A stretch of 64,000 bases of DNA from a virus. A model generated the notes under the pieces. It worked only from the letters and a program-made list of their open reading frames with translations, had not been told where the DNA came from and did not search any database. This document shows positions 1 to 64,000 of the stretch, in pieces (positions within the stretch are counted from its first letter, which is position 1; each line of letters starts with the position of its first letter). Location: IMG/VR virus record IMGVR_UViG_3300009481_003844. The stretch is one strand, 5' to 3'. A program made the position numbers and the translations under genes.

Positions 1-1
1 T

Positions 2-337
2 GAATTGTATAGGGCAACACATAAGAATCATCCTACTGCAAAATGGGTACGAAGTTCTAAAGAGCATTATGAATGGACATATAAATTATTTGCTCATTTA
101 AGTATGGAGTATACGAAACGGTATGGTAAAACACATAAGTCATGGAAAAATCTTAAACGACATTTATATAAATTACCTCAAAACATTCCAACAAATGGTT
201 GGATCGATCCTCCACAATGTATGCCTGATCATTGTAAAAAAACGAATACAGTAGATGCATATCGTAATTATTACATGTTAGAAAAAAGCAATATAGCAAA
301 GTGGAATTACAGTCAAACACCCAAATGGTACATATGA
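2..337 (+). CDS. Pyrimidine-dimer DNA glycosylase (DenV/endonuclease V-like), 5'-truncated by window edge
   Basis: YRATHKNHP..KWVR, EYTKRYGKTH and PPQCMPD..K...VDAYRNYY motifs typical of this phage family; frame open to position 2. Confidence 0.75.
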   Translation, partial: ELYRATHKNHPTAKWVRSSKEHYEWTYKLFAHLSMEYTKRYGKTHKSWKNLKRHLYKLPQNIPTNGWIDPPQCMPDHCKKTNTVDAYRNYYMLEKSNIAKWNYSQTPKWYI

Positions 338-732
338 CAATTAATCAATTTTTAAAGAAGTATAGAAAAGTTAAACAACTTATTCCAGGCATGACTAGCT
401 CTTATACTCCTCATGTAATATGTAATGATGGCTTCACAATGTCGGTTCAAGCGGGACAATCCTTATACAGTACACCAAAGGATGATGCTAAACGATATAA
501 AGAAGTAGAAGTTGGTTATCCATCTGAACCAGAATTATTGATTAAGAAGTTTGCAGAAGATGATGAAAATCTTTGTGATACTGTTTACGGGTTTGTACCT
601 ACTAAAATTGTGGATACAATTATTAAGAAGCATGGCGGGATAGATGAAAATGCTATTGAGAATAACTATTTAACAGAAGGTAAAACTAAAATTGTTTCAG
701 AAATAGGAAAATTGAGAGAAGGTAAATCATGA
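334..732 (+). CDS. Conserved phage hypothetical protein
   Basis: ORF; ATG at 334 overlaps upstream stop; CNDGFTMSVQA motif. Confidence 0.6.
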   Translation: MTINQFLKKYRKVKQLIPGMTSSYTPHVICNDGFTMSVQAGQSLYSTPKDDAKRYKEVEVGYPSEPELLIKKFAEDDENLCDTVYGFVPTKIVDTIIKKHGGIDENAIENNYLTEGKTKIVSEIGKLREGKS

Positions 733-878
733 TGATGCGAGATTATCCTAGTCAAGAAGTAATTAATAGACTACAAGAACTTATTGATGTACCCGTAATC
801 TTGTATCAAGAATGTATTGAAGAGGGTATGACAGAAGAAGAAGCAATTAAAGAAACGTATAATAGGTTTTTCGAATGA
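729..878 (+). CDS. Small hypothetical protein (49 aa, not in ORF track)
   Basis: ATG overlapping the upstream TGA; MMMRDYPSQEVINRLQELIDVP...; fills the gap exactly. Confidence 0.55.
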   Translation: MMMRDYPSQEVINRLQELIDVPVILYQECIEEGMTEEEAIKETYNRFFE

Positions 879-887
879 GGAGATTTT

Positions 888-1109
888 ATGACATGGTGGG
901 AAAAGAAACATTTAAATCATACAGGATTAAATTATTTTGAACATTTATTTCTTGGAATACATTTAAGTTTTTTAGCGTTAAGCGTTTTCATAATTGGACT
1001 AATACATAGTTTCGTTCCGAATTTTTTACCATTTTTACCAATAGAAATTATAGATAAAATAAAAGCAGAATTTAATTATAACTATCAATCTAAACCTGAC
1101 AATGAGTGA
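888..1109 (+). CDS. Small membrane protein, DUF6356-like
   Basis: HL...G.NYFEHL...hydrophobic...IHS.VP pattern; GAGGAG RBS. Confidence 0.55.
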   Translation: MTWWEKKHLNHTGLNYFEHLFLGIHLSFLALSVFIIGLIHSFVPNFLPFLPIEIIDKIKAEFNYNYQSKPDNE

Positions 1110-1668
1110 AGAAGAAAAAGGTGCTGAAGAGCAATTAACTGCAAGAGGATTTAAAACATTTATGGGAGATGTTTCTCAGGATTCAATGAAACCTATAATA
1201 GATTGGATCATTGCAGAAAATTTAAATAAAGACACAGGAATAACGAAACATAAAGAATTAACTCTTGCTATTTGTAGTAGGGGTGGTGATCTCAATTCTT
1301 GCTTTGCATTAGTAGATGTTATGAAGGGATCTCAGATTCCTATTCGTACAATAGGTATGGGAATGATTGCATCTTGTGGATTGTTGATGTTTATTTCTGG
1401 AGAAAAGGGAAGAAGATTTCTTACTCCTAATACTTCTATTCTTTCTCATCAGTATTCATGGGGTAACTATGGAAAAGAACATGAACTATTTGCAGTAGTA
1501 AAAGAATATGACTTGACTACAGAAAGAATGATTAATCATTATAAAAAATGTACAGGATTGACAGAACAGGAAATTAGAGAACATCTTTTACCTCCACAAG
1601 ATGTTTGGCTTTCTGCTAAAGAAGCAAAGAAGTTAGGACTGTGTGATGAAATTAAGGAAGTATACTGA
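1102..1668 (+). CDS. clpP: ClpP-family serine protease proteolytic subunit
   Basis: ICSRGGD, GMIASCG (catalytic Ser), RFLTPNTSILSHQ (His), DVWLSAKEAKKLGLCD (Asp). Confidence 0.9.
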   Translation: MSEEEKGAEEQLTARGFKTFMGDVSQDSMKPIIDWIIAENLNKDTGITKHKELTLAICSRGGDLNSCFALVDVMKGSQIPIRTIGMGMIASCGLLMFISGEKGRRFLTPNTSILSHQYSWGNYGKEHELFAVVKEYDLTTERMINHYKKCTGLTEQEIREHLLPPQDVWLSAKEAKKLGLCDEIKEVY

Positions 1669-1958
1669 TGTATAAATATAATTTTGAGAATGCTACAGAA
1701 AAAAGAAAAGCAGATAAAGATTTAGGACATGTACTCATGCCCCCTAATGATGGACAAGAGAAACATCCAGAACACTTAAATGAGCATGAGTTGTTACAAG
1801 TAATACAACGAGAATCTTTAAATCAAAATTGGCAAGAAGTTAAAAGATTGATACAAGATTTTCCAGAAGGAAAAAGAAAAGACCTTATAGCAATGTTGAA
1901 GAGTGCTAATGAAGATCCATTGATAGGGAAATCTTTTCCAGATGATATAGAATGGTAG
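1668..1958 (+). CDS. Hypothetical protein
   Basis: 96 aa ORF coupled to neighbours. Confidence 0.55.
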   Translation: MYKYNFENATEKRKADKDLGHVLMPPNDGQEKHPEHLNEHELLQVIQRESLNQNWQEVKRLIQDFPEGKRKDLIAMLKSANEDPLIGKSFPDDIEW

Positions 1959-2488
1959 GAATAGAAGATAATTTCCTTGAAGAAGATGAATGTGAAAATT
2001 TAATTAGAATATTTGATGATTGGTCTATTAGATCAACAAAGCATAGAGATATTCATTTTTTACATTTATATAATATTGAAATGGATTTATCTGATGAACG
2101 ATTTTGTAATAAAATATGTGAAAGAATAAACAAAAGAATTAATCAAATAACAAATAAAAAATATTTTATGGAAGCGGTAAATTTATCATTTTGGCCAGAA
2201 AATTCTAAACAAAATTTTCATATTGATAAAGCAAGAATGCAAACCGACTATACATCAATAACATATTTAAATCAAAATTTCCAAGGAGGAAAAACTTTAG
2301 TTTTTGAAGATGCAAATCACATGATGACTTGTACTCCAAAGACTGGTAGAACATTATGTTTTGATGGTAAAAAACATTATCATGGGGTTACACCAATAGA
2401 AAGTCAGAACAGATATACTTTAAATATTTGGTATTCTCTGGATAGTTACTTTCAAGAAAATAAAATATGGAACAAAAAGTTAAAGTAG
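1952..2488 (+). CDS. Fe(II)/2-oxoglutarate oxygenase (prolyl-4-hydroxylase-like)
   Basis: HID facial motif, YLNQNFQGGKT, HGVTPI, RYTLNIW. Confidence 0.85.
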   Translation: MVGIEDNFLEEDECENLIRIFDDWSIRSTKHRDIHFLHLYNIEMDLSDERFCNKICERINKRINQITNKKYFMEAVNLSFWPENSKQNFHIDKARMQTDYTSITYLNQNFQGGKTLVFEDANHMMTCTPKTGRTLCFDGKKHYHGVTPIESQNRYTLNIWYSLDSYFQENKIWNKKLK

Positions 2489-2652
2489 TAGAACTTACAT
2501 TAGAAGATGGTTCTAAAAGGATATGTCGTGGAGGCGAAGAAGCAGTACTTAGACAATGGGAGATTTATCCCGTAGTTTCTGCCCGATGGACGGGAGAAGA
2601 AGATGTGATATTATATGCTGAAGGTATGACAGAGGAATTATATGAAGATTGA
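2467..2652 (+). CDS. Hypothetical protein
   Basis: 61 aa ORF overlapping both neighbours. Confidence 0.5.
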   Translation: MEQKVKVVELTLEDGSKRICRGGEEAVLRQWEIYPVVSARWTGEEDVILYAEGMTEELYED

Positions 2653-3025
2653 TCTGTTTCAAAAGGTAGACTTTAAATCTCATTCTGGATTAGACTTGAC
2701 ATGGAAGATTGAAATGGATGCTCTTACACCTAAAGAATGGGATTGTATATCAACTATGATAATAGAACTTTCTGTACCTTTTAAAGAAGCAATTGGAATT
2801 CCTAGAGGAGGAAATGTATTAGGTAAATTATTGAATAGACATGGCACGGGAAAAAGAGAAGATCCTATTTGTATTGTTGATGATGTTCTTACTACAGGAG
2901 GATCGATGAATGATTTTAAAGCAAAAAGACAATGGAGAAATCCTAGTGATTATATTGGATGGGTTGTATTCGCAAGAACAAAATGTCCAGATTGGGTTAC
3001 TGCATTATTTCAAATGCCTTATTAA
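2642..3025 (+). CDS. Type I phosphoribosyltransferase (orotate/purine PRTase-like, short phage form)
   Basis: GIPRGG and PRPP-binding loop CIVDDVLTTGGS. Confidence 0.85.
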   Translation: MKIDLFQKVDFKSHSGLDLTWKIEMDALTPKEWDCISTMIIELSVPFKEAIGIPRGGNVLGKLLNRHGTGKREDPICIVDDVLTTGGSMNDFKAKRQWRNPSDYIGWVVFARTKCPDWVTALFQMPY

Positions 3026-3047
3026 ACCATATAATAAAAAATTGATT

Positions 3048-3266
3048 ATGATTAGTGATAAAGAAATTTGGTGGAATCCAGAACATCCAACTTATACTGC
3101 CCATGAAGGACGCCCTAGCTGTACAATTTGTGGTAAACCTGCTGACATGAATAATAAGTATTCTTCTGGACAAATAAAATGGCGGGACATGTGTTATGAT
3201 TGTCATGATCATAGAACAGATAAAGATTATCTTGCAACCAAGTATGTTGGAACAACATTATACTGA
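3048..3266 (+). CDS. Small zinc-finger protein
   Basis: CTIC...CYDC; ATG at 3048 preferred over the 2910 start. Confidence 0.5.
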   Translation: MISDKEIWWNPEHPTYTAHEGRPSCTICGKPADMNNKYSSGQIKWRDMCYDCHDHRTDKDYLATKYVGTTLY

Positions 3267-3398
3267 TGTTAAAATTAACGTATCAAATATATGGATATCC
3301 ACAGCATTATTTTACAGCATATTTTAAACGTATGGTGGAATTGATTGATTATATTGAGATTCGAAAAAGAGTTGAAAATTATAAAGTGGAGTATGTAG

Positions 3399-3701
3399 AT
3401 GGACAGTAACGTAGAAAAAGTATGTAAGGCATTAAAAAAGAGAGAAGAAAAAGGTATGAAAACCTATGGTGTAAGCACCGATAGAACAGACCTTAGTACA
3501 CAGGAATGGTTGCAACATCTTCAAGAAGAACTGATGGATGCCTGTGTATACATAGAAAAATTAAAAAACGATACTTTATTTAGTGGTACTGATGAAGGAA
3601 ATTATGAATATATGCCACGTATTCCTACCAAGCAAAGAACAGTTTCAATAGAAGATTTTCAAAATGAATTACATGGTCCAGGACCAGACGAGGAAAAATG
3701 A
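3399..3701 (+). CDS. Putative all-alpha NTP pyrophosphatase (MazG-like) phage protein
   Basis: G.KTYG....R.DLS..EWLQHLQEELMDA.VY with EExxD acidic motif. Confidence 0.45.
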   Translation: MDSNVEKVCKALKKREEKGMKTYGVSTDRTDLSTQEWLQHLQEELMDACVYIEKLKNDTLFSGTDEGNYEYMPRIPTKQRTVSIEDFQNELHGPGPDEEK

Positions 3702-3889
3702 CAGGCGTTACGCCAGCAGAATTCCTTGCAATAATTCCTAAGAAAGATGAAGAAGATCATGAATGGGATAAGAAAGAAATGCAAAAAGCATTTAGTAAAT
3801 TAAAAGAAATTGATCTTAATCCTAAAGTGGATTTAGAACAAGCTATCAAAAATGTTGACAAATTAAAGAAAAAGAGTTATAATGGATAA
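3698..3889 (+). CDS. Hypothetical protein
   Basis: 63 aa ORF, ATGA overlap. Confidence 0.5.
   Translation: MTGVTPAEFLAIIPKKDEEDHEWDKKEMQKAFSKLKEIDLNPKVDLEQAIKNVDKLKKKSYNG
3855..3883 (+). promoter_or_regulatory. Perfect sigma70 consensus promoter
   Basis: TTGACA (3855-3860), 17 nt spacer, TATAAT (3878-3883). Confidence 0.7.
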
Positions 3890-4040
3890 AGCAGTAAAGA
3901 CATATATTACAGTACTCAAAGCTGAAGTACAGCATTTGAAATCTAAACTTGAACCTCACGATATGGGACATATCCATACCACAATTACTACTTTACAGCA
4001 TCGTATAAAAGAATTAGAATCACAAAATGAATCCCGATAA
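3882..4040 (+). CDS. Small hypothetical protein (52 aa)
   Basis: MDKAVKTYITVLKAEVQHLKSKL...; read manually. Confidence 0.5.
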   Translation: MDKAVKTYITVLKAEVQHLKSKLEPHDMGHIHTTITTLQHRIKELESQNESR

Positions 4041-4048
4041 AGGACATT

Positions 4049-4228
4049 ATGAAGACAGAGACTAAATTAGGCAAAGCATTTCTTAAAGTTAAACCTGTCA
4101 CAAAGATTTATAAAAGGACAGACCTAAATAAAGAAGATAGACGTAAGTTTATAAAAAAAGTTTATCTTTCATGGAAAGCTAAACGTGAACAAGATTTAAT
4201 GAAGAATAAAGTTGACCTCACTATATAA
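4049..4228 (+). CDS. Small basic hypothetical protein (59 aa)
   Basis: AGGA RBS, MKTETKLGKAFLKVKP... Confidence 0.5.
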   Translation: MKTETKLGKAFLKVKPVTKIYKRTDLNKEDRRKFIKKVYLSWKAKREQDLMKNKVDLTI

Positions 4229-4236
4229 AACCCAAA

Positions 4237-4950
4237 ATGGCTGATTTTACTTTTGCACATAGAGAAGAAGGATTTGATGAACATATCAATAGATCCGTTA
4301 GAGGATATACGGATTTACTAACAGATGTTGTTTCTCTTTCTAGATATTTTGTTGAAGATGAAACAACTGTATTAGATATTGGATGTTCTACAGGAAAAGT
4401 AACAGAAGCAATGTTAAGACACAATTCAGATCATTGTAAAAATGCAAAATGGGTTGGTGTCGAATTTGCGGATGGATTTAAAAAAGATTTAGTTAAGAGA
4501 GAATCATCATTAAAAAAAGAAGGACATAATGTAGAATTTCAACATTTAGATATTAAGAAATTTAGAGGTTGGGAAAATATAAGTCTTATTACATCGATTT
4601 TTACTTTACAGTTTATGTCGAAAAAAGATAGAATGGAAGTATTAAGAAACATATATAGTGGATTAAACGAAGGTGGAGCTTTTATATTTGCAGAAAAAAC
4701 AATATGTCAATCTGCATTAGTACAAGACATGATTACTTTTAATTATTATGATTATAAAAGAACTGTGGGTAAGTTTGCTACAGAAGATATTATGGACAAA
4801 GAACGTACATTGAGACATATGATGAAACCTCTTACATGGGAACAAGTTGAACATCAGGTATCGTATGCGGGATTTAGTACAGTACAACCTTTTTGGAGAA
4901 ATCATGCATTTGTGGGAGCAATTGCAATTAAAGAATATGGAAGAACATAA
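4237..4950 (+). CDS. CmoA-like class I SAM-dependent methyltransferase
   Basis: FDEHINRSVRGY, VLDIGCSTG, FTLQF, L.EGGAFIFAEK match the CmoA architecture. Confidence 0.8.
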   Translation: MADFTFAHREEGFDEHINRSVRGYTDLLTDVVSLSRYFVEDETTVLDIGCSTGKVTEAMLRHNSDHCKNAKWVGVEFADGFKKDLVKRESSLKKEGHNVEFQHLDIKKFRGWENISLITSIFTLQFMSKKDRMEVLRNIYSGLNEGGAFIFAEKTICQSALVQDMITFNYYDYKRTVGKFATEDIMDKERTLRHMMKPLTWEQVEHQVSYAGFSTVQPFWRNHAFVGAIAIKEYGRT

Positions 4951-5092
4951 AGAATCTTTTGGAGAATATTTTGATGCTCAATATGATAGATTGAGAAAAC
5001 TGTTGGACAATAAGGATGCTCAACAATATGTCCAATGGATGGAAGATTATGAAAGGAGAAAAGATAAAAAAAATTCCAAGGTAGTTGGGTAA
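4937..5092 (+). CDS. Small hypothetical protein
   Basis: ATG at 4937 preferred (MEEHKESFGEYFD...). Confidence 0.45.
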   Translation: MEEHKESFGEYFDAQYDRLRKLLDNKDAQQYVQWMEDYERRKDKKNSKVVG

Positions 5093-5242
5093 ATGACTCT
5101 AAAGCCAGGTGGAAGCTGAGGGACGTACTCAGACCTGAATGTGAGTAAGAGACCTAGCTAGATGAATAGTAAGATGGTCTATCAAAGAAAGCCGCCACGT
5201 ACGGATGATGATAGAATAGTCTAGCCCCTGCCCAACTACTTT
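5078..5242 (+). ncRNA. Candidate structured ncRNA (~165 nt), family unknown
   Basis: GC-rich intergenic block closed by GTAGTTGGG/CCCAACTAC, with internal stems CTGAG/CTCAG, GCTAGA/TCTAGC, CTATCA/TGATAG; followed by a T run. Confidence 0.6.
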
Positions 5243-5266
5243 TTTCAAATTAAAAAGAAAGGTAAA

Positions 5267-5497
5267 ATGCCAAAAATTAAACAAGGTGGAGAAACACTTG
5301 AAGCCCGAAGTAAAACTTTTGAAGAATTTTGTGAATTTTTTAATCATTCAATTACTGAAAAAGATTTAGATAAGTGGGGAGAAGTTGCTTTTAAAATAAG
5401 AAGGGGAAAAGAAATGGATATTGCTCCTTTACCTGGAGTCTTGGAAGTTGAAATGATATATGGTAACAATATTATGAGAACTAGAATGCAAAGATAA
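5267..5497 (+). CDS. Hypothetical protein
   Basis: ORF with AAAGG RBS. Confidence 0.55.
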   Translation: MPKIKQGGETLEARSKTFEEFCEFFNHSITEKDLDKWGEVAFKIRRGKEMDIAPLPGVLEVEMIYGNNIMRTRMQR

Positions 5498-6072
5498 TGT
5501 TTAATCCGACCAATCCTAATCATAAGGAAGTTATAAAAGAAATTTTATATAAAAACATGTCTTATGACAATAGTATTGAAAAGATTTTAGAATTTGAACT
5601 GGCTCATAGATTTGGATCTAAACTCCCTCCTGATTCGCAAAAATGTATAAATGTAACACCAGATTCTAAATTAACAACTGATTGCAAATATCAATATTCA
5701 GGTCCTTTTTTAGACTTTGATTCAATAAATTGGAAAAACATTATAGTACTAGATATAAAATCTAGAGCATTTAACTTTCCATTCTTGGCACAAAAAGTAT
5801 TAGATAAGGTTATACATAATTCAAACAAAAGAATTTTTATTCATTTATGTCTTGGTGAAAAGACACCAATTCAAAAAATATTTGATTATTTTAATCAAAT
5901 AAAGCCACCAAATTTAAAATCAATTTATCTTGAATATCTTATTGTAGATGGAAAAATAGAATATAAAGAATCTTTATTAAATGGAGATATGAAAACTGAT
6001 ATTTTTTCTGATGTTGAAATTTGGACAGAATCTTTGGATGAAACAAAGTGTATACATGAAAAATTAATATGA
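5497..6072 (+). CDS. Hypothetical protein
   Basis: 191 aa ORF, TAATG coupling. Confidence 0.6.
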   Translation: MFNPTNPNHKEVIKEILYKNMSYDNSIEKILEFELAHRFGSKLPPDSQKCINVTPDSKLTTDCKYQYSGPFLDFDSINWKNIIVLDIKSRAFNFPFLAQKVLDKVIHNSNKRIFIHLCLGEKTPIQKIFDYFNQIKPPNLKSIYLEYLIVDGKIEYKESLLNGDMKTDIFSDVEIWTESLDETKCIHEKLI

Positions 6073-6584
6073 CGATAGAAAAATTAAAACACTATGTTGA
6101 TATTGATAGAATATATACTGAAATCGATCTCTTTGTTCTTAGTGATGATAAGTTTAAAGATCAATTAAATGATACATATCTTTCTCTTCAAATATGTTTA
6201 CAAGGTACCGATGAAGACATGGATCCTTATTTTGGAAGTAGACGAATGCATCCAAATTTTTCAGAAGAAGATTTTAATGTATTTCTCTTTCCTGAATTGG
6301 ATTATACGAATGCTATAATATATGATTTGAAAATGGTTAGGACTCGTATCATGATAATGAAACCTAAAACTTGTTTATCAGTACACGAGGATCCAGCAAA
6401 ACGTATTCATATACCAATAGAGACAAATGAAAATTGTTTTCTTATGATAAATCAGTATGCACATCATTTGTTTGCTGATGGATCTGCATATCTTTGTGAT
6501 ACTACTCAACCTCATACTGCAATTAATGCGGGACTTGATATCAATCGTATGCATTTAGTTGGTATAAATCCAGAAATGTCTTGA
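6069..6584 (+). CDS. Aspartyl/asparaginyl beta-hydroxylase-like Fe(II)/2OG oxygenase
   Basis: RIMIMKP..CLSVHED..KRIHIPI.TN, DT.QPHTAIN, R.HLV. Confidence 0.8.
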   Translation: MTIEKLKHYVDIDRIYTEIDLFVLSDDKFKDQLNDTYLSLQICLQGTDEDMDPYFGSRRMHPNFSEEDFNVFLFPELDYTNAIIYDLKMVRTRIMIMKPKTCLSVHEDPAKRIHIPIETNENCFLMINQYAHHLFADGSAYLCDTTQPHTAINAGLDINRMHLVGINPEMS

Positions 6585-6609
6585 CACTTCTTTTCAAATT
6601 AGAGATAAT
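6581..6609 (+). promoter_or_regulatory. Phage early sigma70-type promoter
   Basis: TTGACA-17-GATAAT with the same GAGATAAT -10 as the repeated cassettes. Confidence 0.65.
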
Positions 6610-6731
6610 GGATGTAGAAAAGGAGAAAATATGACTTTGAGTGAACTAAAAAAATATGATGCAGTTTTAAGAATGTCCCGTTACTCTACTAAGAGGAAGG
6701 GGAATGAAAGGAAACGCATATCTAAAATGGC

Positions 6732-6962
6732 ATGTCGTGGAAAGATTCGTATATGATTTGTACTAATTGTGGAATTGTTATAAACAAAGGAATTGATATA
6801 AGTCATCTTTGGAATAATCCTGAAGATTCTGTATATGCATGTTCTGAAAGATGTGCCGAAGAGGCTCCTAAAAATTGGTTGTCAGATAATCCGACAACTC
6901 TTTATAAAAATAAATTCAAACAAAAAGGAAACTACAAAAGCCCTAATTTTGAGAAAGGATAA
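6732..6962 (+). CDS. Small zinc-binding protein
   Basis: CTNC...CSERC. Confidence 0.5.
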   Translation: MSWKDSYMICTNCGIVINKGIDISHLWNNPEDSVYACSERCAEEAPKNWLSDNPTTLYKNKFKQKGNYKSPNFEKG

Positions 6963-6963
6963 A

Positions 6964-7134
6964 ATGGGAACAGAAAAAAAGAAATTTAATGATCATATGA
7001 TTAAAGAAACTGAGAAAATTCCTCAACATGTCTTAGATGATATTCGTGGAGATGAGATTAGAATGTATAGAAAAGAACAGGCTCAAAGAGACATGTATAA
7101 CGATCCCGATTTAAATTGGAGTGGTTTGAGATAA
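6964..7134 (+). CDS. Hypothetical protein
   Basis: AAGGA RBS, ATG at 6964. Confidence 0.5.
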   Translation: MGTEKKKFNDHMIKETEKIPQHVLDDIRGDEIRMYRKEQAQRDMYNDPDLNWSGLR

Positions 7135-7418
7135 TGGATCAATATTTAGGACCTCTCAAACATCGTGGAAGGTTCTTTTTGAAACTTAAAAAACGATTAA
7201 ATTTTCCTGCATTCACGATTCATGTATTAGTGAATAGACACGGAAATGAAGCTACTTTTTATAACATAAAGAATGAAAATAACGTTGTTATTGATGAAGG
7301 CGATTGTATTGCAGTAACCGCAACGGTTGCTAAACATAAAAAATACAAAGGAGAGCCTCAAACCTACCTTAATAGAGTTGTTTTGCTTGAAAATAAAGGA
7401 AAACTCTCTGCAGAATGA
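7134..7418 (+). CDS. Hypothetical protein, possible OB-fold
   Basis: EGD.I.VTATV.KH..YKGE.QT.LNRV pattern. Confidence 0.5.
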   Translation: MDQYLGPLKHRGRFFLKLKKRLNFPAFTIHVLVNRHGNEATFYNIKNENNVVIDEGDCIAVTATVAKHKKYKGEPQTYLNRVVLLENKGKLSAE

Positions 7419-7422
7419 TATT

Positions 7423-7496
7423 GCGAGTGTCGTATAATGGCAATACCTGAGATTTCCAATCTTATAATGCGGGTTCGATTCCTGTCACTCGCTCCA
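7423..7496 (+). tRNA. tRNA-Gly (TCC)
   Basis: Cloverleaf GCGAGTG/CACTCGC, anticodon loop TT-TCC-AA, TTCGATT T-loop, encoded CCA. Confidence 0.95.
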
Positions 7497-7507
7497 ATTT
7501 CCCTCCA

Positions 7508-7600
7508 AAATAACCAATTTTTATCTTGACACTCCATCTCGTTTTTGAGATAATATACATGAAGGTCGGGAAGTCCTCCTGACTATAACCCCCCATAGAG
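7508..7600 (+). repeat. Early promoter + hairpin leader cassette, copy 1
   Basis: AACCAATTTTTATC-TTGACA(7526)-17-GATAAT(7549); hairpin GTCGGGA/TCCTGAC; AACCCCC tail. Confidence 0.85.
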
Positions 7601-7607
7601 AATTAAA

Positions 7608-7775
7608 ATGTTTAAATTGACTGTGTTCTATGAAGGATTTGATGGAACTTTGTCATCTTCGGAATTTATCTTTCCTTATGATGGTGAAGACGAAGTTAAA
7701 GATATCATTAGACATTATAAAACTGGTGGTAGAATTGTAATAACTGAACCTGTATCTGAATTACTGGGAGTTTAA
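7608..7775 (+). CDS. Small hypothetical early protein (55 aa)
   Basis: First ATG after cassette 1; MFKLTVFYEGFDGTLSS... Confidence 0.55.
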   Translation: MFKLTVFYEGFDGTLSSSEFIFPYDGEDEVKDIIRHYKTGGRIVITEPVSELLGV

Positions 7776-7777
7776 TT

Positions 7778-8146
7778 ATGAGTGAAATAATAAAAGAAGC
7801 AATGACCGATAAGATGGATGATCTGCTTGATCATATGAGAGAAAATTATGTCAAATGGTCAAGATCAGGACCAGATGGATCAACTGATATAAAAACTGAA
7901 ATGGAAGAAGAGTATGCTGATGGTCTTGTTTACGAATATGGTTCTAAATACATAAAAGTAATAAGCGGAAAGAGAAATCAAAATTCTGTTTGTCTTTTTG
8001 TTGTGAATACTGATCGTGATAAAAAATTTCGTTTTGGAGACATTTTGAAGCCTGCTGGTTGGGCCGCTCCTGCTAGAAATTTTGCTAGAGGAAATGTTTT
8101 CGAAGAAGATGGTTTTAACAGAGTACAATGGACAGGAGCCTACTAA
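7778..8146 (+). CDS. Conserved phage hypothetical protein
   Basis: G.KYIKV...SV..FV...GDILKPA.W.APARN.ARGNV motif. Confidence 0.65.
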   Translation: MSEIIKEAMTDKMDDLLDHMRENYVKWSRSGPDGSTDIKTEMEEEYADGLVYEYGSKYIKVISGKRNQNSVCLFVVNTDRDKKFRFGDILKPAGWAAPARNFARGNVFEEDGFNRVQWTGAY

Positions 8147-8716
8147 ATGAAAGTTAATCTTCATTGCAGAAATTTTGATCAAGGTGTTAAGGATGCAATT
8201 TATGGTATGGTTGGTTACGGCCTAGCTAAATTGCTTCCTGATCGTGAGAGACTTTTAAATAATGTTGAAATAGATGTACATATGAGGCGCCATGATGATG
8301 GTGGCGAAGCAAGAATTAAACCTGGTACTAATACCTATAGACCAAGAAAGTTTCAAATCATTCTCGACCATCGTAAAATGAATGAAGATGAATATGGTCG
8401 TAGAAGAGGAGATGATGAATGGGTTCATCAGATACTTGAAACTTTGGCTCATGAATTAGTACATATTAAACAATATCTTCTTGGAGAATTAACCTGGAAA
8501 CACGGTAAATTACTTTGGAAAAATCAACATTATATTACAGATGATTTAACAGAATATTTCGAACTACCATATGAAATAGAAGCACATGGTAGACAACGTG
8601 GTTTGTTTTTAGCATTCATTTCAGTTTGGGATGATTTTGTTAAAGACTTAGAAAAAATAGCTAAAGGGGAGACTGAGCAAGTGGCGAGCCCAACTGACTG
8701 TAAATCAGCCGTCTAA
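8147..8716 (+). CDS. Zincin-like metallopeptidase
   Basis: TLAHELVHIKQY (HExxH) and downstream PYEIEAH (third ligand Glu). Confidence 0.75.
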   Translation: MKVNLHCRNFDQGVKDAIYGMVGYGLAKLLPDRERLLNNVEIDVHMRRHDDGGEARIKPGTNTYRPRKFQIILDHRKMNEDEYGRRRGDDEWVHQILETLAHELVHIKQYLLGELTWKHGKLLWKNQHYITDDLTEYFELPYEIEAHGRQRGLFLAFISVWDDFVKDLEKIAKGETEQVASPTDCKSAV

Positions 8717-8750
8717 GACTGTGATGGTTCGACTCCATCTCTCCCCACCA
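8666..8750 (+). tRNA. tRNA-Tyr (GTA), long variable arm
   Basis: GGGGAGA/TCTCCCC acceptor, CT-GTA-AA loop, TTCGACT, CCA; atypical C8 and two stem mismatches. Confidence 0.9.
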
Positions 8751-8995
8751 ATATATAATAAATAAATATTATGAATCCATTTAAACCAAATAGTAGTAGA
8801 GTAGATAAATTAGAAAATCAGATATTAAATCTTAAAGAACGAATTGCTAAATTGGAAAGAGATTTAACGTATCACATTAAAAACGAAAAATGTTCGGATT
8901 AGAAGTATTAATTCCATTTATACCATGGCTTACTTATTCTTGGTTATGGAAAAATTCAATATGGATTGCATTGATTAGTTCAACAATATATCATT

Positions 8996-9172
8996 GGGAC
9001 AAGCCGCACGGATTTTGTTCAGTTGCATCAGGCTGTCCTTTCTAAAGATTAGCTAACCACTTCCCGAGAGAGTAGGGTGCAACCGTAGTACACTCCTACT
9101 ATAGAGTGAAGTGCTATGAGGGATAAGGTGATCATGGAGAATAACCTGCAGGCCATGTATAGACTTATCCCT
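8996..9172 (+). ncRNA. Candidate structured ncRNA upstream of tRNA-Asp
   Basis: Stems GGAC-AGCC/GGCT-GTCC, CACTTC/GAAGTG, AGTAGG-GTG/CAC-CCTACT, AGGGATAAG/CTTATCCCT, CATGG/CCATG in GC-rich non-coding DNA. Confidence 0.55.
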
Positions 9173-9182
9173 TGCTATTTAC

Positions 9183-9259
9183 GGTCCCATCGTCTAGGCG
9201 GCCTAGGACACCGGCCTGTCACGCCGGCAACATGGGTTCGAATCCCATTGGGACCGCCA
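9183..9259 (+). tRNA. tRNA-Asp (GTC)
   Basis: GGTCCCA/TGGGACC, CCGGC-CTGTCAC-GCCGG, TTCGAAT, CCA. Confidence 0.95.
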
Positions 9260-9285
9260 CTCCACACTTGAACTATAAATTTATT

Positions 9286-9918
9286 ATGAAAAATGTATTT
9301 TATTTTATTACAGCATTAATTTTAATCGCAGGATGTGCGAACATCGAAGAAGAACATGATGTAGATTCGACTTCAACTTCAACTAATTCAGTTGTAGCTA
9401 CAAGTGGAACAAAATTTTCTAGTCCACGAACTGCATCTATAGATACAAAAGAAATATGGAGAACAGGATGCTATTCTAATCAAAATGCAGAGGAGTTAGA
9501 AGGAAATGAAATAAGAGATAATTCAACCAATTATTTTTCATTTTCATTTGAAGATAATACAATATCTGCTAAAGTGGAAAAATATTCTGATGACAATTGT
9601 TCTGTGAAATATTATTCACATAATGAATTTTTTACTTATTCTATGATAGATTCTTCAAGATTTACAGCAACAAGTGGATCTTTTGTAGAATTGACTCCAC
9701 AATCTAATGAAGCAGTAGACTTTTTTAATAAAAATACTACATGTAAATATGACGAATGGGAGTTAAATGTTACAAAAAAATGTGATAATGAGATTTTAGG
9801 ACTTGAGTCGCAAACTGTTTATTGTTCTTATTATTATGAAGAAAATGCGTTATATTCAACGTGTGATCCTGATGATTATCCCACAGAAGATTATACTGAA
9901 TTTACTAGAATTTATTAA
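9286..9918 (+). CDS. Lipoprotein
   Basis: True start at ATG 9286 (the ORF-track extension runs through the tRNA); MKNVFYFITALILIAG-C lipobox. Confidence 0.75.
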   Translation: MKNVFYFITALILIAGCANIEEEHDVDSTSTSTNSVVATSGTKFSSPRTASIDTKEIWRTGCYSNQNAEELEGNEIRDNSTNYFSFSFEDNTISAKVEKYSDDNCSVKYYSHNEFFTYSMIDSSRFTATSGSFVELTPQSNEAVDFFNKNTTCKYDEWELNVTKKCDNEILGLESQTVYCSYYYEENALYSTCDPDDYPTEDYTEFTRIY

Positions 9919-10010
9919 AAAAACCATTTTTTAGCTTGACAGTCCCACCGGTTTTTGAGATAATATAAGTGAAGGTTAGGAATTCTCCTGACTATTAACC
10001 CCCAAAAGAG
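9918..10010 (+). repeat. Early promoter + hairpin leader cassette, copy 2
   Basis: TTGACA(9936)-17-GATAAT(9959); GTTAGGA/TCCTGAC hairpin; TATTAACCCCCAAAAG. Confidence 0.85.
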
Positions 10011-10020
10011 ATTTTTTATT

Positions 10021-10263
10021 ATGACAAAATCAAAGTTCGTTGCGAAATTGATGAAGAAAGGAGAATTTCTCTCTTCAGGAACGTTTGAATCTTTGGAAGA
10101 AGCAAGATTGTGGGCGATGAAAGAAGCCAAATTGCTGATTTCTGATTTGGAAATGTTGAGAAGCACCAATATTGGTGACATAGTTGTTGAAATTGATAAG
10201 CATTTTACTGAATATGAGATTTCAACTGATGAACTTTTTAAGAATAGTGTGAGGGCAATATGA
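10021..10263 (+). CDS. Hypothetical early protein
   Basis: First ORF after cassette 2. Confidence 0.6.
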   Translation: MTKSKFVAKLMKKGEFLSSGTFESLEEARLWAMKEAKLLISDLEMLRSTNIGDIVVEIDKHFTEYEISTDELFKNSVRAI

Positions 10264-10562
10264 GAAAAACCGTTGCAAATGAAATTTTTAAACAGTTAGG
10301 TGGACAAAAATTTGTTACCATGACAGGAGCCAATAGTTTCATTGATCTTGAGAATGGTATTCGAATGAAGATTGGTCGAAACAAGACCAATGCAAACTTA
10401 TTAGAAGTTGTTCTAAACAGTATGGACACTTACGATGTAACTTTTGCTAAGTTGACTCGTTTGGGTGAGTGGAAGTCGGTTAGAGAATATAAGAATGTTT
10501 ATAATGATTCTCTGGTAGAACTTTTTGAAAGACATACTGGAATGTATACGAAATTATTTTAG
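10260..10562 (+). CDS. Conserved phage hypothetical protein
   Basis: EI..QLGG..F..MTGA, DTYDVTF, HTG.YT.L pattern. Confidence 0.65.
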   Translation: MRKTVANEIFKQLGGQKFVTMTGANSFIDLENGIRMKIGRNKTNANLLEVVLNSMDTYDVTFAKLTRLGEWKSVREYKNVYNDSLVELFERHTGMYTKLF

Positions 10563-10983
10563 GAGAAATTATGAAAATGTTTCTTGAAGAAATTGCAACC
10601 CTAGTATTGTTATTTGGTATAGCATATTTGGCAATACTTTTTATGTTTATTCTTATATAGGAGATTTTATGATAAAATATATTGCAGTTGCTACAGTAGC
10701 TTATATGATATATGCTGGAGTATTTAGTGTTAGCTTTTCTAGTGATGAAGTTGGGGTTGGATTTAATCCCAGTAAAGTTGCTACTAGATTTGTATCTGAT
10801 GTTTCAACTATATTTGAAAGTGTAAAATGAGTATGATAATGTGTAAATATGGGTGTCTAAGTGATACCGATTACTTTCCAGAATTTGGATATGATGTAGT
10901 AACTGGTGAATACACTTGTGAACCTTGCTATGAAAATGAAGAATTTGTAGTTTCAGAAGAAGACGAACTCATTTTTTAATCCA

Positions 10984-11078
10984 AAAAAACCAATTTTTAT
11001 CTTGACACTATGGTGTGGTTTTGAGATAATATAAGTGAAGGTTAGGAATTCTTCCTGACTATTAACCCCCAAAAAGAA
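10984..11078 (+). repeat. Early promoter + hairpin leader cassette, copy 3
   Basis: TTGACA(11002)-17-GATAAT(11025); GTTAGGA/TCCTGAC hairpin; TATTAACCCCCAAAAAG. Confidence 0.85.
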
Positions 11079-11084
11079 ATTATT

Positions 11085-11324
11085 ATGAATGCTAGTTTGA
11101 ATCATGCACTTGAAAAAGAAGTGACCCACGCAAGAAAATTTAAACTGAGAAAACTCAAAATGGTTTGTAATGAACTTGAAGCCGCAGAACGAAAAGTTGA
11201 TGAACTTAGAGGCGTTAAGTGGGGTTTGGTTACTGATCTCAAAAATTTAGGTCACGATTTTACAGCCACTACTGAGGGCATGGATATAGTTTTGTCTTCT
11301 TCACCTTCTTTTAATTGGAGTTAA
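11085..11324 (+). CDS. Hypothetical early protein (coiled coil)
   Basis: First ORF after cassette 3. Confidence 0.55.
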   Translation: MNASLNHALEKEVTHARKFKLRKLKMVCNELEAAERKVDELRGVKWGLVTDLKNLGHDFTATTEGMDIVLSSSPSFNWS

Positions 11325-11326
11325 TT

Positions 11327-11881
11327 ATGAGTACAAATAGTTTAGTAGCGTATTTAAGTAATGATGGAACAGTTACTACATCCTATGTGCATTGGGATGG
11401 AAATACAACAAGTGTTGGATGGACTTTGTTAGAACATTACAATACTGCAGAAAAAGCAAAGGAATTAGCTACAACTTTGGGTTATGCATCTTCCTTGTAT
11501 GAAACAATTGAAAAGTCTCATGCAGATCGTGCAAATACAGATGAAGCAATAGTTTACGAAAATTATCTTGATTTTGAGGAGTACATTCGTGAAAGTTCTT
11601 TTCTTGAGTATGTTTATATTTGGGTAGAACATAGAAATGAGTGGCAAGTTGCTACTTGGGAACACACAAAACTAGATACTATATCAGACGAAGGATTAGA
11701 ATTCCGATATGATTGGAATGGGTTTGGACTGCTGACTGATGTATTTACAAATGAAGCTGTTGAAGCTATAAAACGATTTAGAGACATTGCAGACAAAGGA
11801 AATTCTGATTATATAGGTTATGCAGAAGAACTGGAAGCAGGAATTTTAAAATATGCAATTGAAGAAACGACTTATGCTTAG
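11327..11881 (+). CDS. Conserved phage protein (Y.HWDG family)
   Basis: SYVHWDG...VG.TL.EHYNT motif; GGAG RBS before ATG 11327. Confidence 0.65.
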   Translation: MSTNSLVAYLSNDGTVTTSYVHWDGNTTSVGWTLLEHYNTAEKAKELATTLGYASSLYETIEKSHADRANTDEAIVYENYLDFEEYIRESSFLEYVYIWVEHRNEWQVATWEHTKLDTISDEGLEFRYDWNGFGLLTDVFTNEAVEAIKRFRDIADKGNSDYIGYAEELEAGILKYAIEETTYA

Positions 11882-12071
11882 AATAAATATTGTTCGTGAA
11901 ATTTTTATTTTGCTTATTGCTCTTTTAATAATAAGTTATATTGCAAGCAGAATAAGTATTGAATATTACAATTTCATAAAGTATCATTTTATTTTGGGAT
12001 GTAGATATATGGAACTCCCACATGAAGTTTGGGCGTTCATGGATAAATATCTTTTCGAAGGACAATTATGA
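11874..12071 (+). CDS. Small membrane protein
   Basis: N-terminal hydrophobic helix; stop abuts tRNA-Asn. Confidence 0.5.
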   Translation: MLRINIVREIFILLIALLIISYIASRISIEYYNFIKYHFILGCRYMELPHEVWAFMDKYLFEGQL

Positions 12072-12146
12072 TCCCTCGTAGTTCAGTGGTAGAACGGTAG
12101 ACTGTTAATCTGCTTGTCGTTGGTTCGAATCCAGCCGAGGGAGCCA
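12072..12146 (+). tRNA. tRNA-Asn (GTT)
   Basis: TCCCTCG/CGAGGGA, CT-GTT-AA loop, TTCGAAT, CCA. Confidence 0.95.
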
Positions 12147-12175
12147 CTAGAATAAATACTTAATAGGAATTAATT

Positions 12176-12610
12176 ATGTTTGTAAAGATGGGTTCTCCTG
12201 CTAGAAAAAACAGAGCCTTTCATGTAAATATTGATAATCATGATGTTTGGAATTTAGATTCCACTCTTGCTCATATTATTCATCCTGCTCTTGTTCGTTT
12301 AAGGGAACGTGTACCACATTTTGGTTATCCAACCCCTTATGATGAAACAGAAGCATATCCAGAGCATTATTCTCAAGGATCATTTGAAGAAATTTTGGAT
12401 CGTGATGCAGAGAGCAAGTATTATGAAGAACTATGGATGGACAAACTTCAGAAAATGATTGATGCATTTGCAATGATTATTGATAAAGATGAAGACTATG
12501 ATGTTATTGCTCACCACGTAGATTATAAAGATGCAAGAAAAGCATGGTGGGATAAGATTGACGAAGGTCTGAATCTTTTCGCAGAGCATTATCAAGGTCT
12601 TTGGGATTAA
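12176..12610 (+). CDS. Conserved T4-like phage hypothetical protein
   Basis: D.WNLDSTLAHII.P.L..L...GYP...W...L.KMI.AF...EGL.LF.E.Y..LWD pattern. Confidence 0.65.
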   Translation: MFVKMGSPARKNRAFHVNIDNHDVWNLDSTLAHIIHPALVRLRERVPHFGYPTPYDETEAYPEHYSQGSFEEILDRDAESKYYEELWMDKLQKMIDAFAMIIDKDEDYDVIAHHVDYKDARKAWWDKIDEGLNLFAEHYQGLWD

Positions 12611-12637
12611 AAATAAATTAAAATCCGAAAGGGGAGT

Positions 12638-12886
12638 ATGTTTGTACTTAAATATTGTGGTTCTTGAAATTATAGACCACAAGCAGAAAGTCTTTCCGCT
12701 AATATTAATAAATCTTTACTAGATACATGCGAAATTGAACAAGGAACAAAGGGCCAATTTGATTTATATCGAAACGGTGAATTGTTTTTAAGTAAAGATG
12801 AATTACAGAAATTTTTTACTTTTGAGGATGTACAATTCAAGTTGAAAGAGAAAGGACTTGGATTTTGGATGGAAAATTTGCGATAA
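12638..12886 (+). CDS. SelW/SelT/SelH (Rdx-family) selenoprotein, Sec encoded by in-frame TGA at 12665-12667
   Basis: GGGGAG RBS; MFVLKYCGS-U-NYRPQAESL...IEQGTKGQFDLYRNGELFLSK...; CxxU plus the C-terminal G.F.(V/L)..NG.L..SK Rdx motif; frame stays open 72 codons past the TGA. Confidence 0.85.
12668..12705 (+). promoter_or_regulatory. Putative bacterial SECIS hairpin
   Basis: AGC-A-GAAA/TTTC-C-GCT stem (12682-12700) with apical G at 12690, 23 nt after the UGA. Confidence 0.55.
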
Positions 12887-12889
12887 TGG

Positions 12890-12918
12890 TTGCTTTTTTT
12901 CTGATTTATTGCTATAAT
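12890..12918 (+). promoter_or_regulatory. Sigma70 promoter with extended -10
   Basis: TTGCTT-17-TATAAT with TG at 12910-12911. Confidence 0.6.
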
Positions 12919-12937
12919 AATCTAATATAAGATTAAC

Positions 12938-13156
12938 ATGCCAAAAAAATATAAAAAGAAATTTAAAATATCAAGAGATGATCTGAATGTCAAAATTAAT
13001 GAATATTTGGAAAAGGGTGGGAAGATCACAAAACTGGAATGTATTATACCAGAACGACCTAGGACTGTACGGCAAGAAAGTCAAATGAAGAGTTTTAACA
13101 CTCCTGTAGTAGATCAAGATTTTTATGCTAGAGGAGCAGAAAAAGAAGCTGGATGA
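12938..13156 (+). CDS. Hypothetical basic protein
   Basis: INEYLEKGGKITKL motif common in phage small proteins. Confidence 0.55.
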   Translation: MPKKYKKKFKISRDDLNVKINEYLEKGGKITKLECIIPERPRTVRQESQMKSFNTPVVDQDFYARGAEKEAG

Positions 13157-13389
13157 AAATATTTATTTATCGTATTCCGATGTTATTAATGGGTTTTATA
13201 ACATCGGTTTTAGTAATTTTAAAATTGACAGATAAAATAAGTTGGAGTTGGAATGATGTGTTTCTTCCACTTCAGCTTTTTGTTATTTTGGGTGTATTTT
13301 TTGCACTTATACTTGTCTACTTAGACATAAAAAAGAAAAATTCTAAGAATTTTAACTTTTATTCCTTTAAGAGAAAAAAGAATAAATAA
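13153..13389 (+). CDS. Small membrane protein (2 TM)
   Basis: LVILKLTDKISWSW..VFLPL pattern. Confidence 0.6.
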   Translation: MKIFIYRIPMLLMGFITSVLVILKLTDKISWSWNDVFLPLQLFVILGVFFALILVYLDIKKKNSKNFNFYSFKRKKNK

Positions 13390-13409
13390 TAGAACAAGTT
13401 TTCAAAAAT

Positions 13410-13470
13410 GGCGCAGGGAGGTCTGAATGGACTAATGGATCTGCACCCCCACCATTCAGGCCGCGCCCCA
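13410..13470 (+). ncRNA. Candidate small GC-rich hairpin RNA ending in CCA
   Basis: GGCGC/GCGCC and GGTCTGAATGG/CCATTCAGGCC stems, 3' CCA, intergenic. Confidence 0.5.
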
Positions 13471-13502
13471 CTACATAATCATTATATTATCAGGAGTTAA
13501 TA

Positions 13503-13757
13503 ATGTTGGGTTTTCCGACAACAAGAATAGAACTATTCTTTAGACCAGATCAAGATTGCTTGTTGGCACTTGAACCTGATGGTACATTTCATGAATTTGA
13601 TGTTAGAATGTTGCGAGAAGCAAAAGAATTATTTTCACGTTATCATGAAGCACATTTTCATGAAGAAGATAATTTAGACGAATTTCATGAGTTTTGTGGA
13701 AGAATGCAGGAGGAAAGTCCTGAAATGGAAGGAGTTATGTCTCCATATCTAAATTAA
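13503..13757 (+). CDS. Hypothetical acidic protein
   Basis: AGGAG RBS, 84 aa. Confidence 0.55.
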   Translation: MLGFPTTRIELFFRPDQDCLLALEPDGTFHEFDVRMLREAKELFSRYHEAHFHEEDNLDEFHEFCGRMQEESPEMEGVMSPYLN

Positions 13758-13767
13758 AAGGAGATCG

Positions 13768-13956
13768 ATGATAAAATTTATAGAAACATTTCAAAATAAA
13801 TTTATTAAAAAAGAAGAGTATGATGTAGAAATAGAACGGAATAAAAAATACGAAGTTAGATGGGTTTGGTATCATACAATTTTAGCAATAGAATTGTTAA
13901 TAACTAATGTTTTATTAATATGGATATTATTTAAAATATATGACTTACATACTTAG
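13768..13956 (+). CDS. Small membrane protein
   Basis: AAGGAG RBS; C-terminal TM helix. Confidence 0.55.
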   Translation: MIKFIETFQNKFIKKEEYDVEIERNKKYEVRWVWYHTILAIELLITNVLLIWILFKIYDLHT

Positions 13957-13973
13957 TATCCAGAAGGATCTAA

Positions 13974-14189
13974 ATGATTGAAAAATTGGCTCATAATCAT
14001 GAATATGTTTTTGAGATATTATATCATTTTAATTGTGGCAATGAAAAGTGTGGTAAGTGGTGGAGTTATGCAAAGACTCCTGATAATAAAGAAGAATTAC
14101 ATAAACAGAAGGTAGATGCTATGTATTGTCCACATTGTGGAATAAAAGGACATCTAAAAATAAAGGATAAATTTTTTAAAAATATTTAA
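13974..14189 (+). CDS. Zinc-ribbon protein
   Basis: C.(NEK)C.KWW and CPHCG. Confidence 0.6.
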   Translation: MIEKLAHNHEYVFEILYHFNCGNEKCGKWWSYAKTPDNKEELHKQKVDAMYCPHCGIKGHLKIKDKFFKNI

Positions 14190-14196
14190 GGATTAA

Positions 14197-14421
14197 ATGC
14201 AAAAAAAGCTATTATTAGTTTTTGTAATGATGGCGACATGGATGGTTGTAAGTTGTACAACAACATCTCAAACGGGATGTTATGGATTTTGGGAAGATAA
14301 TAAATGGGGATTAAAAAGGGGAACTATAGTTGGAAAAAATGCTAATTATAAGAAACCTTATCGACAATGTGTAGATGAGGATAATCATATATTAAATAAA
14401 GAAAAAAGACCTTATGGGTGA
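14197..14421 (+). CDS. Small putative lipoprotein
   Basis: MQKKLLLVFVMMATWMVVS-C lipobox-like signal. Confidence 0.5.
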   Translation: MQKKLLLVFVMMATWMVVSCTTTSQTGCYGFWEDNKWGLKRGTIVGKNANYKKPYRQCVDEDNHILNKEKRPYG

Positions 14422-14512
14422 TTATGTTTAATAGAAACGAAATAATGTTTTGGATTTTTACACTTATTGTAGGTATCATGTTAGCATGGTCTTGTAGGTT
14501 AGAGGCAGTAGT

Positions 14513-14725
14513 ATGAATATTTGGGTAGAATATTTTAAAGTTCCTGAAAACAGTAAAAATAATCATGCTCAAATGAGAGAAAATCTTAAATGGGATCCTC
14601 CAGAACCTGAACATATAATGAAAAGATTTTGTCAATCAAGAGAAGATGCAACTACATTTGCTAATGCGATGTTACAGAAAGGGTACTATGCTACTATAAA
14701 AACGGACGGTGGGTGGAGAATTTAG
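14513..14725 (+). CDS. Hypothetical protein
   Basis: 70 aa ORF. Confidence 0.5.
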   Translation: MNIWVEYFKVPENSKNNHAQMRENLKWDPPEPEHIMKRFCQSREDATTFANAMLQKGYYATIKTDGGWRI

Positions 14726-14864
14726 AAAAAGAATCACTTATAGGTTTAAAATCGCATTATTCTGTTTATGGAGGACAAGATTTTTATATTGAAACTGTAT
14801 TACGATATAAAACTCCTGATGGATACAGGGGTAGCATAGTAAAAATTAGATCAAAAAAGGAGAA

Positions 14865-15077
14865 ATGAAAAAAAATAAACGTGTAAGACAAGAAAAGTCT
14901 ATTAAAAGGCTTGAAAACACCCTTAAAATGCATGAAGCTAATGCAGAACTAACAGTTGCTATTATGCAAGATAAAGTACTTTCTACCGGCTCTAAAGACA
15001 AAGTAGAGTCTGTTAGAAAGAAAAAGATAGAACGAATAAAGAAAACAATCGAAAACACAAAGAAAAGAATGTTATAA
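14865..15077 (+). CDS. Hypothetical basic protein
   Basis: AAGGAG RBS; Lys/Arg-rich. Confidence 0.5.
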   Translation: MKKNKRVRQEKSIKRLENTLKMHEANAELTVAIMQDKVLSTGSKDKVESVRKKKIERIKKTIENTKKRML

Positions 15078-15080
15078 ATA
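15073..15080 (+). promoter_or_regulatory. T4-type late promoter candidate
   Basis: TATAAATA 55 nt upstream of the cell-wall hydrolase start; the motif is common in AT-rich DNA. Confidence 0.4.
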
Positions 15081-15135
15081 TAGAACATACGGTTGATTTG
15101 TTATTCATGGAATCGTTAACAACCCGGAGAATTAC

Positions 15136-15744
15136 ATGTTAAAAAAGGTTTATGCTTTTTTGATGGTAATTGTCGCAACAATACTGATACCAGGAGTTGT
15201 AGGAGTACCACTTGGAAAATCAAGCACAAAAATTCTTATTCCACAACTGCCATCAGTCTCATTAGTCAAGACACAATCAATTAAAAATCCTAACTTAGAT
15301 ATAATCGTGCAAAATCAGGAGCAAATTACGTGTTTGGCAAAAAATATTTACTTTGAAGCGGCAACCCAATCAACTGCAGGAAAATTAGCAGTTGCATTTG
15401 TAACAAAAAATAGAGTAGATTCAACTCATTTTCCCAGTACTTTTTGTGATGTAATATATGAAGGCCCTCATTATGCCTCAGGACATCCAAAAAGAGATCG
15501 ATGCCAGTTTTCATGGTATTGTGATGGAATGGGAGATGATCCAAGAGAAGGATATGGTTGGAGAAATTCACAATCAGTAGCTAAATGGTTTTATGATCAT
15601 AAAGACAGACTTATGGATATAACAGATGGTGCAACGCATTATCATGCTAATTGGATGCAAAAATTTCCTAAGTGGTCGAGAAAATATAAAAAAAATGTAA
15701 CAATTGATGATCATATATTTTATAAACGGAGTTATAATTTTTAG
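15136..15744 (+). CDS. Cell wall hydrolase, SleB/Hydrolase_2 family
   Basis: CLAKNIYFEA (catalytic Glu), AVA.V..NRV, CQFSWYCDG, GATHYHA, IDDHIFY; N-terminal hydrophobic anchor. Confidence 0.9.
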   Translation: MLKKVYAFLMVIVATILIPGVVGVPLGKSSTKILIPQLPSVSLVKTQSIKNPNLDIIVQNQEQITCLAKNIYFEAATQSTAGKLAVAFVTKNRVDSTHFPSTFCDVIYEGPHYASGHPKRDRCQFSWYCDGMGDDPREGYGWRNSQSVAKWFYDHKDRLMDITDGATHYHANWMQKFPKWSRKYKKNVTIDDHIFYKRSYNF

Positions 15745-15754
15745 AAAGTAAATT

Positions 15755-16759
15755 ATGATTGATAATGCAGATGTGAAAATTCCTCAGCATGAAAAAGGAA
15801 ATCTTGCGGAGAATTCTTTAGGAGGAACAGAACTTCTTTCAATGGAATTATTCCGCAGATTACCTGAGGAATATAAAGATAAATTTCAATTCGTGATTTC
15901 AAGAGTCCATAATATAGAAGAAGATAAACGTAGACTTTTTTGGATTCATGATCTTGCACAAGATCCTTCATACAATATTCTTAAAACTCAACTTGATCTT
16001 TTTAATAAATTAATTTTTGTTAGTCATTGGCAACAACAACAATTTAATACTATATTAAAAATTCCATATGATAATGGAGTAGTAATTAAGAATGCGATAG
16101 ATCCTATTCCGAAACATGAAGAAACAGAAACAAAGGATCTTCAATTAATATATGCTTCAACACCTCAGCGGGGTCTTGATGTTCTTGTGAATTCTTTAAA
16201 TTTAATAGATAGAAGTGATTTTCATTTACATGTTTTTTCTAGCTATAAATTATATGGTTGGGAAAAAAATGATGAGCCATATAAGCCTTTATTTGAAATG
16301 TGTGAAAAAGATCCAAGAGTAACTTATTATGGTGCAGTTCCTTATGATGAATTAAGGGAACATTGGAAAAATATGCATATATTAGCATATCCATCTACTT
16401 GGCTAGAAACTTCATGTAGAGTAGCTATGGAAGCAATGACGGCCCGTTGTGCAATTGTTACTTCTAATTATGGTGCTTTACCTGAAACATGTGGTGAATA
16501 TGCTTACATGTACAATTATACAGAAGATAAAAATAAGCATGTTGAAAGATTTGCTGATGCACTTGAAGATGTTATGGATTCATATTGGACAAAAGATGTT
16601 CAAAAAAATCTTGACAATGCATTAGAATACGCATATACTCATTATAGTTGGGATAAACGTATCAATCAATGGATTGATTTTCTTGATAACTTAACATATG
16701 AACTAGATTATGCCGAAGAAGAAGTTAAAAAAGAAATCACTATTAACAAAAAAAATTAA
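15755..16759 (+). CDS. Glycosyltransferase, GT-B fold (GT4/group 1)
   Basis: GGTE, WIHD, YASTPQRGL, YPSTWLETSC..AMEAM. Confidence 0.85.
   Translation: MIDNADVKIPQHEKGNLAENSLGGTELLSMELFRRLPEEYKDKFQFVISRVHNIEEDKRRLFWIHDLAQDPSYNILKTQLDLFNKLIFVSHWQQQQFNTILKIPYDNGVVIKNAIDPIPKHEETETKDLQLIYASTPQRGLDVLVNSLNLIDRSDFHLHVFSSYKLYGWEKNDEPYKPLFEMCEKDPRVTYYGAVPYDELREHWKNMHILAYPSTWLETSCRVAMEAMTARCAIVTSNYGALPETCGEYAYMYNYTEDKNKHVERFADALEDVMDSYWTKDVQKNLDNALEYAYTHYSWDKRINQWIDFLDNLTYELDYAEEEVKKEITINKKN
16611..16639 (+). promoter_or_regulatory. Sigma70 promoter inside the GT gene
   Basis: TTGACA-17-TATACT, about 70 nt upstream of the 16710 gene. Confidence 0.55.
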
Positions 16760-17903
16760 TAGAGTTATTGGTTCGGGAAGAACCTTTGATGAACAGAAGA
16801 TGGGAACAGAACCAGTCTTTGATGAAAATTCTACTCCATCAGATATCATGCATGGATTGAATTGGTATAGCCATTTTCATGAAGCAGATCAATCTAAAAA
16901 ATGGATGCTGGAATACATGAAACATTCTGGATATAGTAAAGAAGATATTCAGAAAGTAAGATCCTTTCCATGGGGAAAAGGTGGACTTCTTGTTGATGGA
17001 CCAAACGTTATTCATTTGAAGGGTGGAGGTTTTCTTGCTAGAATGATTATGAGAGGATATGAACATTTTCCCAAAGAGTATGTAGAAAAAATTAGTAATC
17101 TTATTGACTATAGTAGGAAAAAAGGCGAACTTGTTTCAAAAGAAAAATCTGCTGAAAAAGAAATTAACGGAAATGATAAACCGTCAATTCAAGATCATAT
17201 AAAAGAACAAGTTTCTTTATATGCTTCTGAACTAGAACAATCCATAGATGATTTTATAGACAACAATTATGAATCGACTATGAATGTATATGATTGGTTG
17301 GTTAGTAATAATGTAAAAGGATTGATTGCTAAAAAGATAGCAAAAAAGTTTGAACCTTATCTAGATGAAATAAGATTAATTCCTACAGATGAAGATATGG
17401 CTGAAGCATTTGCTCATATGAAGAAGAAACAACTTGTTAGTTATGAGAATTATATTCAATCAATTATTGATGACTGTGAACGATATTCTGAAAATGCTAA
17501 TAAGCAAAGAAAGCCACGAAAGAAAAAGCCCGTTTCAGTTTCGAAACAAATTGCTAAATTAAATTACAAAAAACAAGATGACGAATATAAAATAGCATCT
17601 ATCAATCCTTCTGAGATTGTTGGTGCTGATCGATTGTATGTATTCAATTCAAAGTATCGTAAACTTGGTGTGTATCAAGCAGAAGGTCATGCAGGACTAT
17701 CTGTAAAAGGAAGTACTCTCCGAGGATTTGATACATCACTTTCTAAATGTAAAAAAGTAAGAAAGCCAGAAGAAGTATTATCAAAAATGCTCTCTGGAGG
17801 TAAACTTGCTATTAAAAGACAGTACGAATCTATTAATTCTAAAGAAAAAGACTTAACGGGTCGTATTAACAATGAAACTATACTGCTTAAAGTTGTAAAA
17901 TGA
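16710..17903 (+). CDS. Conserved T4-like phage protein upstream of rnh
   Basis: LNWYS, C-terminal YVFN.KYRKLG.Y...GLSVKGSTL..FD...K.RKP...GRIN.ETILL. Confidence 0.7.
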   Translation: MPKKKLKKKSLLTKKINRVIGSGRTFDEQKMGTEPVFDENSTPSDIMHGLNWYSHFHEADQSKKWMLEYMKHSGYSKEDIQKVRSFPWGKGGLLVDGPNVIHLKGGGFLARMIMRGYEHFPKEYVEKISNLIDYSRKKGELVSKEKSAEKEINGNDKPSIQDHIKEQVSLYASELEQSIDDFIDNNYESTMNVYDWLVSNNVKGLIAKKIAKKFEPYLDEIRLIPTDEDMAEAFAHMKKKQLVSYENYIQSIIDDCERYSENANKQRKPRKKKPVSVSKQIAKLNYKKQDDEYKIASINPSEIVGADRLYVFNSKYRKLGVYQAEGHAGLSVKGSTLRGFDTSLSKCKKVRKPEEVLSKMLSGGKLAIKRQYESINSKEKDLTGRINNETILLKVVK

Positions 17904-18733
17904 TATTACTTGATTATTCACAAATCGTTATTGCGAATGTGATGATGAATAAGAAATCAATGTCTGAAGATTTTGTTAGACATGCGGTTTTAAATACTAT
18001 AAGAATGTATCATCATAAATTTACTGAAGAATATGGTGATCTGGTTGTTTGTTGTGATGCAACAAATAATTGGCGAAAAGAAGCATTTAAATATTATAAA
18101 GCACAAAGAAAAACAACAAGAGATAAATCTGATTTTGATTGGTCTGAATTATTCAGATTATTACACATGGTGCGAGAAGAAATAGCTGAAAATTTCCCTT
18201 ATAAGGTCGTATATATAGATAAAGCAGAGGCAGATGATATTATTGCCACTCTTATACTAAATAAAGATAAAGAAGAACCTGTTTTAATATTGTCAAGTGA
18301 TAAAGATTTTATTCAGTTACAAAAATACAAAAATGTTAATCAATATTCTCCTCTAAAGAAAAACTTTCTTGATACTGATAATCCAGAAAATTTTTTAAGA
18401 GAACATATTCTTAGGGGTGATGTAAGTGATGGTGTTCCTAATTTTTTGTCTAGTGATGATACATTTGTTACTGATAAAAGACAAACGCCATTATCAAAGA
18501 AAAAAGTTTCAGTTTGGTCCGAACTTGAGCCCGATGTATTTTGTCAGGGTGAACAATTACGTAATTATCGCAGAAATGAAATGTTAATTGATTTAACAAA
18601 GATTCCTGAATGGTTGCAAACTAATATTGTGGTTGAATATGATAAACAACCAGAGATTGGTAGAACTAAACTTTTTAATTATTTCGTAAAACATAAACTT
18701 AAAAATTTAATGGAGCATATAAATGAATTTTAG
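17900..18733 (+). CDS. rnh: T4-like RNase H (5'-3' exonuclease, FEN family)
   Basis: ILLDYSQI, CCDA.NNWRK...YYKA.R, EADDII, ILSSDKDF.QL, GD.SDG.PN. Confidence 0.95.
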   Translation: MILLDYSQIVIANVMMNKKSMSEDFVRHAVLNTIRMYHHKFTEEYGDLVVCCDATNNWRKEAFKYYKAQRKTTRDKSDFDWSELFRLLHMVREEIAENFPYKVVYIDKAEADDIIATLILNKDKEEPVLILSSDKDFIQLQKYKNVNQYSPLKKNFLDTDNPENFLREHILRGDVSDGVPNFLSSDDTFVTDKRQTPLSKKKVSVWSELEPDVFCQGEQLRNYRRNEMLIDLTKIPEWLQTNIVVEYDKQPEIGRTKLFNYFVKHKLKNLMEHINEF

Positions 18734-18741
18734 GAGACATT

Positions 18742-19272
18742 ATGCCAGCTAAAATGACAAGTGATATATTATCAGTTGCAAATATGATGAAAACTGATGA
18801 AGAACGTAGTAATTATTTGCGACAAAATCCATCTAAAGCAGTAAAGGAATTACTGCGGCATAATTTTGATAAAGATATAAAGTTTTTGCTTCCCGAGGGA
18901 AGACCTGATTTAAAAGAAGATGAGTTTAATCCACGAAGAGGATTTATTGAAGGAGTTGATGATGGAGCTACTTTGAATTATGAAGTAAGAAAATTATATT
19001 TATTTATTGAGGGGGGACACCCAAATTTAACCAGCGTAAAGCGTGAAACTCTGTGGATCGAATTGGTTAACTCGTTACACCCCTCTGAGGCTGATGATCT
19101 TTGGCATATGAAGGATAAAAAACTTCAAGAAAAATATGATAAGATTACTCACCTCGTGGCTTATAACTCTTTTCCGGAGTATCTTCGACAACCCGAACCT
19201 GAACCTACTAGGGATAGTCAGGGCCGTTTTACAAGCACCAAAAAAACTAAGAAAAAGAAAGCAAAAAAATGA
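18742..19272 (+). CDS. Conserved T4-like hypothetical protein downstream of rnh
   Basis: NFD.DIKFLLPEG.P, KRE.LWI.L..SLHPSEA. Confidence 0.7.
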   Translation: MPAKMTSDILSVANMMKTDEERSNYLRQNPSKAVKELLRHNFDKDIKFLLPEGRPDLKEDEFNPRRGFIEGVDDGATLNYEVRKLYLFIEGGHPNLTSVKRETLWIELVNSLHPSEADDLWHMKDKKLQEKYDKITHLVAYNSFPEYLRQPEPEPTRDSQGRFTSTKKTKKKKAKK

Positions 19273-19979
19273 AAGTATTGATGACCTGTGCTGGCATGAA
19301 TACAGAGTTAAGGCCCTTTACGGATATGATGCCAAAGTGTTTATTGCCAGTGAAGGCGAAACCGATTCTATTTCACAATCTTGAATGGCTACAAAAATTT
19401 AATATTGATGAAGTAATTCTTACAACAAGTTATTATCATAATCAAATTGAATTAGCATTAAAAAAATTTGGAAGTTTTATAGTTAATACTCATAAACAAA
19501 AGGGCGGTGTTGGATCAGCACAGTCTTTGAGAAATTTAAGTTATAAATTTGAAAATGATGATTTTTTATTTTTACGTGGTGACAATTTATATAATTTTGA
19601 TATAGATAAACATTATAAATCACATAAAGATAATAAAAAAATGATTTCTGTTTTATCTCATATGACTATGGGAGATAGTAAATATAAAACTTTCATTAAA
19701 TATAAAAATGATTCTGATAAAATAGAAAAGATTTCAGTTAGACCTGATTATAAAATGACTAAAGAACTTTTAGCAACATCAGGAGCATGTTTTTTAAGTC
19801 CAACGATTTTTGATAAAATTGGAAAGAGGGACAGACATTTAATCGATGATATTTTTCCTAAACAATTGGAAGATATTAATGTAATAGTAGATAATGCTTC
19901 CGTTCAATTTTTTAATACTGCAAAAGAATATTTGTCAATTGCTAATTCAAAAGGCATGACTGGTATTAGTAGAATGTAA
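19269..19979 (+). CDS. Sugar-phosphate nucleotidyltransferase (NTP_transferase), degenerate signature
   Basis: CAGMNTELRPFT..MPKCLLPV..KPIL; G.GD-like RGDN. Confidence 0.8.
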   Translation: MKVLMTCAGMNTELRPFTDMMPKCLLPVKAKPILFHNLEWLQKFNIDEVILTTSYYHNQIELALKKFGSFIVNTHKQKGGVGSAQSLRNLSYKFENDDFLFLRGDNLYNFDIDKHYKSHKDNKKMISVLSHMTMGDSKYKTFIKYKNDSDKIEKISVRPDYKMTKELLATSGACFLSPTIFDKIGKRDRHLIDDIFPKQLEDINVIVDNASVQFFNTAKEYLSIANSKGMTGISRM

Positions 19980-19989
19980 AAGGATTATT

Positions 19990-20271
19990 ATGCCAACATA
20001 TGATTATAAATGTACAAAATGTGGAAATGTCTTTGAAAAAGAATTAAAAATAGCTGACAGAAAGATTCCAACTGAATCTCCTTGTGCAGAAGATGTTCCT
20101 CAGACAAAACATATGAATTTTAAGTGTAATGGTGAAATAATACAACTGCTTTCTGCTCCAGGATTTGCTTATGATAATATCGGCCCAAAGAAACCAGATG
20201 CTTCTTTTAATGATAAACTAAAAGAAATAAAGAAGGCTCATAAGTATAGTACTTTACCTATAATTGAATAA
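19990..20271 (+). CDS. FmdB-family zinc-ribbon protein
   Basis: MPTYDYKCTKCG..FE. Confidence 0.85.
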   Translation: MPTYDYKCTKCGNVFEKELKIADRKIPTESPCAEDVPQTKHMNFKCNGEIIQLLSAPGFAYDNIGPKKPDASFNDKLKEIKKAHKYSTLPIIE

Positions 20272-20921
20272 TGTTTATACATGAAAATGTTCTTGGTGAT
20301 TTAGAACTAAAAACTACAAATGAAAATGGAAAAAGATGTTATGTAACTCCTGATGGTGAAAAATATCCTTCCGTTACTACTGTACTTTCTGATTATAAAA
20401 AAGAAGGTATAATCAAATGGAGAAAACGTGTTGGTGAAAAACAGGCCAATAAGATTTCCACTCAAGCATCCCGCCGCGGTACAAAAGTTCATAAACTGTG
20501 TGAAGATTATTTGAATAACGAATTATCATTTGACGATTATACTCCTGATAATGTTGTTATGTTTAAAAGTATTCAATCTATTTTGGATGAAATAGAGTTG
20601 GTTTATGGCCAGGAACGTACACTATTTTCAAATCATTTAAGAGTAGGAGGAAGAGTCGATTGTGTTGGTAAATTTCGTGGAAAAAAACACATAATTGATT
20701 TTAAGACTTCAAGCAAACCCAAAAAAGAAGAATGGATTGATAATTATTTTATGCAAGGGTCAGCATATTCTGTTATGTGGGAAGAAATGACTGGCATATC
20801 TATACCTTATATCGCAATAATTATTGCTGTAGCAGATGAAATGCCACAGATTTTTATTGAACACAGAGATAATTGGATCGATAAGTTTATAGAGATTAGA
20901 AATAATTATGATAACACTTAA
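20271..20921 (+). CDS. Cas4-like PD-(D/E)xK exonuclease of T4-like phages
   Basis: YPSVTTVL, RGTKVH, GRVDCV, IIDFKTS.KPK, YFMQ..AY. Confidence 0.85.
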   Translation: MFIHENVLGDLELKTTNENGKRCYVTPDGEKYPSVTTVLSDYKKEGIIKWRKRVGEKQANKISTQASRRGTKVHKLCEDYLNNELSFDDYTPDNVVMFKSIQSILDEIELVYGQERTLFSNHLRVGGRVDCVGKFRGKKHIIDFKTSSKPKKEEWIDNYFMQGSAYSVMWEEMTGISIPYIAIIIAVADEMPQIFIEHRDNWIDKFIEIRNNYDNT

Positions 20922-22047
20922 TCTTGATGAGATCAAAAGAAAACCACAATTATTATCAATATTAGAAGAATTGAAACATGAAAAAGATTCAATTTTACTA
21001 TTTGATATGCCCGAAGGATCAAGATTATGGCCATTAGACGAAGAAGAAGACTTTTCTTATATTTTATTTTCAAAAGCACATGAAATTTTACAATATCACA
21101 AATTTGATGTTTGGTATTTGTGTTCTGATGTAAATATTAAGACCAGATATACAAAATGGTGTAAAAAAGTAGGTGTTGAAAAAAAGTTTAATGTATTATA
21201 TTTTCCATTTACTGTTAGATTAGATGTTATTGATTATATCAAACAAGAACACGTTGATTCTCTCGCCAATATTCCTAAGAAAAAAAATTTTATACAATTA
21301 ATTTGTAATCCTGATGTTTCTAGAATAGCAACTGTTAATCGTTATTATAAACATCTAAATTATGAATATTCTTTAGTTCCTCAGTTTCATAATGATCATG
21401 AAAATAATTTTGATATAAAAAATAGAATACTTACAGAAATTGAATTGTCTGATATATGGATTAATGATGTTGATGGAGGTAAAGAGTTAAAAGATTGGGA
21501 AACAATTACTGTAAATAATAAAAAACTTAATAAATATATTTTTAATGCATTTCTTCCTAAAGAAAGTTTTGAATCTTGTTGTGATGTAGTATTAGAAACT
21601 TATTTAGATGGTCCACTTTATTTTACTGAAAAAACATGGAAACAATTTTTGTTTCAAAAGCCTTTTATTATGATAGGCACAAAAGGTATTAATCATTATT
21701 TACAAGATTTAGGATTTGAATTATATGATGAAATTTTTGATTATGATTATGACTTAGAAGATAATAATATAAGAAGATTAGAGGGGTTTTGGACTCAAAT
21801 AGAACGATATTTAGACCTTGATGTTCCTGATTTTGAGAAGAAACTTATTATATTGAAAAAAAAGCTAATACATAATAGAAATACCTACATTAAATGGATA
21901 TCAAATATAGATAACGTATTAAATGATCATCGACCAGAATATGATGAGTTGGCTCATTATTTCTATCTTTATTCTACTTTTTACGAAAAAGAATATTTAC
22001 CAGATAAGGGGTTTAACATAATTAAAAAAATTTGTTTGGGGTGTTAA
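20908..22047 (+). CDS. GT10 (fucosyltransferase)-like protein, paralog 1
   Basis: ETY..GP.YFTEKTWK...KPFI.IG...GF..YDE.FDY.YD C-terminal block. Confidence 0.5.
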   Translation: MITLNLDEIKRKPQLLSILEELKHEKDSILLFDMPEGSRLWPLDEEEDFSYILFSKAHEILQYHKFDVWYLCSDVNIKTRYTKWCKKVGVEKKFNVLYFPFTVRLDVIDYIKQEHVDSLANIPKKKNFIQLICNPDVSRIATVNRYYKHLNYEYSLVPQFHNDHENNFDIKNRILTEIELSDIWINDVDGGKELKDWETITVNNKKLNKYIFNAFLPKESFESCCDVVLETYLDGPLYFTEKTWKQFLFQKPFIMIGTKGINHYLQDLGFELYDEIFDYDYDLEDNNIRRLEGFWTQIERYLDLDVPDFEKKLIILKKKLIHNRNTYIKWISNIDNVLNDHRPEYDELAHYFYLYSTFYEKEYLPDKGFNIIKKICLGC

Positions 22048-22733
22048 TGGATTATGATTTTACAATAAGTAGTCATTGTAACGCCGCATGTCCTTCTTGT
22101 AAGAGATATGAAAGTCACAATAATCCGATTAATTTATATAATGAACCTTTGCATCCAGGATTAAATCAAATTCATATGGATTTTGATGAATTTAAATATA
22201 TTATTGAAAGAGATATTAATTTATTTAAAAACAAACTTGTAACATTTGAAGGTGAACTTGGGGATCCTATGGTTCATCCACATATAAAATCTTTTATAAA
22301 TTTTAGTACAGGTGTTTTTAAAAAATTAAAAATAGTTACTAATGGTGGAATTAGAAATGCAAAATTTTTTAATGATTTGGGAAATACATATAATAATTTA
22401 GAAATTATGTTTTCTATAGATGGTCTAGAAGATGATTTAAATGGGTTGTATAGAGTAAAAGTAAATACTAAAAAAGCAATTGGTAATATGGTTGCATTTG
22501 CTAAAAGTAAGTATGGAAAATCATGGGGAGTGAGTTGGCAATATCTTATTTTTGAACACAACTGGTTTGAAATACCAGAAGTTTTAGATTTTGCAAAATT
22601 ATACAATATACCTATTGTATTAAAAATAAATACTCGACCTAAATTTAGAATAGAAGATAGATTAATACCTAGTGTTGTTAAACAATATGAAAAAAATAAA
22701 TTTAAATTAAGCAATCTTGTTTTAGCGAATTAA
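22047..22733 (+). CDS. Radical SAM core protein lacking SPASM domain
   Basis: CNAACPSC; GELGDP; TNGG; FSIDG. Confidence 0.9.
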   Translation: MDYDFTISSHCNAACPSCKRYESHNNPINLYNEPLHPGLNQIHMDFDEFKYIIERDINLFKNKLVTFEGELGDPMVHPHIKSFINFSTGVFKKLKIVTNGGIRNAKFFNDLGNTYNNLEIMFSIDGLEDDLNGLYRVKVNTKKAIGNMVAFAKSKYGKSWGVSWQYLIFEHNWFEIPEVLDFAKLYNIPIVLKINTRPKFRIEDRLIPSVVKQYEKNKFKLSNLVLAN

Positions 22734-23422
22734 TGTTACCTGCAGAAACTTTTATATACAATTTTGAAATTACATCGTATTGTAATGCTGATTGTCCTAG
22801 TTGTTTTAGAACAATGAATAAAAGTAAATTGCCACTTAGACATTTAAAAGTTGAAGATTTCGAATTTTTAATATTAAACAATATAAATTTTATAAAAAAT
22901 AATCGATACGAAATACAAATTGCAAAATTTTGTGGAGAAGTTGGAGATCCTCTGTTACATCCTAAGATTGATCAATTAATTGGTATAGCTGAAAGTGTGT
23001 TTAATAGAGTTGAAATTTATACAAATGGTGGACTTAGAAATACAACTTGGATAAAAAATCTATTTAGACGATATGGAAAAACTCGTTTTGTGTTTGGTAT
23101 TGATGGATTGTCTGATGAAACAAATCAAATGTATAGAGTTAATGTGAGAACTGATATTGCATTAAAAAATATGATTGAATCTGCAAAATATAGACCTACT
23201 AGATGGGAATATACGATATTTAGTCACAATTATTTAGAATTATTTGATGTGATAATGTTTGCAAAAAAACACGACTTAAAGTTATTATGTAGATTTAATG
23301 GCCGAACTTTTAATAAACTTGATGATGAAAATATAGTTAAGTGTGAAACATTACTTAAAAAACATAATACAGACTATTACATATGCAAAGAAGATGTGAG
23401 AATGAAGAAGAAATTAAAATAA
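22733..23422 (+). CDS. Radical SAM core protein lacking SPASM domain
   Basis: CNADCPSC; CGEVGDP; TNGG; FGIDG. Confidence 0.9.
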   Translation: MLPAETFIYNFEITSYCNADCPSCFRTMNKSKLPLRHLKVEDFEFLILNNINFIKNNRYEIQIAKFCGEVGDPLLHPKIDQLIGIAESVFNRVEIYTNGGLRNTTWIKNLFRRYGKTRFVFGIDGLSDETNQMYRVNVRTDIALKNMIESAKYRPTRWEYTIFSHNYLELFDVIMFAKKHDLKLLCRFNGRTFNKLDDENIVKCETLLKKHNTDYYICKEDVRMKKKLK

Positions 23423-23688
23423 AATGTGATTTTTATAATTATGAATCTGCTAGTTGGAGTCAATATGAAATAGATTTAGATTTAAATGTATTTCCTTGTT
23501 GTCATTATTATATGGACCACACTTTAACTAAAAAACCTAATAAGCATATTAGTCATATAGATAATAGTCTTAAAACCAATTCTTTAAATAATATTTTTAA
23601 AGAATATGATAAAGTATTAAATGAAAAACTTTGGAAAAATAAAAAAACATGTCCTCCTCTTTGTATGAAAATTTGCCGAAAAAAATAA
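23383..23688 (+). CDS. Stand-alone SPASM/Twitch-like Fe-S domain protein
   Basis: IKC...EID.D.NVFPCC...NSLK.N.L..I...CPPLC..IC. Confidence 0.7.
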   Translation: MQRRCENEEEIKIKCDFYNYESASWSQYEIDLDLNVFPCCHYYMDHTLTKKPNKHISHIDNSLKTNSLNNIFKEYDKVLNEKLWKNKKTCPPLCMKICRKK

Positions 23689-24008
23689 ATAATAATCAAC
23701 ATAATTTACCTGAAGAATTTGAAGATTTGGTTTATTGTATAGGATGGCATGAACATAAAAAATGGGCAGAAGTTGAAATAGCATCTGATTTTTCTGTATA
23801 TCCTTGTTGTGCTTTACATGCAGAGCATCAATTAAATAAAAGATTCTTAGATAAAAAATTAGATAGTTTTGATAAGGAATGGAATAATTTAAAGAAACAT
23901 AAATTGAAAGATATCTTAAAAATATGGAGAGAACATATTAAACCAGAATTTTGGAAAAAAGAAAAAACATTACCCGAATGCTGTAAAACATTATGCAAGA
24001 TAAAATAA
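23649..24008 (+). CDS. Stand-alone SPASM/Twitch-like Fe-S domain protein
   Basis: VYC...EI.SDFSVYPCC...NNLK.H.L.DI...PECC..LC. Confidence 0.7.
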   Translation: MSSSLYENLPKKINNNQHNLPEEFEDLVYCIGWHEHKKWAEVEIASDFSVYPCCALHAEHQLNKRFLDKKLDSFDKEWNNLKKHKLKDILKIWREHIKPEFWKKEKTLPECCKTLCKIK

Positions 24009-24799
24009 TAATATTTGGAGATAGTTTTGCAGATCCTGCAGACAGAAAATACGAAAATAAAAATGTAACAACGTGGTATGAATTTTTGAAATCAGATTAT
24101 AAAATAACAAATCATGCTTTATCTGGTACAGGTCCTCACTATTCATTTAAAGAATATTATAATTTTATTTCTAGTGATAATAATAAAGAAGAGTATATTT
24201 GTATTTTTTTATTAAGTGGAGAAGATAGAATTCATTTCTATAATGCTGATCCCCAAACTATTACACATATTAATTGGAACTTTGATAAAAAAGAAAGTTG
24301 GTGGGCAGAAGATTCAAATTTAACGAAACAAAAAATATATTATGATACATTTAAATCTGAAATTGATTTTTTCTTTTTAACAATGCATGATGAATTAAAA
24401 TGGTCTAATTTTAAAAATTTAGGATTCCTTTATATGAATTCTTTATTATTAAATATGAAAACATTTGTATTTTGTACTTATGGTATTAAAATATTAAGTG
24501 GAATGGGTAATTTTTTAAATCTTACGCAACTTAATAATTCAAATTTTTATTTATATCCAACTGAATTGGGATATATTGCTCATCAAGAATTTGTTGATTT
24601 AGAAACTGCTGGTGGTTATGATTTTGTAGATTATAGAAGAAATCATTTATCACAAGAAAATCATAAAGTTTTATATGAAAATATAAAAAAAATGATTAAA
24701 AATGATTATGAATATATTCCGTTTGTTAAAAATATAAATCATTCTCAAAATCTTGGACAATTTCGTAATTCAAAAACAGGAAAATTTATTTATGAATAG
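23993..24799 (+). CDS. SGNH/GDSL-fold hydrolase or acyltransferase-like protein
   Basis: IFGDSF; N.ALSGTGP; RRNHLS..NH; ends FIYE. Confidence 0.65.
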   Translation: MQDKIIIFGDSFADPADRKYENKNVTTWYEFLKSDYKITNHALSGTGPHYSFKEYYNFISSDNNKEEYICIFLLSGEDRIHFYNADPQTITHINWNFDKKESWWAEDSNLTKQKIYYDTFKSEIDFFFLTMHDELKWSNFKNLGFLYMNSLLLNMKTFVFCTYGIKILSGMGNFLNLTQLNNSNFYLYPTELGYIAHQEFVDLETAGGYDFVDYRRNHLSQENHKVLYENIKKMIKNDYEYIPFVKNINHSQNLGQFRNSKTGKFIYE

Positions 24800-25655
24800 A
24801 TTATTTGTTTTTGGAGATAGTTTTAGTCATCCAAATAGAGTTGATATTGATAAATTGCCTTTATGTGAGTTTATTGATGATAAATTTTTTACATTTTATC
24901 GTATAGTAGCAGAAAAGTTAAAAGCTGAATGTTATAATTTTTCATTAAGTGGTTCTGGCCCACAATATACAATGCTTAAATTTCATCAGGCTTTGTATCA
25001 TTATAAATTTAAAAAAAATGATTATATAGTTTTATTATTGTCAGATCCTAGTAGAGATTATAACCCTATAGAAAATGATATAGAAGAAGTAAAATATGTT
25101 GAATTAGGGGACAGACCTCATTATGGATTTGAAAATATAAGAAATCTTATATATCTTCAATATATGTCAAAATATTTTTTTCCAGAAGTCAAGTTTTTTT
25201 GTAATGTTATATGGAAAGAAAGTTCATTTTTTGAAGGTGAATATTATTCAAGTAGAGAAGGTGAATTTGGAATACACCAAAATGATTTTCCATCTAAAGA
25301 TTTTAAATTTGAAAAGTTATATAATTTAAATGATAGTAATAATTGGTTTTATTTGTGCGATTGTGAATTAGGTATTATTCATATGAAAGAATTTAAAAAA
25401 AAATACAAGATTTATATGTCTCATGAACGATTGCATTTTATACACAATGAAGATTCACAATTTAAAGTAAAAGCAGAAGTCAATGATAGTAGAGTAAATC
25501 ATATGAGTCAAAGAACTCATAATACTTTTGCTAATATTATTTTGGATTTTTTTATTAATAATAAAAGACCTATAAATACTGATAATTTTTTCGAAACTGG
25601 TTTTTTAGATTATGATGATCCACATTTAATTCCACAGGAATTTATATATGAATGA
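24792..25655 (+). CDS. SGNH/GDSL-fold protein
   Basis: VFGDSF; NFSLSGSGP; RVNHMS..TH; ends FIYE; ATG overlapping the upstream stop. Confidence 0.65.
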   Translation: MNRLFVFGDSFSHPNRVDIDKLPLCEFIDDKFFTFYRIVAEKLKAECYNFSLSGSGPQYTMLKFHQALYHYKFKKNDYIVLLLSDPSRDYNPIENDIEEVKYVELGDRPHYGFENIRNLIYLQYMSKYFFPEVKFFCNVIWKESSFFEGEYYSSREGEFGIHQNDFPSKDFKFEKLYNLNDSNNWFYLCDCELGIIHMKEFKKKYKIYMSHERLHFIHNEDSQFKVKAEVNDSRVNHMSQRTHNTFANIILDFFINNKRPINTDNFFETGFLDYDDPHLIPQEFIYE

Positions 25656-26382
25656 TTTTCATATTTTTGGAGATAGTTTTGGGGAAAATCCATTACATAG
25701 TGATTCTCCTGAATTTTGCTGGTTCAATAATTTAAAATTAAAAGTTGATGGAACAGTTTTTAATTATTGCTTAGGATGTACTGGTCCAATAGAAAATTTA
25801 AAACTGCTTCTAGAAAAAAAATTAAAAGATACTAATATAATATTTTTGTTATCTATAAAATACAGAATACCATTTCCTTTTTCGAAAGAACGTGGTCATA
25901 GTGAAGATTTTAAAGAAATTCATGATTCTCGCACTTCTCCTAGAAAAGAAGTTAATTATGCACTAGAATGGTTATATGAAATTGATATGGTTTATAACAT
26001 GTTTGGAGATGAAATAGAAATGTCTCCTTTCTTATGTATATTATATTTACATTTTTATGCTTTAAAAAATAATTGTAAAATATTGATTTTTTTATGTGAT
26101 CCAAATGATGTTGCAAATGAAAATTATTTTTATTTTAATAATGAACATTTTAAAGTACATAGAAAAAATATTTGGCATATGAGTCAAGAAGAATTTCGAA
26201 ACAGAATAATTGATCCTATTGAAGAAGAAAAAAGAGTTTCGCATATAAGTGAATGTAATCATACAATCATGTTTAATATTATTTTAAATTTTTTTATGAA
26301 TACTTCTTATAATGAATCATTTTATCAAAATTTATATGACGGATCAAAAGAAAAAATAAAAAATAGATTTATTTATGATTGA
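25648..26382 (+). CDS. SGNH/GDSL-fold protein
   Basis: IFGDSF; NYCLGCTGP; RVSHIS..NH; ends FIYD. Confidence 0.65.
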   Translation: MNDFHIFGDSFGENPLHSDSPEFCWFNNLKLKVDGTVFNYCLGCTGPIENLKLLLEKKLKDTNIIFLLSIKYRIPFPFSKERGHSEDFKEIHDSRTSPRKEVNYALEWLYEIDMVYNMFGDEIEMSPFLCILYLHFYALKNNCKILIFLCDPNDVANENYFYFNNEHFKVHRKNIWHMSQEEFRNRIIDPIEEEKRVSHISECNHTIMFNIILNFFMNTSYNESFYQNLYDGSKEKIKNRFIYD

Positions 26383-27067
26383 AAAAATAGAATACGATAC
26401 TAAAAAATATAATTTTGTTAAAGTTTTTCAAGAATATTTTGAAGAAGATTTAACAAAATTACATAAAAAACTTCAATTTGAACGTGAATTTTCGGAAATG
26501 GCAGGAGGAACAGAAGAGTTTGAAGTAGTATCACAAACTTATACAGATGTTATTAAAACTTTAGCTTTTAATGATTTATGGATTGAATTTGTTGAAAATG
26601 TTATTAAATCATATTTTGATAATAAATCTATTTACATTCAAAAACTTCCTTCTTTTAGAATATTTCCTGCAGGACATTCTGTAAAATATGTTGAAAATAC
26701 AACTGATGGATATAATAAACATTTAGATGCAGAGCCTCCTTATTATCATCCTAAATTTGAGAGCAGTTTTTGGATACCATTGACAGAATGTAATTATTTA
26801 AATGATTTTTATTATCAAGATGAATATGGATCATATCGAAGAGCAGATATACGTATAAATGAATTGCTAATTTTTAGTAGTGATGTGATACATGGAAATA
26901 GTGTACATAATAAATCTTCTCAAACTAGATGTTCTTTGGATTTTAAAGGTTTAGCAGTAGATGATTATGATGAAACTATGTTGAGTGATCAAATGATTTT
27001 AAAAAGAGGCTCACCATTTAAACAAAAAGATTGGTATAGTACAAAACATTATTATATGGAAATGTGA
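26375..27067 (+). CDS. StrG/PhyH-like Fe(II)/2OG dioxygenase
   Basis: KHLD...YHP.FE..FWIPLT; IHGN..N.S..TR.SLDF. Confidence 0.75.
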   Translation: MIEKIEYDTKKYNFVKVFQEYFEEDLTKLHKKLQFEREFSEMAGGTEEFEVVSQTYTDVIKTLAFNDLWIEFVENVIKSYFDNKSIYIQKLPSFRIFPAGHSVKYVENTTDGYNKHLDAEPPYYHPKFESSFWIPLTECNYLNDFYYQDEYGSYRRADIRINELLIFSSDVIHGNSVHNKSSQTRCSLDFKGLAVDDYDETMLSDQMILKRGSPFKQKDWYSTKHYYMEM

Positions 27068-28080
27068 TGGACGTTAATTCTCATAATGATTGGGATTCTC
27101 TTGAAGAAATAATTGTAGGTCGTGCAGATTTTGCACATATTCCTCCAGTGGATTCTTCAATGAAAAATTTCATGTTTGCAAATCTGTCAAATGAAGAAAT
27201 AAAAAAACATGTTGGATCATATAATCAGGATCTTCTTAAAGAAGCAAATGAGGATCTTGATATTTTATCTGAAGTATTGGAAGATTGTGGAGTTGTAGTT
27301 CATAGACCAGAAAGAACACAACATCATCAGCGAATTCAGACTCCAAAATGGAGAACTACTGGTTGGCATAATTATTGTCCCAGAGATATTTTTTTAATTT
27401 TGGGAAATAATATTATCGAAGTTCCTAGTGTTATGAGAAGTCGGGTGTTTGAAACTTGGTCTTATAATACAATTTTACACAAAGCATTTGAAGATGGTGC
27501 AAGATGGTTTTCTGCACCAAAGCAAATTATTAAAGATGAAAGTTTTGATTTTTCAGATTTATCAAAACCAACATTAATGAACAATGAGATTCTTTTTGAT
27601 GCCCCTAATGTAATAAGAATTAATAAAGATTTAATTTTTCAAATAAGTAATAGTGGGAATGAAAAAGGAGCCGAATGGTTAGAAAGAATGTTTCCTGAAT
27701 ATAAAATTCATATTGAACATGATGCATATTCAGGCGCCCATTTTGATAGTACAATAATTCCTTTAAGAGAAGGACTTGTATTATTAAATGGACTAAGATG
27801 TAATCAAGATAATTATCCTAAATTTTTTGATGATTGGGAAAGAATATTTTTTACTGATATTATTTCAACTAATTCTGAAGACTCTGGAATATCAAGCGAT
27901 TCAATTGGATTAAATTTATTAAACATTAATCCCAATTTAGTCATTGTTGATGAAAATCAAAAACCATTAATAAAAATTTTAGAACAATATAAAATAGATA
28001 GTATACCTTTATCTATGAAACATGCAAGAACATTAGGCGGTGGTTTCCACTGTGTAACATTGGATTTAAAGAGAAAATGA
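27067..28080 (+). CDS. Amidinotransferase (glycine/inosamine-phosphate amidinotransferase family)
   Basis: NSHNDWD.LEEIIVGRA, CPRD, LFDA (Asp), HFDST (His), RTLGGGFHC (Cys). Confidence 0.92.
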   Translation: MDVNSHNDWDSLEEIIVGRADFAHIPPVDSSMKNFMFANLSNEEIKKHVGSYNQDLLKEANEDLDILSEVLEDCGVVVHRPERTQHHQRIQTPKWRTTGWHNYCPRDIFLILGNNIIEVPSVMRSRVFETWSYNTILHKAFEDGARWFSAPKQIIKDESFDFSDLSKPTLMNNEILFDAPNVIRINKDLIFQISNSGNEKGAEWLERMFPEYKIHIEHDAYSGAHFDSTIIPLREGLVLLNGLRCNQDNYPKFFDDWERIFFTDIISTNSEDSGISSDSIGLNLLNINPNLVIVDENQKPLIKILEQYKIDSIPLSMKHARTLGGGFHCVTLDLKRK

Positions 28081-29858
28081 AACAAGTAGGATTTCTTGAA
28101 CTTTCTCATATTTTCACAAATCAAGTAAAATTACCATATTCTACTGGATGTATTTGGAGCTATTGTAAAACAGATGAAGAAATTTCAAATAATTATTCTT
28201 TTGATATTCATGATTGGTACTATGTACTTGATGGGTCTTTTGATGTTTCATCCACAGCTAGGAAACTCGCTGAATGTGATATTATAGGAGTATCATATTT
28301 TGTATGGAATACTCATACAAGCGATAGAGTTAGTGCAGAAATAAAAAGACTTAATCCCGCTTGTAGAATAATATATGGAGGATTGGGTACCCCTAAGTAT
28401 GGTAGATGTCAAGAATTTTTGAATGATCGACCATATATTGATGCTATTGTACACAATGAAGGAGAATTAGTTTTTGCAAACCTCTTAAAGAATGATGACT
28501 GGTCTAAAGTTAACGGAATTACAACTCATTCTTTTCAAACTCCCCTTGCAAATAGAATAAAAAATATTTCTGAAATGCCTAGTCCATATCTTGATGGGCT
28601 CTTTGATAATTTAGTTGCTACTAAAGATCATGATTATGAATGGGAAAGTTTAATTGAACTTGAACGAGGATGTCCATATACTTGTACTTTTTGTGAAGTT
28701 GGAGATAGACATTGGACTAAAGTTATTAAACAAGATTATGATAAGATGGTTAAAGAAATAAATTGGATTTCAGATCATAAGATTGATTATCTACATTTAA
28801 TCGATAATAATTTTGGAATGTATAAAGAACATAAAATTATATCAGATTTATTGATTGATAAATTAGAAACAAAAGGTTATCCAAATGCATTAAATATTAC
28901 TTGGGCAAAACATAAAAAACCTTATCTTTTTGATATTGCCGAAGATTTGTGGAAAGTGGGTCTGAATAAAAGTGTAACTCTTGCCTTACAGTCCACTAAT
29001 TCTTCTACTCTTAAAGCAGTTGAACGAGCAAATGAAAATACAAATTTGGAACAGGTTATAGCTTATTTAAAAAAGAAAGGAATGCCTGCGTATATTGAGA
29101 CTATTTTAGGATTACCAGAAGAGACTTTAAGTAGTTTTAAAGAAGGATTATATAGATTGATTGATGATATAGGATATCATAATTATATTGGAATTTATAC
29201 TATGGTAGCGTTACCAAATACACCATTTGGTGATCCCGAATATTTAAAAAAATATGGAGTAAAGATAGTTAAAACTGCTCCTTGTTTTTTTCATCATGAA
29301 CATCCTTCAGAAAAACTTATGGAAGATACAAATGATGTTGTTATTGGTTCTAGTGTTATGTCTTATGATGATTATTTAAAAGCATGTGGTTGGAAATGGT
29401 ATATGATATCTGTTCATTTTCTTGGTTGGTTAAGAGTTCTTGCAATAGATTTAAAAAAGAAACATAATATTACTCATAGACAATTTTATGATGATTTATT
29501 TAATTGGTCTATACAAAATTCGTCTACTTTATTATATAAAGAATATTATGTGACAATGAGATTATTAAATAAAGTATTTAAAAAAGAAATTCCTTGGGGA
29601 AGAAAAGTAAAAGGAGCTTCTGACATTTATTGGGAATATGAAGAAGCAACAGGTATTTATATCGCAAAAAACAAAAAAAGATTTTACAATGAAATCGGTG
29701 ATTTTTTGGAGAATACATATAATAGTAGATATCCCGTATTAGTAAAAAAACAATCAGACAAAATGCTTGATCCATTTCTTGTATATGAGGGAGATTTAGA
29801 AAAATATGCAAGAGAATGTTTGTGGTGGGGCAGACGAGCAGAAAGATTTTTTGTATGA
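28077..29858 (+). CDS. Cobalamin-binding radical SAM protein (class B methyltransferase-like)
   Basis: N-terminal B12 domain (IIGVS.FVWN...IIYGG, VHNEGE) and ERGCPYTCTFC. Confidence 0.9.
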   Translation: MKQVGFLELSHIFTNQVKLPYSTGCIWSYCKTDEEISNNYSFDIHDWYYVLDGSFDVSSTARKLAECDIIGVSYFVWNTHTSDRVSAEIKRLNPACRIIYGGLGTPKYGRCQEFLNDRPYIDAIVHNEGELVFANLLKNDDWSKVNGITTHSFQTPLANRIKNISEMPSPYLDGLFDNLVATKDHDYEWESLIELERGCPYTCTFCEVGDRHWTKVIKQDYDKMVKEINWISDHKIDYLHLIDNNFGMYKEHKIISDLLIDKLETKGYPNALNITWAKHKKPYLFDIAEDLWKVGLNKSVTLALQSTNSSTLKAVERANENTNLEQVIAYLKKKGMPAYIETILGLPEETLSSFKEGLYRLIDDIGYHNYIGIYTMVALPNTPFGDPEYLKKYGVKIVKTAPCFFHHEHPSEKLMEDTNDVVIGSSVMSYDDYLKACGWKWYMISVHFLGWLRVLAIDLKKKHNITHRQFYDDLFNWSIQNSSTLLYKEYYVTMRLLNKVFKKEIPWGRKVKGASDIYWEYEEATGIYIAKNKKRFYNEIGDFLENTYNSRYPVLVKKQSDKMLDPFLVYEGDLEKYARECLWWGRRAERFFV

Positions 29859-30454
29859 AATATTATGAAGACTTTTTAAAATATTTTTTAGATGTAGATT
29901 TGTTGAATGAATTAAAGTCTATTTCAGAATGGGAAAATTTTGATCGTAATACAAGTCATATGAAAGAATATTATGGCGAAGGTCAGTTAATTAATAAAAC
30001 ACGACAATATTTGCATTCTAAAAAATGTATAGAGTGGGTTGAAAAAGAATCAGGTGTAGATGGATTGGTTGTTGATGTTTATGGTACAGGTGAAGGAGTA
30101 TCATTAATGGAATCAGGAGATCAGTTAGATCCTCATATAGATTTTAATTGGAATAATCGAATAAAAATGAATCGTGCAGTAAATTTAACGGTTTATTTTG
30201 GTACTGTTACTGGTGGCGAATTTACAGTATGGGATGAAGATATGAAAACAGTAACTTTTTCTAAATCACCCAAACATAATTCTGCAATTTTATTTCAACA
30301 TAGTGAAACAAATGCTCATGGAGTTAAACCCGTAACTTCAGGTCAACGATATGCGATTAGACAATTTTATTATAAAAGCGAATCAACTTGTGATAATCCG
30401 CATCAGTCCCTTTATTGGTATAATCCAGAAAAAAATATGCCTACAAATACATAA
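29855..30454 (+). CDS. Fe(II)/2OG oxygenase
   Basis: G..L.PHIDFN, GGEF, HGV.PV, R.AIR.FYY; ATGA overlap gives start 29855. Confidence 0.85.
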   Translation: MKYYEDFLKYFLDVDLLNELKSISEWENFDRNTSHMKEYYGEGQLINKTRQYLHSKKCIEWVEKESGVDGLVVDVYGTGEGVSLMESGDQLDPHIDFNWNNRIKMNRAVNLTVYFGTVTGGEFTVWDEDMKTVTFSKSPKHNSAILFQHSETNAHGVKPVTSGQRYAIRQFYYKSESTCDNPHQSLYWYNPEKNMPTNT

Positions 30455-31170
30455 TGGAAATATTTCTTCACGGACCTGGGGGATGTATGACAACTTGGCC
30501 CCTAACAAGATTTGCTTATAATTGGTGGAAAGATAAACCAAAAAAAATGATATTTGAATATTCTTGGAATCTTGAAGAAAATTGGAAAAATAACGAAGAT
30601 TATTCATATTTACCTAGACAAAAACTTCTTAAAAAATTCGAAGTGCCTAGGGCCGCAGACTTTTTGTATGACAAATATTGGGCTGAAAATGATACGGCTT
30701 TATATATGTGTGATTATGATAATTGCATAATTTTTGTTGAATATGATAATCGAGTATCTATGCATTATCCTGATGAATTATCATGTGTGAATTATGATAT
30801 AGAATATCAATTTTCAACCGAAATGTTTTATTCGGGAGTTTCTTCAGAAATAGGTAATTGGCAACATAAAAAATATAATACATTTATTCCGTTAAAAGAT
30901 TTTAGATTACATGTTAAAAAGATTAATGGTCGAAAATGGATTTTTGATCTTGATGTAGAAAAAACTAAAGCAATGTATAATCTCTATGTTGAAACACCAC
31001 ATGTAGTAGATTGGTATTATAGATTACATGTTAGAAATAAAACTGTTATTGATAATTTTAGTGAATATACAGGTATAGATTTATCTTATGATATGAATTC
31101 AGGAGATAATTTGCGAGGAGATCCTGATACTTTAGATGTTTCTGATTTTAAATTTCATATTAATCGTTAG
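30454..31170 (+). CDS. Hypothetical protein (N-terminal Gly-rich loop)
   Basis: 238 aa ORF; LHGPGGC. Confidence 0.55.
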   Translation: MEIFLHGPGGCMTTWPLTRFAYNWWKDKPKKMIFEYSWNLEENWKNNEDYSYLPRQKLLKKFEVPRAADFLYDKYWAENDTALYMCDYDNCIIFVEYDNRVSMHYPDELSCVNYDIEYQFSTEMFYSGVSSEIGNWQHKKYNTFIPLKDFRLHVKKINGRKWIFDLDVEKTKAMYNLYVETPHVVDWYYRLHVRNKTVIDNFSEYTGIDLSYDMNSGDNLRGDPDTLDVSDFKFHINR

Positions 31171-31176
31171 AAGTAT

Positions 31177-31764
31177 ATGTGGAAACATGTAGATTTATTT
31201 GAAAGAGAGGTTGCAAGAATAATAGGAGCGCCTTATGGAATTGCTACAGATTGTTGTACTCATGCAATTTTTATTTCTTTATTATGGGAAAAAGAACATG
31301 GATTAACTGAAATAGGATTACCTAAAAGAACATATATAAGTGTTCCTCAAGCATGTAGACATCTTAATTTAAAAATTCATTATCATAATACGCCTTGGAA
31401 AGGTTCTTATGATATTATTGGAAGCAACGTTGTGGATTCTGCTTGTCATTTTTCAGAGAACACATATAATGAAGGGTTTAGTCATTGTTTAAGTTTTCAT
31501 CATCGCAAAACTTTATCTACAATACGTGGTGGTATGATTTTGACAGATAATAAAGAGTTTGCAGATTGGGCTAGACTTATGATTTATGATGGTCGTGATA
31601 GAAATAAAATGATGAAAGACGACAATCCAACATTATGTGGATATCATTATTATATGTCCCCCGAAACAGCAATATTGGGAATGCAAAATTTAATGAAATT
31701 GGATACCTATATTCAAAAATCTATTGCAACATATAAAGACTACAAAGATATAAGTCATATATGA
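31177..31764 (+). CDS. Short DegT/DnrJ/EryC1/StrS-family PLP aminotransferase
   Basis: FE...A...G..Y.IA...CT.A; TY.SVP; VDSA (Asp); CLSF..RKTL...RGGMILTD (PLP Lys). Confidence 0.8.
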   Translation: MWKHVDLFEREVARIIGAPYGIATDCCTHAIFISLLWEKEHGLTEIGLPKRTYISVPQACRHLNLKIHYHNTPWKGSYDIIGSNVVDSACHFSENTYNEGFSHCLSFHHRKTLSTIRGGMILTDNKEFADWARLMIYDGRDRNKMMKDDNPTLCGYHYYMSPETAILGMQNLMKLDTYIQKSIATYKDYKDISHI

Positions 31765-32999
31765 TTTTTTGTGATATTCCTAAAATAGAAGATATTATTC
31801 CTCATTGTTGGACAGATCCAGTTGAGGGTTCTTTTCATTTACAAAAATATCTTAAAGAAAACATTCCTATAGATTCTGATGTTTGTATTATTGATAGGTC
31901 TGAAGTTGAACGATTGTGGCCTTTAGATTTATCAGAAAGCAAAATTGTTCATAATATACATGAAGCATTGTCAAACCATACAGGAAAAATATTTTATCTT
32001 AGCGGAGATTTGAATATTTTTAAACGTTATAATAAATGGGTATTGACAACAAAACCTGATCGAAAAGTAACACCTATTGTTTTTCCTTTTTGTTTTTTTC
32101 CAAAACCGGGTTTAGTAGAAGATTTTTGTGTTGAAAGTTTAGAATTAACTTATTCTGATGAAGAACGAGAATTATATAAACAAATACGTTTAAAAGATAA
32201 AACTAAAAATTTTATAAATTTAACTTGTAGTCCAAAATTATTAAGACTATTATTATTAAAAAGATATTATCATTATCAAAATTTTGATTATTCATTTTTT
32301 CCATGGCATCATGGAGAAAATTTTCCAGAAGTATCTATTGATTATCCTCTTGTATGGGATAAATCTGGTCAAAAAGTGAAAGGATCTGATGGTTTTTATC
32401 AATTGAGAGATACATGGTTTTTGTCTGAACCTATTCCTATAAGAGAATTGACAGAATTTTCTGGTGAATGGAAATCGGGAAGTAAAGATAAAATATTTTT
32501 TGATGATTCAATGCCTCAGGAAGTTTTTACAAGTTGTTGTGATATAGTAACAGAATCGTATTATTGTAATGATTCTGTGTTTTTTACTGAAAAAACTTTT
32601 AAAGAAATTATATTTAGAAGACCTTTTCTTATGTTGGGCGCTAAAAATCAATATAAATTTTTTAAAAAATTGGGATTTGTATTATATGATGAAATTTTTA
32701 ATTATGATTTTGATGATGCTGACAATCTTAAAGAAAGATATGAAGGATTTTGTGATCAAATAGATCGATATATACATTTATCACCAATCAAATTTAATAA
32801 AAAGTTAAAAATTTTAACTGAAAAAATAGAATATAATTTTCAATTATTAAATCAAAAAATATTAGAAAGTGTAAACATCTATGAGATGATTTCTAGATGT
32901 CATGATGATGAAAATATATTTGTTGAAAATTCAAAAATGGATAAAATGTTTGAAGATGTTTTACCACAATTAGAAGATTATACAACAGAGGTATTATGA
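31761..32999 (+). CDS. GT10-like protein, paralog 2
   Basis: VTESY..FFTEKTFK...RPFL.LG...GF..YDE.FNY.FD. Confidence 0.5.
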   Translation: MIFCDIPKIEDIIPHCWTDPVEGSFHLQKYLKENIPIDSDVCIIDRSEVERLWPLDLSESKIVHNIHEALSNHTGKIFYLSGDLNIFKRYNKWVLTTKPDRKVTPIVFPFCFFPKPGLVEDFCVESLELTYSDEERELYKQIRLKDKTKNFINLTCSPKLLRLLLLKRYYHYQNFDYSFFPWHHGENFPEVSIDYPLVWDKSGQKVKGSDGFYQLRDTWFLSEPIPIRELTEFSGEWKSGSKDKIFFDDSMPQEVFTSCCDIVTESYYCNDSVFFTEKTFKEIIFRRPFLMLGAKNQYKFFKKLGFVLYDEIFNYDFDDADNLKERYEGFCDQIDRYIHLSPIKFNKKLKILTEKIEYNFQLLNQKILESVNIYEMISRCHDDENIFVENSKMDKMFEDVLPQLEDYTTEVL

Positions 33000-33904
33000 C
33001 AATTTATCTTTTTGGTGATAGTTATGTAGAAAACGAGCCTGCTCACTTTCTTAATGTAAGAGATCATGAAAGATGGTATGATATTCTTTCGAAAAGAATG
33101 AATGAAGAAAATGTTAATTATGGTCAAGCTGGTGAAGGTCCTATAGAAACCATGGAAAAATTTCAAACAGGTTTAGAGTCTGGTTATTATAATGAAAATG
33201 ATAAATTTGTTATTGCATTATCTTCACCATTTCGTATACCTTGGAAATGGAGAAGGAAGGGTAGAAAAGAAGATAAAGCTAATCAATTAAGAGCCGATGA
33301 TATTTTGAATTCTTCTGATTTTCTTTTTCGTTCTTTTAAACAAGAATTGGGTGTTGGGTTGGGGGGTGGTGTATCATCGGCTGTCATGGAAGATTCTTAT
33401 TTTTCAGGAATTGATGATGCAGATGTAAAATTTAATGAAATGCAAATATTTACTCTAAAATCTTTTTATGATTGTATGCATGATGAATTATCATATACAA
33501 ATGCAAAAAACATATGCTTATTGAAACACATTTCGATACAAAATAATTTACCTATAATTGTTTTTACAGTTTTTGATTGGAATAATACTCCTATGGAAAA
33601 AAAATCGAATAATATGTCTGTATATAATTTAGAAAATATTAATGATGATTTATTTTATTATTATCCTACGCCCTTATTTGAACATTCAATGCGTGAATGG
33701 AAAAATAAAGAAAAGATGAATGAAGGAATGTTAAATCATTTTTCTGAACGTAATCATGAAATAGTTGCAAATATTATTTGTAATCATTTTACTGATTCTG
33801 ATTATTCTGTAAAATTTCATGAGGGGTTTATTATAGGAGATAAAAATTCTGATAATCGAGGAAATATAGATTCAACAAAATATGTAGATTTTATTTATGA
33901 TTAA
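32996..33904 (+). CDS. SGNH/GDSL-fold protein
   Basis: LFGDSY; NYGQAGEGP; NHFSERNH; ends FIYD. Confidence 0.65.
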   Translation: MTIYLFGDSYVENEPAHFLNVRDHERWYDILSKRMNEENVNYGQAGEGPIETMEKFQTGLESGYYNENDKFVIALSSPFRIPWKWRRKGRKEDKANQLRADDILNSSDFLFRSFKQELGVGLGGGVSSAVMEDSYFSGIDDADVKFNEMQIFTLKSFYDCMHDELSYTNAKNICLLKHISIQNNLPIIVFTVFDWNNTPMEKKSNNMSVYNLENINDDLFYYYPTPLFEHSMREWKNKEKMNEGMLNHFSERNHEIVANIICNHFTDSDYSVKFHEGFIIGDKNSDNRGNIDSTKYVDFIYD

Positions 33905-35261
33905 ATGGGGAACAACATTTGGTTCTCATGATGGAGCATTAGCAGTTTTTGAAAATGATAAACTTGTATTTGCTTCTGATGCAGAACGATGGTCAAGAAA
34001 AAAAAATGATCCTATCATTCCAGGTAGATTGGTAGAATTTGCAGAGAATAAATGGGGGGTTCCTGAAACAGTATATTTTTATGAAGATTGGAATCTTAAA
34101 AATGAACGAAGAAAATTTGCAGGACAAACATCTCTTGATGAAGTTTATTTTAAATATCCCATCAGATATTGTAATCATCATTTGTCTCATGCTCGTTATG
34201 GCTATTGGACTTCTCCTTTTGTAGATTGTACAGTTTTAGTGTTAGATGCAATTGGTGAATGGAATACTATGACTCAATGGAAAGTGAAAGATGGTAATTT
34301 TTCATTAAGTAGAGAATGGAATTATCCTAAATCTCTTGGTTTGTTTTATTCTGCAATGACTCAGGCGGCAGGTTGGAAACCAAATGAAGAAGAATATATT
34401 TTGATGGGAGCATCAGCAGTCACACAAAACTACAATATACATGATTATCAATATATTAAATCAATGTGGGACGATAATAAAAGTTTTCATCAAGGAATAG
34501 ATATAGAAGGATTGACTGATGAGTTTGAGATAGCCGCTATAGCACAAGACATTTATGAAGAAGAATTTCAAAAAATTATAGGTGAAATTGATGATGAAAA
34601 TCTTGTTTTTGTTGGAGGATGTGCTTTAAACGTATCAGCAAATCGTTTTCTTACAAAATTTAATACATTTATTCCCTGCAACCCAGGTGATGGTGGATCT
34701 GCTATTGGGTGTGCTTTAGATCATAAAATAGAAGCAAATCCATATCTTGGTTACGAAATTGCAGGAGAATATCCCGTCACAGAAATTATCAAAGAACTTA
34801 AAGAAAATCATATGGTAGGTGTGGCGAAGGGTCGAGCAGAATTTGGACCAAGAGCATTGGGTAATAGATCATTTCTTGCTGATCCATCTCTTCCTGATAT
34901 GAAAGATAGAGTGAATAAAGTTAAAGGACGAGAAGAATTTAGACCATTTGCACCAATGATATTAAAAGAAGATGTAGACAGATATTTTGAAAAAGGTATT
35001 TCATCACCTTTTATGAATACAATTCGTAAGGCAAAGAAAGAAACATTGGATAAATATATGTGTATAGTACATTTAGATGGAACATCAAGAATACAAGAAG
35101 TGTCTGAGGAACCACACAGAACCCTACTTGAAGAATGGAAAAAAGAAACAGGATGTCCAATGCTATTGAATACTTCTTTGAATATTAAGGGAGAACCAAT
35201 AGTAAATACTGAACAAGATGCTAAAAAGTTTAAATTAAAAACAGGCATAGAAGTTTTATAG
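33897..35261 (+). CDS. O-carbamoyltransferase (NodU/CmcH/TobZ family)
   Basis: HDGA.A..ER.SR.K, HH.SHA, DAIGE, GGCALN, EFGPRALGNRS, KGRE.FRPFAP, LNTSLN..GEPIV. Confidence 0.95.
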   Translation: MIKWGTTFGSHDGALAVFENDKLVFASDAERWSRKKNDPIIPGRLVEFAENKWGVPETVYFYEDWNLKNERRKFAGQTSLDEVYFKYPIRYCNHHLSHARYGYWTSPFVDCTVLVLDAIGEWNTMTQWKVKDGNFSLSREWNYPKSLGLFYSAMTQAAGWKPNEEEYILMGASAVTQNYNIHDYQYIKSMWDDNKSFHQGIDIEGLTDEFEIAAIAQDIYEEEFQKIIGEIDDENLVFVGGCALNVSANRFLTKFNTFIPCNPGDGGSAIGCALDHKIEANPYLGYEIAGEYPVTEIIKELKENHMVGVAKGRAEFGPRALGNRSFLADPSLPDMKDRVNKVKGREEFRPFAPMILKEDVDRYFEKGISSPFMNTIRKAKKETLDKYMCIVHLDGTSRIQEVSEEPHRTLLEEWKKETGCPMLLNTSLNIKGEPIVNTEQDAKKFKLKTGIEVL

Positions 35262-35268
35262 GAGACAT

Positions 35269-35949
35269 ATGCACATGCATGGATCATTTAATAAGATGTT
35301 GAGAGAGACTATTCATGAATCTCAAAAATGTCAAAGAAACTGGGATTTAAGTAAGCAAATTTCAGAAGAAGATAAAAATTTAATAGTTGAAGCGGCTACA
35401 AATTCTCCTTCAAAACAAAATTTAAATTATTTTAAATTACATGTGATTGAAGATAGAGATATGATCGAAGACATACATGAAAATACTAGAGGATTTGGTC
35501 CAATTTATAAAAATTTTGATGCTGATAAAACTCCAAAAAAATTATCAGAAGAAGGAAAAGCTCATTATGAAGAAGGGGATGGTGATGGGAATTGGTACAC
35601 TAATTCTCAAGTTTTAGGACAACTGTTGTTAGCATTTACTAAAAATGAACCAACACAAATACGAGAAGAAGATGATTCTTATGAAGAAGATCGAGCCATG
35701 GCTATTGGAATAGCGGCGGGTTATGTAAATGTGATTGCTACTCAATTGGGATATTCTACTGGATGTTGTAAATGTATGGATTCTGATACAATACAGAATA
35801 TTTTAGGAGGAGAAGCCCCTATTTTGTTGATGGGAGTTGGTGTAGCAGATAAAACAAGAGATCGTAGAGAACATCATACAGAAACCAATTTTACATTTCC
35901 CTCATTAAAATCTCTGAAAAATATTGAGACTGTTACATATCCAGCATAA
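35269..35949 (+). CDS. Nitroreductase-family flavoprotein
   Basis: QRNWD...AA.NSPSKQN, A.GIAAGY....A.QLGY.TG.C. Confidence 0.8.
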   Translation: MHMHGSFNKMLRETIHESQKCQRNWDLSKQISEEDKNLIVEAATNSPSKQNLNYFKLHVIEDRDMIEDIHENTRGFGPIYKNFDADKTPKKLSEEGKAHYEEGDGDGNWYTNSQVLGQLLLAFTKNEPTQIREEDDSYEEDRAMAIGIAAGYVNVIATQLGYSTGCCKCMDSDTIQNILGGEAPILLMGVGVADKTRDRREHHTETNFTFPSLKSLKNIETVTYPA

Positions 35950-35968
35950 CAAAATAATATAGGATATT

Positions 35969-37204
35969 ATGAAAATATGCATAGTGGGAGGTAGTACCGC
36001 AGGTTGGTGGGCGGCAGGTTATCTGGAAAAAAATATGCCAGAGTGTGAAATTGTATTATATGATTCTCCTGATATACCAAATTTAGGTGTAGGGGAATCT
36101 ACCTTACCTCAAATAAAAACTTGGTTTGATGATATAGGAATAAAAGAAGAAAATTGGTTTGATAAGTGTAATGCCGTTAAGAAATATGGTAATTATAAGC
36201 AAGGTTGGAATACTCCCCCAATAGATGATTCAATGACATTGAGATTTTGGTATGATAGGGGATTATTTGAAGATTTATTTAATGAACCTCAAAATTGGAA
36301 TAAAGATCAAACTCCAAAGAAACAAAATTTTTATGATGTTTTTGAAACAAATTATGATTATGCTTATCATATTTGTGCAGAGTCATCTGGAAAAATGTTG
36401 AAGAATTTTTGTGAACGTACTGAAACACGATATGAGACACTTGATAAATTACCCCCTGGTTTTGATTTATATCTTGATTGTACAGGTTTTAGTAGAAAGT
36501 TTGTTAATGATTTTACTGAGATGTCTATCAGTAAATATCATATTCTAGATAATGCATGGGTTATAAATCTACAAAGAGAAAATGATGTTCCCATTTGTGA
36601 TTTTACAAAATCTATTGCAAAAAAATATGGATGGCAATTTCAAATAGATTTACAAAACAGAACAGGTATAGGTTATGTTTTTAGTAGTCAACATATTGAT
36701 GTTGAATCTGCTCTTTTAGAGTTTAGAACGTTTTATAAGAATCGTACTCCGGTGGAAAGTGGTCATTTATGTGAACCCAAATTATATCAATGGAAACCAC
36801 TTGTACTTCAAAATCCTTGGTCAAATAATATTGTAGCACTTGGTACTTCAGCGGGTTTTGTAGAACCTTTAGAAGCTACCACACTTTTTAATTTGCAAGC
36901 AGGTATAACTACTTTAGTAAGATGTTTGAAACATAAAATTCCATCAAAAGTGTATAACCGACAAATGAGAAATATTTGGAGAGACAGTTTACGGTTTATA
37001 GAATGTCATTATACGTTGAGTGATCGAAAAGATTCTAGTTTTTGGAGATATATAACAAAAGAAAAACCCAAATATCAAAAATTAATTTGGGAATATTATG
37101 ATAAATATAGTTCTGAATTTACAAATATTTTTCCATCAGGCGTCTGGGCTCAACAAATAATTTATATGAATGCATATGATAATAGGACCACTGCAACTAA
37201 CTGA
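35969..37204 (+). CDS. Tryptophan-halogenase-like FAD-dependent oxidoreductase
   Basis: IVGGSTAGW, GVGEST, DCTGF, GWQFQI.L..R.G.GYVFS, SAGFVEPLEAT. Confidence 0.85.
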   Translation: MKICIVGGSTAGWWAAGYLEKNMPECEIVLYDSPDIPNLGVGESTLPQIKTWFDDIGIKEENWFDKCNAVKKYGNYKQGWNTPPIDDSMTLRFWYDRGLFEDLFNEPQNWNKDQTPKKQNFYDVFETNYDYAYHICAESSGKMLKNFCERTETRYETLDKLPPGFDLYLDCTGFSRKFVNDFTEMSISKYHILDNAWVINLQRENDVPICDFTKSIAKKYGWQFQIDLQNRTGIGYVFSSQHIDVESALLEFRTFYKNRTPVESGHLCEPKLYQWKPLVLQNPWSNNIVALGTSAGFVEPLEATTLFNLQAGITTLVRCLKHKIPSKVYNRQMRNIWRDSLRFIECHYTLSDRKDSSFWRYITKEKPKYQKLIWEYYDKYSSEFTNIFPSGVWAQQIIYMNAYDNRTTATN

Positions 37205-37640
37205 TGATCATATTTTACAAGTTCATGAATTTTGTTCTAAGTGTAAAAAATATAATTATGTTAATAATGAATCTCTAGAATCTATGAAATGGGAAAAAGC
37301 AGATTGGTTTGCACATTTTATTAGTGATAAGATAGTTTCATTAAGTGGAGTACATGAATTTTTAGATGGTTTTAGAATAATGTTTAGAGGAGCAACATTA
37401 CCTGGTACGACAAATAAGTTATTAAATAGAGAACAGGCATATGCTCAAATGGCTTTCATACGTAATATTCACGATAAGCCCATTTTTTATTTTACTTTGA
37501 ATATATCAAATAATGTTGGAAGTAAGAGTAATAGATTAAGAAAATGGATGCATAATGGTAAATTTGGTCTGGGAGAATATGTTAAAACTGAAAAAATATT
37601 TGGTATTGAACAAGAGATTTGGCAAGTAAATAATACATGA
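37176..37640 (+). CDS. Hypothetical protein, possible GNAT-fold
   Basis: Beta-hairpin IVSLSGV...FRI.FRG and terminal GIEQ.IW pattern. Confidence 0.4.
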   Translation: MIIGPLQLTDDHILQVHEFCSKCKKYNYVNNESLESMKWEKADWFAHFISDKIVSLSGVHEFLDGFRIMFRGATLPGTTNKLLNREQAYAQMAFIRNIHDKPIFYFTLNISNNVGSKSNRLRKWMHNGKFGLGEYVKTEKIFGIEQEIWQVNNT

Positions 37641-38245
37641 AAATAACTATTTTTACAAGCGGTTCTACAGGACAATCTAAAAAGATTACACATGAAGAGA
37701 CTGATTTTTATAAACCCGCTAGATTTTTGTGTGAAAAATGGAAGTTGACATCTAATGATGTGATTTTAAATCCGTTTCCTTCTTGGACTATTGCAAATTG
37801 GTCTTTTTGTTTTTTTCCAGCACAACTGAGTGGTTGTCAAATGATTAATGTGAAAATGGAACCTTTGAAATTTTGGGATTTGGTTACAGAACTCAGACCT
37901 ACTGTATTAACTCTCCCCATACGTACTATACGTACAATATTAAAACGAAAAAATCCAGATTTAAGTTTTTTAAATATTTTTGCTACAGGTTCTGCTCCTG
38001 TTTCGGAATATGATATACAATTGATGAAAAGTACAGGTGCAAAAAATATTTGGAATATTTATGGTTCTACAGAATGTATTCCTCCAGTTTTAATGTCAAA
38101 TAATGATGAATTCGATTTTAAAGATTCTCCTTATTATCTTGAGTATGATAATACTTTAATCGTGAATGGTTTTGATACTAAAGATAAATTTGAATATAAT
38201 AAATGTTTAGGAAGAATGATTGTAAATGAAACATGGAAGAGTTAA
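37637..38245 (+). CDS. Minimal AMP-binding (ANL adenylate-forming) enzyme
   Basis: FTSGSTG.SK (A3), ATGSAPV, NIYGSTE (A5), D..., LGR (A8). Confidence 0.75.
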   Translation: MKITIFTSGSTGQSKKITHEETDFYKPARFLCEKWKLTSNDVILNPFPSWTIANWSFCFFPAQLSGCQMINVKMEPLKFWDLVTELRPTVLTLPIRTIRTILKRKNPDLSFLNIFATGSAPVSEYDIQLMKSTGAKNIWNIYGSTECIPPVLMSNNDEFDFKDSPYYLEYDNTLIVNGFDTKDKFEYNKCLGRMIVNETWKS

Positions 38246-39423
38246 TCTGTACATATCAACAAAATCATTTATCGATAACACAACCTGAAGGTAAAATAAC
38301 TCCATGTTGTCATTTCGACAATAAACCTTATCCACATTGGGATGAAGTAAATTTAAACTCAGTAAATTCTTTAAGTAAATTACTCAAATCTTATAGATGG
38401 TTTGAATTGAGAGATATTTTTTCTGAAGGTATAAAATATGAAGGATGTATAAATTGCTGGAATGCTGAAAAAATAGGATATTTGAGTAAAAGAGAATATT
38501 ATAATCTTATTTCAGAGAAATATGAAAAAGAAAAAATAGAAGATTTAGAAATTGCTCTAGATTTTAATTGTAATTTCATGTGTAGATCATGTAGACCAGG
38601 TATAAGTTCAAAATGGAATACAGCAACATCTGTTATAGATCAATTAAAAGAATTTGAAAAAGATCATTATGAACCATTATCTATTGACAATTATTCTTTC
38701 AAGTTGCGAACAATATTAGAACAATCTGACCTTTCAAATTTAAAAAGAGTTGCGATAGTTGGAGGGGAGCCTTTTTTAAGTTATAATTTAAAATGGTTTT
38801 TAAATAGTTTAAATTTAGAAAATATACAATTAAAAATTACTACTAATGGAAGTATTTTTCCAGATAAAGAATTGATGGAATTGATGAATAGATGTAAAAA
38901 TGTTTATTTAGATATAAGTATTGATGCAATTGATGATTTAGCAGAAGTGATGAGATTTGGGGCTCCTTGGAAAATGATAGTTAATAATATTGAGAAATTT
39001 TTAAAAACAGATTTTATTGTTAAATTGGTAACTACTGTGAGTATAATGAATATAAATAAATTGCAAAGTATTTTAGAGTTTTCTAGAAAATATAATTTAC
39101 CACAAACATGTTATTCGCTTTTTTGGCCCAATCATTTAAGATCAAATATTGTTCCTTTAGATATAAGAAAATCTTGGACTATTAATCTTCCTCAAAAATT
39201 GAATATAATAGAATTTATGGGATATAAACATAAAAATTATAATGATGTTGAAGATTTTAATACTATAATATTAGATGAAACACAATCAGAGAATAATTTA
39301 TTAGAATTTGTCAAAACAATGAATTATCTTGATGAATTTCAAAATAAAAAATTTTCTGATGTAAATTCTGAAATATGGGAGTTAGCACATACATGCGAGA
39401 GAGTAAAAAAATATTATGCTTAG
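38233..39423 (+). CDS. Radical SAM protein with N-terminal Twitch/SPASM-like domain
   Basis: C...G.ITPCC...CINCW; CNFMCRSC; GGEPF; TTNGS; SIDA. Confidence 0.92.
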   Translation: MEELICTYQQNHLSITQPEGKITPCCHFDNKPYPHWDEVNLNSVNSLSKLLKSYRWFELRDIFSEGIKYEGCINCWNAEKIGYLSKREYYNLISEKYEKEKIEDLEIALDFNCNFMCRSCRPGISSKWNTATSVIDQLKEFEKDHYEPLSIDNYSFKLRTILEQSDLSNLKRVAIVGGEPFLSYNLKWFLNSLNLENIQLKITTNGSIFPDKELMELMNRCKNVYLDISIDAIDDLAEVMRFGAPWKMIVNNIEKFLKTDFIVKLVTTVSIMNINKLQSILEFSRKYNLPQTCYSLFWPNHLRSNIVPLDIRKSWTINLPQKLNIIEFMGYKHKNYNDVEDFNTIILDETQSENNLLEFVKTMNYLDEFQNKKFSDVNSEIWELAHTCERVKKYYA

Positions 39424-40118
39424 GATGTAGTTATACAGATAAAAATTATAGACCTGATCTTACATTTTTAAGATGGCCTGAAATTTTAGGTCAAGAGTTA
39501 AATGTTGAAATTATTAATTTAGGTCAAACTGCAGTTGGAAATGAAAAAATTTTTTATATTTTATATGATTATTTATATGATAATTCTGATATAACTGATG
39601 TATGCATTTTATGGACAGGATGGGATAGACAAAGTTTTTTCGAAACAGATTCTAAAGACATAACCTCTTCTCTTATTATGAGAATGATACAAGAATATGA
39701 AAGAGGCCTGCCGCATGGTTTTGCATATAAACATTTTTCATTAGAAAAAGTGGTTAATTTAAATTTAAGAATGTTTTATATGACTAAACAATTATGTGAA
39801 TCTAAAGATATAAATTATCTTTGTAGTCAAGGCATTAGTCCTTTACAAATATCAAAACTTGAAAAATTTAAACTTCAAGGTTATAATGCTCCCTATGATA
39901 TTTTTAATCTTGGTGAATTTACAAATTTATGTAAGAAAAATCGTTATTGGGAAGGACATATGCCCAATCTTTTACATATTTTAGATTATGAAAATAAAAA
40001 AGAGTTTCATATAAGTAAAGAAGATTTTCATCCTAATGAATTGGGACATAAAGCTATATCAAATTATTTTTTAACATATTATAAAAATGATATGGAAGGT
40101 GATTTTATATATGAATGA
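39375..40118 (+). CDS. SGNH/GDSL-fold protein
   Basis: LGCSYT, WPE.L, NLG..AVGN, WTG.DR, DFHPNELGH; ends FIYE. Confidence 0.75.
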   Translation: MGVSTYMRESKKILCLGCSYTDKNYRPDLTFLRWPEILGQELNVEIINLGQTAVGNEKIFYILYDYLYDNSDITDVCILWTGWDRQSFFETDSKDITSSLIMRMIQEYERGLPHGFAYKHFSLEKVVNLNLRMFYMTKQLCESKDINYLCSQGISPLQISKLEKFKLQGYNAPYDIFNLGEFTNLCKKNRYWEGHMPNLLHILDYENKKEFHISKEDFHPNELGHKAISNYFLTYYKNDMEGDFIYE

Positions 40119-40941
40119 AACATATAGTGCTATAAAAGGAGGAAGAAGATATTTTGGTGAAATGAAAAATAATTTAGAACATGGATTGGGTTTTTATGAT
40201 ATTGAATTATGGAATCAAAAGTTTGTTGGAGAATTTTTAAATGATAAAGCAACAGGAATAGGTTTAAAAATTCAAGGTTCAGGAACAGATTGGGAACGAA
40301 AAATTGTTTGTGAATTTAATAATAATTCACATGAAGGTATAGGAATGTATAAGTGGCCTTCGGGAGCAACATATGTTGGCGAATTTAAAGATGATCGTGC
40401 TTATGGTATGGGATGTTTCAGGATATGGAATGGAAATAAATATTTTGGAAAAATGGGTATTGGTCCTATGGGAATGAAGGGTGATGATTTTTGGATAATG
40501 GGTGATGGAAAATGGACAGACTCTTTATCGCATAATTTTGATGAACATGGTTTTTGTAAAAAAAAGAATAAAGAGATATGGCCTGATGGAACTTACTATG
40601 TTGGCGAATTTGATGATCATGAAAATTATTGTGGAACTGGTACATTGATATTTTCTAAAAGTAGATTTTATGAAGGTGAATTTTTAAATGGGTATTTTCA
40701 TGGACAGGGTATTTTTTATCATGGAAATGAATATGTGATGGGCGAATTTAAAGATGGTCATGTGCATGGATATGGTGAAGCAATATTTAACACAGGAAGT
40801 TATAAAGGATATTGGCAAAAAAATAGATTTCATGGAAAAGGAATTTTAAAATTTAAAGATGAAACATATGATGGTGAATTTTATAACATAAACATAAATG
40901 ATTCAGGAGGTCGTGATACAGGTTTTCGTAGGTTACGATAA
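40111..40941 (+). CDS. MORN-repeat protein
   Basis: Multiple Y.GEF.D...G.G.Y repeats in two blocks. Confidence 0.85.
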   Translation: MNETYSAIKGGRRYFGEMKNNLEHGLGFYDIELWNQKFVGEFLNDKATGIGLKIQGSGTDWERKIVCEFNNNSHEGIGMYKWPSGATYVGEFKDDRAYGMGCFRIWNGNKYFGKMGIGPMGMKGDDFWIMGDGKWTDSLSHNFDEHGFCKKKNKEIWPDGTYYVGEFDDHENYCGTGTLIFSKSRFYEGEFLNGYFHGQGIFYHGNEYVMGEFKDGHVHGYGEAIFNTGSYKGYWQKNRFHGKGILKFKDETYDGEFYNININDSGGRDTGFRRLR

Positions 40942-41503
40942 TGAAAGATCATGGATACATGATAATTGTATAGACAGTTTAAAAAAATTTGGATGTCAAT
41001 CAAATCCCATAGGCTCTTCTTTATTAAGTTCAACTATATGGTATAGAGAAAGGAATATTAAAGATTCAACTGAGTTTTCTGTGTGTAGATTTTTAGTTCC
41101 GTTTCTTTCTAATTTTGAAGGATGGTCTATTTTTATGGATGATGATTTTATATGGAAAGTAGATCCAATGGAATTAAAACAATTTTGTGATCCATCAAAA
41201 TCAGTATTGGTATGTCAGCATAATTATACACCCAAAACTGAAAAAAAATGGGGTGATTTAATTCAGTTTAAATACGAAAGAAAAAATTGGTCTTCATTGA
41301 TGTTATTTAATAATTCACATTCAGATTGCCGAAAATTATCAGTTCGAATGATTAATAGCATTCAGCCTTTGTGGTTGCATCAATTTAAATGGACCTCATC
41401 AATTGGAAGCATACCTTTAGAATATAATCATCTTGTGGGAGAATATGATAACATAGAAGAAGCAAAAGCATTGCATTATACAAACGGATATGATAACAGT
41501 TAA
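40898..41503 (+). CDS. Glycosyltransferase, GT-A fold (GT8-like, T4-like phage type)
   Basis: VFVGYD, STEFS..RFLVP, FMDDDF, KNWSS.MLFN, YNHLVGEY, HYT.G. Confidence 0.8.
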   Translation: MIQEVVIQVFVGYDNERSWIHDNCIDSLKKFGCQSNPIGSSLLSSTIWYRERNIKDSTEFSVCRFLVPFLSNFEGWSIFMDDDFIWKVDPMELKQFCDPSKSVLVCQHNYTPKTEKKWGDLIQFKYERKNWSSLMLFNNSHSDCRKLSVRMINSIQPLWLHQFKWTSSIGSIPLEYNHLVGEYDNIEEAKALHYTNGYDNS

Positions 41504-42533
41504 AACAATAATAGAAAGTCCAAAAGAATTTAAAGATAAAGAATCTTTTAAATCTTTTATGGTAAAAGAATATGCTCCAGAATCTTCTAGTATTAGAAAA
41601 TATAATTTCGATTTAATGGATAAATATGGACATTGTTTCTTCAATTTACAATTTCTTCCTCCAAATACAGGAGTTCTTTATCATAGATATCATACACAAG
41701 AAGAATATGAAAAAAGTATTCCTTTAAGAGAAGAACAGGAGAGAGAATTTATAAATGCGGGATTAAAATATGAATATGAACTTAACTCAAAAATATCTAT
41801 TATTGATGAAGAAGAATATGAAAAATTACATATATCAGAACTTGCCCCAATAGATATAAAAATTGATGTAGAATATTTTTTAGAAGAAATTGTACAATAT
41901 AAAAAATATTTTAAACAATGGGGTGATAAATTTCAAGATTATGGAAGATTTGGATTACCATTAGTTAACATGAACGGAATGATTGATAATAAAATAGAAC
42001 CTTCATGTTGGCCTTTAGATAGATGGAATTTTGTTAATTTGGGTTATAGAGATACTCCAGAAGATTTTACTAAATTTTATACAAATTCTTTTGATATGTC
42101 TACTATGGTAAATGAAACAGATTTTACATTTAAAACAGAAGTTATGAACATACCTTCATTAAAAGTTTTAAAGCCCATTGAAAAATATATGATTCGTTCT
42201 TGTATTTTAAAATTTCATACACTTGCACATTTTAAACCCCATGTAGACACCTGGAAAGAAAAATCTTCTTGGTTACGATTGTGGGGCACTACTCATCCTG
42301 ATTCTGTAAAATTACGTTATAAATCTGATGAAGGGGAAAAATTAGTGTGGAATGATATTAAAAAAGAATATGAAAGTTATATTCCTATAGAAAATATAGA
42401 AGCAGGAAGATTATATTTACATGATAGTTCAATATGGCATGATGCAATGTCATTTGAAGATAATACATATCAATTTTTTATTGCATTATCACCAAATGCT
42501 TTTCAAACATTGGGAGCGTTATGTATAGAGTAG
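41490..42533 (+). CDS. Two-domain protein: unknown N-terminal domain + Fe(II)/2OG-like DSBH domain
   Basis: C-terminal HFKPHVD ... GRLYLHD...WHDAMS ... FFIAL. Confidence 0.55.
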   Translation: MITVKTIIESPKEFKDKESFKSFMVKEYAPESSSIRKYNFDLMDKYGHCFFNLQFLPPNTGVLYHRYHTQEEYEKSIPLREEQEREFINAGLKYEYELNSKISIIDEEEYEKLHISELAPIDIKIDVEYFLEEIVQYKKYFKQWGDKFQDYGRFGLPLVNMNGMIDNKIEPSCWPLDRWNFVNLGYRDTPEDFTKFYTNSFDMSTMVNETDFTFKTEVMNIPSLKVLKPIEKYMIRSCILKFHTLAHFKPHVDTWKEKSSWLRLWGTTHPDSVKLRYKSDEGEKLVWNDIKKEYESYIPIENIEAGRLYLHDSSIWHDAMSFEDNTYQFFIALSPNAFQTLGALCIE

Positions 42534-43042
42534 AAGATAATTTTTATGATTTTCCAATATTTTTAGAAATATTGAATTTAATTAAAGATAGACCTCTTAA
42601 TCAAATACCAGAGAAATATGATGGGAAGAGATGTTCTTATGGTGAAACTAGACAATATTTAACTGAAGATTCTGTTCTTGCTGATCTTATACTTTCTAAA
42701 TTTCCTTATAAAAAAGATTATAGAAGAAAAATAGAAATAGGTAATGATGTAAATGGCTTTTGGTTAAAACCGCATTCTGATCATTCAGCAAAAAAAGATG
42801 TTACAGTAATTTATTTTGAAGGTCAACAAAATAACGGAACTACTTTTCATTATGAAGATCATAATGAAACAACGGAATTTATTCCTAATAGAGCGGTTCA
42901 TTTTTATCCTGATTTAAAAGATACTTATGATTCTGAAAGTTGGAAACATTCAGTTAAAAAAATTGATATGAATGTTAGACGAACTATAGTTGTAAATTAT
43001 GTTGATAATACTTGGAGGGATATAGAAGATTGTTATGATTGA
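42521..43042 (+). CDS. Fe(II)/2OG oxygenase
   Basis: FWLKPHSD, GTTF, WKHSV, RR.IVVNY. Confidence 0.8.
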   Translation: MYRVEDNFYDFPIFLEILNLIKDRPLNQIPEKYDGKRCSYGETRQYLTEDSVLADLILSKFPYKKDYRRKIEIGNDVNGFWLKPHSDHSAKKDVTVIYFEGQQNNGTTFHYEDHNETTEFIPNRAVHFYPDLKDTYDSESWKHSVKKIDMNVRRTIVVNYVDNTWRDIEDCYD

Positions 43043-43619
43043 TCGAATAGGAAAATTGTTGGATCTGAATAAAATAAAAGAATTTTTTAACAGATCAGAT
43101 AAAGAACAATTTGAATATACAGGATTAGAACGTACAGATGGATTAGCAAATCATGGATATAGAGGATTAGGAGAAGAATTAGCGGCAAAGGAAAGTTATA
43201 ATTTTTCAAGACATCATGGATATAATCCTTTTGAATCTGAAGAAATTTTTGATTCTTTAGATGATATTGTTAGAAAATATTATGATGAAGATTTTGATGC
43301 AATTCTTAGAATAACACATTACCCTAAAATAAAATTAAAAATTACTGGCAATGATAGTGAAGGAGAAGGTGATAAAATTTTTAGATTATGTTCACATAAA
43401 GATTATGGTCCCCTAACCTTATATTATGAATATACTCCCAATACAGGATTTCAAATTTTTAGAAATGAAGAATGGATAGATCCTGGATCTTGTATTATTT
43501 GGAATGAACTACATCGGGTAGTATATACAGATCCCATAAAAGAAAGATGGACTGTGACTTATCATGTAGATTATAAAGATTGTAAGATTTCAATGAATAC
43601 TAGATTAGGAATAAAATGA
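43035..43619 (+). CDS. Fe(II)/2OG oxygenase (IPNS-like)
   Basis: LRITHYP, HKDYG.LTL, G.QI, HRV, R.T.TY. Confidence 0.8.
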   Translation: MIDRIGKLLDLNKIKEFFNRSDKEQFEYTGLERTDGLANHGYRGLGEELAAKESYNFSRHHGYNPFESEEIFDSLDDIVRKYYDEDFDAILRITHYPKIKLKITGNDSEGEGDKIFRLCSHKDYGPLTLYYEYTPNTGFQIFRNEEWIDPGSCIIWNELHRVVYTDPIKERWTVTYHVDYKDCKISMNTRLGIK

Positions 43620-44434
43620 ATGAATTTACTTCTAGCAATCATATTAATTTTAGAGCCGCCCAATATAGTAATTTAAATTCTGTTTTAGGAATGTCTACTC
43701 TTGAAATAAATCCAACAGAACTTTGTAATAGGACATGTAGTTTTTGTCCCAGAGGAGATTGGTATCCCAATAAAAATGAACATTTATCAATAGATGATAC
43801 ATATTTAATTAAAAAAAGACTTGATGAATTTGAATATCAAGGAATTATTATTATAAGCGGTAAAGGGGAGCCTCTACTACATCCAAATATTTTTAAGATT
43901 GTTAATGTATTTAAAAATGAATGGATAGAATTAATCACAAATGGTGATAATATATTAGAATCACCAGATATATTAGATAAATTGTTTGATAGCGGATTAA
44001 GTAGAATAATTTTAGATGAATATGATAATGAAGAAAATTATAATAAAAAAATAGAAATTTTGGGCGATAGATGTGGAGTAGTAAAAAATCATTTTACAGG
44101 AATATTACAATCTTCAATTTATAACAATAGATCGGGATCTTTTAAAACTATAGAAAAGTCATTAGATAGAAAATGTTATTTACCTTTTTATAAAGGATAT
44201 ATTGATTTGACCATGGACCTTAGATTTTGTTGTAATGATTGGAAATATAAAGAAAGTTTGGGAAATTTAAGAGAAAATACATTAAAAGAACTTTGGATGT
44301 CTGATAAAATGAATAGATATAGAAAAGAATTATCTAAAGGTAATAGATGTAATATAATATCGTGTAAAGAATGTGATGCAAATGGATTGTTATTGGGTGA
44401 AAATAGTTATAATGAATTGATGGAGATTATATGA
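43616..44434 (+). CDS. Radical SAM/SPASM protein
   Basis: CNRTCSFC; SG.GEPLLH; TNGD; C-terminal C.LPF...FCCND...GNL...C..CD. Confidence 0.92.
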   Translation: MNEFTSSNHINFRAAQYSNLNSVLGMSTLEINPTELCNRTCSFCPRGDWYPNKNEHLSIDDTYLIKKRLDEFEYQGIIIISGKGEPLLHPNIFKIVNVFKNEWIELITNGDNILESPDILDKLFDSGLSRIILDEYDNEENYNKKIEILGDRCGVVKNHFTGILQSSIYNNRSGSFKTIEKSLDRKCYLPFYKGYIDLTMDLRFCCNDWKYKESLGNLRENTLKELWMSDKMNRYRKELSKGNRCNIISCKECDANGLLLGENSYNELMEII

Positions 44435-45102
44435 AATATGCAATGATAGCTTGCAGACTTGGTAGCACAAGAGCAAAATTTAAAAATTTAGCATTAATAG
44501 GTGGAGAGCCCATGATGGCATGGGCTACAAAAGCCGCTCTTGAATCAAATTGTTTTGATAAAGTCATAATTAATGGAGATAATGATATTTTTAAGCAGAT
44601 TGCAGAAGAATATGGTGTTGAATATTATGAAAGACCTATAGAATTGGGTTCATCTGAAACATTAATTGATGATGTATTTTATGATTTTATAGAAAAAAAT
44701 CCATGTGAAACTGCCGCAATAGTAAATACAGTTAATCCTCTGCAAACAGGAGAAGAAGTTGCTAAAGCAATGGCTTATTATGAAGATAATAAATTAGATT
44801 CTTGTAATACATATGAATTAAAATATGTTCATACGTGTTTAGGAGATACTCCTATTAATTTTGAATACGGTAAGATGTGTAAGACTCAAGATTTAGAACC
44901 TATAAAGTCAATAGCTTATTCTGTTCAAATAGTAAGAACGAAAGTTTTTATGAAAGAAAAACATATTTTTTGTGGAAAACATGGAATGTATGGTCCTATA
45001 TCAAAAAAAGCAGGAATGTTAGTTAAAACTCCCGAAGATATTAAGATAATAAATGCTATATTGCATTATCATTCATCAATTGGATATTATGAGGGACGAT
45101 AA
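44431..45102 (+). CDS. Acylneuraminate/KDO-type cytidylyltransferase (NeuA/KdsB family)
   Basis: IACRLGSTR...KNL..IGG.PM, ERP.EL, NPLQT. Confidence 0.85.
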   Translation: MKYAMIACRLGSTRAKFKNLALIGGEPMMAWATKAALESNCFDKVIINGDNDIFKQIAEEYGVEYYERPIELGSSETLIDDVFYDFIEKNPCETAAIVNTVNPLQTGEEVAKAMAYYEDNKLDSCNTYELKYVHTCLGDTPINFEYGKMCKTQDLEPIKSIAYSVQIVRTKVFMKEKHIFCGKHGMYGPISKKAGMLVKTPEDIKIINAILHYHSSIGYYEGR

Positions 45103-46045
45103 AAAACATATAAAACTTCTTAAACGTGAAAGATCAAAAGGAGTTAATAAAAAAGGACTACCATTAGATAAAAATGAAAGAATTATTCCATTTTCTAAAT
45201 TTGAATTAGATGATTTGAGAAAACATTTGGGTACTAATCTTTGGAAATATCCTGATGTAGATGCATATTATAAAATTTTTGCCGATTGGTTGAAAATAGA
45301 TGAAAAGAAATTATTTTTTACTGAAGGAGTGTCTGGTGCTATTAGGTCTTTAATGGAATTATATGCCTCAAAAACAGTATATTATGATACTCCTACTTAT
45401 GCTATGTATGATGTTTATTCTGAAATTTTTAATTTGATTCATGCTCCTATGGAAAATGCTGATATAATATTTTTACAAAATCCAAATATTCCTTATGGCA
45501 CTACTTATAGTGAAGATCAAATTCGTAAAATATGTTTACTTAATTCAATGAAATTAATTGTATTAGATGATGTATATTTCGAATTTAATATGCCAGATCA
45601 TCTTTGGTTGATAGATGAAATTAAAAATTTGGTAATTATGAGAAGTTTTTCTAAAGCATTTGGATTAGCAAGTATTAGATTGGGTTATATAGTTTCAAAT
45701 GAAGAAAATATTAAATTTATTTCGAATAATAGAAATGGATATGAAACTAATTTATTATCTTTACAAACGGCTCATTATTTTATTCGTAATGAATCAATAA
45801 AAAATAATTATATTAATCAATTAAATTTTGGTCGTGATTATTTAATGGAACAATTGGATAGAATGAATATTGAAAGAGAAGGAGGATATTGTGGTAATTT
45901 TGTTTTTATTCGTACAGATCCTAAAAATACAGACAAACTTGCGGAAAAAGGTATTCTTGTAAGAAAATGTGATGATGGTATAAGAGTAACATTGGGTCCT
46001 AGAAATGAAATGGAGAAATTTATTGCTGTATTCAGAGACCTCTAA
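45089..46045 (+). CDS. Class I/II PLP enzyme (HisC/CobD-like aminotransferase or decarboxylase)
   Basis: LDKNE, YPD, TEG.S.AI, NPN.P.G, LDDVY, MRSFSKAFGLA.IRLGY. Confidence 0.9.
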   Translation: MRDDKKHIKLLKRERSKGVNKKGLPLDKNERIIPFSKFELDDLRKHLGTNLWKYPDVDAYYKIFADWLKIDEKKLFFTEGVSGAIRSLMELYASKTVYYDTPTYAMYDVYSEIFNLIHAPMENADIIFLQNPNIPYGTTYSEDQIRKICLLNSMKLIVLDDVYFEFNMPDHLWLIDEIKNLVIMRSFSKAFGLASIRLGYIVSNEENIKFISNNRNGYETNLLSLQTAHYFIRNESIKNNYINQLNFGRDYLMEQLDRMNIEREGGYCGNFVFIRTDPKNTDKLAEKGILVRKCDDGIRVTLGPRNEMEKFIAVFRDL

Positions 46046-46685
46046 TTTTGCTTTTTTCTTATGTCATAGTAATGCTAATCATTCTATTTGTATGGCTTTA
46101 GAAACTTTAATGGATCGTGAACACGATTATTCTTGGGACTGGGAAAATAGAAGCGAATATGGTTATAAACATGTATCACCATCGGGATTATTGTCTACAG
46201 ATTCTTTTAATTTTAAAGAAATAATAGGAGACGAATGGTATGATTTAAAAAAAATAACTACTGTTAGAAATCCCTGGTCTCGATTATATGATTTTTATAC
46301 TTGGCATTTTACTATAGAACGACCAATAAAAAAAATAGAACAAAAAATTTATGATTTTACAATATCAAAAAGTAGTTTTGATGAATGGATATCTTCTTTA
46401 GAAAAAGATAAAACTTTTGATTGGTGGGGAGAAATTTTTAATCAAGAAATTATGAGAAGACATTGTAATTATGTTATTAGATATGAGTATTTGAATGAAG
46501 ATATTAATAATATATTTCCAGGATTAAAGATTCCTTCTGCATCTGTATCTCATCCTGGTCAATGGTATGCGGAAGACAATAAATATTTAATGACTATTAA
46601 AACTAAAAATATTATTAACTATTTTTGTAAAGAAGATATTATAAATTACGAATATACATATGACGGAGAACAAACACTTAGTTAG
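46005..46685 (+). CDS. Sulfotransferase (Sulfotransfer_2-like)
   Basis: VRNPWSRL..FY (3'-PB motif), IRYE.L.ED, F.KEDI..Y.Y; 5'-PSB motif degenerate. Confidence 0.7.
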   Translation: MKWRNLLLYSETSNFAFFLCHSNANHSICMALETLMDREHDYSWDWENRSEYGYKHVSPSGLLSTDSFNFKEIIGDEWYDLKKITTVRNPWSRLYDFYTWHFTIERPIKKIEQKIYDFTISKSSFDEWISSLEKDKTFDWWGEIFNQEIMRRHCNYVIRYEYLNEDINNIFPGLKIPSASVSHPGQWYAEDNKYLMTIKTKNIINYFCKEDIINYEYTYDGEQTLS

Positions 46686-47088
46686 AAAAGTGGGAGAAAT
46701 AGATTTAGATAAATTGATCGCCGCTTGTGAAGAACGTAGCTGGTTGAATCCCATTTTTGTTCATGATGATTCACCAAAAACATGGGAAGGTGGAGAGTTA
46801 CCAGATATACTACAAGAAATTAGTGAAGAATTTAACGTTACTCAATCGAGAATACTATGTTTGCCTCCTTTGTCTACATTAGATTATCACATGGATTCTA
46901 ATAATAGAATTAATATTCCTATACTTACTAATGATTATTGTTTTTTTATTTTTGATGATGTATTATATAAGTTTCCTGCAGATGGTAGTGTTTATTTAAC
47001 AAATACTAAAGTTTTACATACTGCAGTAAATGCATCTTATACACATCGTTTTCATTTAATAGGTTTTACAGATGTTGAATTTGATTGA
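46660..47088 (+). CDS. Aspartyl/asparaginyl beta-hydroxylase-like oxygenase
   Basis: SRIL.L.P...LDYHMD...RINIPI.TN, DGSVY..NT..LHTAVN, R.HL. Confidence 0.8.
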   Translation: MTENKHLVRKVGEIDLDKLIAACEERSWLNPIFVHDDSPKTWEGGELPDILQEISEEFNVTQSRILCLPPLSTLDYHMDSNNRINIPILTNDYCFFIFDDVLYKFPADGSVYLTNTKVLHTAVNASYTHRFHLIGFTDVEFD

Positions 47089-47446
47089 AGACATGAATAT
47101 CGCATTGAAATATGGTTTAAAATTGATAAAAGAAGAATCTGTTCGAATGCCTGATATGACAACTTTACAATTACAATTGATTATAGAATGTGTGAGGGGA
47201 GGCGGTGGAACCGTTCCAGAAAGTACACAATCTGTTATTGGATATGATGACTTGACAGATAAAGATATAGATGTTTTTAGAAAAACAATTCAAAAAGAAT
47301 TGAATTTGTCGGATGATGATATGATTATAAATGATAATGATGAATTAAAAAATTATGTTTCAAAGACTGTTCATAGTAGTGCATGTTTGATAGGAAATGC
47401 TAAAAAAATTAATGGATCCACTGAATATTGGCAAGATGTCGGATGA
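47072..47446 (+). CDS. Hypothetical acidic protein
   Basis: 124 aa ORF coupled to neighbours. Confidence 0.55.
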   Translation: MLNLIEDMNIALKYGLKLIKEESVRMPDMTTLQLQLIIECVRGGGGTVPESTQSVIGYDDLTDKDIDVFRKTIQKELNLSDDDMIINDNDELKNYVSKTVHSSACLIGNAKKINGSTEYWQDVG

Positions 47447-47934
47447 TTTTTGATAAAATTTTACATAAAAATATTTATAATTATGGTATAGATTATGAAT
47501 TTAGAAAAAGAAATAAAGGCGATAGTATAGAATTTTATATTATTGAAGAATGTAGTAATGAAAAAGAATATAAATTTTATGTTTCTTCATATAGACCTTT
47601 GATAAAAAAATCGGGTTTAAAAAATCGAAATGGAGATTCTGATTATGCTTTGTTGTGGACTGATTTTCCAGAAAGAATTGATGATGCATTTGATAAGCAA
47701 ATGCAATGGCATTATAATAGAAATGTGGGTCTTGCTGATGTTGATTATAAAATTTCTTCTTTGATAATAAATCCTCATGGTATATTTTTTTATAGTTTGG
47801 GTAGTAATTTATATGTTCATGATTTAAAAATTTCAAACTATCAATTTTTTAATTCAACAGTATTAGAAAAAAATGTTTATTGGCAAATTGATCCTGTAAA
47901 ATTAAACTTTATACGTAAATATGAGATAATATGA
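47428..47934 (+). CDS. Hypothetical protein
   Basis: 168 aa ORF. Confidence 0.55.
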   Translation: MARCRMIFDKILHKNIYNYGIDYEFRKRNKGDSIEFYIIEECSNEKEYKFYVSSYRPLIKKSGLKNRNGDSDYALLWTDFPERIDDAFDKQMQWHYNRNVGLADVDYKISSLIINPHGIFFYSLGSNLYVHDLKISNYQFFNSTVLEKNVYWQIDPVKLNFIRKYEII

Positions 47935-49211
47935 AATGGACTGGTGATCCCAATTGGAATTATATTTTTGATGGCAGATTCTATACAAAAGAAGATTTAA
48001 AATGGATGGGGGCTAGTGAATCTCCAGGAGAAATATTAAAAACTCCTGAGGATTGGGATGCTTCTATAAAAAAATTAAGTGAAAAAACGGATCGATATAC
48101 GTGTATATATGAACCAGTGAAATGGGAACGTAATGATGTATTAAAAAAAATTTATGAAAATATACATCCCGAAAATGCTTCAAATACATTTTATTGTAAT
48201 GGAGATTTGAGACTTGAACAAAATCATGAAAAATTATTAAAAACATATAATTTTGATTTTCGTATAAATGTATATACATTTCCATGGATACCTATACAAT
48301 CTTGGATATGGAGAGATAAAAAATATACAGAAAAAAGTGGAATGAAGGGATGTTTTGGAGATACGTATATAAAACATGCGAAATTAGATTATCATAAAAA
48401 GTATAAAATAGTTTGTCCAGTTAATCATCCAAAAATTAACAGAGTAATGACTTTAGGTAAATTTGCTCAACATCATGAATTTGCATATTCATTTAAAAAT
48501 ACTGATACTGTAAATATTGATGGTTCTTTTAATGATGATGAGTTTTGGTATTATTTAACTCATGACATAGAATGTAGAGATAAGAAAAAATGGTCTTGGT
48601 CTAAAGATGGTAATTATATTGAAGGAGATGATTTTGTATTACCGGTTGATCATGGTATTAAATTTCCTATAAATGATTTTGATATTAGCACACAAAAAAG
48701 TTTAACAGATATATTACAAGTCCCATCAGTTTGGCCCGAAGATTTACAAGAAAATGATTATCACAATTATTTTCCAACATTGGAATGGTTACAATCTCAT
48801 ATTGAACTAATACATGAAACTTATTGTGTTAATAGTGGTGTTTTTAGTGAAAAAACAGCTAAGGTAATCGGACTTCAAAAACCCTTTCTTACCATTGGTT
48901 GTCAAAATTGGTATAAGCATTTTAAATCTTTTGGATTTAAATTATATGATGAATTATTTGATTATACGTTTGATTCAATGCCTTCTTATAAAGATAGATG
49001 GGAAAATATTATGCAACAATGTGAAAATATTTTAGAAACTTCACATGATGAATTGAATGATAAAATAGAAAAAATACAACCAAAACTTGACCACAATAAA
49101 GAAGTAATGAAAAGTATTGGAAGATCATATATGAATAGAGTTGTTGATGCTTGGTTATTAGCTAATAGAATTCTATCACTTTCTTTTGGATTTGCAAATG
49201 ATAAAAAATGA
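47931..49211 (+). CDS. GT10-like protein, paralog 3
   Basis: IHETY...FSEKT.K...KPFL.IG...GF.LYDE.FDY.FD. Confidence 0.5.
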   Translation: MKWTGDPNWNYIFDGRFYTKEDLKWMGASESPGEILKTPEDWDASIKKLSEKTDRYTCIYEPVKWERNDVLKKIYENIHPENASNTFYCNGDLRLEQNHEKLLKTYNFDFRINVYTFPWIPIQSWIWRDKKYTEKSGMKGCFGDTYIKHAKLDYHKKYKIVCPVNHPKINRVMTLGKFAQHHEFAYSFKNTDTVNIDGSFNDDEFWYYLTHDIECRDKKKWSWSKDGNYIEGDDFVLPVDHGIKFPINDFDISTQKSLTDILQVPSVWPEDLQENDYHNYFPTLEWLQSHIELIHETYCVNSGVFSEKTAKVIGLQKPFLTIGCQNWYKHFKSFGFKLYDELFDYTFDSMPSYKDRWENIMQQCENILETSHDELNDKIEKIQPKLDHNKEVMKSIGRSYMNRVVDAWLLANRILSLSFGFANDKK

Positions 49212-50178
49212 ATGGGATAAATTAAAAGAAGTTATTGTAGGAATTTCATATTCTAATTGTAATATAAATGGATTAGATAGAGTTATTGAAGAAACAAATG
49301 AAGATTTGGATGATCTAGAAAATATTTTTAAAGATTTAGGAGTAACTGTATATCGACCAAATCAACCAAAATTTTCTTTAGATGTACATCATCCAATAAT
49401 GCCTAGAGATATTTTAGGTTTTTTTGATGATGTAATTGTTAAAGCATATGGCGCAGTTTATTCACGTATTGAAGAACATAAATGTTATGAAGATATAATA
49501 AACGGACAATGTTTATTAGAAATGCCAGTTCCTAAAATAATTAAAACTGAGGAATATGAAATTGTACAAAATCATACGAATAAAATAAAAATGCAACAAC
49601 GATATGATAAATATGAAGATGAAGTGCTTTTTGAAACTGCGAATATTTTGAAATGTAATGATATGTTATTACATACACAGACCGCCAGTAAAGATACTGC
49701 AAATGGTAAAGGAACAGAAAAAGGATTAAACTGGTTGAAATCAAAATTTCCTGAAAAACAATGGGTGGAAATTCCTGCAGGAGGACATGCAGATGGAAAA
49801 TTAGCATTATTAAGAGAAGGTCTATTGTTGACTTGGAGAGAAGATTATATTCCTGATGAGTTGAAACATTGGGATAAAATAATAGTTCAGGATAATGCAG
49901 AGTTTCCTAAAGAATTTGTTGAGCAAAGAAAAAAACAATATTATACAGAATATGTAATGAAATATCTTTCTGATTGGGTTGGGTATGCAAGTGAAACTTG
50001 GTTTGATGTTAATTGTATTTCAGTAGATCCTAATACGATTATTACTGTAGGCAAAAATAAAGAAAATATTAAACAACTTGAAAAATATGATATTGATGTA
50101 GTTGTATGGAATTATAGACATCGTTATTTTTGGGATGGAGGGGCTCATTGTTGTACTCAGGACATATCAAGAATATAG
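49198..50178 (+). CDS. Second amidinotransferase-family protein
   Basis: NEWD.LKEVIVG, MPRD, GHADG, WDGGAHCCT; Glu at the usual catalytic Asp position (LFETAN). Confidence 0.85.
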   Translation: MIKNEWDKLKEVIVGISYSNCNINGLDRVIEETNEDLDDLENIFKDLGVTVYRPNQPKFSLDVHHPIMPRDILGFFDDVIVKAYGAVYSRIEEHKCYEDIINGQCLLEMPVPKIIKTEEYEIVQNHTNKIKMQQRYDKYEDEVLFETANILKCNDMLLHTQTASKDTANGKGTEKGLNWLKSKFPEKQWVEIPAGGHADGKLALLREGLLLTWREDYIPDELKHWDKIIVQDNAEFPKEFVEQRKKQYYTEYVMKYLSDWVGYASETWFDVNCISVDPNTIITVGKNKENIKQLEKYDIDVVVWNYRHRYFWDGGAHCCTQDISRI

Positions 50179-50230
50179 CAGGAAGATAAATAGTTAAAAA
50201 TAATTAAGAACAATCTCAGAGGAACAAATT

Positions 50231-50830
50231 ATGTATATAACAAACAATAAAATTACAACAGATTTGGATCTATCTTCTTCTATAGAACTATTAAATAAAA
50301 TAAAATTTGCTCTTTTTTCTTCAGATGAAAGTTTGTTAAATTTTGATCTTTCTAATGCATTGAATTATGAACTTCCTAGATTGTATGTTATGGAAAGTAA
50401 TAATATTATGAATTTTATTGAATTTTATAAATCTGAACCAGATATAGATACAAAGAATTCATTAAAATCCTATTGTGCCCAACATCTTACTTGGACAAAT
50501 ACTTTATTTCATGTAACTGTATCTGATGCATTAGTAACTACAATTAACAAAGTTTTTACTAATTTTACAACAGCAATGGGTAGTGATGTAGATGAAAGAA
50601 TTGAATCTGCTACTGGTAGTCCATTATATGATGCAACAACTACAATAGGAACAAATTTGGACTCTGTTGATTTGACTAATATTGATTCAGAGACAGCTAA
50701 AACTTCATGGACGGAAAAAGAATTAAAAGATTTGGGAATTTTTATGTTACAAGCATCAGGAAGTATTCCATATGATTTAATTAAAGATGATGTATTGGTT
50801 GTTTTAAGTGATTCACCTACAAGTTTATAG
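50231..50830 (+). CDS. Hypothetical acidic, Thr/Ser-rich protein
   Basis: GAGGA RBS; own intergenic leader containing GATAAATA. Confidence 0.6.
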   Translation: MYITNNKITTDLDLSSSIELLNKIKFALFSSDESLLNFDLSNALNYELPRLYVMESNNIMNFIEFYKSEPDIDTKNSLKSYCAQHLTWTNTLFHVTVSDALVTTINKVFTNFTTAMGSDVDERIESATGSPLYDATTTIGTNLDSVDLTNIDSETAKTSWTEKELKDLGIFMLQASGSIPYDLIKDDVLVVLSDSPTSL

Positions 50831-50853
50831 ATTTTTTAAAAATATATTATTTA

Positions 50854-52284
50854 ATGATTGATAAAGATCCTGAAAATCTTCCCTCATCTACTTTTTGTGC
50901 ATTACCGTGGATGCACATTTCTACTCGCCCCAATGGACATATGCGTGTATGTTGTACTGCAAATGCATCCGCAGTACAAGATAAAGATTCAACAAATAAA
51001 ACAATTTCAGAAGCAGGTGTTCTTAGGAGAGATGATGGAAAGCCTGCCAATTTAGCAACAACAAGTTTACTAGATGCATGGAATAATGAATATATGAAAT
51101 CCGTGCGAAAGATGATGCTTAGAGGTGAACGTCCTGCATCTTGTCTAAAATGTTTTAAGGAGGAAGATGCTGGACATAGATCAAAACGACAATGGGAAAC
51201 AGCAAAATGGGTTAACGAAATTGGACTTGAGGAAATTATTGATGAAACCACAGTTGAAGGAGCCGTTCCACCTAAAGTACGGTATATTGATCTTCGGCTT
51301 GGTAGTAAGTGTCAGCTTGCATGTGTTATGTGTAGTCCTCATGATTCATCTAAGTGGGTAAAAGAGTATAAAGAAATATATCCAGAAATAAAAAATCCTA
51401 GATTAAAAGATTCGCAATTATGGGAAAAGGAATCTGGAAAATTAGCTTGGTCTGGTGGATCATATGCTTGGCATAAATCAAATCCCAATTTCTGGGAAGA
51501 ATTTTATACTCAAGTGCCAACTCTTAAACAATTATATTGGGCTGGCGGTGAATCATTAATTATGAAAGAACATTATGAAGTTCTTGAAAAAATTATTGAG
51601 ATGGGTTATGCTAAAGATATTGAAGTTAGATATAATTCGAATGGACTTGAATGGGATTCTAATTTGTTTGATCTTTGGAAAGAATATAAGAATGTTATTT
51701 TTCATTTTAGTGTAGATTCATATAAAGAAAAAAATCATTTCATTAGATATCCTTCTCGTTGGAAAAGAATTGTAAAACAAATGCATGTGTTAGATGATTA
51801 TCCTCATGGTAATCTTAGATTGACAACAGCAACTACAATTACTGCTCTCAATATTTTTTATCTTCCAGAATTTATAAGTTGGAAATTAGAAGAAGATTGG
51901 AAATTACTTAATAAATTTCCTGCTGGTGCTGGTATGATTGATTTGCATCTTGCATATTGGCCCCCCCAATTAAATTGTAAGGTATTACCTAAATGGTTTA
52001 AACGAGATGTAACTGATAAATTCGAAGAGTTTTATCCATGGCTTGAAGAGAATTGGAAAAAATGTAATGGAGTTGAGGTCGAAAATATCGACTTCAAAGA
52101 GTGGAGAGAATTGCCGTATGGTATAAAAAGACTTGAGGGCCTTGTGTCTTTTATGAACTCTGAAGATTGGTCTGAAAGATTGCCCGAAACTGCTGAATGG
52201 TGTTTTACTATTGCAAAGACAAGAAACTTAGATTTTATAAAAATATTTCCTGATTTAGAATGGCTGGAGTGGTATGCAAATTGA
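50854..52284 (+). CDS. Radical SAM protein with N-terminal Twitch domain
   Basis: FCALPW.H...CC...C.KC; CQLACVMC..HDSS.W; AGGE; YNSNG. Confidence 0.93.
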   Translation: MIDKDPENLPSSTFCALPWMHISTRPNGHMRVCCTANASAVQDKDSTNKTISEAGVLRRDDGKPANLATTSLLDAWNNEYMKSVRKMMLRGERPASCLKCFKEEDAGHRSKRQWETAKWVNEIGLEEIIDETTVEGAVPPKVRYIDLRLGSKCQLACVMCSPHDSSKWVKEYKEIYPEIKNPRLKDSQLWEKESGKLAWSGGSYAWHKSNPNFWEEFYTQVPTLKQLYWAGGESLIMKEHYEVLEKIIEMGYAKDIEVRYNSNGLEWDSNLFDLWKEYKNVIFHFSVDSYKEKNHFIRYPSRWKRIVKQMHVLDDYPHGNLRLTTATTITALNIFYLPEFISWKLEEDWKLLNKFPAGAGMIDLHLAYWPPQLNCKVLPKWFKRDVTDKFEEFYPWLEENWKKCNGVEVENIDFKEWRELPYGIKRLEGLVSFMNSEDWSERLPETAEWCFTIAKTRNLDFIKIFPDLEWLEWYAN

Positions 52285-53026
52285 AATTCCCAAAACAATA
52301 CGTAAATTGAAACAAAAATTCATTGAAGAACTTTATTCAAAATATGAGGGCGAAGATGTTTGGAAAAATCTAAGACATTATAAAGACAAATGTTATGAAG
52401 AAAAGTTTGTAAATACTATAGGTATTTGGATGTCGGGTGGAGCAGATAGTTCAATGTTAGCATATTTACTTGCTAAAAAAATTAAAGAAGAAAATTTAAA
52501 TATAAAAATTCAACCTTTGTCTGTTAGAAGAGGAAGACCTAATAATCCAATATATGCTGGAAATGTTATAGATTGGATTGAAGAAGAATTAAATATTAAA
52601 ATGAATGATCATATCATATATTTTCCAGATATTACAGATAAGCATCAACGAGAAATAAAAGAATTTTGGGATAGAGATGATGAAAATTTTAGAAATGATT
52701 TATTTCAAATTCTTTATTCTGGAATAACGTGTAATCCTCCTGTTAATGATAAAACTATTCCTTTAAATAAAGAACGTAGTAGAGATGAAAATGCGGATAG
52801 ACCTTTAATATCAGAAAATGGAATTCGTTATTATTTAAATCCTTTTTTTGATATAAACAAAAAACAATTAGCAGAATTATATAAAGAAAATAATTTATTA
52901 AATACTCTTTTTTCTCAAACTTATAGTTGTGAGGGAGAGGCCGAAGACACTAAAACACATACTCAGCATTGTGAAAAATGTTGGTGGTGTCAAGAAAGAT
53001 TTTGGGCGTTTGGAAGATATGTATAA
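52274..53026 (+). CDS. QueC-like PP-loop ATPase (7-cyano-7-deazaguanine synthase-like)
   Basis: SGGADSS PP-loop; PF...NK; TYSC...HCEKCWWC.ER zinc site. Confidence 0.75.
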   Translation: MQIEIPKTIRKLKQKFIEELYSKYEGEDVWKNLRHYKDKCYEEKFVNTIGIWMSGGADSSMLAYLLAKKIKEENLNIKIQPLSVRRGRPNNPIYAGNVIDWIEEELNIKMNDHIIYFPDITDKHQREIKEFWDRDDENFRNDLFQILYSGITCNPPVNDKTIPLNKERSRDENADRPLISENGIRYYLNPFFDINKKQLAELYKENNLLNTLFSQTYSCEGEAEDTKTHTQHCEKCWWCQERFWAFGRYV

Positions 53027-54155
53027 TATTGAAGATCAATCAAATCGATATCAAATAATATGGGATCTTGGAAGAAGATGTTCATATGCATGTTCCTATT
53101 GTCCGCCTCATAGAAATAATAAAACATCCTCGTTTGTAAATTATAAAACATTATGTAAGTCTATGGATAATGTTGCAGAATATGCGTTGCTTTATGATAC
53201 ATTTAGAAAAAAACCTGCTAAGAAAAAATTGAGCTTTACTGGTGGTGAACCAACAGTACACCCTGATTTTTTTAGATTTTTAAAATATGTAAAAAAAGAA
53301 TATCCTGATTTTAGTCGAGGATTGACAACTAATGGATGGTTTGGTAATAATATTTTAGATAAAGTTTTATCATTGACTACGGGAGGAACATTATCTTATC
53401 ATTGTGAAGCAACAAAGAAACAAAAACAACAAGTAATATCAAATGCAATATATTTAAGACAAAAATATAAAGTTAATGTGATGTTTCATAAAGATTATTT
53501 TGAAGAATGTATAGATGTATGTGAAAAATTAGAAAAAAATAGTGTAGATTATGTACCAAGAATTATAGGAGATGATAATCCTAACGATAAAAAGTCTATA
53601 ATATTGGGTTATACACATAAGTATAATAAAGATCAAATGAAATGGTTTCGTAACTATTGGAAACAAAGGGGACAAAATGTCTCAGAAAAAGGAAACACTC
53701 AAAAAGGACTGGGAAGACCGTGTTGTGGAGGAAGGTGTTTCAAGGCAGACGGTGTGGATACTTATTTTTTGCCTGACACTAATTTTTTGGGGTGGAATTG
53801 CATGGTTAATTGGTACTTTCTTTTTTTAAATTCTGAATTAGATGCAGTTTATACACATCAAACTTGTGGAGTTAATTTAAATGGTGAAGTTGCTCCTTTA
53901 GGAAAAATATCAGAGTTTGATAAAATCATAGATGACTTAGCAGATAATATGTATCAAAAAAAGGTACCTATGATTACTTGCCCAAAAACTTTTTGTGGAT
54001 GCGGTATGTGCATTACAAAATCTAAAGACTCTATAGATGAAATGTTTAATCGACACGTAATTGATGAGTTAAATTATGAAAAAGTATCTCAAAAAACAAG
54101 TGATTGGAATACAGATTTAACAGTTAAAAAATTATTTGAAAATAATGTGTTATGA
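53019..54155 (+). CDS. Radical SAM protein with C-terminal Cys-rich SPASM-like domain
   Basis: WDLGRRCSYACSYCP; TGGEPT; GW.C; C..G.L; C....C.CG.C. Confidence 0.9.
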   Translation: MYNIEDQSNRYQIIWDLGRRCSYACSYCPPHRNNKTSSFVNYKTLCKSMDNVAEYALLYDTFRKKPAKKKLSFTGGEPTVHPDFFRFLKYVKKEYPDFSRGLTTNGWFGNNILDKVLSLTTGGTLSYHCEATKKQKQQVISNAIYLRQKYKVNVMFHKDYFEECIDVCEKLEKNSVDYVPRIIGDDNPNDKKSIILGYTHKYNKDQMKWFRNYWKQRGQNVSEKGNTQKGLGRPCCGGRCFKADGVDTYFLPDTNFLGWNCMVNWYFLFLNSELDAVYTHQTCGVNLNGEVAPLGKISEFDKIIDDLADNMYQKKVPMITCPKTFCGCGMCITKSKDSIDEMFNRHVIDELNYEKVSQKTSDWNTDLTVKKLFENNVL

Positions 54156-55240
54156 AACATTTTTGCATGGCTCCTTTTGTACACATTCAAAGAAATTCTT
54201 TTGGTGAATTTAATCCTTGTTGTATGTTTAGTGATAGAATTTATTCTGAATATAATTCTATATACGAAGCATTCAATAGTGGAGAGAATAATAATCTTAG
54301 ACAAAGAATGTTAAATGATGAAAAAATAGAAGGATGTAATAAATGTTATAGAGATGAGTCTTTGGGAAAACACAGTTATAGACAACGTTTTAATGAAAGA
54401 TATAAACAAGAATATATTGATAATCCAAAAATAAAAGAATTAGAATTAGCATTAAGTAATAAATGTAATTATAAATGTGTAGACTGTAATACGAAATTTA
54501 GTTCTTCTTGGTATGAAGATGATCTGTTATTAGAAAGAACACACTATACTTTTAAAGGACGAGATGTAAAAAATACAATTCATGAAGAAGATTTTAAAAT
54601 CATGGATTTGAATGAAATAAAAATTTTAGGGGGCGAGCCATTTTTAGATAAAAGATATATTGATGTTTTTAAAAAAATAGATGCTGAAAATATTAAGTTG
54701 TTTCTTGTTACAAATAATTCTGTTTTCCCTAATAAAGAATGGATAGAACAATTAAAAAGATTTAAACATATTAATTTTAATATTAGTATTGATGGTGTTC
54801 ATGAAGTTGCAGAATTTGTAAGATATGGAACTAAATTTATAAAATTTGAAAAAAATTATAAAAAATGGTTGGATTTAAATTTTCATAATATAGACATAAT
54901 TCCTCATTTTGTTTTTCATTCTTTAAATGTTTTAAACTTTGATCAGACGATAGATTGGTTAATTGATGTTTATGATTCAGATATAGAAACAATATTAAAT
55001 TATATTTCCTATGATTTTTTATCAATGCCTGAAATGTTAAATTGTTCATTTTTAACGGATGAATGTAAAAATATGATTGTTGATAATAGTGTTTATTTTA
55101 AAAATGAATTAGAAAATTTTCTTGAAAGCAATTCATATAATTCGACATATATTGATGAATTGAAAAAATTTGTTTCTTTTTTGAATTTAAGAAGTGAAAT
55201 ACCCAATCAATCTTTTCAAGTTATATCATGTTTAAAATAA
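54152..55240 (+). CDS. Radical SAM protein with N-terminal Twitch domain
   Basis: FCMAPF.H...PCC...C.KC; CNYKCVDC; GGEPF; TNNS; SIDG. Confidence 0.92.
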   Translation: MKHFCMAPFVHIQRNSFGEFNPCCMFSDRIYSEYNSIYEAFNSGENNNLRQRMLNDEKIEGCNKCYRDESLGKHSYRQRFNERYKQEYIDNPKIKELELALSNKCNYKCVDCNTKFSSSWYEDDLLLERTHYTFKGRDVKNTIHEEDFKIMDLNEIKILGGEPFLDKRYIDVFKKIDAENIKLFLVTNNSVFPNKEWIEQLKRFKHINFNISIDGVHEVAEFVRYGTKFIKFEKNYKKWLDLNFHNIDIIPHFVFHSLNVLNFDQTIDWLIDVYDSDIETILNYISYDFLSMPEMLNCSFLTDECKNMIVDNSVYFKNELENFLESNSYNSTYIDELKKFVSFLNLRSEIPNQSFQVISCLK

Positions 55241-56214
55241 ATGTTATAGAAATAGAATTGTCATCTCTTTGTAACGCAAAATGTTCTGCATGTATGCGTA
55301 CTATATTAGATGAACGTGGAAAATATTATTTAAAAGATAATTTGCCTTTGAATGAAATTGAATCGTGGTTTAATGACATAGATTTATCAAATACTAAAAT
55401 AAAAATGTGTGGAGTATTGGGTGATCCAATGATTAATCCGGAATTGCATGATATTGTTTTTTATTTTTTATATGAAAAACATGTAAGAGATATTGAAATG
55501 TCTACGAATGGTGGTACTCGTACACTTGATTTCTGGAAAGAATTGGGTATGTTATCAAAAAATTCGAATAAAAGATTTTATGTTCATTGGGCTATTGATG
55601 GAGTTACAAAAAATGACTATAGAGAAAACGTTGTACTCGATAGAGTATGGAATAATATTAATGCTTACCATTCTACTGGCGGCCATAGTATCTGGCAGTA
55701 TATCATTTTTGATTATAATGAAGACGAAGTTGAAATGGCCAGAGAAAAAGCAAAAGAAAATGGAATGAAATTTGCAACTCGTAAAAGTTGGAGAAATAAT
55801 TCAGATTTTGCTAAAGTTAAATCTAGGGCCGCTAAAGAAATTGATGCTGAAAAGTATGAAGAAGTTGAAAAACGAGCATATGAGAAATCATATGAAGATG
55901 CAAAAATTGTATGTAGACATAAAGTAAAAGGAGAAATATACATTGGTGCAAATAGAAGATTGTGGCCTTGTTGTCATTTATATGATGAAGATGTTGCTCA
56001 AAAAAATAATTCTATGAAACATTTATTTGAGTCTGTGGGACACAATTTTAATGATTTAAATAAACATAGTATAAAAGATATTTTATCTGGTGAGTGGTAT
56101 AAAAAGACTTTAGAAGATAGTTGGAATAAATTTCATCCTATGCATTTGCCTAGATGTTATTTGACATGTGGAGATGAAGGAAAACGAGCGGTTATTAAAA
56201 ATGTGGAAAACTAA
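55228..56214 (+). CDS. Radical SAM protein with C-terminal SPASM/Twitch domain
   Basis: CNAKCSAC; CG.LGDP; TNGG; IDG; VC..K..IYI....WPCC...C..TCG. Confidence 0.92.
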   Translation: MFKINVIEIELSSLCNAKCSACMRTILDERGKYYLKDNLPLNEIESWFNDIDLSNTKIKMCGVLGDPMINPELHDIVFYFLYEKHVRDIEMSTNGGTRTLDFWKELGMLSKNSNKRFYVHWAIDGVTKNDYRENVVLDRVWNNINAYHSTGGHSIWQYIIFDYNEDEVEMAREKAKENGMKFATRKSWRNNSDFAKVKSRAAKEIDAEKYEEVEKRAYEKSYEDAKIVCRHKVKGEIYIGANRRLWPCCHLYDEDVAQKNNSMKHLFESVGHNFNDLNKHSIKDILSGEWYKKTLEDSWNKFHPMHLPRCYLTCGDEGKRAVIKNVEN

Positions 56215-57130
56215 AACAGTAGAATGGATCGATGTTGAATTAACATCATTTTGTAATATAGCATGTCCTGGTTGTTTGAGACAAGAAAAAAGAAAACAAG
56301 TAGATCATATTTTAGATAAAGATATGATACAATTTTCTGATTTGCAAAAATGGATCAGAAAAGAAGATTTCCCTAATTTAAAATTGCTTAATTTTTGTGG
56401 ATCTGTAGATGAGCCCACAACACATCCTGAATTATTAGATATAGTAGAATATTTTTTAACATTTACAGAGATAAATATTGCATCCAATGGATCGACTAAG
56501 ACAAAAGATTTTTGGAAAAAATTAGGAGAATATGGTGTATCTGTATTTTTTGGTATTGATGGTATAGATCAGAAATCGTTAGAGAAATATAGAATAGGTT
56601 CTAGTTTTAAAAAAATACAGGAAAATTATAGAGCATTTATTAAAGCGGGGGGTAATGCTACTTGGCAATTTATAGTATTTGAACATAATGAACATCTTTT
56701 GGAAGATGCAAAAGCTCTTTCAGAAAAAGAAGGATTTACAAATTTTAGAACAATATTTTCTCATAGAAAAGGAAGTGGAGAGATTGAAAAAAAGACAGTT
56801 GAAGAACAAGAGATATATTGTAAGTATGGACATCAAAAAAGACTTTTTATAAATCATACAGGAGCTTTGATACCATGTTGTTATTTAAACTCTGAAGCAC
56901 TTGAATTACATGCTAATGAAACTATTAAAACTAAATTTGGGACAAAATATATGGAATTAGATGGAGTGTTATCAAATAATCTTAAATATAATACAGTATC
57001 GGAAGTATTGAATGGAGAATTATTTAAATATATTATTGAATCTTGGAATGATGATCCAGTTGAAAAGTGTTGGCAAACATGTAAACAGAAAAAAAGAGAT
57101 ATTTTTATAGATGAGAAAGTAACATGCTGA
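56201..57130 (+). CDS. Radical SAM protein with C-terminal SPASM/Twitch domain
   Basis: CNIACPGC; CGSVDEP; SNGS; FGIDG; YC...FI...G..PCC...C..TC; start placed at GTG/ATG near the upstream stop (exact start uncertain, 56168-56201). Confidence 0.88.
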   Translation: MWKTKTVEWIDVELTSFCNIACPGCLRQEKRKQVDHILDKDMIQFSDLQKWIRKEDFPNLKLLNFCGSVDEPTTHPELLDIVEYFLTFTEINIASNGSTKTKDFWKKLGEYGVSVFFGIDGIDQKSLEKYRIGSSFKKIQENYRAFIKAGGNATWQFIVFEHNEHLLEDAKALSEKEGFTNFRTIFSHRKGSGEIEKKTVEEQEIYCKYGHQKRLFINHTGALIPCCYLNSEALELHANETIKTKFGTKYMELDGVLSNNLKYNTVSEVLNGELFKYIIESWNDDPVEKCWQTCKQKKRDIFIDEKVTC

Positions 57131-58470
57131 CTTGTTTTTACGCCCTTGGTGGAATTAATTATAAAAATGGAGTTATAACAACTTGTCCAAGACAAGCAAA
57201 TCAATTAGTATTTGCTCATGAAACAATATTGCCCTCAGAAATATTTAATCATAAAAATTTTAAAGAACTTAGAAAATCATTATATCAAAATAAATGGCCT
57301 AGTGGATGTGATACATGTGAGAATATGGAACAGGTAGGAGCAAAGTCTATGAGAAAAGATTATGTTTTAAATTCTGATAATTTTTTTCATAAGCCACAAA
57401 AAGACGATTATTCGGACGGAGATCCACAAAAAAATAAATTAAAAGATGAAAAAACAGAAATAAGATTATATGATTGTTATAATCCTATAACACATGAAGT
57501 AAATAGAAAAGGATTGCGACATGTTGAGTTTAGATTTAGTACGGCTTGTAATTTTTCTTGTTTACATTGTTCAAAAGTTTATTCCTCGGGATGGACTAAA
57601 AAATTACGTAATTATGAACCCGATCAAGAAGTTATACTAAATGATTTAAGACAATTGTTAGGAACAGAACATAGACATGGCCCAAATGATAGAAATGAAA
57701 TGTCTTTATCTATTGAAGAATCTTTAAAAATTGTAGAAGACCTGAATGAAAATTTTCCATTATTACAATATGTGGATTTTGCAGGAGGAGAATTACTATA
57801 TCAAAAGCAATTTTTTCCCACATTGAAAAAATTAGCAGATCATCCTAATGCAAAAAATATAAAAATATCTTTTCATACAAATTTTAATGCTGATTTTGAT
57901 GTTGCACTTTTGTCTAAACATCTGGAATGTTTTGGCTCTTCAGCAATAATAATATCTGTTGATGCGGGTAAAACATTTTATTCTTATTTTAGAAATGGGG
58001 GTGAATGGGACAAATTGAAAAATAATATTCAAGAATTTAAAAAAATAAATGATTTTACTTGGGTTGATATGAGTTGTACAACTTCAATTTATCAAATGTT
58101 GGATATATATGATGTTTTTGATTCGTTTTATGATTTGAATTTAAACTTTGATGCATCTATAGTTCAAACTCCACAATATTTGGATCCGTCATTAATACTT
58201 TATGATTTTTATGATGAGACTATGAAAGATATTGAAAAAACATATGAGTTAATTGAAAAAAGACAAAAAAATCCTGAAGGAAAAAGTGATTATTCAAAAT
58301 ATTGGTTTAATTATATTGTGGATTATGTAAAGCAAACGAAAATAAGTTATAATAATTTTAATAGATTTTTAATATATCGAAAAAAATCAGATGAGATTTG
58401 GAATCAAGATTTTAATGATTATTTTGAAAATTATCAAATCGAAAATAATGAATTAGTGAGAGTTAAGTGA
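57124..58470 (+). CDS. Radical SAM protein with N-terminal Twitch domain
   Basis: CFY...TCP...CDTC; CNFSCLHC...SSGW; AGGE; HTN; SVDA. Confidence 0.92.
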   Translation: MLTCFYALGGINYKNGVITTCPRQANQLVFAHETILPSEIFNHKNFKELRKSLYQNKWPSGCDTCENMEQVGAKSMRKDYVLNSDNFFHKPQKDDYSDGDPQKNKLKDEKTEIRLYDCYNPITHEVNRKGLRHVEFRFSTACNFSCLHCSKVYSSGWTKKLRNYEPDQEVILNDLRQLLGTEHRHGPNDRNEMSLSIEESLKIVEDLNENFPLLQYVDFAGGELLYQKQFFPTLKKLADHPNAKNIKISFHTNFNADFDVALLSKHLECFGSSAIIISVDAGKTFYSYFRNGGEWDKLKNNIQEFKKINDFTWVDMSCTTSIYQMLDIYDVFDSFYDLNLNFDASIVQTPQYLDPSLILYDFYDETMKDIEKTYELIEKRQKNPEGKSDYSKYWFNYIVDYVKQTKISYNNFNRFLIYRKKSDEIWNQDFNDYFENYQIENNELVRVK

Positions 58471-59534
58471 AATTAAGTGAATATGATTTTACCAAGATAC
58501 CTTGGAATAAAATTGAACGAGTTGGGACTTGGAAGATGCTGGAGTCTGACTTATTTACAGTTTCATGGTTGTTAGGGAGATTTTGTAATTATAGATGTTC
58601 ATATTGCTGGCCATATGCAAGAAGTAATACTAAAGATCATCGTCCTGTGAAATTATGTCTCAAGACAATTGATGAAATTAAACGACAAGCCAGAGAAAGA
58701 AATTTCAATTCCTTTCATTTTAGTCTATCTGGAGGTGAGCCCACTTTTCATCCAGCATATCTTGATATACTTGAACATCTTGCAGATGATGTAGTATACA
58801 CTAATTATTCATCTGTCCATATGACTTCAAATTGTTCTCGACCTATGAAGTGGTTTGAACGATATGTTGAGTCAGCAAAGAAATTTTCAAGAGCATCTAT
58901 TACTGCATCATTTCATCGTGAATATATTACAAAAAATAAACTTAATGATTTTGCAGATAAACTTGATTTTTGTCAACGTAATGGTGTAAGAGTAACAATT
59001 AATTCTGTAATGGTACCAGAAAAATTTGATGAAATATATAAAGACTTATTGTATTTTTATGAACGAGGCATAAACGTAACACTTAAACCACAAAGTGATC
59101 CTACTGCATCATTTGTTGTTGATGGATATTCTGAAGAACAGATGCAAGTATTGCATAATGGTATGCCTCAGATTACAAACATGGAAGTTAAATCAAAAAA
59201 ACTTCAAAACATTCGTCAAGAATTTGAAATTGTTATGAATGATGATGAAGGAAAAGAGTGGTATCTTGATCAAGCAGAAAGATTTAATGCATTTAATTTT
59301 AATAATTTTAAAGGATGGACTTGCTCTACTGGTTATCGTAGTTGCATTATTCGTGAACCTGATGGAAGCATTAAACGATCTTATTCTTGTGGAGATGCTC
59401 CTTTAGGAAATATAGAAACAGGATTTAAATTATTTGATTCGCCTGTGATATGTACTACAAATGCGTGTGTAAGTTCTGCTGATAGTAAAATTCCTAAAAA
59501 GAAATCTAATTGTACCTTACCATTATGGAAATAG
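58467..59534 (+). CDS. Radical SAM protein with C-terminal SPASM-like domain
   Basis: WLLGRFCNYRCSYCWP; SGGEPT; GWTC..G...G...RSYSC...LGNI...C....C...AD. Confidence 0.92.
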   Translation: MKLSEYDFTKIPWNKIERVGTWKMLESDLFTVSWLLGRFCNYRCSYCWPYARSNTKDHRPVKLCLKTIDEIKRQARERNFNSFHFSLSGGEPTFHPAYLDILEHLADDVVYTNYSSVHMTSNCSRPMKWFERYVESAKKFSRASITASFHREYITKNKLNDFADKLDFCQRNGVRVTINSVMVPEKFDEIYKDLLYFYERGINVTLKPQSDPTASFVVDGYSEEQMQVLHNGMPQITNMEVKSKKLQNIRQEFEIVMNDDEGKEWYLDQAERFNAFNFNNFKGWTCSTGYRSCIIREPDGSIKRSYSCGDAPLGNIETGFKLFDSPVICTTNACVSSADSKIPKKKSNCTLPLWK

Positions 59535-59734
59535 ATAATATTATAAATGATTATTCTTTGAGAGAATTACAAATTATTTCTTCAAGAATATTATCAGAAC
59601 ATGAAGCTACAAATAATTTTATAAAACAATTTAAAGCAGATCATGATAGTCATCAATTTTATAAAAACGTTATTAAATGGTATATTGAAAAATATAAACA
59701 TTTTCCTGAATTGAAAAAATATGATTCCTTCTAA
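59522..59734 (+). CDS. Hypothetical protein
   Basis: About 70 aa ORF coupled to neighbours. Confidence 0.5.
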   Translation: MMEIDNIINDYSLRELQIISSRILSEHEATNNFIKQFKADHDSHQFYKNVIKWYIEKYKHFPELKKYDSF

Positions 59735-61250
59735 AGATAATACTTTTTGTTTTTATCCTTTTTATGCCATGGTTTTTAAACTATGGAAAAAGAATAGTAA
59801 TGAATTAAGAGCAGTTGCACCATGTTGTATGATGCATGACACTAAAGATATAACAGGAATTAAAATAGATGTTTCATATACTGCTACAAATCCTGTGGTT
59901 ATTACAAGTATAAATCATGAATTAATTGATGATGATAAAATAGAAATTTATGAAGTAAATGGAGATGGAGTTGATGTGGGGCCATATACAGTAACAGTAC
60001 TTTCTTCAGATACATTTTCTATTCCTGAAGATGCTACAAAGGGCAATGTTGGTAAATTGAATTATCATATGAGAGAACCGAATTCAATTTTAACTAGAAG
60101 AGATTTAAAAGGATTGTCTCCTCATGATATTTTTCATCATAAAAAATTTGAAGAATTAAGAAAAAACTTACTTAATAATGTGCGGGATTCTCGTTGTTCC
60201 ACATGTTGGAATCAGGAAGATTTGGGAATAATGTCTCATAGAATGTATACACGATGGCAATTTCCAGAAAAATTTAAAACAAGTTTAAAAGAAATAGACA
60301 TATCAATATCTAATAAGTGTAATTTAGCATGTAGAATGTGTAATACAGGATCTTCACATCAACTAAATGAAGATGTGAATAAATTAAGAAAAAATAATAA
60401 ATTGCTTTTATTTGAAGAAGTTTCAGATAATGGTTTAGGATCACTTAATTTACCATTGGATGTTAAAAATAATCATTTAATACAATGGATATATCACAAT
60501 ACTGATAAAATAAAAATTTTAAAAGCATCTGGAGGAGAGCCACTATATGATAGAAATATATTAAATTTGTTAAGAAAATATGTGAAAGATGGTAATAGTA
60601 AATCAACAGAATTACAATTCCATACAAATGCAATGTTAATAACAGATAAAATTATTAAACTCATGGACGAATTTAAATTACAAAGACATTCATTTAGTAT
60701 AGATGGAGTTGATAAGACTTATAATTACATAAGACATAAAGCAAATTTTTCGATTTTAGAAAAAAATATTAAAAATTGGTTTAACAAATCTAATAACATT
60801 TATGCAGTAAATATTAATTTAGTATTGTCTGCGTTAAATATAGGTAATGTTGTTGAGTTTTTGGAATGGACAGCTTTGATGTTTCATGATAAGATTAGAT
60901 GTAATGTTTTTATTTCTGAAGTGCGGCCTCATGGTAGAGGACTCGATATTGCAAATTTACCAATCTCTTATTTAGAAAAAATACGAAAAGATATTATAGA
61001 ATATAGAGATGGTTTTGAAACATTTAGAACTAAAATATATAATTATATGCATAAAGGAAATTTTTTCCATTATGAAATTGATAAATTATTATCGTTAATT
61101 GATCATGCAATAACAAATAATGTATGTGATATTTTTCGTTTATATACTGAAATAACATTATTAGATGAAACAAGAAATCAAAGTTATAAAAATTTTTTAG
61201 ATTCTTCTTTAGTTTCTATTTTAGAAAACTATGAATCGCAAGAAAAATAA
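59721..61250 (+). CDS. Radical SAM protein with N-terminal Twitch domain carrying an inserted beta-domain
   Basis: FCFYPF...PCC-[insert]-...CSTCW; CNLACRMC..GSS; SGGEP; HTN; SIDG. Confidence 0.92.
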   Translation: MIPSKDNTFCFYPFYAMVFKLWKKNSNELRAVAPCCMMHDTKDITGIKIDVSYTATNPVVITSINHELIDDDKIEIYEVNGDGVDVGPYTVTVLSSDTFSIPEDATKGNVGKLNYHMREPNSILTRRDLKGLSPHDIFHHKKFEELRKNLLNNVRDSRCSTCWNQEDLGIMSHRMYTRWQFPEKFKTSLKEIDISISNKCNLACRMCNTGSSHQLNEDVNKLRKNNKLLLFEEVSDNGLGSLNLPLDVKNNHLIQWIYHNTDKIKILKASGGEPLYDRNILNLLRKYVKDGNSKSTELQFHTNAMLITDKIIKLMDEFKLQRHSFSIDGVDKTYNYIRHKANFSILEKNIKNWFNKSNNIYAVNINLVLSALNIGNVVEFLEWTALMFHDKIRCNVFISEVRPHGRGLDIANLPISYLEKIRKDIIEYRDGFETFRTKIYNYMHKGNFFHYEIDKLLSLIDHAITNNVCDIFRLYTEITLLDETRNQSYKNFLDSSLVSILENYESQEK

Positions 61251-62010
61251 TCTTAGATTTGTATTTCCAGTAAATCAACCTGGACTTGGTGATAGATTTA
61301 TCATGACTTCAAATATTCTTTATGCTAGAAAAGAAGTTGAGCATGAATGTTGTATTATTGATATTTTTCTTAAAAATATCAAGCCAAGTAAGGATTATGA
61401 GTTTGATCAAAAACAATATTTAAATCTTACAGATTTTTATGATATTATAGATTTTTTTCATTTTAAAAGACCAGATAAAAGTGAACCATTAATAATTTCA
61501 AATATAATAGATGAAGAACCTCCTCCATTTCATGCCAGCACAGGTCACCGTAATATTGAGTATGAAATAACAAATAATGAATATAAGAGAAGCCACAATT
61601 TTCTTTATAATCGAGAACAATATTGGCCTATAAATTATGATAAAACTATAAAAAAAGATATTATAACATTTATGTTTTATGTAGATGATTCATTACCCGA
61701 ACATAAATTTATTACAGTAGAGGAAGAAAAAGAATTTCAATTATTAAAAACGAATTTATCATCATTTAATTTTCATCGTTTAGAAGATTTTAATTTTAAA
61801 AAAAATGTAGAATTATTATCTAGAAGTAAGTTATTAATATCATCAGAAGGAATGTGGACACATCTTTCAAGAGCAATGGATATTGATACTATTACGATTT
61901 CAAGAGATTCTAAGTTTATTAAAGAATTTACTCGACAAGGTTATTTTTGTTCTGGAATTCAAGAATGTTTAAATGAATTAGAAAAAAGATGTCATGAATC
62001 ACAGGTCTAG
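61231..62010 (+). CDS. GT9 (heptosyltransferase)-like protein, tandem copy 1
   Basis: GLGDRF N-terminal motif; L.S.S.L.I.SEG..THL.RAM...I C-terminal motif. Confidence 0.5.
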   Translation: MNRKKNNLRFVFPVNQPGLGDRFIMTSNILYARKEVEHECCIIDIFLKNIKPSKDYEFDQKQYLNLTDFYDIIDFFHFKRPDKSEPLIISNIIDEEPPPFHASTGHRNIEYEITNNEYKRSHNFLYNREQYWPINYDKTIKKDIITFMFYVDDSLPEHKFITVEEEKEFQLLKTNLSSFNFHRLEDFNFKKNVELLSRSKLLISSEGMWTHLSRAMDIDTITISRDSKFIKEFTRQGYFCSGIQECLNELEKRCHESQV

Positions 62011-62863
62011 TTATTGGGAAACAGGTTATTTTAAAAAAAAGAATCTTAGATTTGTATTTCCAGTAAATCAACCTGGACTGGGTGATAGATTTATCATGGC
62101 CTCAAATATTCTTTTTACTATGAAAGAAGTTGAACACGAATCTTGTATTGTTGATATTTTTCTTAAAAACACAAAGACGGTGCATAAAAGCCAGTATTTA
62201 AATCTTATAGATTTTTATGATATTATAGATTTTTTTCATTTTAAAAGACCAGATGAAAGTGAATCATCAATAATTACAAATATAATAGATGAAGCTCCTC
62301 CTACATATAAAGAGATATTGGCTTCAAAACGAAAAAATATTACAGGTGATGTTGCTTGTCATGATTTTAATTCTAGATATAATGAATATGTTATAAGTAA
62401 TTATTTTCTTTATAACGAAGCACGATATTGGCCTATAAATTATGATAAAACTGCAAAAAAGCAACTTATAACATTTATGTTTTATGTAGATGATTCAGTA
62501 CCCGAACATAAATTTATCACAACAGAGGAAGAAAAAGAATTTAATAAGGTAAAAGATTATTATGGACATTATTTTCATCGACATGAATATTATTTTGTTC
62601 GTTTAGAAGATTTTAATTATAAAAGAAATATAGAATTATTATCTAAAAGTTTGTTTTTAATAGCATCAGAAGGAATGTGGACCCATTTATCTAGAGCAAT
62701 GAAAGTTAATACCATAGCATATTCTAGGGATATTACTTTTATTGAGGAATTTAATAAACAGGGACATTTTTGTTCTGGATTTTTTGAAAAATGTTTAATT
62801 GAATTAGAAAAAAAATGTATAGAATTAAAAAAGAAGAGCAACTTTATAAGTTTGAAGAGATAA
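61994..62863 (+). CDS. GT9-like protein, tandem copy 2
   Basis: Near-identical to copy 1 over long stretches at protein and DNA level. Confidence 0.5.
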   Translation: MNHRSSYWETGYFKKKNLRFVFPVNQPGLGDRFIMASNILFTMKEVEHESCIVDIFLKNTKTVHKSQYLNLIDFYDIIDFFHFKRPDESESSIITNIIDEAPPTYKEILASKRKNITGDVACHDFNSRYNEYVISNYFLYNEARYWPINYDKTAKKQLITFMFYVDDSVPEHKFITTEEEKEFNKVKDYYGHYFHRHEYYFVRLEDFNYKRNIELLSKSLFLIASEGMWTHLSRAMKVNTIAYSRDITFIEEFNKQGHFCSGFFEKCLIELEKKCIELKKKSNFISLKR

Positions 62864-63882
62864 AACATATACATTTTGAACCTACGCAAAGATGTCAGGC
62901 GGCGTGTCCTATGTGTGATAGAACTAATAATCCACATATAAAAAATGCTGAACTTTCTATAGAACAATTTAAACAAATTGTAAATGCTAATTTAGCAAAA
63001 CAATTAAATAGTTTTCTTATGTGTGGTAATCATGGAGATCCTATGATTGCAAAGGATACCCTTGAAATGTTTGACTGGTTACGCTATAATAATAATGAAC
63101 TATATCTTCATATGACTACAAATGCTGGAGGACGATCTGATGATTGGTGGAAAAGACTTGCGGAAATTTTTGGTGATTATGGAAAAGTATCTTTTTCAGT
63201 AGATGGTTTAGAAGACACAAATCATTTATATCGAGTAAATGTAGATTGGAATCGTGTTGAAAATTCAATGGATGTTTTTACTCAAGCAGGAGGAAAAGGT
63301 TATTGGGTATTTTTAATATTTGAACATAATGAACATCAAGTAGAAGAAGCAGAACGAATGGCTAAATTATTTGGACTTGAATTTGTGAGAAAAAAGTCTG
63401 GAAGATGGGTGCAAAGTTATAAAAATAAGAAAATTGACAAAAAGATAACCACTAAGGGGAATGAGATTAAGCCACCAGCTAATCCAGAGAATCAGAATAA
63501 GAGTGTTAACAGTTATGATAAATTGATTAAAAGTCATGGTTCCTTTCAAGAGTATTTAGATAAAACAAAAATAAAATGTAAGTCAATAGATACTAAAGAA
63601 ATTTTTATTTCAGCAGAAGGTCTTGTGACTCCTTGTTGTTGGACTGCTGGAAAATTATATAAAGTATATGAAAAAATAGGACAAAATCAAATATGGTCTT
63701 ATATAGATGATATTAAAAATATTAATGCTTTATATAAACCTTTAAATGAAATTATTGAAGGAGATTTTTTTAAAAAGATTAAACAATCTTGGAATTTGCC
63801 TTCTTGTTCACAAGGAAAATCAAAAGTTTGTGCAGAGAAGTGTGGTACTGATTTTAACGCATTTGCAGATCAATGGAAATAA
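62815..63882 (+). CDS. Radical SAM protein with C-terminal SPASM/Twitch domain
   Basis: CQAACPMC; CGNHGDP; TTNAG; FSVDGL; IKC...IFI...G.V.PCC...C...CG. Confidence 0.93.
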   Translation: MYRIKKEEQLYKFEEIKHIHFEPTQRCQAACPMCDRTNNPHIKNAELSIEQFKQIVNANLAKQLNSFLMCGNHGDPMIAKDTLEMFDWLRYNNNELYLHMTTNAGGRSDDWWKRLAEIFGDYGKVSFSVDGLEDTNHLYRVNVDWNRVENSMDVFTQAGGKGYWVFLIFEHNEHQVEEAERMAKLFGLEFVRKKSGRWVQSYKNKKIDKKITTKGNEIKPPANPENQNKSVNSYDKLIKSHGSFQEYLDKTKIKCKSIDTKEIFISAEGLVTPCCWTAGKLYKVYEKIGQNQIWSYIDDIKNINALYKPLNEIIEGDFFKKIKQSWNLPSCSQGKSKVCAEKCGTDFNAFADQWK

Positions 63883-64000
63883 AAATTAATTGTCTTAAAT
63901 GGGGAACAAAATATGATTCTTCATATGTTAATAGAACATATGGTGGGTTATTAAAACATTGTAATGAATCATTTCATTTCGTTTGTTATACTGATAATCC
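63873..64000 (+). CDS. Glycosyltransferase (KWG.KY family), 3'-truncated by window edge
   Basis: CLKWGTKY...YVNR.Y......FHFVCYTD. Confidence 0.7.
   Translation, partial: MEIKINCLKWGTKYDSSYVNRTYGGLLKHCNESFHFVCYTDN

What the first reader, a model, noticed from the sequence alone, without database searches (positions are those of the whole stretch)
12638..12886. Phage-encoded selenoprotein (SelW/Rdx family, CxxU) hidden by an in-frame UGA
The ORF track misses this gene. After a strong GGGGAG RBS the frame reads MFVLKY-C-G-S-[TGA]-NYRPQAESL...GTKGQFDLYRNGELFLSK...LR-stop (82 aa). The TGA falls exactly at the U of the Rdx CxxU redox motif, and the downstream sequence keeps the family's G.F...NG.L..SK signature. 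A hairpin with an apical G 23 nt after the UGA fits the bacterial SECIS model. A promoter follows immediately after the stop. Selenoproteins are well known in marine bacteria but, to my knowledge, rarely described in phages. Inference: the phage uses host SelA/B/C/D and the host must be a Sec-utiliser. It could supply redox support for the many Fe-S enzymes of the island.
Basis: partly seen in the sequence, partly recalled or inferred. Interest (0 to 1): 0.88.

Follow-up and report, generated by a model that had tools for sequence, protein, structure and literature searches.

The report
Selenoprotein gene in a marine phage
An uncultured marine T4-like phage carries a small redox-protein gene whose internal UGA "stop" almost certainly encodes selenocysteine, and about 45 related viral contigs keep the same codon and RNA hairpin, so this looks like a whole clade of phage selenoproteins, which I could not find described anywhere.

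Summary
Window 12638-12886(+) is one 82-codon frame broken only by TGA at 12665-12667, exactly at the U of a C-x-x-U motif.

- **Family and fold:** the read-through product passes Pfam Rdx (33.1 bits; cut-off 22.6). Its model is the SelW-type thioredoxin-like fold (pLDDT 89; best PDB matches are bacterial SelW-related proteins).
- **Not recoding:** TGA is the commonest true stop in the window (31 of 74 ORFs).
- **Not an error or pseudogene:** 36 of 41 IMG/VR viral relatives and nearly all metagenome relatives keep TGA. dN/dS is 0.24 on both sides of it.
- **SECIS:** a hairpin 15 nt downstream has an invariant loop G. Two synonymous stem positions covary, with five independent compensatory switches.
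- **Phage setting:** T4-type RNase H, PHROG hits and four tRNAs. No tRNA-Sec, SelA, SelB or SelD is on the phage DNA, so decoding must use host machinery.
- **Host:** unknown. One weak lead is a Sec-competent Chloroflexota MAG holding a 96.5%-identical contig.
- **Known before?** No Rdx gene in 50,697 deposited phage genomes or BFVD, and no paper found. The scan noted the same gene on other DNA (e1-5363004, unchecked).
- **Not supported:** a role serving the Fe-S island.

The parts
12628..12636 (+). Shine-Dalgarno-like AAAGGGGAG ahead of the ATG
   Evidence: Read directly. Purine-rich SD-like motifs stand upstream of the start in nearly all 41 viral relatives, which places initiation upstream of the TGA.
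12638..12886 (+). Rdx/SelW-like selenoprotein gene, 82 codons plus TAA stop
   Evidence: Translation; Pfam PF10262 33.1 bits against cut-off 22.6; 31 of 32 clade members hit Rdx; AF2 pLDDT 89.4; Foldseek top 21 PDB hits are bacterial SelW-related proteins; dN/dS 0.24 before and 0.25 after the TGA.
12656..12667 (+). C-G-S-U redox motif: Cys7 codon TGT 12656-12658 and Sec10 codon TGA 12665-12667
   Evidence: Cys7 is invariant. TGA is kept in 36 of 41 IMG/VR loci and in nearly all ENA contigs. No variant at 12665-12667 in the four runs laid.
12682..12700 (+). SECIS-like hairpin: 8-pair stem (A.C mismatch at 12685/12697 in this lineage), loop GUC 12690-12692
   Evidence: Folds at the same position in every TGA-bearing relative, -3.8 to -9.5 kcal/mol. 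Loop G invariant. Covariation score 0.174 against shuffled 0.109, reached by 0 of 500 shuffles. Synonymous columns 21/33 are AU 24, GC 5, CG 1, with G-C arising 4 times and C-G once on the tree. dS is 0.67 in hairpin codons against 1.98 beyond them.
12890..12918 (+). Possible promoter for the next small genes: TTGCTT, 17 nt, TG-n-TATAAT
   Evidence: Read directly; below the threshold of the consensus scan. Not part of the selenoprotein claim.
12072..12146 (+). tRNA-Asn(GTT), conserved upstream neighbour in the close clade
   Evidence: ARAGORN and Rfam. tRNA-Asn stands about 500 nt upstream of the Rdx gene in L010-L015 and L051 too.
12176..12610 (+). Upstream 144-aa phage ORF (phrog_11543, unknown function), ends 27 nt before the Rdx start
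   Evidence: PHROG hit E 2.4e-16; syntenic in 9 loci.

Best explanation
This is a functional gene for an 82-residue SelW-like (Rdx family) thiol/selenol oxidoreductase, carried by an uncultured marine T4-like myophage. Ribosomes start at ATG 12638. At UGA 12665 the host's SelB.GTP.Sec-tRNA(Sec) complex is recruited by the mRNA hairpin at 12682-12700 and inserts selenocysteine. This completes a Cys7-x-x-Sec10 redox centre at the beta1/alpha1 junction of a thioredoxin-like fold. The phage supplies only the gene and its SECIS. tRNA-Sec, SelA, SelB and SelD must come from the host, so productive expression is limited to Sec-decoding hosts. Shown here: family, fold, TGA conservation, selection on both sides, and a selected RNA helix. 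Inferred: Sec rather than another residue at the UGA, use of the host machinery, and redox function. The cellular substrate is unknown. My guess is a general disulfide/peroxide-handling or reductant role during infection, analogous to phage thioredoxins and glutaredoxins.
For: Sequence and frame. Pfam Rdx above its gathering cut-off; 31 of 32 clade members hit it. AF2 model pLDDT 89.4 with b1-a1-b2-b3-b4-a2 topology. Foldseek: 2p0g, 2fa8, 3dex, 2ojl, 2obk and 2oka (SelW-related), TM up to 0.80, rmsd 1.6-1.7 A, then mouse SelW 2npb. TGA is the commonest genuine stop in the window, 31 of 74 ORFs, with short read-through extensions. TGA is at the same codon in 36 of 41 IMG/VR loci and in ENA contigs called 'with_TGA=W'. 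dN/dS is 0.24 upstream and 0.25 downstream. The hairpin folds at a fixed offset in all TGA copies, with covariation beyond 500 of 500 shuffles, Fisher p=5e-5 for the two synonymous stem positions and five independent compensatory switches on the tree. A cellular Rdx selenoprotein in MAG G001 has its hairpin at the same offset on the same CCACAGGCAG stretch. No tRNA-Sec, SelA, SelB or SelD on the phage DNA. Phage identity: T4 RNase H domains, 48% to myophage RNase H, several PHROG hits, and relatives are IMG/VR viral contigs.
Against: There is no direct evidence of selenium incorporation or of the protein. The host is unknown, so the availability of Sec machinery is an inference. This lineage's own hairpin is weak (-3.8 kcal/mol, z -0.87, A.C mismatch). 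No Cys-form exists inside the phage clade. The rare sense alleles are Trp (TGG) and Arg (CGA), and one subclade deleted the U-N codons. NCBIfam cut-offs are not reached (TIGR02174 30.6 against 34.2; NF041051 48.4 against 88). The RNA-library evidence is only short contigs of relatives, and DNA carry-over is not excluded.
Confidence: 0.85

Rival explanations
1. The UGA is read through without selenocysteine: near-cognate tRNA (Trp, Cys or Arg) or a phage suppressor tRNA elsewhere in the genome, with the downstream hairpin acting as a read-through stimulator.
For: Sense alleles at this codon are TGG (L006) and CGA (L074/75), never TGT/TGC. Only 64 kb of a genome estimated at about 180-300 kb is visible, so a suppressor tRNA cannot be excluded.
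Against: The codon sits exactly on the Cys/Sec position of a family whose marine members are mostly Sec forms (427 Sec against 56 Cys in GOS, PMC2398784). The hairpin has SECIS geometry and an invariant loop G. A cellular Sec homologue has the same arrangement. A suppressor would also read through the 31 TGA stops of neighbouring genes. None of the tRNAs found in the window or the 43 loci has a TCA anticodon.
Confidence: 0.07
2. The UGA terminates translation: the locus is a decaying pseudogene or a 9-residue leader peptide, and the downstream frame is not translated.
For: Standard gene callers stop here. The window's hairpin alone is not significant.
Against: The downstream 72 codons evolve under dN/dS 0.25, the same as upstream. 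They fold confidently into the Rdx fold. There is no internal start. The frame is intact in about 45 relatives down to 40% identity.
Confidence: 0.02
3. The phage uses a genome-wide alternative code (TGA = Trp or Gly, tables 4/25), as the 'W' in database homologues suggests.
For: All 13 database homologues print W at this position.
Against: The W comes from gene callers choosing code 4 on short contigs; the DNA is TGA. TGA ends 31 of 74 long ORFs here, often in ATGA overlaps. This is the only TGA-interrupted hidden ORF in 64 kb.
Confidence: 0.01
4. The DNA is cellular (for example a Chloroflexota island), not phage, so this is an ordinary bacterial SelW-like gene.
For: A 96.5%-identical 4-kb stretch lies on a 28-kb contig binned in a Chloroflexota MAG. 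The window carries a roughly 45-kb biosynthetic island unusual for phages.
Against: T4-type RNase H, exonuclease and many PHROG-only families. Four tRNAs, all genes on one strand, and 29% GC against about 39% for the MAG. 41 relatives sit on IMG/VR viral contigs. The MAG has a separate, only 32%-identical Rdx gene of its own.
Confidence: 0.04

Closest known systems
[quoted passage not shown]
   Same: CxxU motif at the same place, same fold, SECIS hairpin directly after the UGA, and a strong bias towards Sec over Cys forms.
   Different: It is carried on phage genomes and forms its own clade (profile scores 70-116 bits against 61 or less for cellular CxxC forms). No Cys-form occurs in the clade. 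It falls just under the NCBIfam cut-offs.
Selenoproteins of eukaryotic viruses (glutathione-peroxidase homologues of molluscum contagiosum and fowlpox viruses; own knowledge, and 'viral selenoprotein' in PMC6769590 and PMC1802603)
   Same: A virus encodes the selenoprotein and its cis-acting SECIS and relies entirely on the host's Sec machinery.
   Different: Those are eukaryotic viruses with a eukaryotic-type SECIS and the GPx family. Here it is a bacteriophage, a bacterial-type SECIS inside the coding region, and the Rdx family.
Phage thioredoxins and glutaredoxins (for example T4 NrdC and NrdH-like proteins; own knowledge, and BFVD hits)
   Same: Small thioredoxin-fold redox proteins encoded by large lytic phages; probably a comparable auxiliary redox role.
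   Different: Those are Cys-only CxxC proteins of other families. BFVD holds no Rdx-type match (best E 0.02, generic thioredoxins).
[quoted passage not shown] 7)
   Same: A short hairpin beginning 15 nt after the UGA, with a small apical loop starting with an invariant G (GUC, GUU, GGC or GUA).
   Different: A 3-nt loop and an AU-rich 7-8 bp stem. The window's lineage carries an A.C mismatch. Binding to any SelB is untested.

Membership tests
Rdx family (Pfam PF10262) | Sequence match above Pfam's gathering score | tested here: met
   33.1 bits against 22.6, residues 5-65 on profile positions 5-68 of 74; 31 of 32 clade members match.
Rdx family (Pfam PF10262) | CxxC/CxxU motif at the end of beta1 / start of alpha1 | tested here: met
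   C7-G-S-U10. The model has E2-6, then the motif, then H13-26.
Rdx family (Pfam PF10262) | Thioredoxin-like beta-alpha-beta-beta-beta-alpha fold shared with SelW | tested here: met
   AF2 pLDDT 89.4. The top 21 PDB matches are bacterial SelW-related proteins, TM up to 0.80; mouse SelW 2npb and MIEN1 2ljk follow.
NCBIfam TIGR02174 CXXU_selWTH / NF041051 SelTWH_Campy | Score above NCBI's curated cut-off | tested here: not met
   TIGR02174 30.6 against 34.2; NF041051 48.4 against 88 (with U scored as C). It is therefore a divergent clade, not a member of those curated sub-models.
Bacterial SECIS-dependent selenoprotein gene | In-frame UGA aligned with the Cys/Sec of homologues, conserved, with coding constraint continuing downstream | tested here: met
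   36 of 41 viral loci and nearly all ENA contigs keep TGA. 67 CxxC forms occur among the best 150 wider relatives. dN/dS is 0.24 and 0.25 on the two sides.
Bacterial SECIS-dependent selenoprotein gene | Stem-loop directly downstream of the UGA with a conserved G in the apical loop, maintained by selection | tested here: met
   The helix starts 15 nt after the UGA and the loop G is invariant. Covariation exceeds 500 of 500 shuffles. Five independent compensatory switches. The window's own copy is weak.
Bacterial SECIS-dependent selenoprotein gene | selA, selB, selC and selD available in the translating cell | tested here: inconclusive
   None is on the phage DNA. The true host is unknown. The only candidate, MAG G001, has tRNA-Sec, SelA, SelB and SelD(U), but the link is by binning only.
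Bacterial SECIS-dependent selenoprotein gene | Selenium actually incorporated at the UGA | not testable with these tools
   Needs 75Se labelling or mass spectrometry.
Stop-codon-recoded phage (TGA = Trp, table 4) | TGA not used as a stop and frequent in-frame across many genes | tested here: not met
   TGA ends 31 of 74 long ORFs. There is only one hidden TGA-interrupted ORF in 64 kb.

The most novel reading that the evidence does not exclude
A widespread, long-standing clade of marine T4-like phages, mostly from deep water by their sample names, encodes an obligately selenocysteine-containing SelW-like oxidoreductase with its own SECIS. These would be the first bacteriophage selenoproteins. 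Three things would follow. Phages parasitise the host's Sec-recoding machinery. The gene marks hosts as Sec-decoders: the subclade that deleted the Sec codon and the rare sense alleles would mark shifts to non-Sec hosts. Part of the ocean's most abundant 'bacterial' selenoprotein family would in fact be viral.
Probability: 0.5. Interest if true: 0.75.

Novelty: new member of a known kind. Interest (0 to 1): 0.6.

Why it matters
Selenoprotein genes are known in bacteria, archaea, eukaryotes and a few eukaryotic viruses. I found no report of one in a bacteriophage. The marine trace-element survey states that selenoprotein families have few or no viral sequences (PMC9402790). The 2025-26 bacterial selenoprotein tools and database do not mention phages.

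If confirmed, four consequences follow:
1. Phage auxiliary genes can depend on a host recoding system.
2. Gene callers systematically hide such genes. No Rdx relative turned up in 50,697 deposited phage genomes or in BFVD.
3. The gene gives a simple host-range predictor, because the host must be a Sec-user.
4. Counts of the most abundant marine selenoprotein family may include a viral share.

The protein family, the fold and the recoding mechanism themselves are all well known.

Tried and rejected
- **Genome-wide TGA recoding:** rejected. TGA is the commonest stop.
- **Sequencing error:** rejected. TGA appears in more than 40 independent assemblies, and no variant appears at the codon in the runs laid.
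- **Pseudogene:** rejected by dN/dS and the intact frames.
- **Window hairpin judged alone:** not significant; only the family comparison carries weight.
- **The five natural TGA-deletion variants as a control for hairpin relaxation:** ambiguous. L030 drops to -2.6 kcal/mol, but L035 keeps -8.0.
- **Whole genome of the window:** none is held, so selC/selD could not be sought in the rest of the phage.
- **Megablast of 8 kb against deposited phages:** no match.
- **tblastn of three Rdx queries against deposited phages:** no match.
- **BFVD fold search:** only weak generic thioredoxin hits.
- **Sequence search of the PDB:** only MIEN1, at E 0.46.
- **Genome-contig scan:** it used clade-specific patterns, one of them containing the artefactual W. 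It therefore says little about cellular relatives, and both hits look like phage contigs binned into MAGs.
- **Gene-neighbourhood analysis for a redox partner or a link to the radical-SAM island:** only small ORFs of unknown function travel with the gene.
- **Host assignment:** not achieved. RNase H is under 50% identical to any cultured phage.
- **Metatranscriptome evidence:** limited to short Logan contigs, which cannot prove transcription.
- **Literature:** seven full-text searches found no phage Rdx/SelW selenoprotein. This shows absence from the held library, not proof of novelty.

Full report
**1. What is in the sequence**

- AAAGGGGAG (12628-12636) precedes ATG 12638.
- The frame runs 82 codons to TAA 12884-12886.
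- Its only interruption is TGA at 12665-12667, giving M-F-V-L-K-Y-C-G-S-[TGA]-N-Y-R-P-Q-A-E-S-L.
- Ordinary ORF calling leaves 12611-12937 empty.
- A scan of all 64 kb for ORFs hidden by one or two in-frame TGAs in otherwise uncalled DNA returns only this gene, plus one out-of-frame artefact overlapping it.

**2. Family and fold**

- With Cys in place of Sec, the product matches Pfam Rdx (PF10262) at 33.1 bits against a gathering score of 22.6.
- It falls short of the NCBIfam cut-offs: TIGR02174 30.6 against 34.2, and NF041051 48.4 against 88.
- PHROGs has no family for it.
- 31 of 32 members of the clade alignment hit Rdx on their own.
- An AlphaFold2 model built on that alignment is confident (pLDDT 89.4). 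Its topology is beta1 (2-6), the CxxU turn, alpha1 (13-26), beta2-4, then alpha2.
- Its 21 best PDB matches are all bacterial 'selenoprotein W-related' structures (2p0g, 2fa8, 3dex, 2ojl, 2obk, 2oka; TM up to 0.80, rmsd 1.6-1.7 A). Mouse SelW (2npb) and MIEN1 (2ljk) follow.

Membership of the Rdx family is therefore met by sequence, motif and fold.

**3. Is the TGA decoded?**

*Not genome-wide recoding.* TGA ends 31 of the 74 plus-strand ORFs of 100 aa or more, more than TAA (28) or TAG (15). Reading through those stops gives only short extensions.

*Not an error or a private mutation.* The 13 database homologues all print 'W' at this position. Their DNA shows TGA, which gene callers read under code 4 on short contigs.
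- A translation-independent scan of IMG/VR found 41 viral contigs with a relative. 36 have C-x-x-TGA, 5 have a clean two-codon deletion of U-N, and none has Cys.
- Rare alleles are one TGG (L006, inside a population whose other contigs have TGA) and one CGA (L074/L075). Each is a single substitution from TGA with the hairpin intact.
- In four independent runs, no variant is reported at 12665-12667. One contig covering 12035-12680 is identical to the window.

*The frame is under selection on both sides.* Pooled Nei-Gojobori dN/dS is 0.24 for the nine codons before the TGA and 0.25 for the codons after it. This excludes termination and decay.

**4. The hairpin**

Every TGA-bearing copy folds a hairpin at the same columns. 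It starts 15 nt after the UGA, has a 7-8 bp stem and a 3-nt loop (GUC 19, GUU 8, GGC 6, GUA 1) whose first G is invariant.

The stem is built from the codons for Q-A-E-S-L-S-A, so the key question is whether pairing is selected beyond the protein sequence. It is.
- Columns 21 and 33 are both four-fold-degenerate third positions (Ala GCN and Ser TCN). They read A-U in 24 distinct sequences, G-C in 5, C-G in 1 and G-U in 1, with only 3 mispairs (Fisher p=5e-5, not corrected for phylogeny).
- On a maximum-likelihood tree of the proteins, the G-C state needs four separate origins, forced by well-supported branches, and C-G one more.
- The covariation score is 0.174 against 0.109 for shuffles, reached by 0 of 500 shuffles, and it falls when the 3' partners are slid.
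- Synonymous divergence in the hairpin codons is one third of that in the rest of the gene (dS 0.67 against 1.98).

[quoted passage not shown] 7).

One caveat applies. The window's own lineage (window, L051, L087, L088) shares an A.C mismatch that lowers the stem to -3.8 kcal/mol, which is not significant alone. The lineage nevertheless keeps the TGA and the frame.

**5. Phage or cell?**

The window is 29% GC with every long ORF on one strand and four tRNAs. Several features mark it as phage DNA:
- a T4-type RNase H (Pfam 5_3_exonuc_N plus RNaseH_C; 48% identical to the RNase H of OM43 and cyanobacterial myophages);
- a phage exonuclease, and several PHROG-only families including both flanks of the Rdx gene;
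- ClpP and 2OG-Fe(II) oxygenases;
- relatives of the gene lying on IMG/VR viral contigs of up to 84 kb, which CheckV rates at 13-46% complete, implying genomes of roughly 180-300 kb.

No deposited phage is close at the DNA level. I conclude that it is an uncultured marine T4-like myophage.

**6. Sec machinery and host**

No Sec machinery is on the phage DNA.
- No tRNA-Sec in the window, in 43 related loci or in the five longest viral records.
- No SelA, SelB or SelD by tblastn.

Decoding must therefore rely on the host, which is unknown. The only lead is weak.
- A 28-kb contig that is 96.5% identical to window 9917-13940 was binned into a Chloroflexota MAG (G001).
- That MAG (about 39% GC) has tRNA-Sec (61.8 bits; ARAGORN SeC-tca), SelA, SelB and a Sec-containing SelD.
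- It also has its own uncalled Rdx selenoprotein (C-V-P-U). This is only 32% identical to the phage protein, but its hairpin sits at the same offset on the same CCACAGGCAG stretch.
- BSepDB lists marine Dehalococcoidia among the most selenoprotein-rich bacteria.

Binning is not proof of infection. A second relative sits in a Nitrososphaerales MAG, which is surely a mis-binning.

**7. Function**

Nothing beyond the family assignment is shown.
- The conserved neighbours are small ORFs of unknown function, and no redox partner or enzyme travels with the gene.
- The most likely role is a small selenol/thiol oxidoreductase acting as an auxiliary redox protein during infection, like phage thioredoxins and glutaredoxins.

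**8. Comparison with what is known, and novelty**

- That second paper states that selenoprotein families lack, or have very few, viral sequences.
- Virus-encoded selenoproteins are described for eukaryotic viruses.
- Seven full-text searches found nothing on phage Rdx/SelW selenoproteins. The deep-Sep and BSepDB papers do not mention phages either.
- tblastn with three different Rdx queries finds nothing in 50,697 deposited phage genomes. BFVD has no Rdx-type structure.
- ESM Atlas does hold clusters auto-named 'Rdx family domain-containing protein' with viral members, so the domain has been machine-labelled in viral data, though not as a selenoprotein.
- A profile search of 1.84 billion representatives gives 276 relatives. 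Those nearest the phage clade are CxxW (TGA), R or deletion forms. True CxxC forms appear only among lower-scoring, typical bacterial sequences.
- Earlier follow-ups in this scan judged bacterial SelW-like genes real but ordinary (e1-3838706 and others). Another first-reader note reports the same phage gene on other DNA (e1-5363004, unchecked).

**9. Verdict**

The protein family and the recoding mechanism are known. What is new is the carrier and the existence of a whole, almost exclusively Sec-using, phage clade. I rate it a new member of a known kind, interest 0.6.

Noticed in passing
L030:4181-4405, L031, L032:5758-5982, L035:1069-1293, L037:6001-6225: A monophyletic subclade of the phage Rdx gene has lost the Sec codon through a clean two-codon deletion (C-S-S-[U-N]-Y-Y becomes C-S-S-Y-Y, or H-C-K-N-Y-Y), keeping Cys7 and an intact frame. 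This may be an adaptation to hosts without Sec decoding.
   Followed up: partly
L006:41-43 (TGG); L074:226-228 and L075:226-228 (CGA): Rare sense alleles exist at the Sec codon: Trp in one contig and Arg in two contigs from different samples. Each is one substitution from TGA with the hairpin intact. No TGT/TGC allele was seen anywhere in the phage clade.
   Followed up: partly
L061:1477-1746 (-) = G001:C58, and L076 (selD), L070 (selA), L062 (selB), L053 (tRNA-Sec): The Chloroflexota MAG that holds a near-identical phage contig has a full Sec system: SelD itself with an in-frame TGA, SelA, SelB and tRNA-Sec. It also has its own uncalled 89-residue SelW-like gene (C-V-P-U) with a -10.4 kcal/mol hairpin at the same offset.
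   Followed up: partly
L051 (Chloroflexota MAG contig PAAV01000009.1) and L052 (Nitrososphaerales MAG contig JAKUSK010000076.1): Phage-like contigs carrying this gene are binned inside a bacterial and an archaeal MAG. At least the archaeal case must be contamination of the bin.
   Followed up: no
window 20000-64000: A roughly 45-kb, very AT-rich (25-29% GC) block of tightly overlapping genes includes three or more radical SAM enzymes (one B12-binding, one SPASM), a tryptophan halogenase and a carbamoyltransferase. This is a large biosynthetic island for a phage. A halogenase also lies near the Rdx gene in L041.
   Followed up: no
window 8666-8750: ARAGORN calls a tRNA-Tyr here that overlaps the end of ORF 8147-8716. 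Rfam's tRNA model did not report it at its gathering score, finding three tRNAs rather than four.
   Followed up: no
window 12648-12700, runs X18 and X19: Short contigs from two metatranscriptomic libraries align to the TGA-plus-hairpin segment. Their overhangs read as other members of the phage Rdx clade. This hints that relatives are transcribed, but contigs cannot exclude DNA carry-over.
   Followed up: partly
L033:3586-3658: ARAGORN reports a tRNA-like gene with an undetermined two-base anticodon (cc) about 1.3 kb downstream of the Rdx gene in one viral contig.
   Followed up: no

What the first reader, a model, noticed from the sequence alone, without database searches (positions are those of the whole stretch)
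20908..64000. >43-kb phage biosynthetic/hypermodification island of unknown product
About 45 consecutive, mostly overlapping (ATGA/TAATG) same-strand genes, nearly all tailoring enzymes. They include 14 radical SAM, 2 free SPASM-like, 5 SGNH, about 7 GT-like, 5-6 Fe/2OG oxygenases, 2 amidinotransferases, a carbamoyltransferase, sulfotransferase, cytidylyltransferase, 2 PLP enzymes, a halogenase-like protein, nitroreductase, adenylation enzyme and QueC-like ATPase. There is no PKS/NRPS, transporter or obvious precursor peptide. The mix of GTs with acyl, amidino, carbamoyl and sulfo transfer suggests building and heavily decorating a glycan, on virion proteins, on phage DNA or on the host surface (inference). 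The island runs past the window end.
Basis: partly seen in the sequence, partly recalled or inferred. Interest (0 to 1): 0.9.

Follow-up and report, generated by a model that had tools for sequence, protein, structure and literature searches.

The report
Giant phage sugar-tailoring gene island
An uncultured marine T4-like phage gives about 56 kb, some 63 genes including 14 radical SAM enzymes, to what is most likely the building and heavy decoration of a sugar chain; this is an extreme case of a gene set that recurs in many phages and whose product nobody has identified.

Summary
From 20908 to the window end lie 50 tightly packed same-strand genes, with 14 radical SAM enzymes in three paralog families. 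Also confirmed: two StrB1-like amidinotransferases, a carbamoyltransferase, a halogenase-like flavoenzyme, a sulfotransferase, SGNH-fold and GT-B-fold families, PLP enzymes and a cytidylyltransferase.

The island runs on to about 77.3 kb (56 kb in all). It ends with two giant multidomain glycosyltransferases and lies between T4 core genes rnh and 33/59/32.

It is not a chimera: both junctions recur in independent assemblies. It is not decaying: dN/dS is 0.11-0.54 for 34 gene pairs. It is hypervariable: flanking genes are 97-99% identical to a relative, island genes 32-96%.

No island protein has a convincing membrane segment. No precursor peptide, transporter or DNA-base-modification starter gene was found.

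Best reading (0.55): soluble cytoplasmic machinery that builds and decorates a glycan or glycoconjugate. The target is unresolved. Free small molecule, protein modification and DNA modification are rivals.

Smaller homologous modules are published but unexplained, in Campylobacter phage CP220 and cyanophage S-SCSM2R. Pelagimyophage islands are reported to mix glycosyltransferases with radical SAM cassettes. This scan has noted similar islands on other DNA (marine jumbo phages, Bdellovibrionales).

The parts
15755..16759 (+). GT1-family glycosyltransferase in the conserved left flank, outside the hypervariable part
   Evidence: phrog_2170 glycosyltransferase E 4e-34. Pfam Glycos_transf_1 is on record for the identical gene.
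19269..19979 (+). Sugar-1-phosphate nucleotidyltransferase in the conserved left flank
   Evidence: NCBIfam AglF/RmlA-type hits E 1e-19 to 4e-18, below cut-offs. Pfam NTP_transferase on record.
20908..22047 (+). Family A GT-B-fold glycosyltransferase-like protein; first gene of the hypervariable island
   Evidence: Paralog of 31761 (E 4e-48) and 47931. Fold of the family. Identity to relatives drops here (98% for 20271, 51% for 20908).
22032..22733 (+). Radical SAM core without a SPASM domain (family 1)
   Evidence: Pfam E 8e-4. Paralog of 22733 at E 5e-38 and of 56168 and 62815.
22733..23422 (+). Radical SAM core without a SPASM domain (family 1)
   Evidence: Pfam Radical_SAM 32 bits. Predicted to bind 23383: ipSAE 0.79, best control 0.00.
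23383..23688 (+). Free-standing SPASM-like small protein
   Evidence: Paralog of 23649 at E 8e-13. Complex prediction with 22733 passes. Conserved in 5 relatives.
23649..24008 (+). Free-standing SPASM-like small protein
   Evidence: Pfam SPASM E 0.014. Matches the C-terminus of 55228 at E 7e-8.
23993..24799 (+). Family B SGNH-fold protein (esterase or O-acyltransferase type)
   Evidence: Invariant G-D-S, G and H residues. Model pLDDT 84; Foldseek hits are almost all SGNH/GDSL proteins.
24753..25655 (+). Family B SGNH-fold paralog
25648..26382 (+). Family B SGNH-fold paralog
26375..27067 (+). Conserved core gene of unknown fold; cupin-like His motifs by eye
   Evidence: No Pfam or PDB match. 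Present in all 5 relatives at 34-83% identity.
27064..28080 (+). Amidinotransferase 1, StrB1-like
   Evidence: Profile with 49186 vs PDB: 1bwd E 7e-71, HsvA 7e-50, AGAT 5e-46. More than 440 related loci in IMG/VR.
28077..29858 (+). B12-binding radical SAM, probable C-methyltransferase
   Evidence: Pfam Radical_SAM plus B12-binding. NCBIfam KedN5 family E 2e-63, 215 bits, below the cut-off of 700.
29816..30454 (+). 2OG-Fe(II) oxygenase, prolyl-hydroxylase-like
   Evidence: PF13640 E 7.5e-15.
30454..31170 (+). Unknown protein; absent from the nearest relative
   Evidence: No hit in Pfam or PHROGs. Absent in L098.
31177..31764 (+). Mini DegT-type PLP enzyme (195 aa) that keeps the SFxxxK lysine motif
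   Evidence: PF01041 E 2e-19. PseC/LegC-like. The same length is conserved in a relative (196 aa) and in S-SCSM2R ORF305 (E 5.5e-45).
31761..32999 (+). Family A GT-B-fold protein (the one modelled)
   Evidence: Model pLDDT 77.6. VIA-align: T4 BGT Z 10.4, T4 AGT 10.0, PimA 9.2, FUT9 8.5, all GT-B.
32996..33904 (+). Family B SGNH-fold paralog
   Evidence: Atlas neighbours carry DUF6071/GDSL.
33897..35261 (+). Carbamoyltransferase (NodU/TobZ/GdmN type) with a shortened N-domain
   Evidence: Carbam_trans_C E 7e-53. PDB 7xb6 E 2e-44, TobZ 5e-29.
35269..35949 (+). Nitroreductase-family flavoprotein
   Evidence: PF00881 E 6.5e-11.
35969..37204 (+). Flavin-dependent halogenase-like protein, short (411 aa)
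   Evidence: PF04820 E 5e-64. RebH E 4e-42, cyanophage VirX1 E 1e-33. The second Trp and the Pro of the WxWxIP motif appear replaced; this was read by eye.
37170..37640 (+). Unknown 156-aa protein, always found in front of the truncated adenylation gene
   Evidence: No Pfam hit. Conserved at 70% identity with dN/dS 0.25.
37637..38245 (+). Truncated ANL (AMP-binding) protein that starts at the TSGSTG loop
   Evidence: PF00501 E 8e-21, profile positions 168-333 of 384. Length conserved; dN/dS 0.16.
38233..39423 (+). N-terminal-twitch radical SAM (family 2)
   Evidence: NF033640 201.6 bits, cut-off 170.
39375..40118 (+). Possible fifth SGNH-type protein
   Evidence: Lipase_GDSL only at E 0.12. 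Motifs read by eye. Not confirmed.
40087..40941 (+). MORN-repeat protein
   Evidence: PF02493 E 5e-14.
40898..41503 (+). Recurrent unknown protein with a DxD-type motif (GT-A-like guess)
   Evidence: No Pfam or PDB match. Found next to the amidinotransferase in 22 of 80 IMG/VR loci.
41490..42533 (+). Unknown protein with a cupin-like C-terminal motif; an indel variant exists in the population
   Evidence: No Pfam hit. It is 410 aa instead of 347 aa in L001.
42521..43042 (+). Unknown protein, cupin-like by motif
   Evidence: No Pfam hit. 88% identical in G001:C1.
43035..43619 (+). Weak 2OG-Fe(II) oxygenase
   Evidence: PF03171 E 0.0027.
43616..44434 (+). Short radical SAM with a SPASM domain
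   Evidence: Radical_SAM E 4e-11, SPASM E 4e-8.
44431..45102 (+). CMP-sugar-synthetase-type cytidylyltransferase
   Evidence: PF02348 E 2e-15. PseF-like E 5e-15, below cut-off.
45053..46045 (+). Class I/II PLP enzyme, HisC/CobD-like
   Evidence: PF00155 E 3e-23. TIGR01141 E 9e-50, below cut-off.
46005..46685 (+). Sulfotransferase (Sulfotransfer_2-like)
   Evidence: Atlas features score 0.97 (201 shared) and structure TM 0.71 to Sulfotransfer_2 clusters. No direct Pfam or PDB hit.
46660..47088 (+). Asp/Arg-hydroxylase-like cupin
   Evidence: PF05118 E 1e-4.
47072..47446 (+). Unknown small protein
   Evidence: No hit. Conserved at 80% identity.
47428..47934 (+). Unknown protein
   Evidence: No hit. 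Conserved at 72% identity.
47931..49211 (+). Family A GT-B-fold paralog
49186..50178 (+). Amidinotransferase 2
   Evidence: Paralog of 27064 at E 5e-26. Same PDB matches.
50231..50830 (+). Acidic Ser/Thr-rich unknown protein; not conserved in relatives
   Evidence: No hit. Absent from L055 and G001:C1.
50854..52284 (+). N-terminal-twitch radical SAM (family 2); best match to the curated family
   Evidence: NF033640 397.5 bits, cut-off 170. 50% identical homolog in a Bdellovibrionales contig.
52274..53026 (+). PP-loop ATPase, QueC-like at the C-terminus
   Evidence: PF06508 E 3e-6 over the last 60 residues only. SGGxDS loop read by eye.
52929..54155 (+). Radical SAM family 3
   Evidence: Pfam E 9e-10. 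Paralog of 58467.
54152..55240 (+). N-terminal-twitch radical SAM
   Evidence: NF033640 235.6 bits.
55228..56214 (+). Radical SAM with SPASM domain (family 1)
   Evidence: Pfam. Paralogs.
56168..57130 (+). Radical SAM with SPASM domain (family 1); homolog of three CP220 module genes
   Evidence: Pfam. CP220 ORFs match at E 6e-19 to 6e-27.
57124..58470 (+). Radical SAM of the family 2 (twitch) lineage
   Evidence: Pfam E 5e-8. Paralog of 59721 and 50854. Not itself scored against NF033640.
58467..59534 (+). Radical SAM family 3
   Evidence: Pfam E 8e-16. Bdellovibrionales homolog at E 1e-134.
59510..59734 (+). Small conserved helical-looking protein (69-74 aa) in front of 59721; not precursor-like
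   Evidence: Called as a 69-aa gene in independent contigs. 88% identical in G001:C1. Sequence.
59721..61250 (+). N-terminal-twitch radical SAM with an extra insert after the PCC motif
   Evidence: NF033640 208.8 bits. Insert visible in the alignment.
61231..62010 (+). Family D protein, one of a tandem duplicate; GT9-like only by weak hit and motif
   Evidence: Paralog at E 2e-102. Glyco_transf_9 E 0.11. No PHROG.
61994..62863 (+). Family D tandem duplicate
   Evidence: 79-85% DNA identity between the two copies.
62815..63882 (+). Radical SAM with SPASM domain (family 1)
   Evidence: Pfam. Bdellovibrionales homolog at E 6e-65.
63873..64000 (+). Start of the next island gene (240 aa, weak GT hit). 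The island continues about 13.3 kb beyond the window to window-equivalent 77291.
   Evidence: L007, L008 and L020 hold 8 more + strand genes, 2 opposite-strand genes, an 886-aa GT1+Methyltransf_21 protein and an 1137-aa GT2+GT1+GT9 protein, then T4 gp33, gp59 and gp32.

Best explanation
The island is a hypervariable accessory module of a marine T4-like myovirus. It assembles and heavily decorates a sugar-based product in the cytoplasm of the infected cell.

Inferred flow:
1. Sugars from the host pool are activated by the phage nucleotidyltransferases (19269, 44431).
2. They are aminated by PLP enzymes (31177, 45053).
3. They are linked by soluble glycosyltransferases: three family A GT-B proteins, GT1 at 15755, and the two giant multidomain GTs beyond the window.
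4. The product is then tailored by amidino transfer from arginine (27064, 49186), carbamoylation (33897), sulfation (46005), acyl transfer or removal (five SGNH-type proteins), hydroxylation (2OG oxygenases), C-methylation (B12 radical SAM 28077) and possibly halogenation (35969).
5. The 13 other radical SAM enzymes would carry out steps at unactivated carbons, such as epimerisation, dehydrogenation, deoxygenation or C-C bond formation. Two of them work as split enzymes with free SPASM-type partners.

Shown: the enzyme families, their conservation, the absence of convincing membrane segments and the island's variability.

Inferred: that the substrate is a glycan; the order of steps; and that the product is displayed where phage and host meet, either on the virion or on the infected cell envelope via host export machinery. 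I cannot tell which of these two it is.
For: - Glycan enzymes. GT-B fold of family A. GT1, and giant GT2+GT1+GT9 and GT1+methyltransferase proteins at the island's end. Sugar-1-P nucleotidyltransferase and PseF-like cytidylyltransferase. DegT-type PLP enzyme.
- Decorating enzymes whose matched relatives act on sugars or aminocyclitols, or on glycosylated or other natural products. StrB1-like amidinotransferases. TobZ/NodU-like carbamoyltransferase. Sulfotransfer_2-like protein. SGNH fold with PatB, acetylxylan-esterase and rhamnogalacturonan-acetylesterase neighbours.
- Same logic in smaller modules. The common module in other marine phage contigs pairs the amidinotransferase, radical SAMs and family A GT with a cytidylyltransferase/mannose-6-P-isomerase protein.
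- Functional. dN/dS is 0.11-0.54 in 34 ortholog pairs, against 0.16 for rnh. The odd short genes keep their length.
- Not a chimera. Both junctions are seen in several independent assemblies, and one 80-kb contig spans the island to within the last giant GT gene.
- Arms-race signature. gp32, gp59 and gp33 are 97-99% identical to G001:C1, island genes are 32-96% identical, and genes are gained, lost and moved.
- No convincing membrane segment in any island protein; one protein beyond the window is borderline (1.76 against 1.6).
Against: - No product has been seen, and no RNA run was listed for the phage.
- About 20 island genes remain without any family.
- No initiating phosphoglycosyltransferase, flippase, polymerase or ABC exporter is present, so any envelope glycan would depend wholly on host parts.
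- No acceptor protein is identified for virion glycosylation.
- SPASM and twitch radical SAM enzymes are best known from peptide and cofactor maturation.
- Several enzymes (halogenase, nitroreductase, truncated adenylation enzyme, KedN5-like methylase) are more typical of small-molecule pathways.
- The fold matches for families A and B are weak in Foldseek (E about 1e-3 to 5e-3).
Confidence: 0.55

Rival explanations
1. The island makes a free, diffusible small molecule of the aminoglycoside, aminocyclitol or nucleoside-antibiotic type. The phage would use it against competitors or to control the host.
For: The nearest characterised relatives of several enzymes come from such pathways: StrB1, TobZ, GdmN and the novobiocin carbamoyltransferase, the KedN5-family methylase and RebH/PrnA-type halogenases. 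All enzymes are soluble. The authors of the S-SCSM2R paper called the homologous genes 'antibiotic synthesis genes' (PMC12801897).
Against: No scaffold enzyme was found: no cyclitol synthase, PKS or NRPS among the Pfam hits. There is no exporter or self-resistance gene. Two giant multidomain GTs (886 and 1137 aa) fit polymer synthesis better. The extreme gene-content turnover between near-identical phages is unusual for a fixed metabolite pathway.
Confidence: 0.15
2. The radical SAM/SPASM enzymes, 2OG hydroxylases and glycosyltransferases modify a protein or peptide. This could be a RiPP-like product, or post-translational cross-linking, hydroxylation and glycosylation of phage structural proteins.
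For: SPASM and twitch enzymes mostly mature peptides or proteins; NCBIfam neighbours include many peptide maturases, all far below cut-off. The P4H-like and Asp/Arg-hydroxylase-like oxygenases are of protein-hydroxylase types. An amidinotransferase and a prolyl hydroxylase were detected in purified S-SCSM2R virions (PMC12801897).
Against: No Cys-, Gly- or Ser-rich precursor-like small ORF was seen among ORFs of 25 aa or more. The only conserved small gene (59510) looks helical and unlike a precursor. No RRE/PqqD domain, leader peptidase or transporter was hit. This reading overlaps with virion glycosylation and is not fully exclusive of the best explanation.
Confidence: 0.13
3. The island hypermodifies phage DNA: glycosylated and further decorated bases that block host nucleases.
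For: The two best structural matches of family A are the T4 DNA beta- and alpha-glucosyltransferases (Z 10.4 and 10.0). Hypervariability fits an anti-restriction arms race. The related contig encodes a C5 cytosine methyltransferase.
Against: The Z-scores are nearly tied with PimA, WaaG and fucosyltransferases. No ThyA-type hydroxymethylase, TET/JBP or DpdA/TGT was found on the related phage contigs of 161 and 80 kb; neither genome is complete. The oxygenases are of the P4H type, not the TET/JBP type. In the paper read here, the only DNA modification reported for CP220, which has a homologous module, is 7-amido-7-deazaguanine (10.1101/2023.04.13.536721). Homologous radical SAM sets occur in a Bdellovibrionales contig.
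Confidence: 0.06
4. The island is an assembly chimera or a decaying remnant with no function.
For: Several genes look truncated relative to their families: DegT at 195 aa, AMP-binding at 202 aa, halogenase at 411 aa.
Against: Contigs 99.9% identical come from many samples and at least 6 studies. T4 core genes lie on both sides. Composition and strand bias are uniform. The truncated genes keep their length and show dN/dS of 0.16-0.25 against a relative.
Confidence: 0.01

Closest known systems
Radical SAM plus amidinotransferase module of Campylobacter phages CP220 and CPt10 (Timms et al. 2010, PMC2853527)
   Same: Both are T4-like phages. Both have a cluster of five or more radical SAM genes with an amidinotransferase and glycosyltransferase-type genes. 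The module is described as interchangeable between close relatives and its function is unknown. Homology was tested here: three CP220 radical SAMs match island family 1 (E 6e-19 to 6e-27), one matches family 3, and the amidinotransferase matches at E 1e-42.
   Different: The CP220 module has 10-12 genes against about 63 here. In the stretch compared (L179), no CP220 ORF matched the N-twitch paralog family, the B12 radical SAM, the carbamoyltransferase, the halogenase, the SGNH family or family A GTs. The host and habitat are different.
'Antibiotic synthesis genes' cluster of Synechococcus/Prochlorococcus phage S-SCSM2R (PMC12801897, 2025)
   Same: A T4-like marine phage. Its cluster holds several GTs, a 195-aa DegT/AHBA-synthase-like gene, a radical SAM, a 2OG oxygenase and an inosamine-type amidinotransferase, with a PrnA-type halogenase and a sulfotransferase nearby. 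Homology: mini-DegT E 5.5e-45, amidinotransferase E 1e-62, halogenase E 2e-27.
   Different: About 8 kb with one radical SAM. It is a cyanophage with psbD next door. Function is equally unknown.
Host recognition cluster (HRC) of pelagimyophages and cyanomyophages (Zaragoza-Solas et al. 2020, PMC7029224)
   Same: A large hypervariable island (mean 44.6 kb) in marine T4-like phages, rich in glycosyltransferases. Radical SAM cassettes account for differences between close relatives. The authors proposed that it alters the host surface.
   Different: The HRC lies between VrlC and gp14 in the structural module and contains the tail-fibre genes. This island lies between rnh and genes 33/59/32 in the replication module, and no tail-fibre gene was recognised in it.
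NCBIfam NF033640, twitch domain-containing radical SAM protein (N_Twi_rSAM)
   Same: Four island genes score above the curated cut-off of 170 bits (201.6-397.5 bits). Relatives carry 6-7 copies.
   Different: The family has no assigned reaction, so membership names the enzymes but explains nothing.
Streptomycin-type aminoglycoside pathway (StrB1 amidinotransferase; TobZ-type carbamoylation and BtrN-type twitch radical SAM from related pathways)
   Same: It shares enzyme types: amidinotransferase, carbamoyltransferase, DegT aminotransferase, and radical SAM with an auxiliary cluster.
   Different: No cyclitol synthase, no resistance or export genes, many more GTs and radical SAMs, and it is encoded by a lytic-type phage.

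Membership tests
NF033640 N_Twi_rSAM | Whole-protein score above the curated NCBIfam cut-off (170 bits) | tested here: met
   38233 scores 201.6, 50854 scores 397.5, 54152 scores 235.6 and 59721 scores 208.8 bits. 57124 is a paralog but was not scored.
NF033640 N_Twi_rSAM | N-terminal Cys-rich auxiliary-cluster domain ahead of the CxxxCxxC core | tested here: met
   Invariant C15, C33, C97 and C100 precede C153, C157 and C160 in the five-paralog alignment.
CP220/CPt10-type radical SAM plus amidinotransferase phage module | Several radical SAM genes clustered with an amidinotransferase in a T4-like phage | tested here: met
CP220/CPt10-type radical SAM plus amidinotransferase phage module | Sequence homology of the module's genes, not just the same Pfam families | tested here: met
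   phmmer E 6e-19 to 6e-27 for three radical SAMs and 1e-42 for the amidinotransferase.
Pelagimyophage/cyanomyophage host recognition cluster | Position between VrlC and gp14, together with tail-fibre genes | tested here: not met
   The island is flanked by rnh on the left and gp33, gp59 and gp32 on the right. No fibre-like gene was recognised.
Pelagimyophage/cyanomyophage host recognition cluster | Hypervariable content rich in GTs and radical SAM cassettes | tested here: met
Bacterial O-antigen or capsule gene cluster | Initiating phosphoglycosyltransferase plus Wzx/Wzy or an ABC exporter (membrane proteins) | tested here: not met
   No island protein has a convincing hydrophobic segment by Kyte-Doolittle 19-residue scan; one protein beyond the window is borderline at 1.76 (threshold 1.6). 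No such Pfam hits.
Radical SAM/SPASM RiPP gene cluster | Precursor peptide gene next to the maturase | tested here: not met
   ORFs of 25 aa or more were inspected. None looks precursor-like, and the conserved 74-aa gene does not look like one. A very short or unusual precursor cannot be excluded.
Radical SAM/SPASM RiPP gene cluster | RRE/PqqD recognition domain, leader peptidase or exporter | tested here: not met
   No such Pfam or NCBIfam hits.
Phage DNA hypermodification pathway | A gene that creates the modifiable base or inserts it (dNMP hydroxymethylase, TET/JBP, DpdA) | tested here: not met
   No hit on related phage contigs G001:C1 and G002:C81 and none among the window's annotated genes. 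The phage genome is not complete, so absence is not proven.
Aminoglycoside (streptomycin-type) biosynthetic cluster | Cyclitol-forming enzyme and self-resistance or export genes | tested here: not met
   No DHQ-synthase-like or inositol-phosphate-synthase hit among the Pfam results. No membrane protein.
Flavin-dependent tryptophan halogenase family | Pfam Trp_halogenase above cut-off, with GxGxxG and the conserved Lys and Glu | tested here: inconclusive
   PF04820 scores 217 bits. The N-terminal GxGxxG and the EPLE motif are present by eye. However, the WxWxIP motif looks altered and about 100 C-terminal residues are missing relative to RebH and VirX1. The residue roles are recalled from memory, not tested.

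The most novel reading that the evidence does not exclude
The island encodes a phage-specific glycan chemistry that has not been described. Radical SAM enzymes would remodel sugars that carry guanidino, carbamoyl, sulfate, acyl and perhaps halogen groups, and the product would coat the phage's own virion proteins. The coat would change quickly between close relatives, as an antigenic or receptor-masking layer. This would make large, fast-evolving virion glycans a common feature of marine T4-like phages, and it would give a function to the unexplained radical SAM modules of CP220-type and cyanophage genomes.
Probability: 0.22. Interest if true: 0.85.

Novelty: new member of a known kind. Interest (0 to 1): 0.6.

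Why it matters
Radical SAM-rich tailoring modules recur widely. In IMG/VR, more than 435 loci hold a family A relative and more than 440 hold the amidinotransferase. They have been noted in cultured phages since 2010, yet no product is known.

This island is one of the largest and most complete examples, and it adds three things:
- a conserved nine-gene core;
- a split radical SAM with a free SPASM-type partner;
- clear evidence of purifying selection combined with rapid gene turnover.

If the product is a virion or cell-surface glycan, it bears on host range, superinfection exclusion and phage recognition in the ocean. The chemistry, with 14 radical enzymes on a sugar-type substrate, would be new enzymology. 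The homologous small modules in the cultured phages S-SCSM2R and CP220 make the question testable.

Tried and rejected
- Alternative genetic code or sequencing frameshifts as the cause of the short genes. Rejected: the same gene lengths occur in independent assemblies and in a relative at 60-90% identity.
- Chimera. Rejected.
- Whole genome. None is held.
- RNA evidence. No RNA run was listed, so expression is untested.
- PDB profile searches for family A, family B, 40898, 26375 and 46005 gave nothing useful. The OspG hit for 26375 (E 0.001) was judged spurious.
- Relaxed Pfam searches left about 20 genes unnamed. PHROGs named one of ten further genes.
- A genome-collection search with the five-paralog alignment failed for lack of a conserved stretch. 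The single-protein search found only four contigs, three of which look like phage DNA binned into MAGs.
- T4 late-promoter motif: 8 found against 19.8 expected, so uninformative.
- Sigma-70 and terminator scans were at chance level.
- psbA was absent from related contigs, so this is probably not a typical cyanophage. The host remains unknown.
- The first look-up of the 317-aa gene failed through my own coordinate slip; it was then corrected.

Full report
**What is there**

The window carries almost only + strand genes at 25-34% G+C with constant GC skew. From 20908 to 63882 there are 50 ORFs of 100 aa or more, mostly abutting or overlapping.

Pfam finds a radical SAM domain in 14 of them. All-against-all comparison sorts these into three paralog families, plus a B12-binding enzyme and one short SPASM enzyme.
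- Family 1 is 22032, 22733, 55228, 56168 and 62815. The first two lack the SPASM domain.
- Family 2 is 38233, 50854, 54152, 57124 and 59721. Four of them score above the curated cut-off of NCBIfam NF033640, the N-terminal twitch radical SAM family.
- Family 3 is 52929 and 58467.

Other paralog sets:
- Family A: 20908, 31761 and 47931.
- Family B: 23993, 24753, 25648 and 32996.
- Two amidinotransferases: 27064 and 49186.
- A near-identical tandem pair: 61231 and 61994.

**What the other genes are**

Sequence searches give firm names to most of the rest:
- The amidinotransferase profile matches StrB1 (1bwd) at E 7e-71.
- 33897 is a carbamoyltransferase of the TobZ/NodU/GdmN type.
- 35969 belongs to the tryptophan-halogenase family. 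It also resembles the cyanophage enzyme VirX1, but is about 100 residues shorter.
- 28077 is a B12 radical SAM closest to the KedN5 C-methyltransferase family.
- 44431 is a CMP-sugar-type cytidylyltransferase.
- 31177 is a 195-aa DegT-type PLP protein, and 45053 is a HisC/CobD-like PLP enzyme.
- 35269 is a nitroreductase.
- 37637 is a truncated ANL adenylation protein.
- 52274 is a PP-loop protein.

I folded the two largest unnamed families with alignments of phage relatives.
- Family A (pLDDT 77.6) matches only GT-B glycosyltransferases. T4 beta- and alpha-glucosyltransferase come first (Z 10.4 and 10.0), nearly tied with PimA, WaaG and fucosyltransferases.
- Family B (pLDDT 84) matches SGNH/GDSL proteins almost exclusively and keeps an invariant G-D-S.

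46005 is Sulfotransfer_2-like by language-model features (0.97) and by structure (TM 0.71).

**Where it sits and how far it goes**

Upstream genes are phage genes: head maturation protease, endonuclease V, a tRNA methyltransferase, endolysin and RNase H, with four tRNAs.

Contigs that encode identical proteins extend the island beyond the window. They add:
- eight more + strand genes;
- two genes on the other strand;
- an 886-aa GT1+Methyltransf_21 protein;
- an 1137-aa GT2+GT1+GT9 protein;
- then T4 gp33, gp59 and gp32.

In window coordinates the island spans 20908 to about 77291. That is 56 kb and about 63 genes, in the slot between rnh and gene 33.

gp32 is 55-65% identical to those of cyanomyoviruses. 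RNase H DNA is closest to pelagiphage HTVC008M and Methylophilales phage Melnitz. No psbA was found on related contigs. The host is unknown.

**Real, widespread and under selection**

The same DNA (99.9% identical) occurs in contigs from many samples. At least 20 sequencing runs from at least 6 studies hold it, labelled marine plankton, marine and subsurface metagenomes. The left junction is seen in five assemblies. One 80-kb contig spans from upstream of the window into the last giant GT gene.

A relative at 59-91% protein identity (IMGVR_UViG_3300037537_001252) has the same left junction and a syntenic island. For 34 ortholog pairs, dN/dS (Nei-Gojobori) is 0.11-0.54 with a median near 0.21. 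The neighbouring rnh gene gives 0.16. The short DegT, the 156-aa gene and the truncated adenylation gene keep their lengths.

**Variable around a conserved core**

A 161-kb contig of a close relative (G001:C1, binned into a Chloroflexota MAG) has gp32, gp59 and gp33 at 97-99% identity. Its island genes are only 32-96% identical, and their content and order differ.

Five relatives share the same first nine genes, in this order:
- family A GT;
- two SPASM-less radical SAM cores;
- two small SPASM-like proteins;
- a family B SGNH protein;
- 26375;
- the amidinotransferase;
- the B12 radical SAM.

Downstream content is shuffled. Relatives carry 13-16 radical SAM matches and 6-7 N-twitch copies.

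A complex prediction for core 22733 with the small protein 23383 scored 0.79, against 0.00 for the best of three controls. That mark was reached by 51 of 78 solved complexes and 2 of 108 mismatched pairs. This supports a split enzyme, although fused relatives with solved structures may help the model.

**The kind is recurrent**

IMG/VR holds more than 435 loci with a family A relative and more than 440 with the amidinotransferase. Within 10 kb of 80 such amidinotransferases:
- 46 have an N-twitch radical SAM;
- 45 have a P4H-like oxygenase;
- about 20 have SPASM radical SAMs;
- 19 have a B12 radical SAM;
- 13 have a carbamoyltransferase;
- 9 have a halogenase.

A typical small module also holds a cytidylyltransferase/mannose-6-P-isomerase protein.

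Two cultured phages carry homologous small modules, and in both cases the function is unknown.
- Campylobacter phage CP220 has five radical SAMs plus an amidinotransferase, described in 2010 as an interchangeable module.
- Cyanophage S-SCSM2R has GTs, a 195-aa DegT-like gene, a radical SAM and an amidinotransferase, called 'antibiotic synthesis genes' in 2025.

The pelagimyophage study describes a GT-rich hypervariable island with radical SAM cassettes, but at another genome position and with tail fibres. A Bdellovibrionales MAG contig at 48% G+C holds clustered homologs of 50854, 58467 and 62815. This agrees with earlier notes of this scan.

**What it most likely does**

The enzyme set reads as sugar activation, amination, transfer and decoration. 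No island protein shows a convincing membrane segment. One protein beyond the window is borderline. No exporter, initiating transferase, precursor peptide, scaffold synthase or DNA-base starter enzyme was found.

My best reading (0.55) is a soluble cytoplasmic pathway to a heavily modified glycan or glycoconjugate, whose rapid turnover points to a role at the phage-host interface. Whether the product ends on the virion or on the infected cell I cannot decide.

- For the virion: most of the nearest Atlas clusters of families A and B contain only viral sequences, and the same module occurs in phages of unrelated hosts.
- For the envelope: there are giant polymerase-like GTs, and homologs occur in a bacterium.

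Rivals are a free aminoglycoside-like metabolite (0.15), protein or peptide modification (0.13), DNA hypermodification (0.06) and artefact (0.01).

**Verdict**

This is a large new member of a kind of phage island already noticed in the literature and repeatedly in this scan. It is not a new kind. Its value lies in the unknown chemistry and in defining a conserved core that can be tested in cultured relatives.

Noticed in passing
window 41490-42533, compared with L001 15522-16754: Population-level indel. One metagenome contig carries about 200 extra bases, giving a 410-aa product instead of 347 aa. The rest of that contig is 99.9% identical to the window.
   Followed up: partly
L017 5568-6867 (window about 16760-17900): In a 96-98% identical variant, the 397-aa gene 16710 (phrog_11903, unknown function, also found in jumbo phages) is not called; only a 77-aa ORF is listed there.
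   Followed up: no
window 61231-62863: Two adjacent genes are recent tandem duplicates: protein E 2e-102, DNA segments 79-85% identical. No homolog was found in the other fetched IMG/VR loci.
   Followed up: partly
window 59856-60100, inside gene 59721: This N-twitch radical SAM has an extra stretch of roughly 70-100 residues right after its PCC motif that the four paralogs lack. The origin of the insert was not examined.
   Followed up: no
G001:C1 130199-131335 (L190): The related 161-kb phage contig encodes a C5 cytosine DNA methyltransferase (PF00145 E 2e-35), read as two pieces in one 429-aa frame.
   Followed up: no
L183 (JBKDHV010000135.1, Bdellovibrionales MAG) 5422-12752: A contig at 48% G+C carries clustered homologs of island radical SAM genes 58467 (E 1e-134), 62815 (6e-65) and 50854 (6.5e-159), plus another twitch-type enzyme. 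The enzyme set is therefore not confined to phages.
   Followed up: partly
G001:C19 2151-4285 and about 15300: A second contig in the same MAG bin holds two to three N-twitch radical SAM genes and a 603-aa radical SAM. It may be the missing left half of that phage's island.
   Followed up: no
window 7423-12146: Four tRNA genes (Gly-TCC, Tyr-GTA, Asp-GTC, Asn-GTT) lie among small genes upstream of the island.
   Followed up: no
window 15073-15080: A T4 late-promoter-like TATAAATA lies 56 nt upstream of the endolysin gene at 15136. From there to the island, genes are packed on one strand with no convincing terminator. Read-through into the island is possible but untested.
   Followed up: partly
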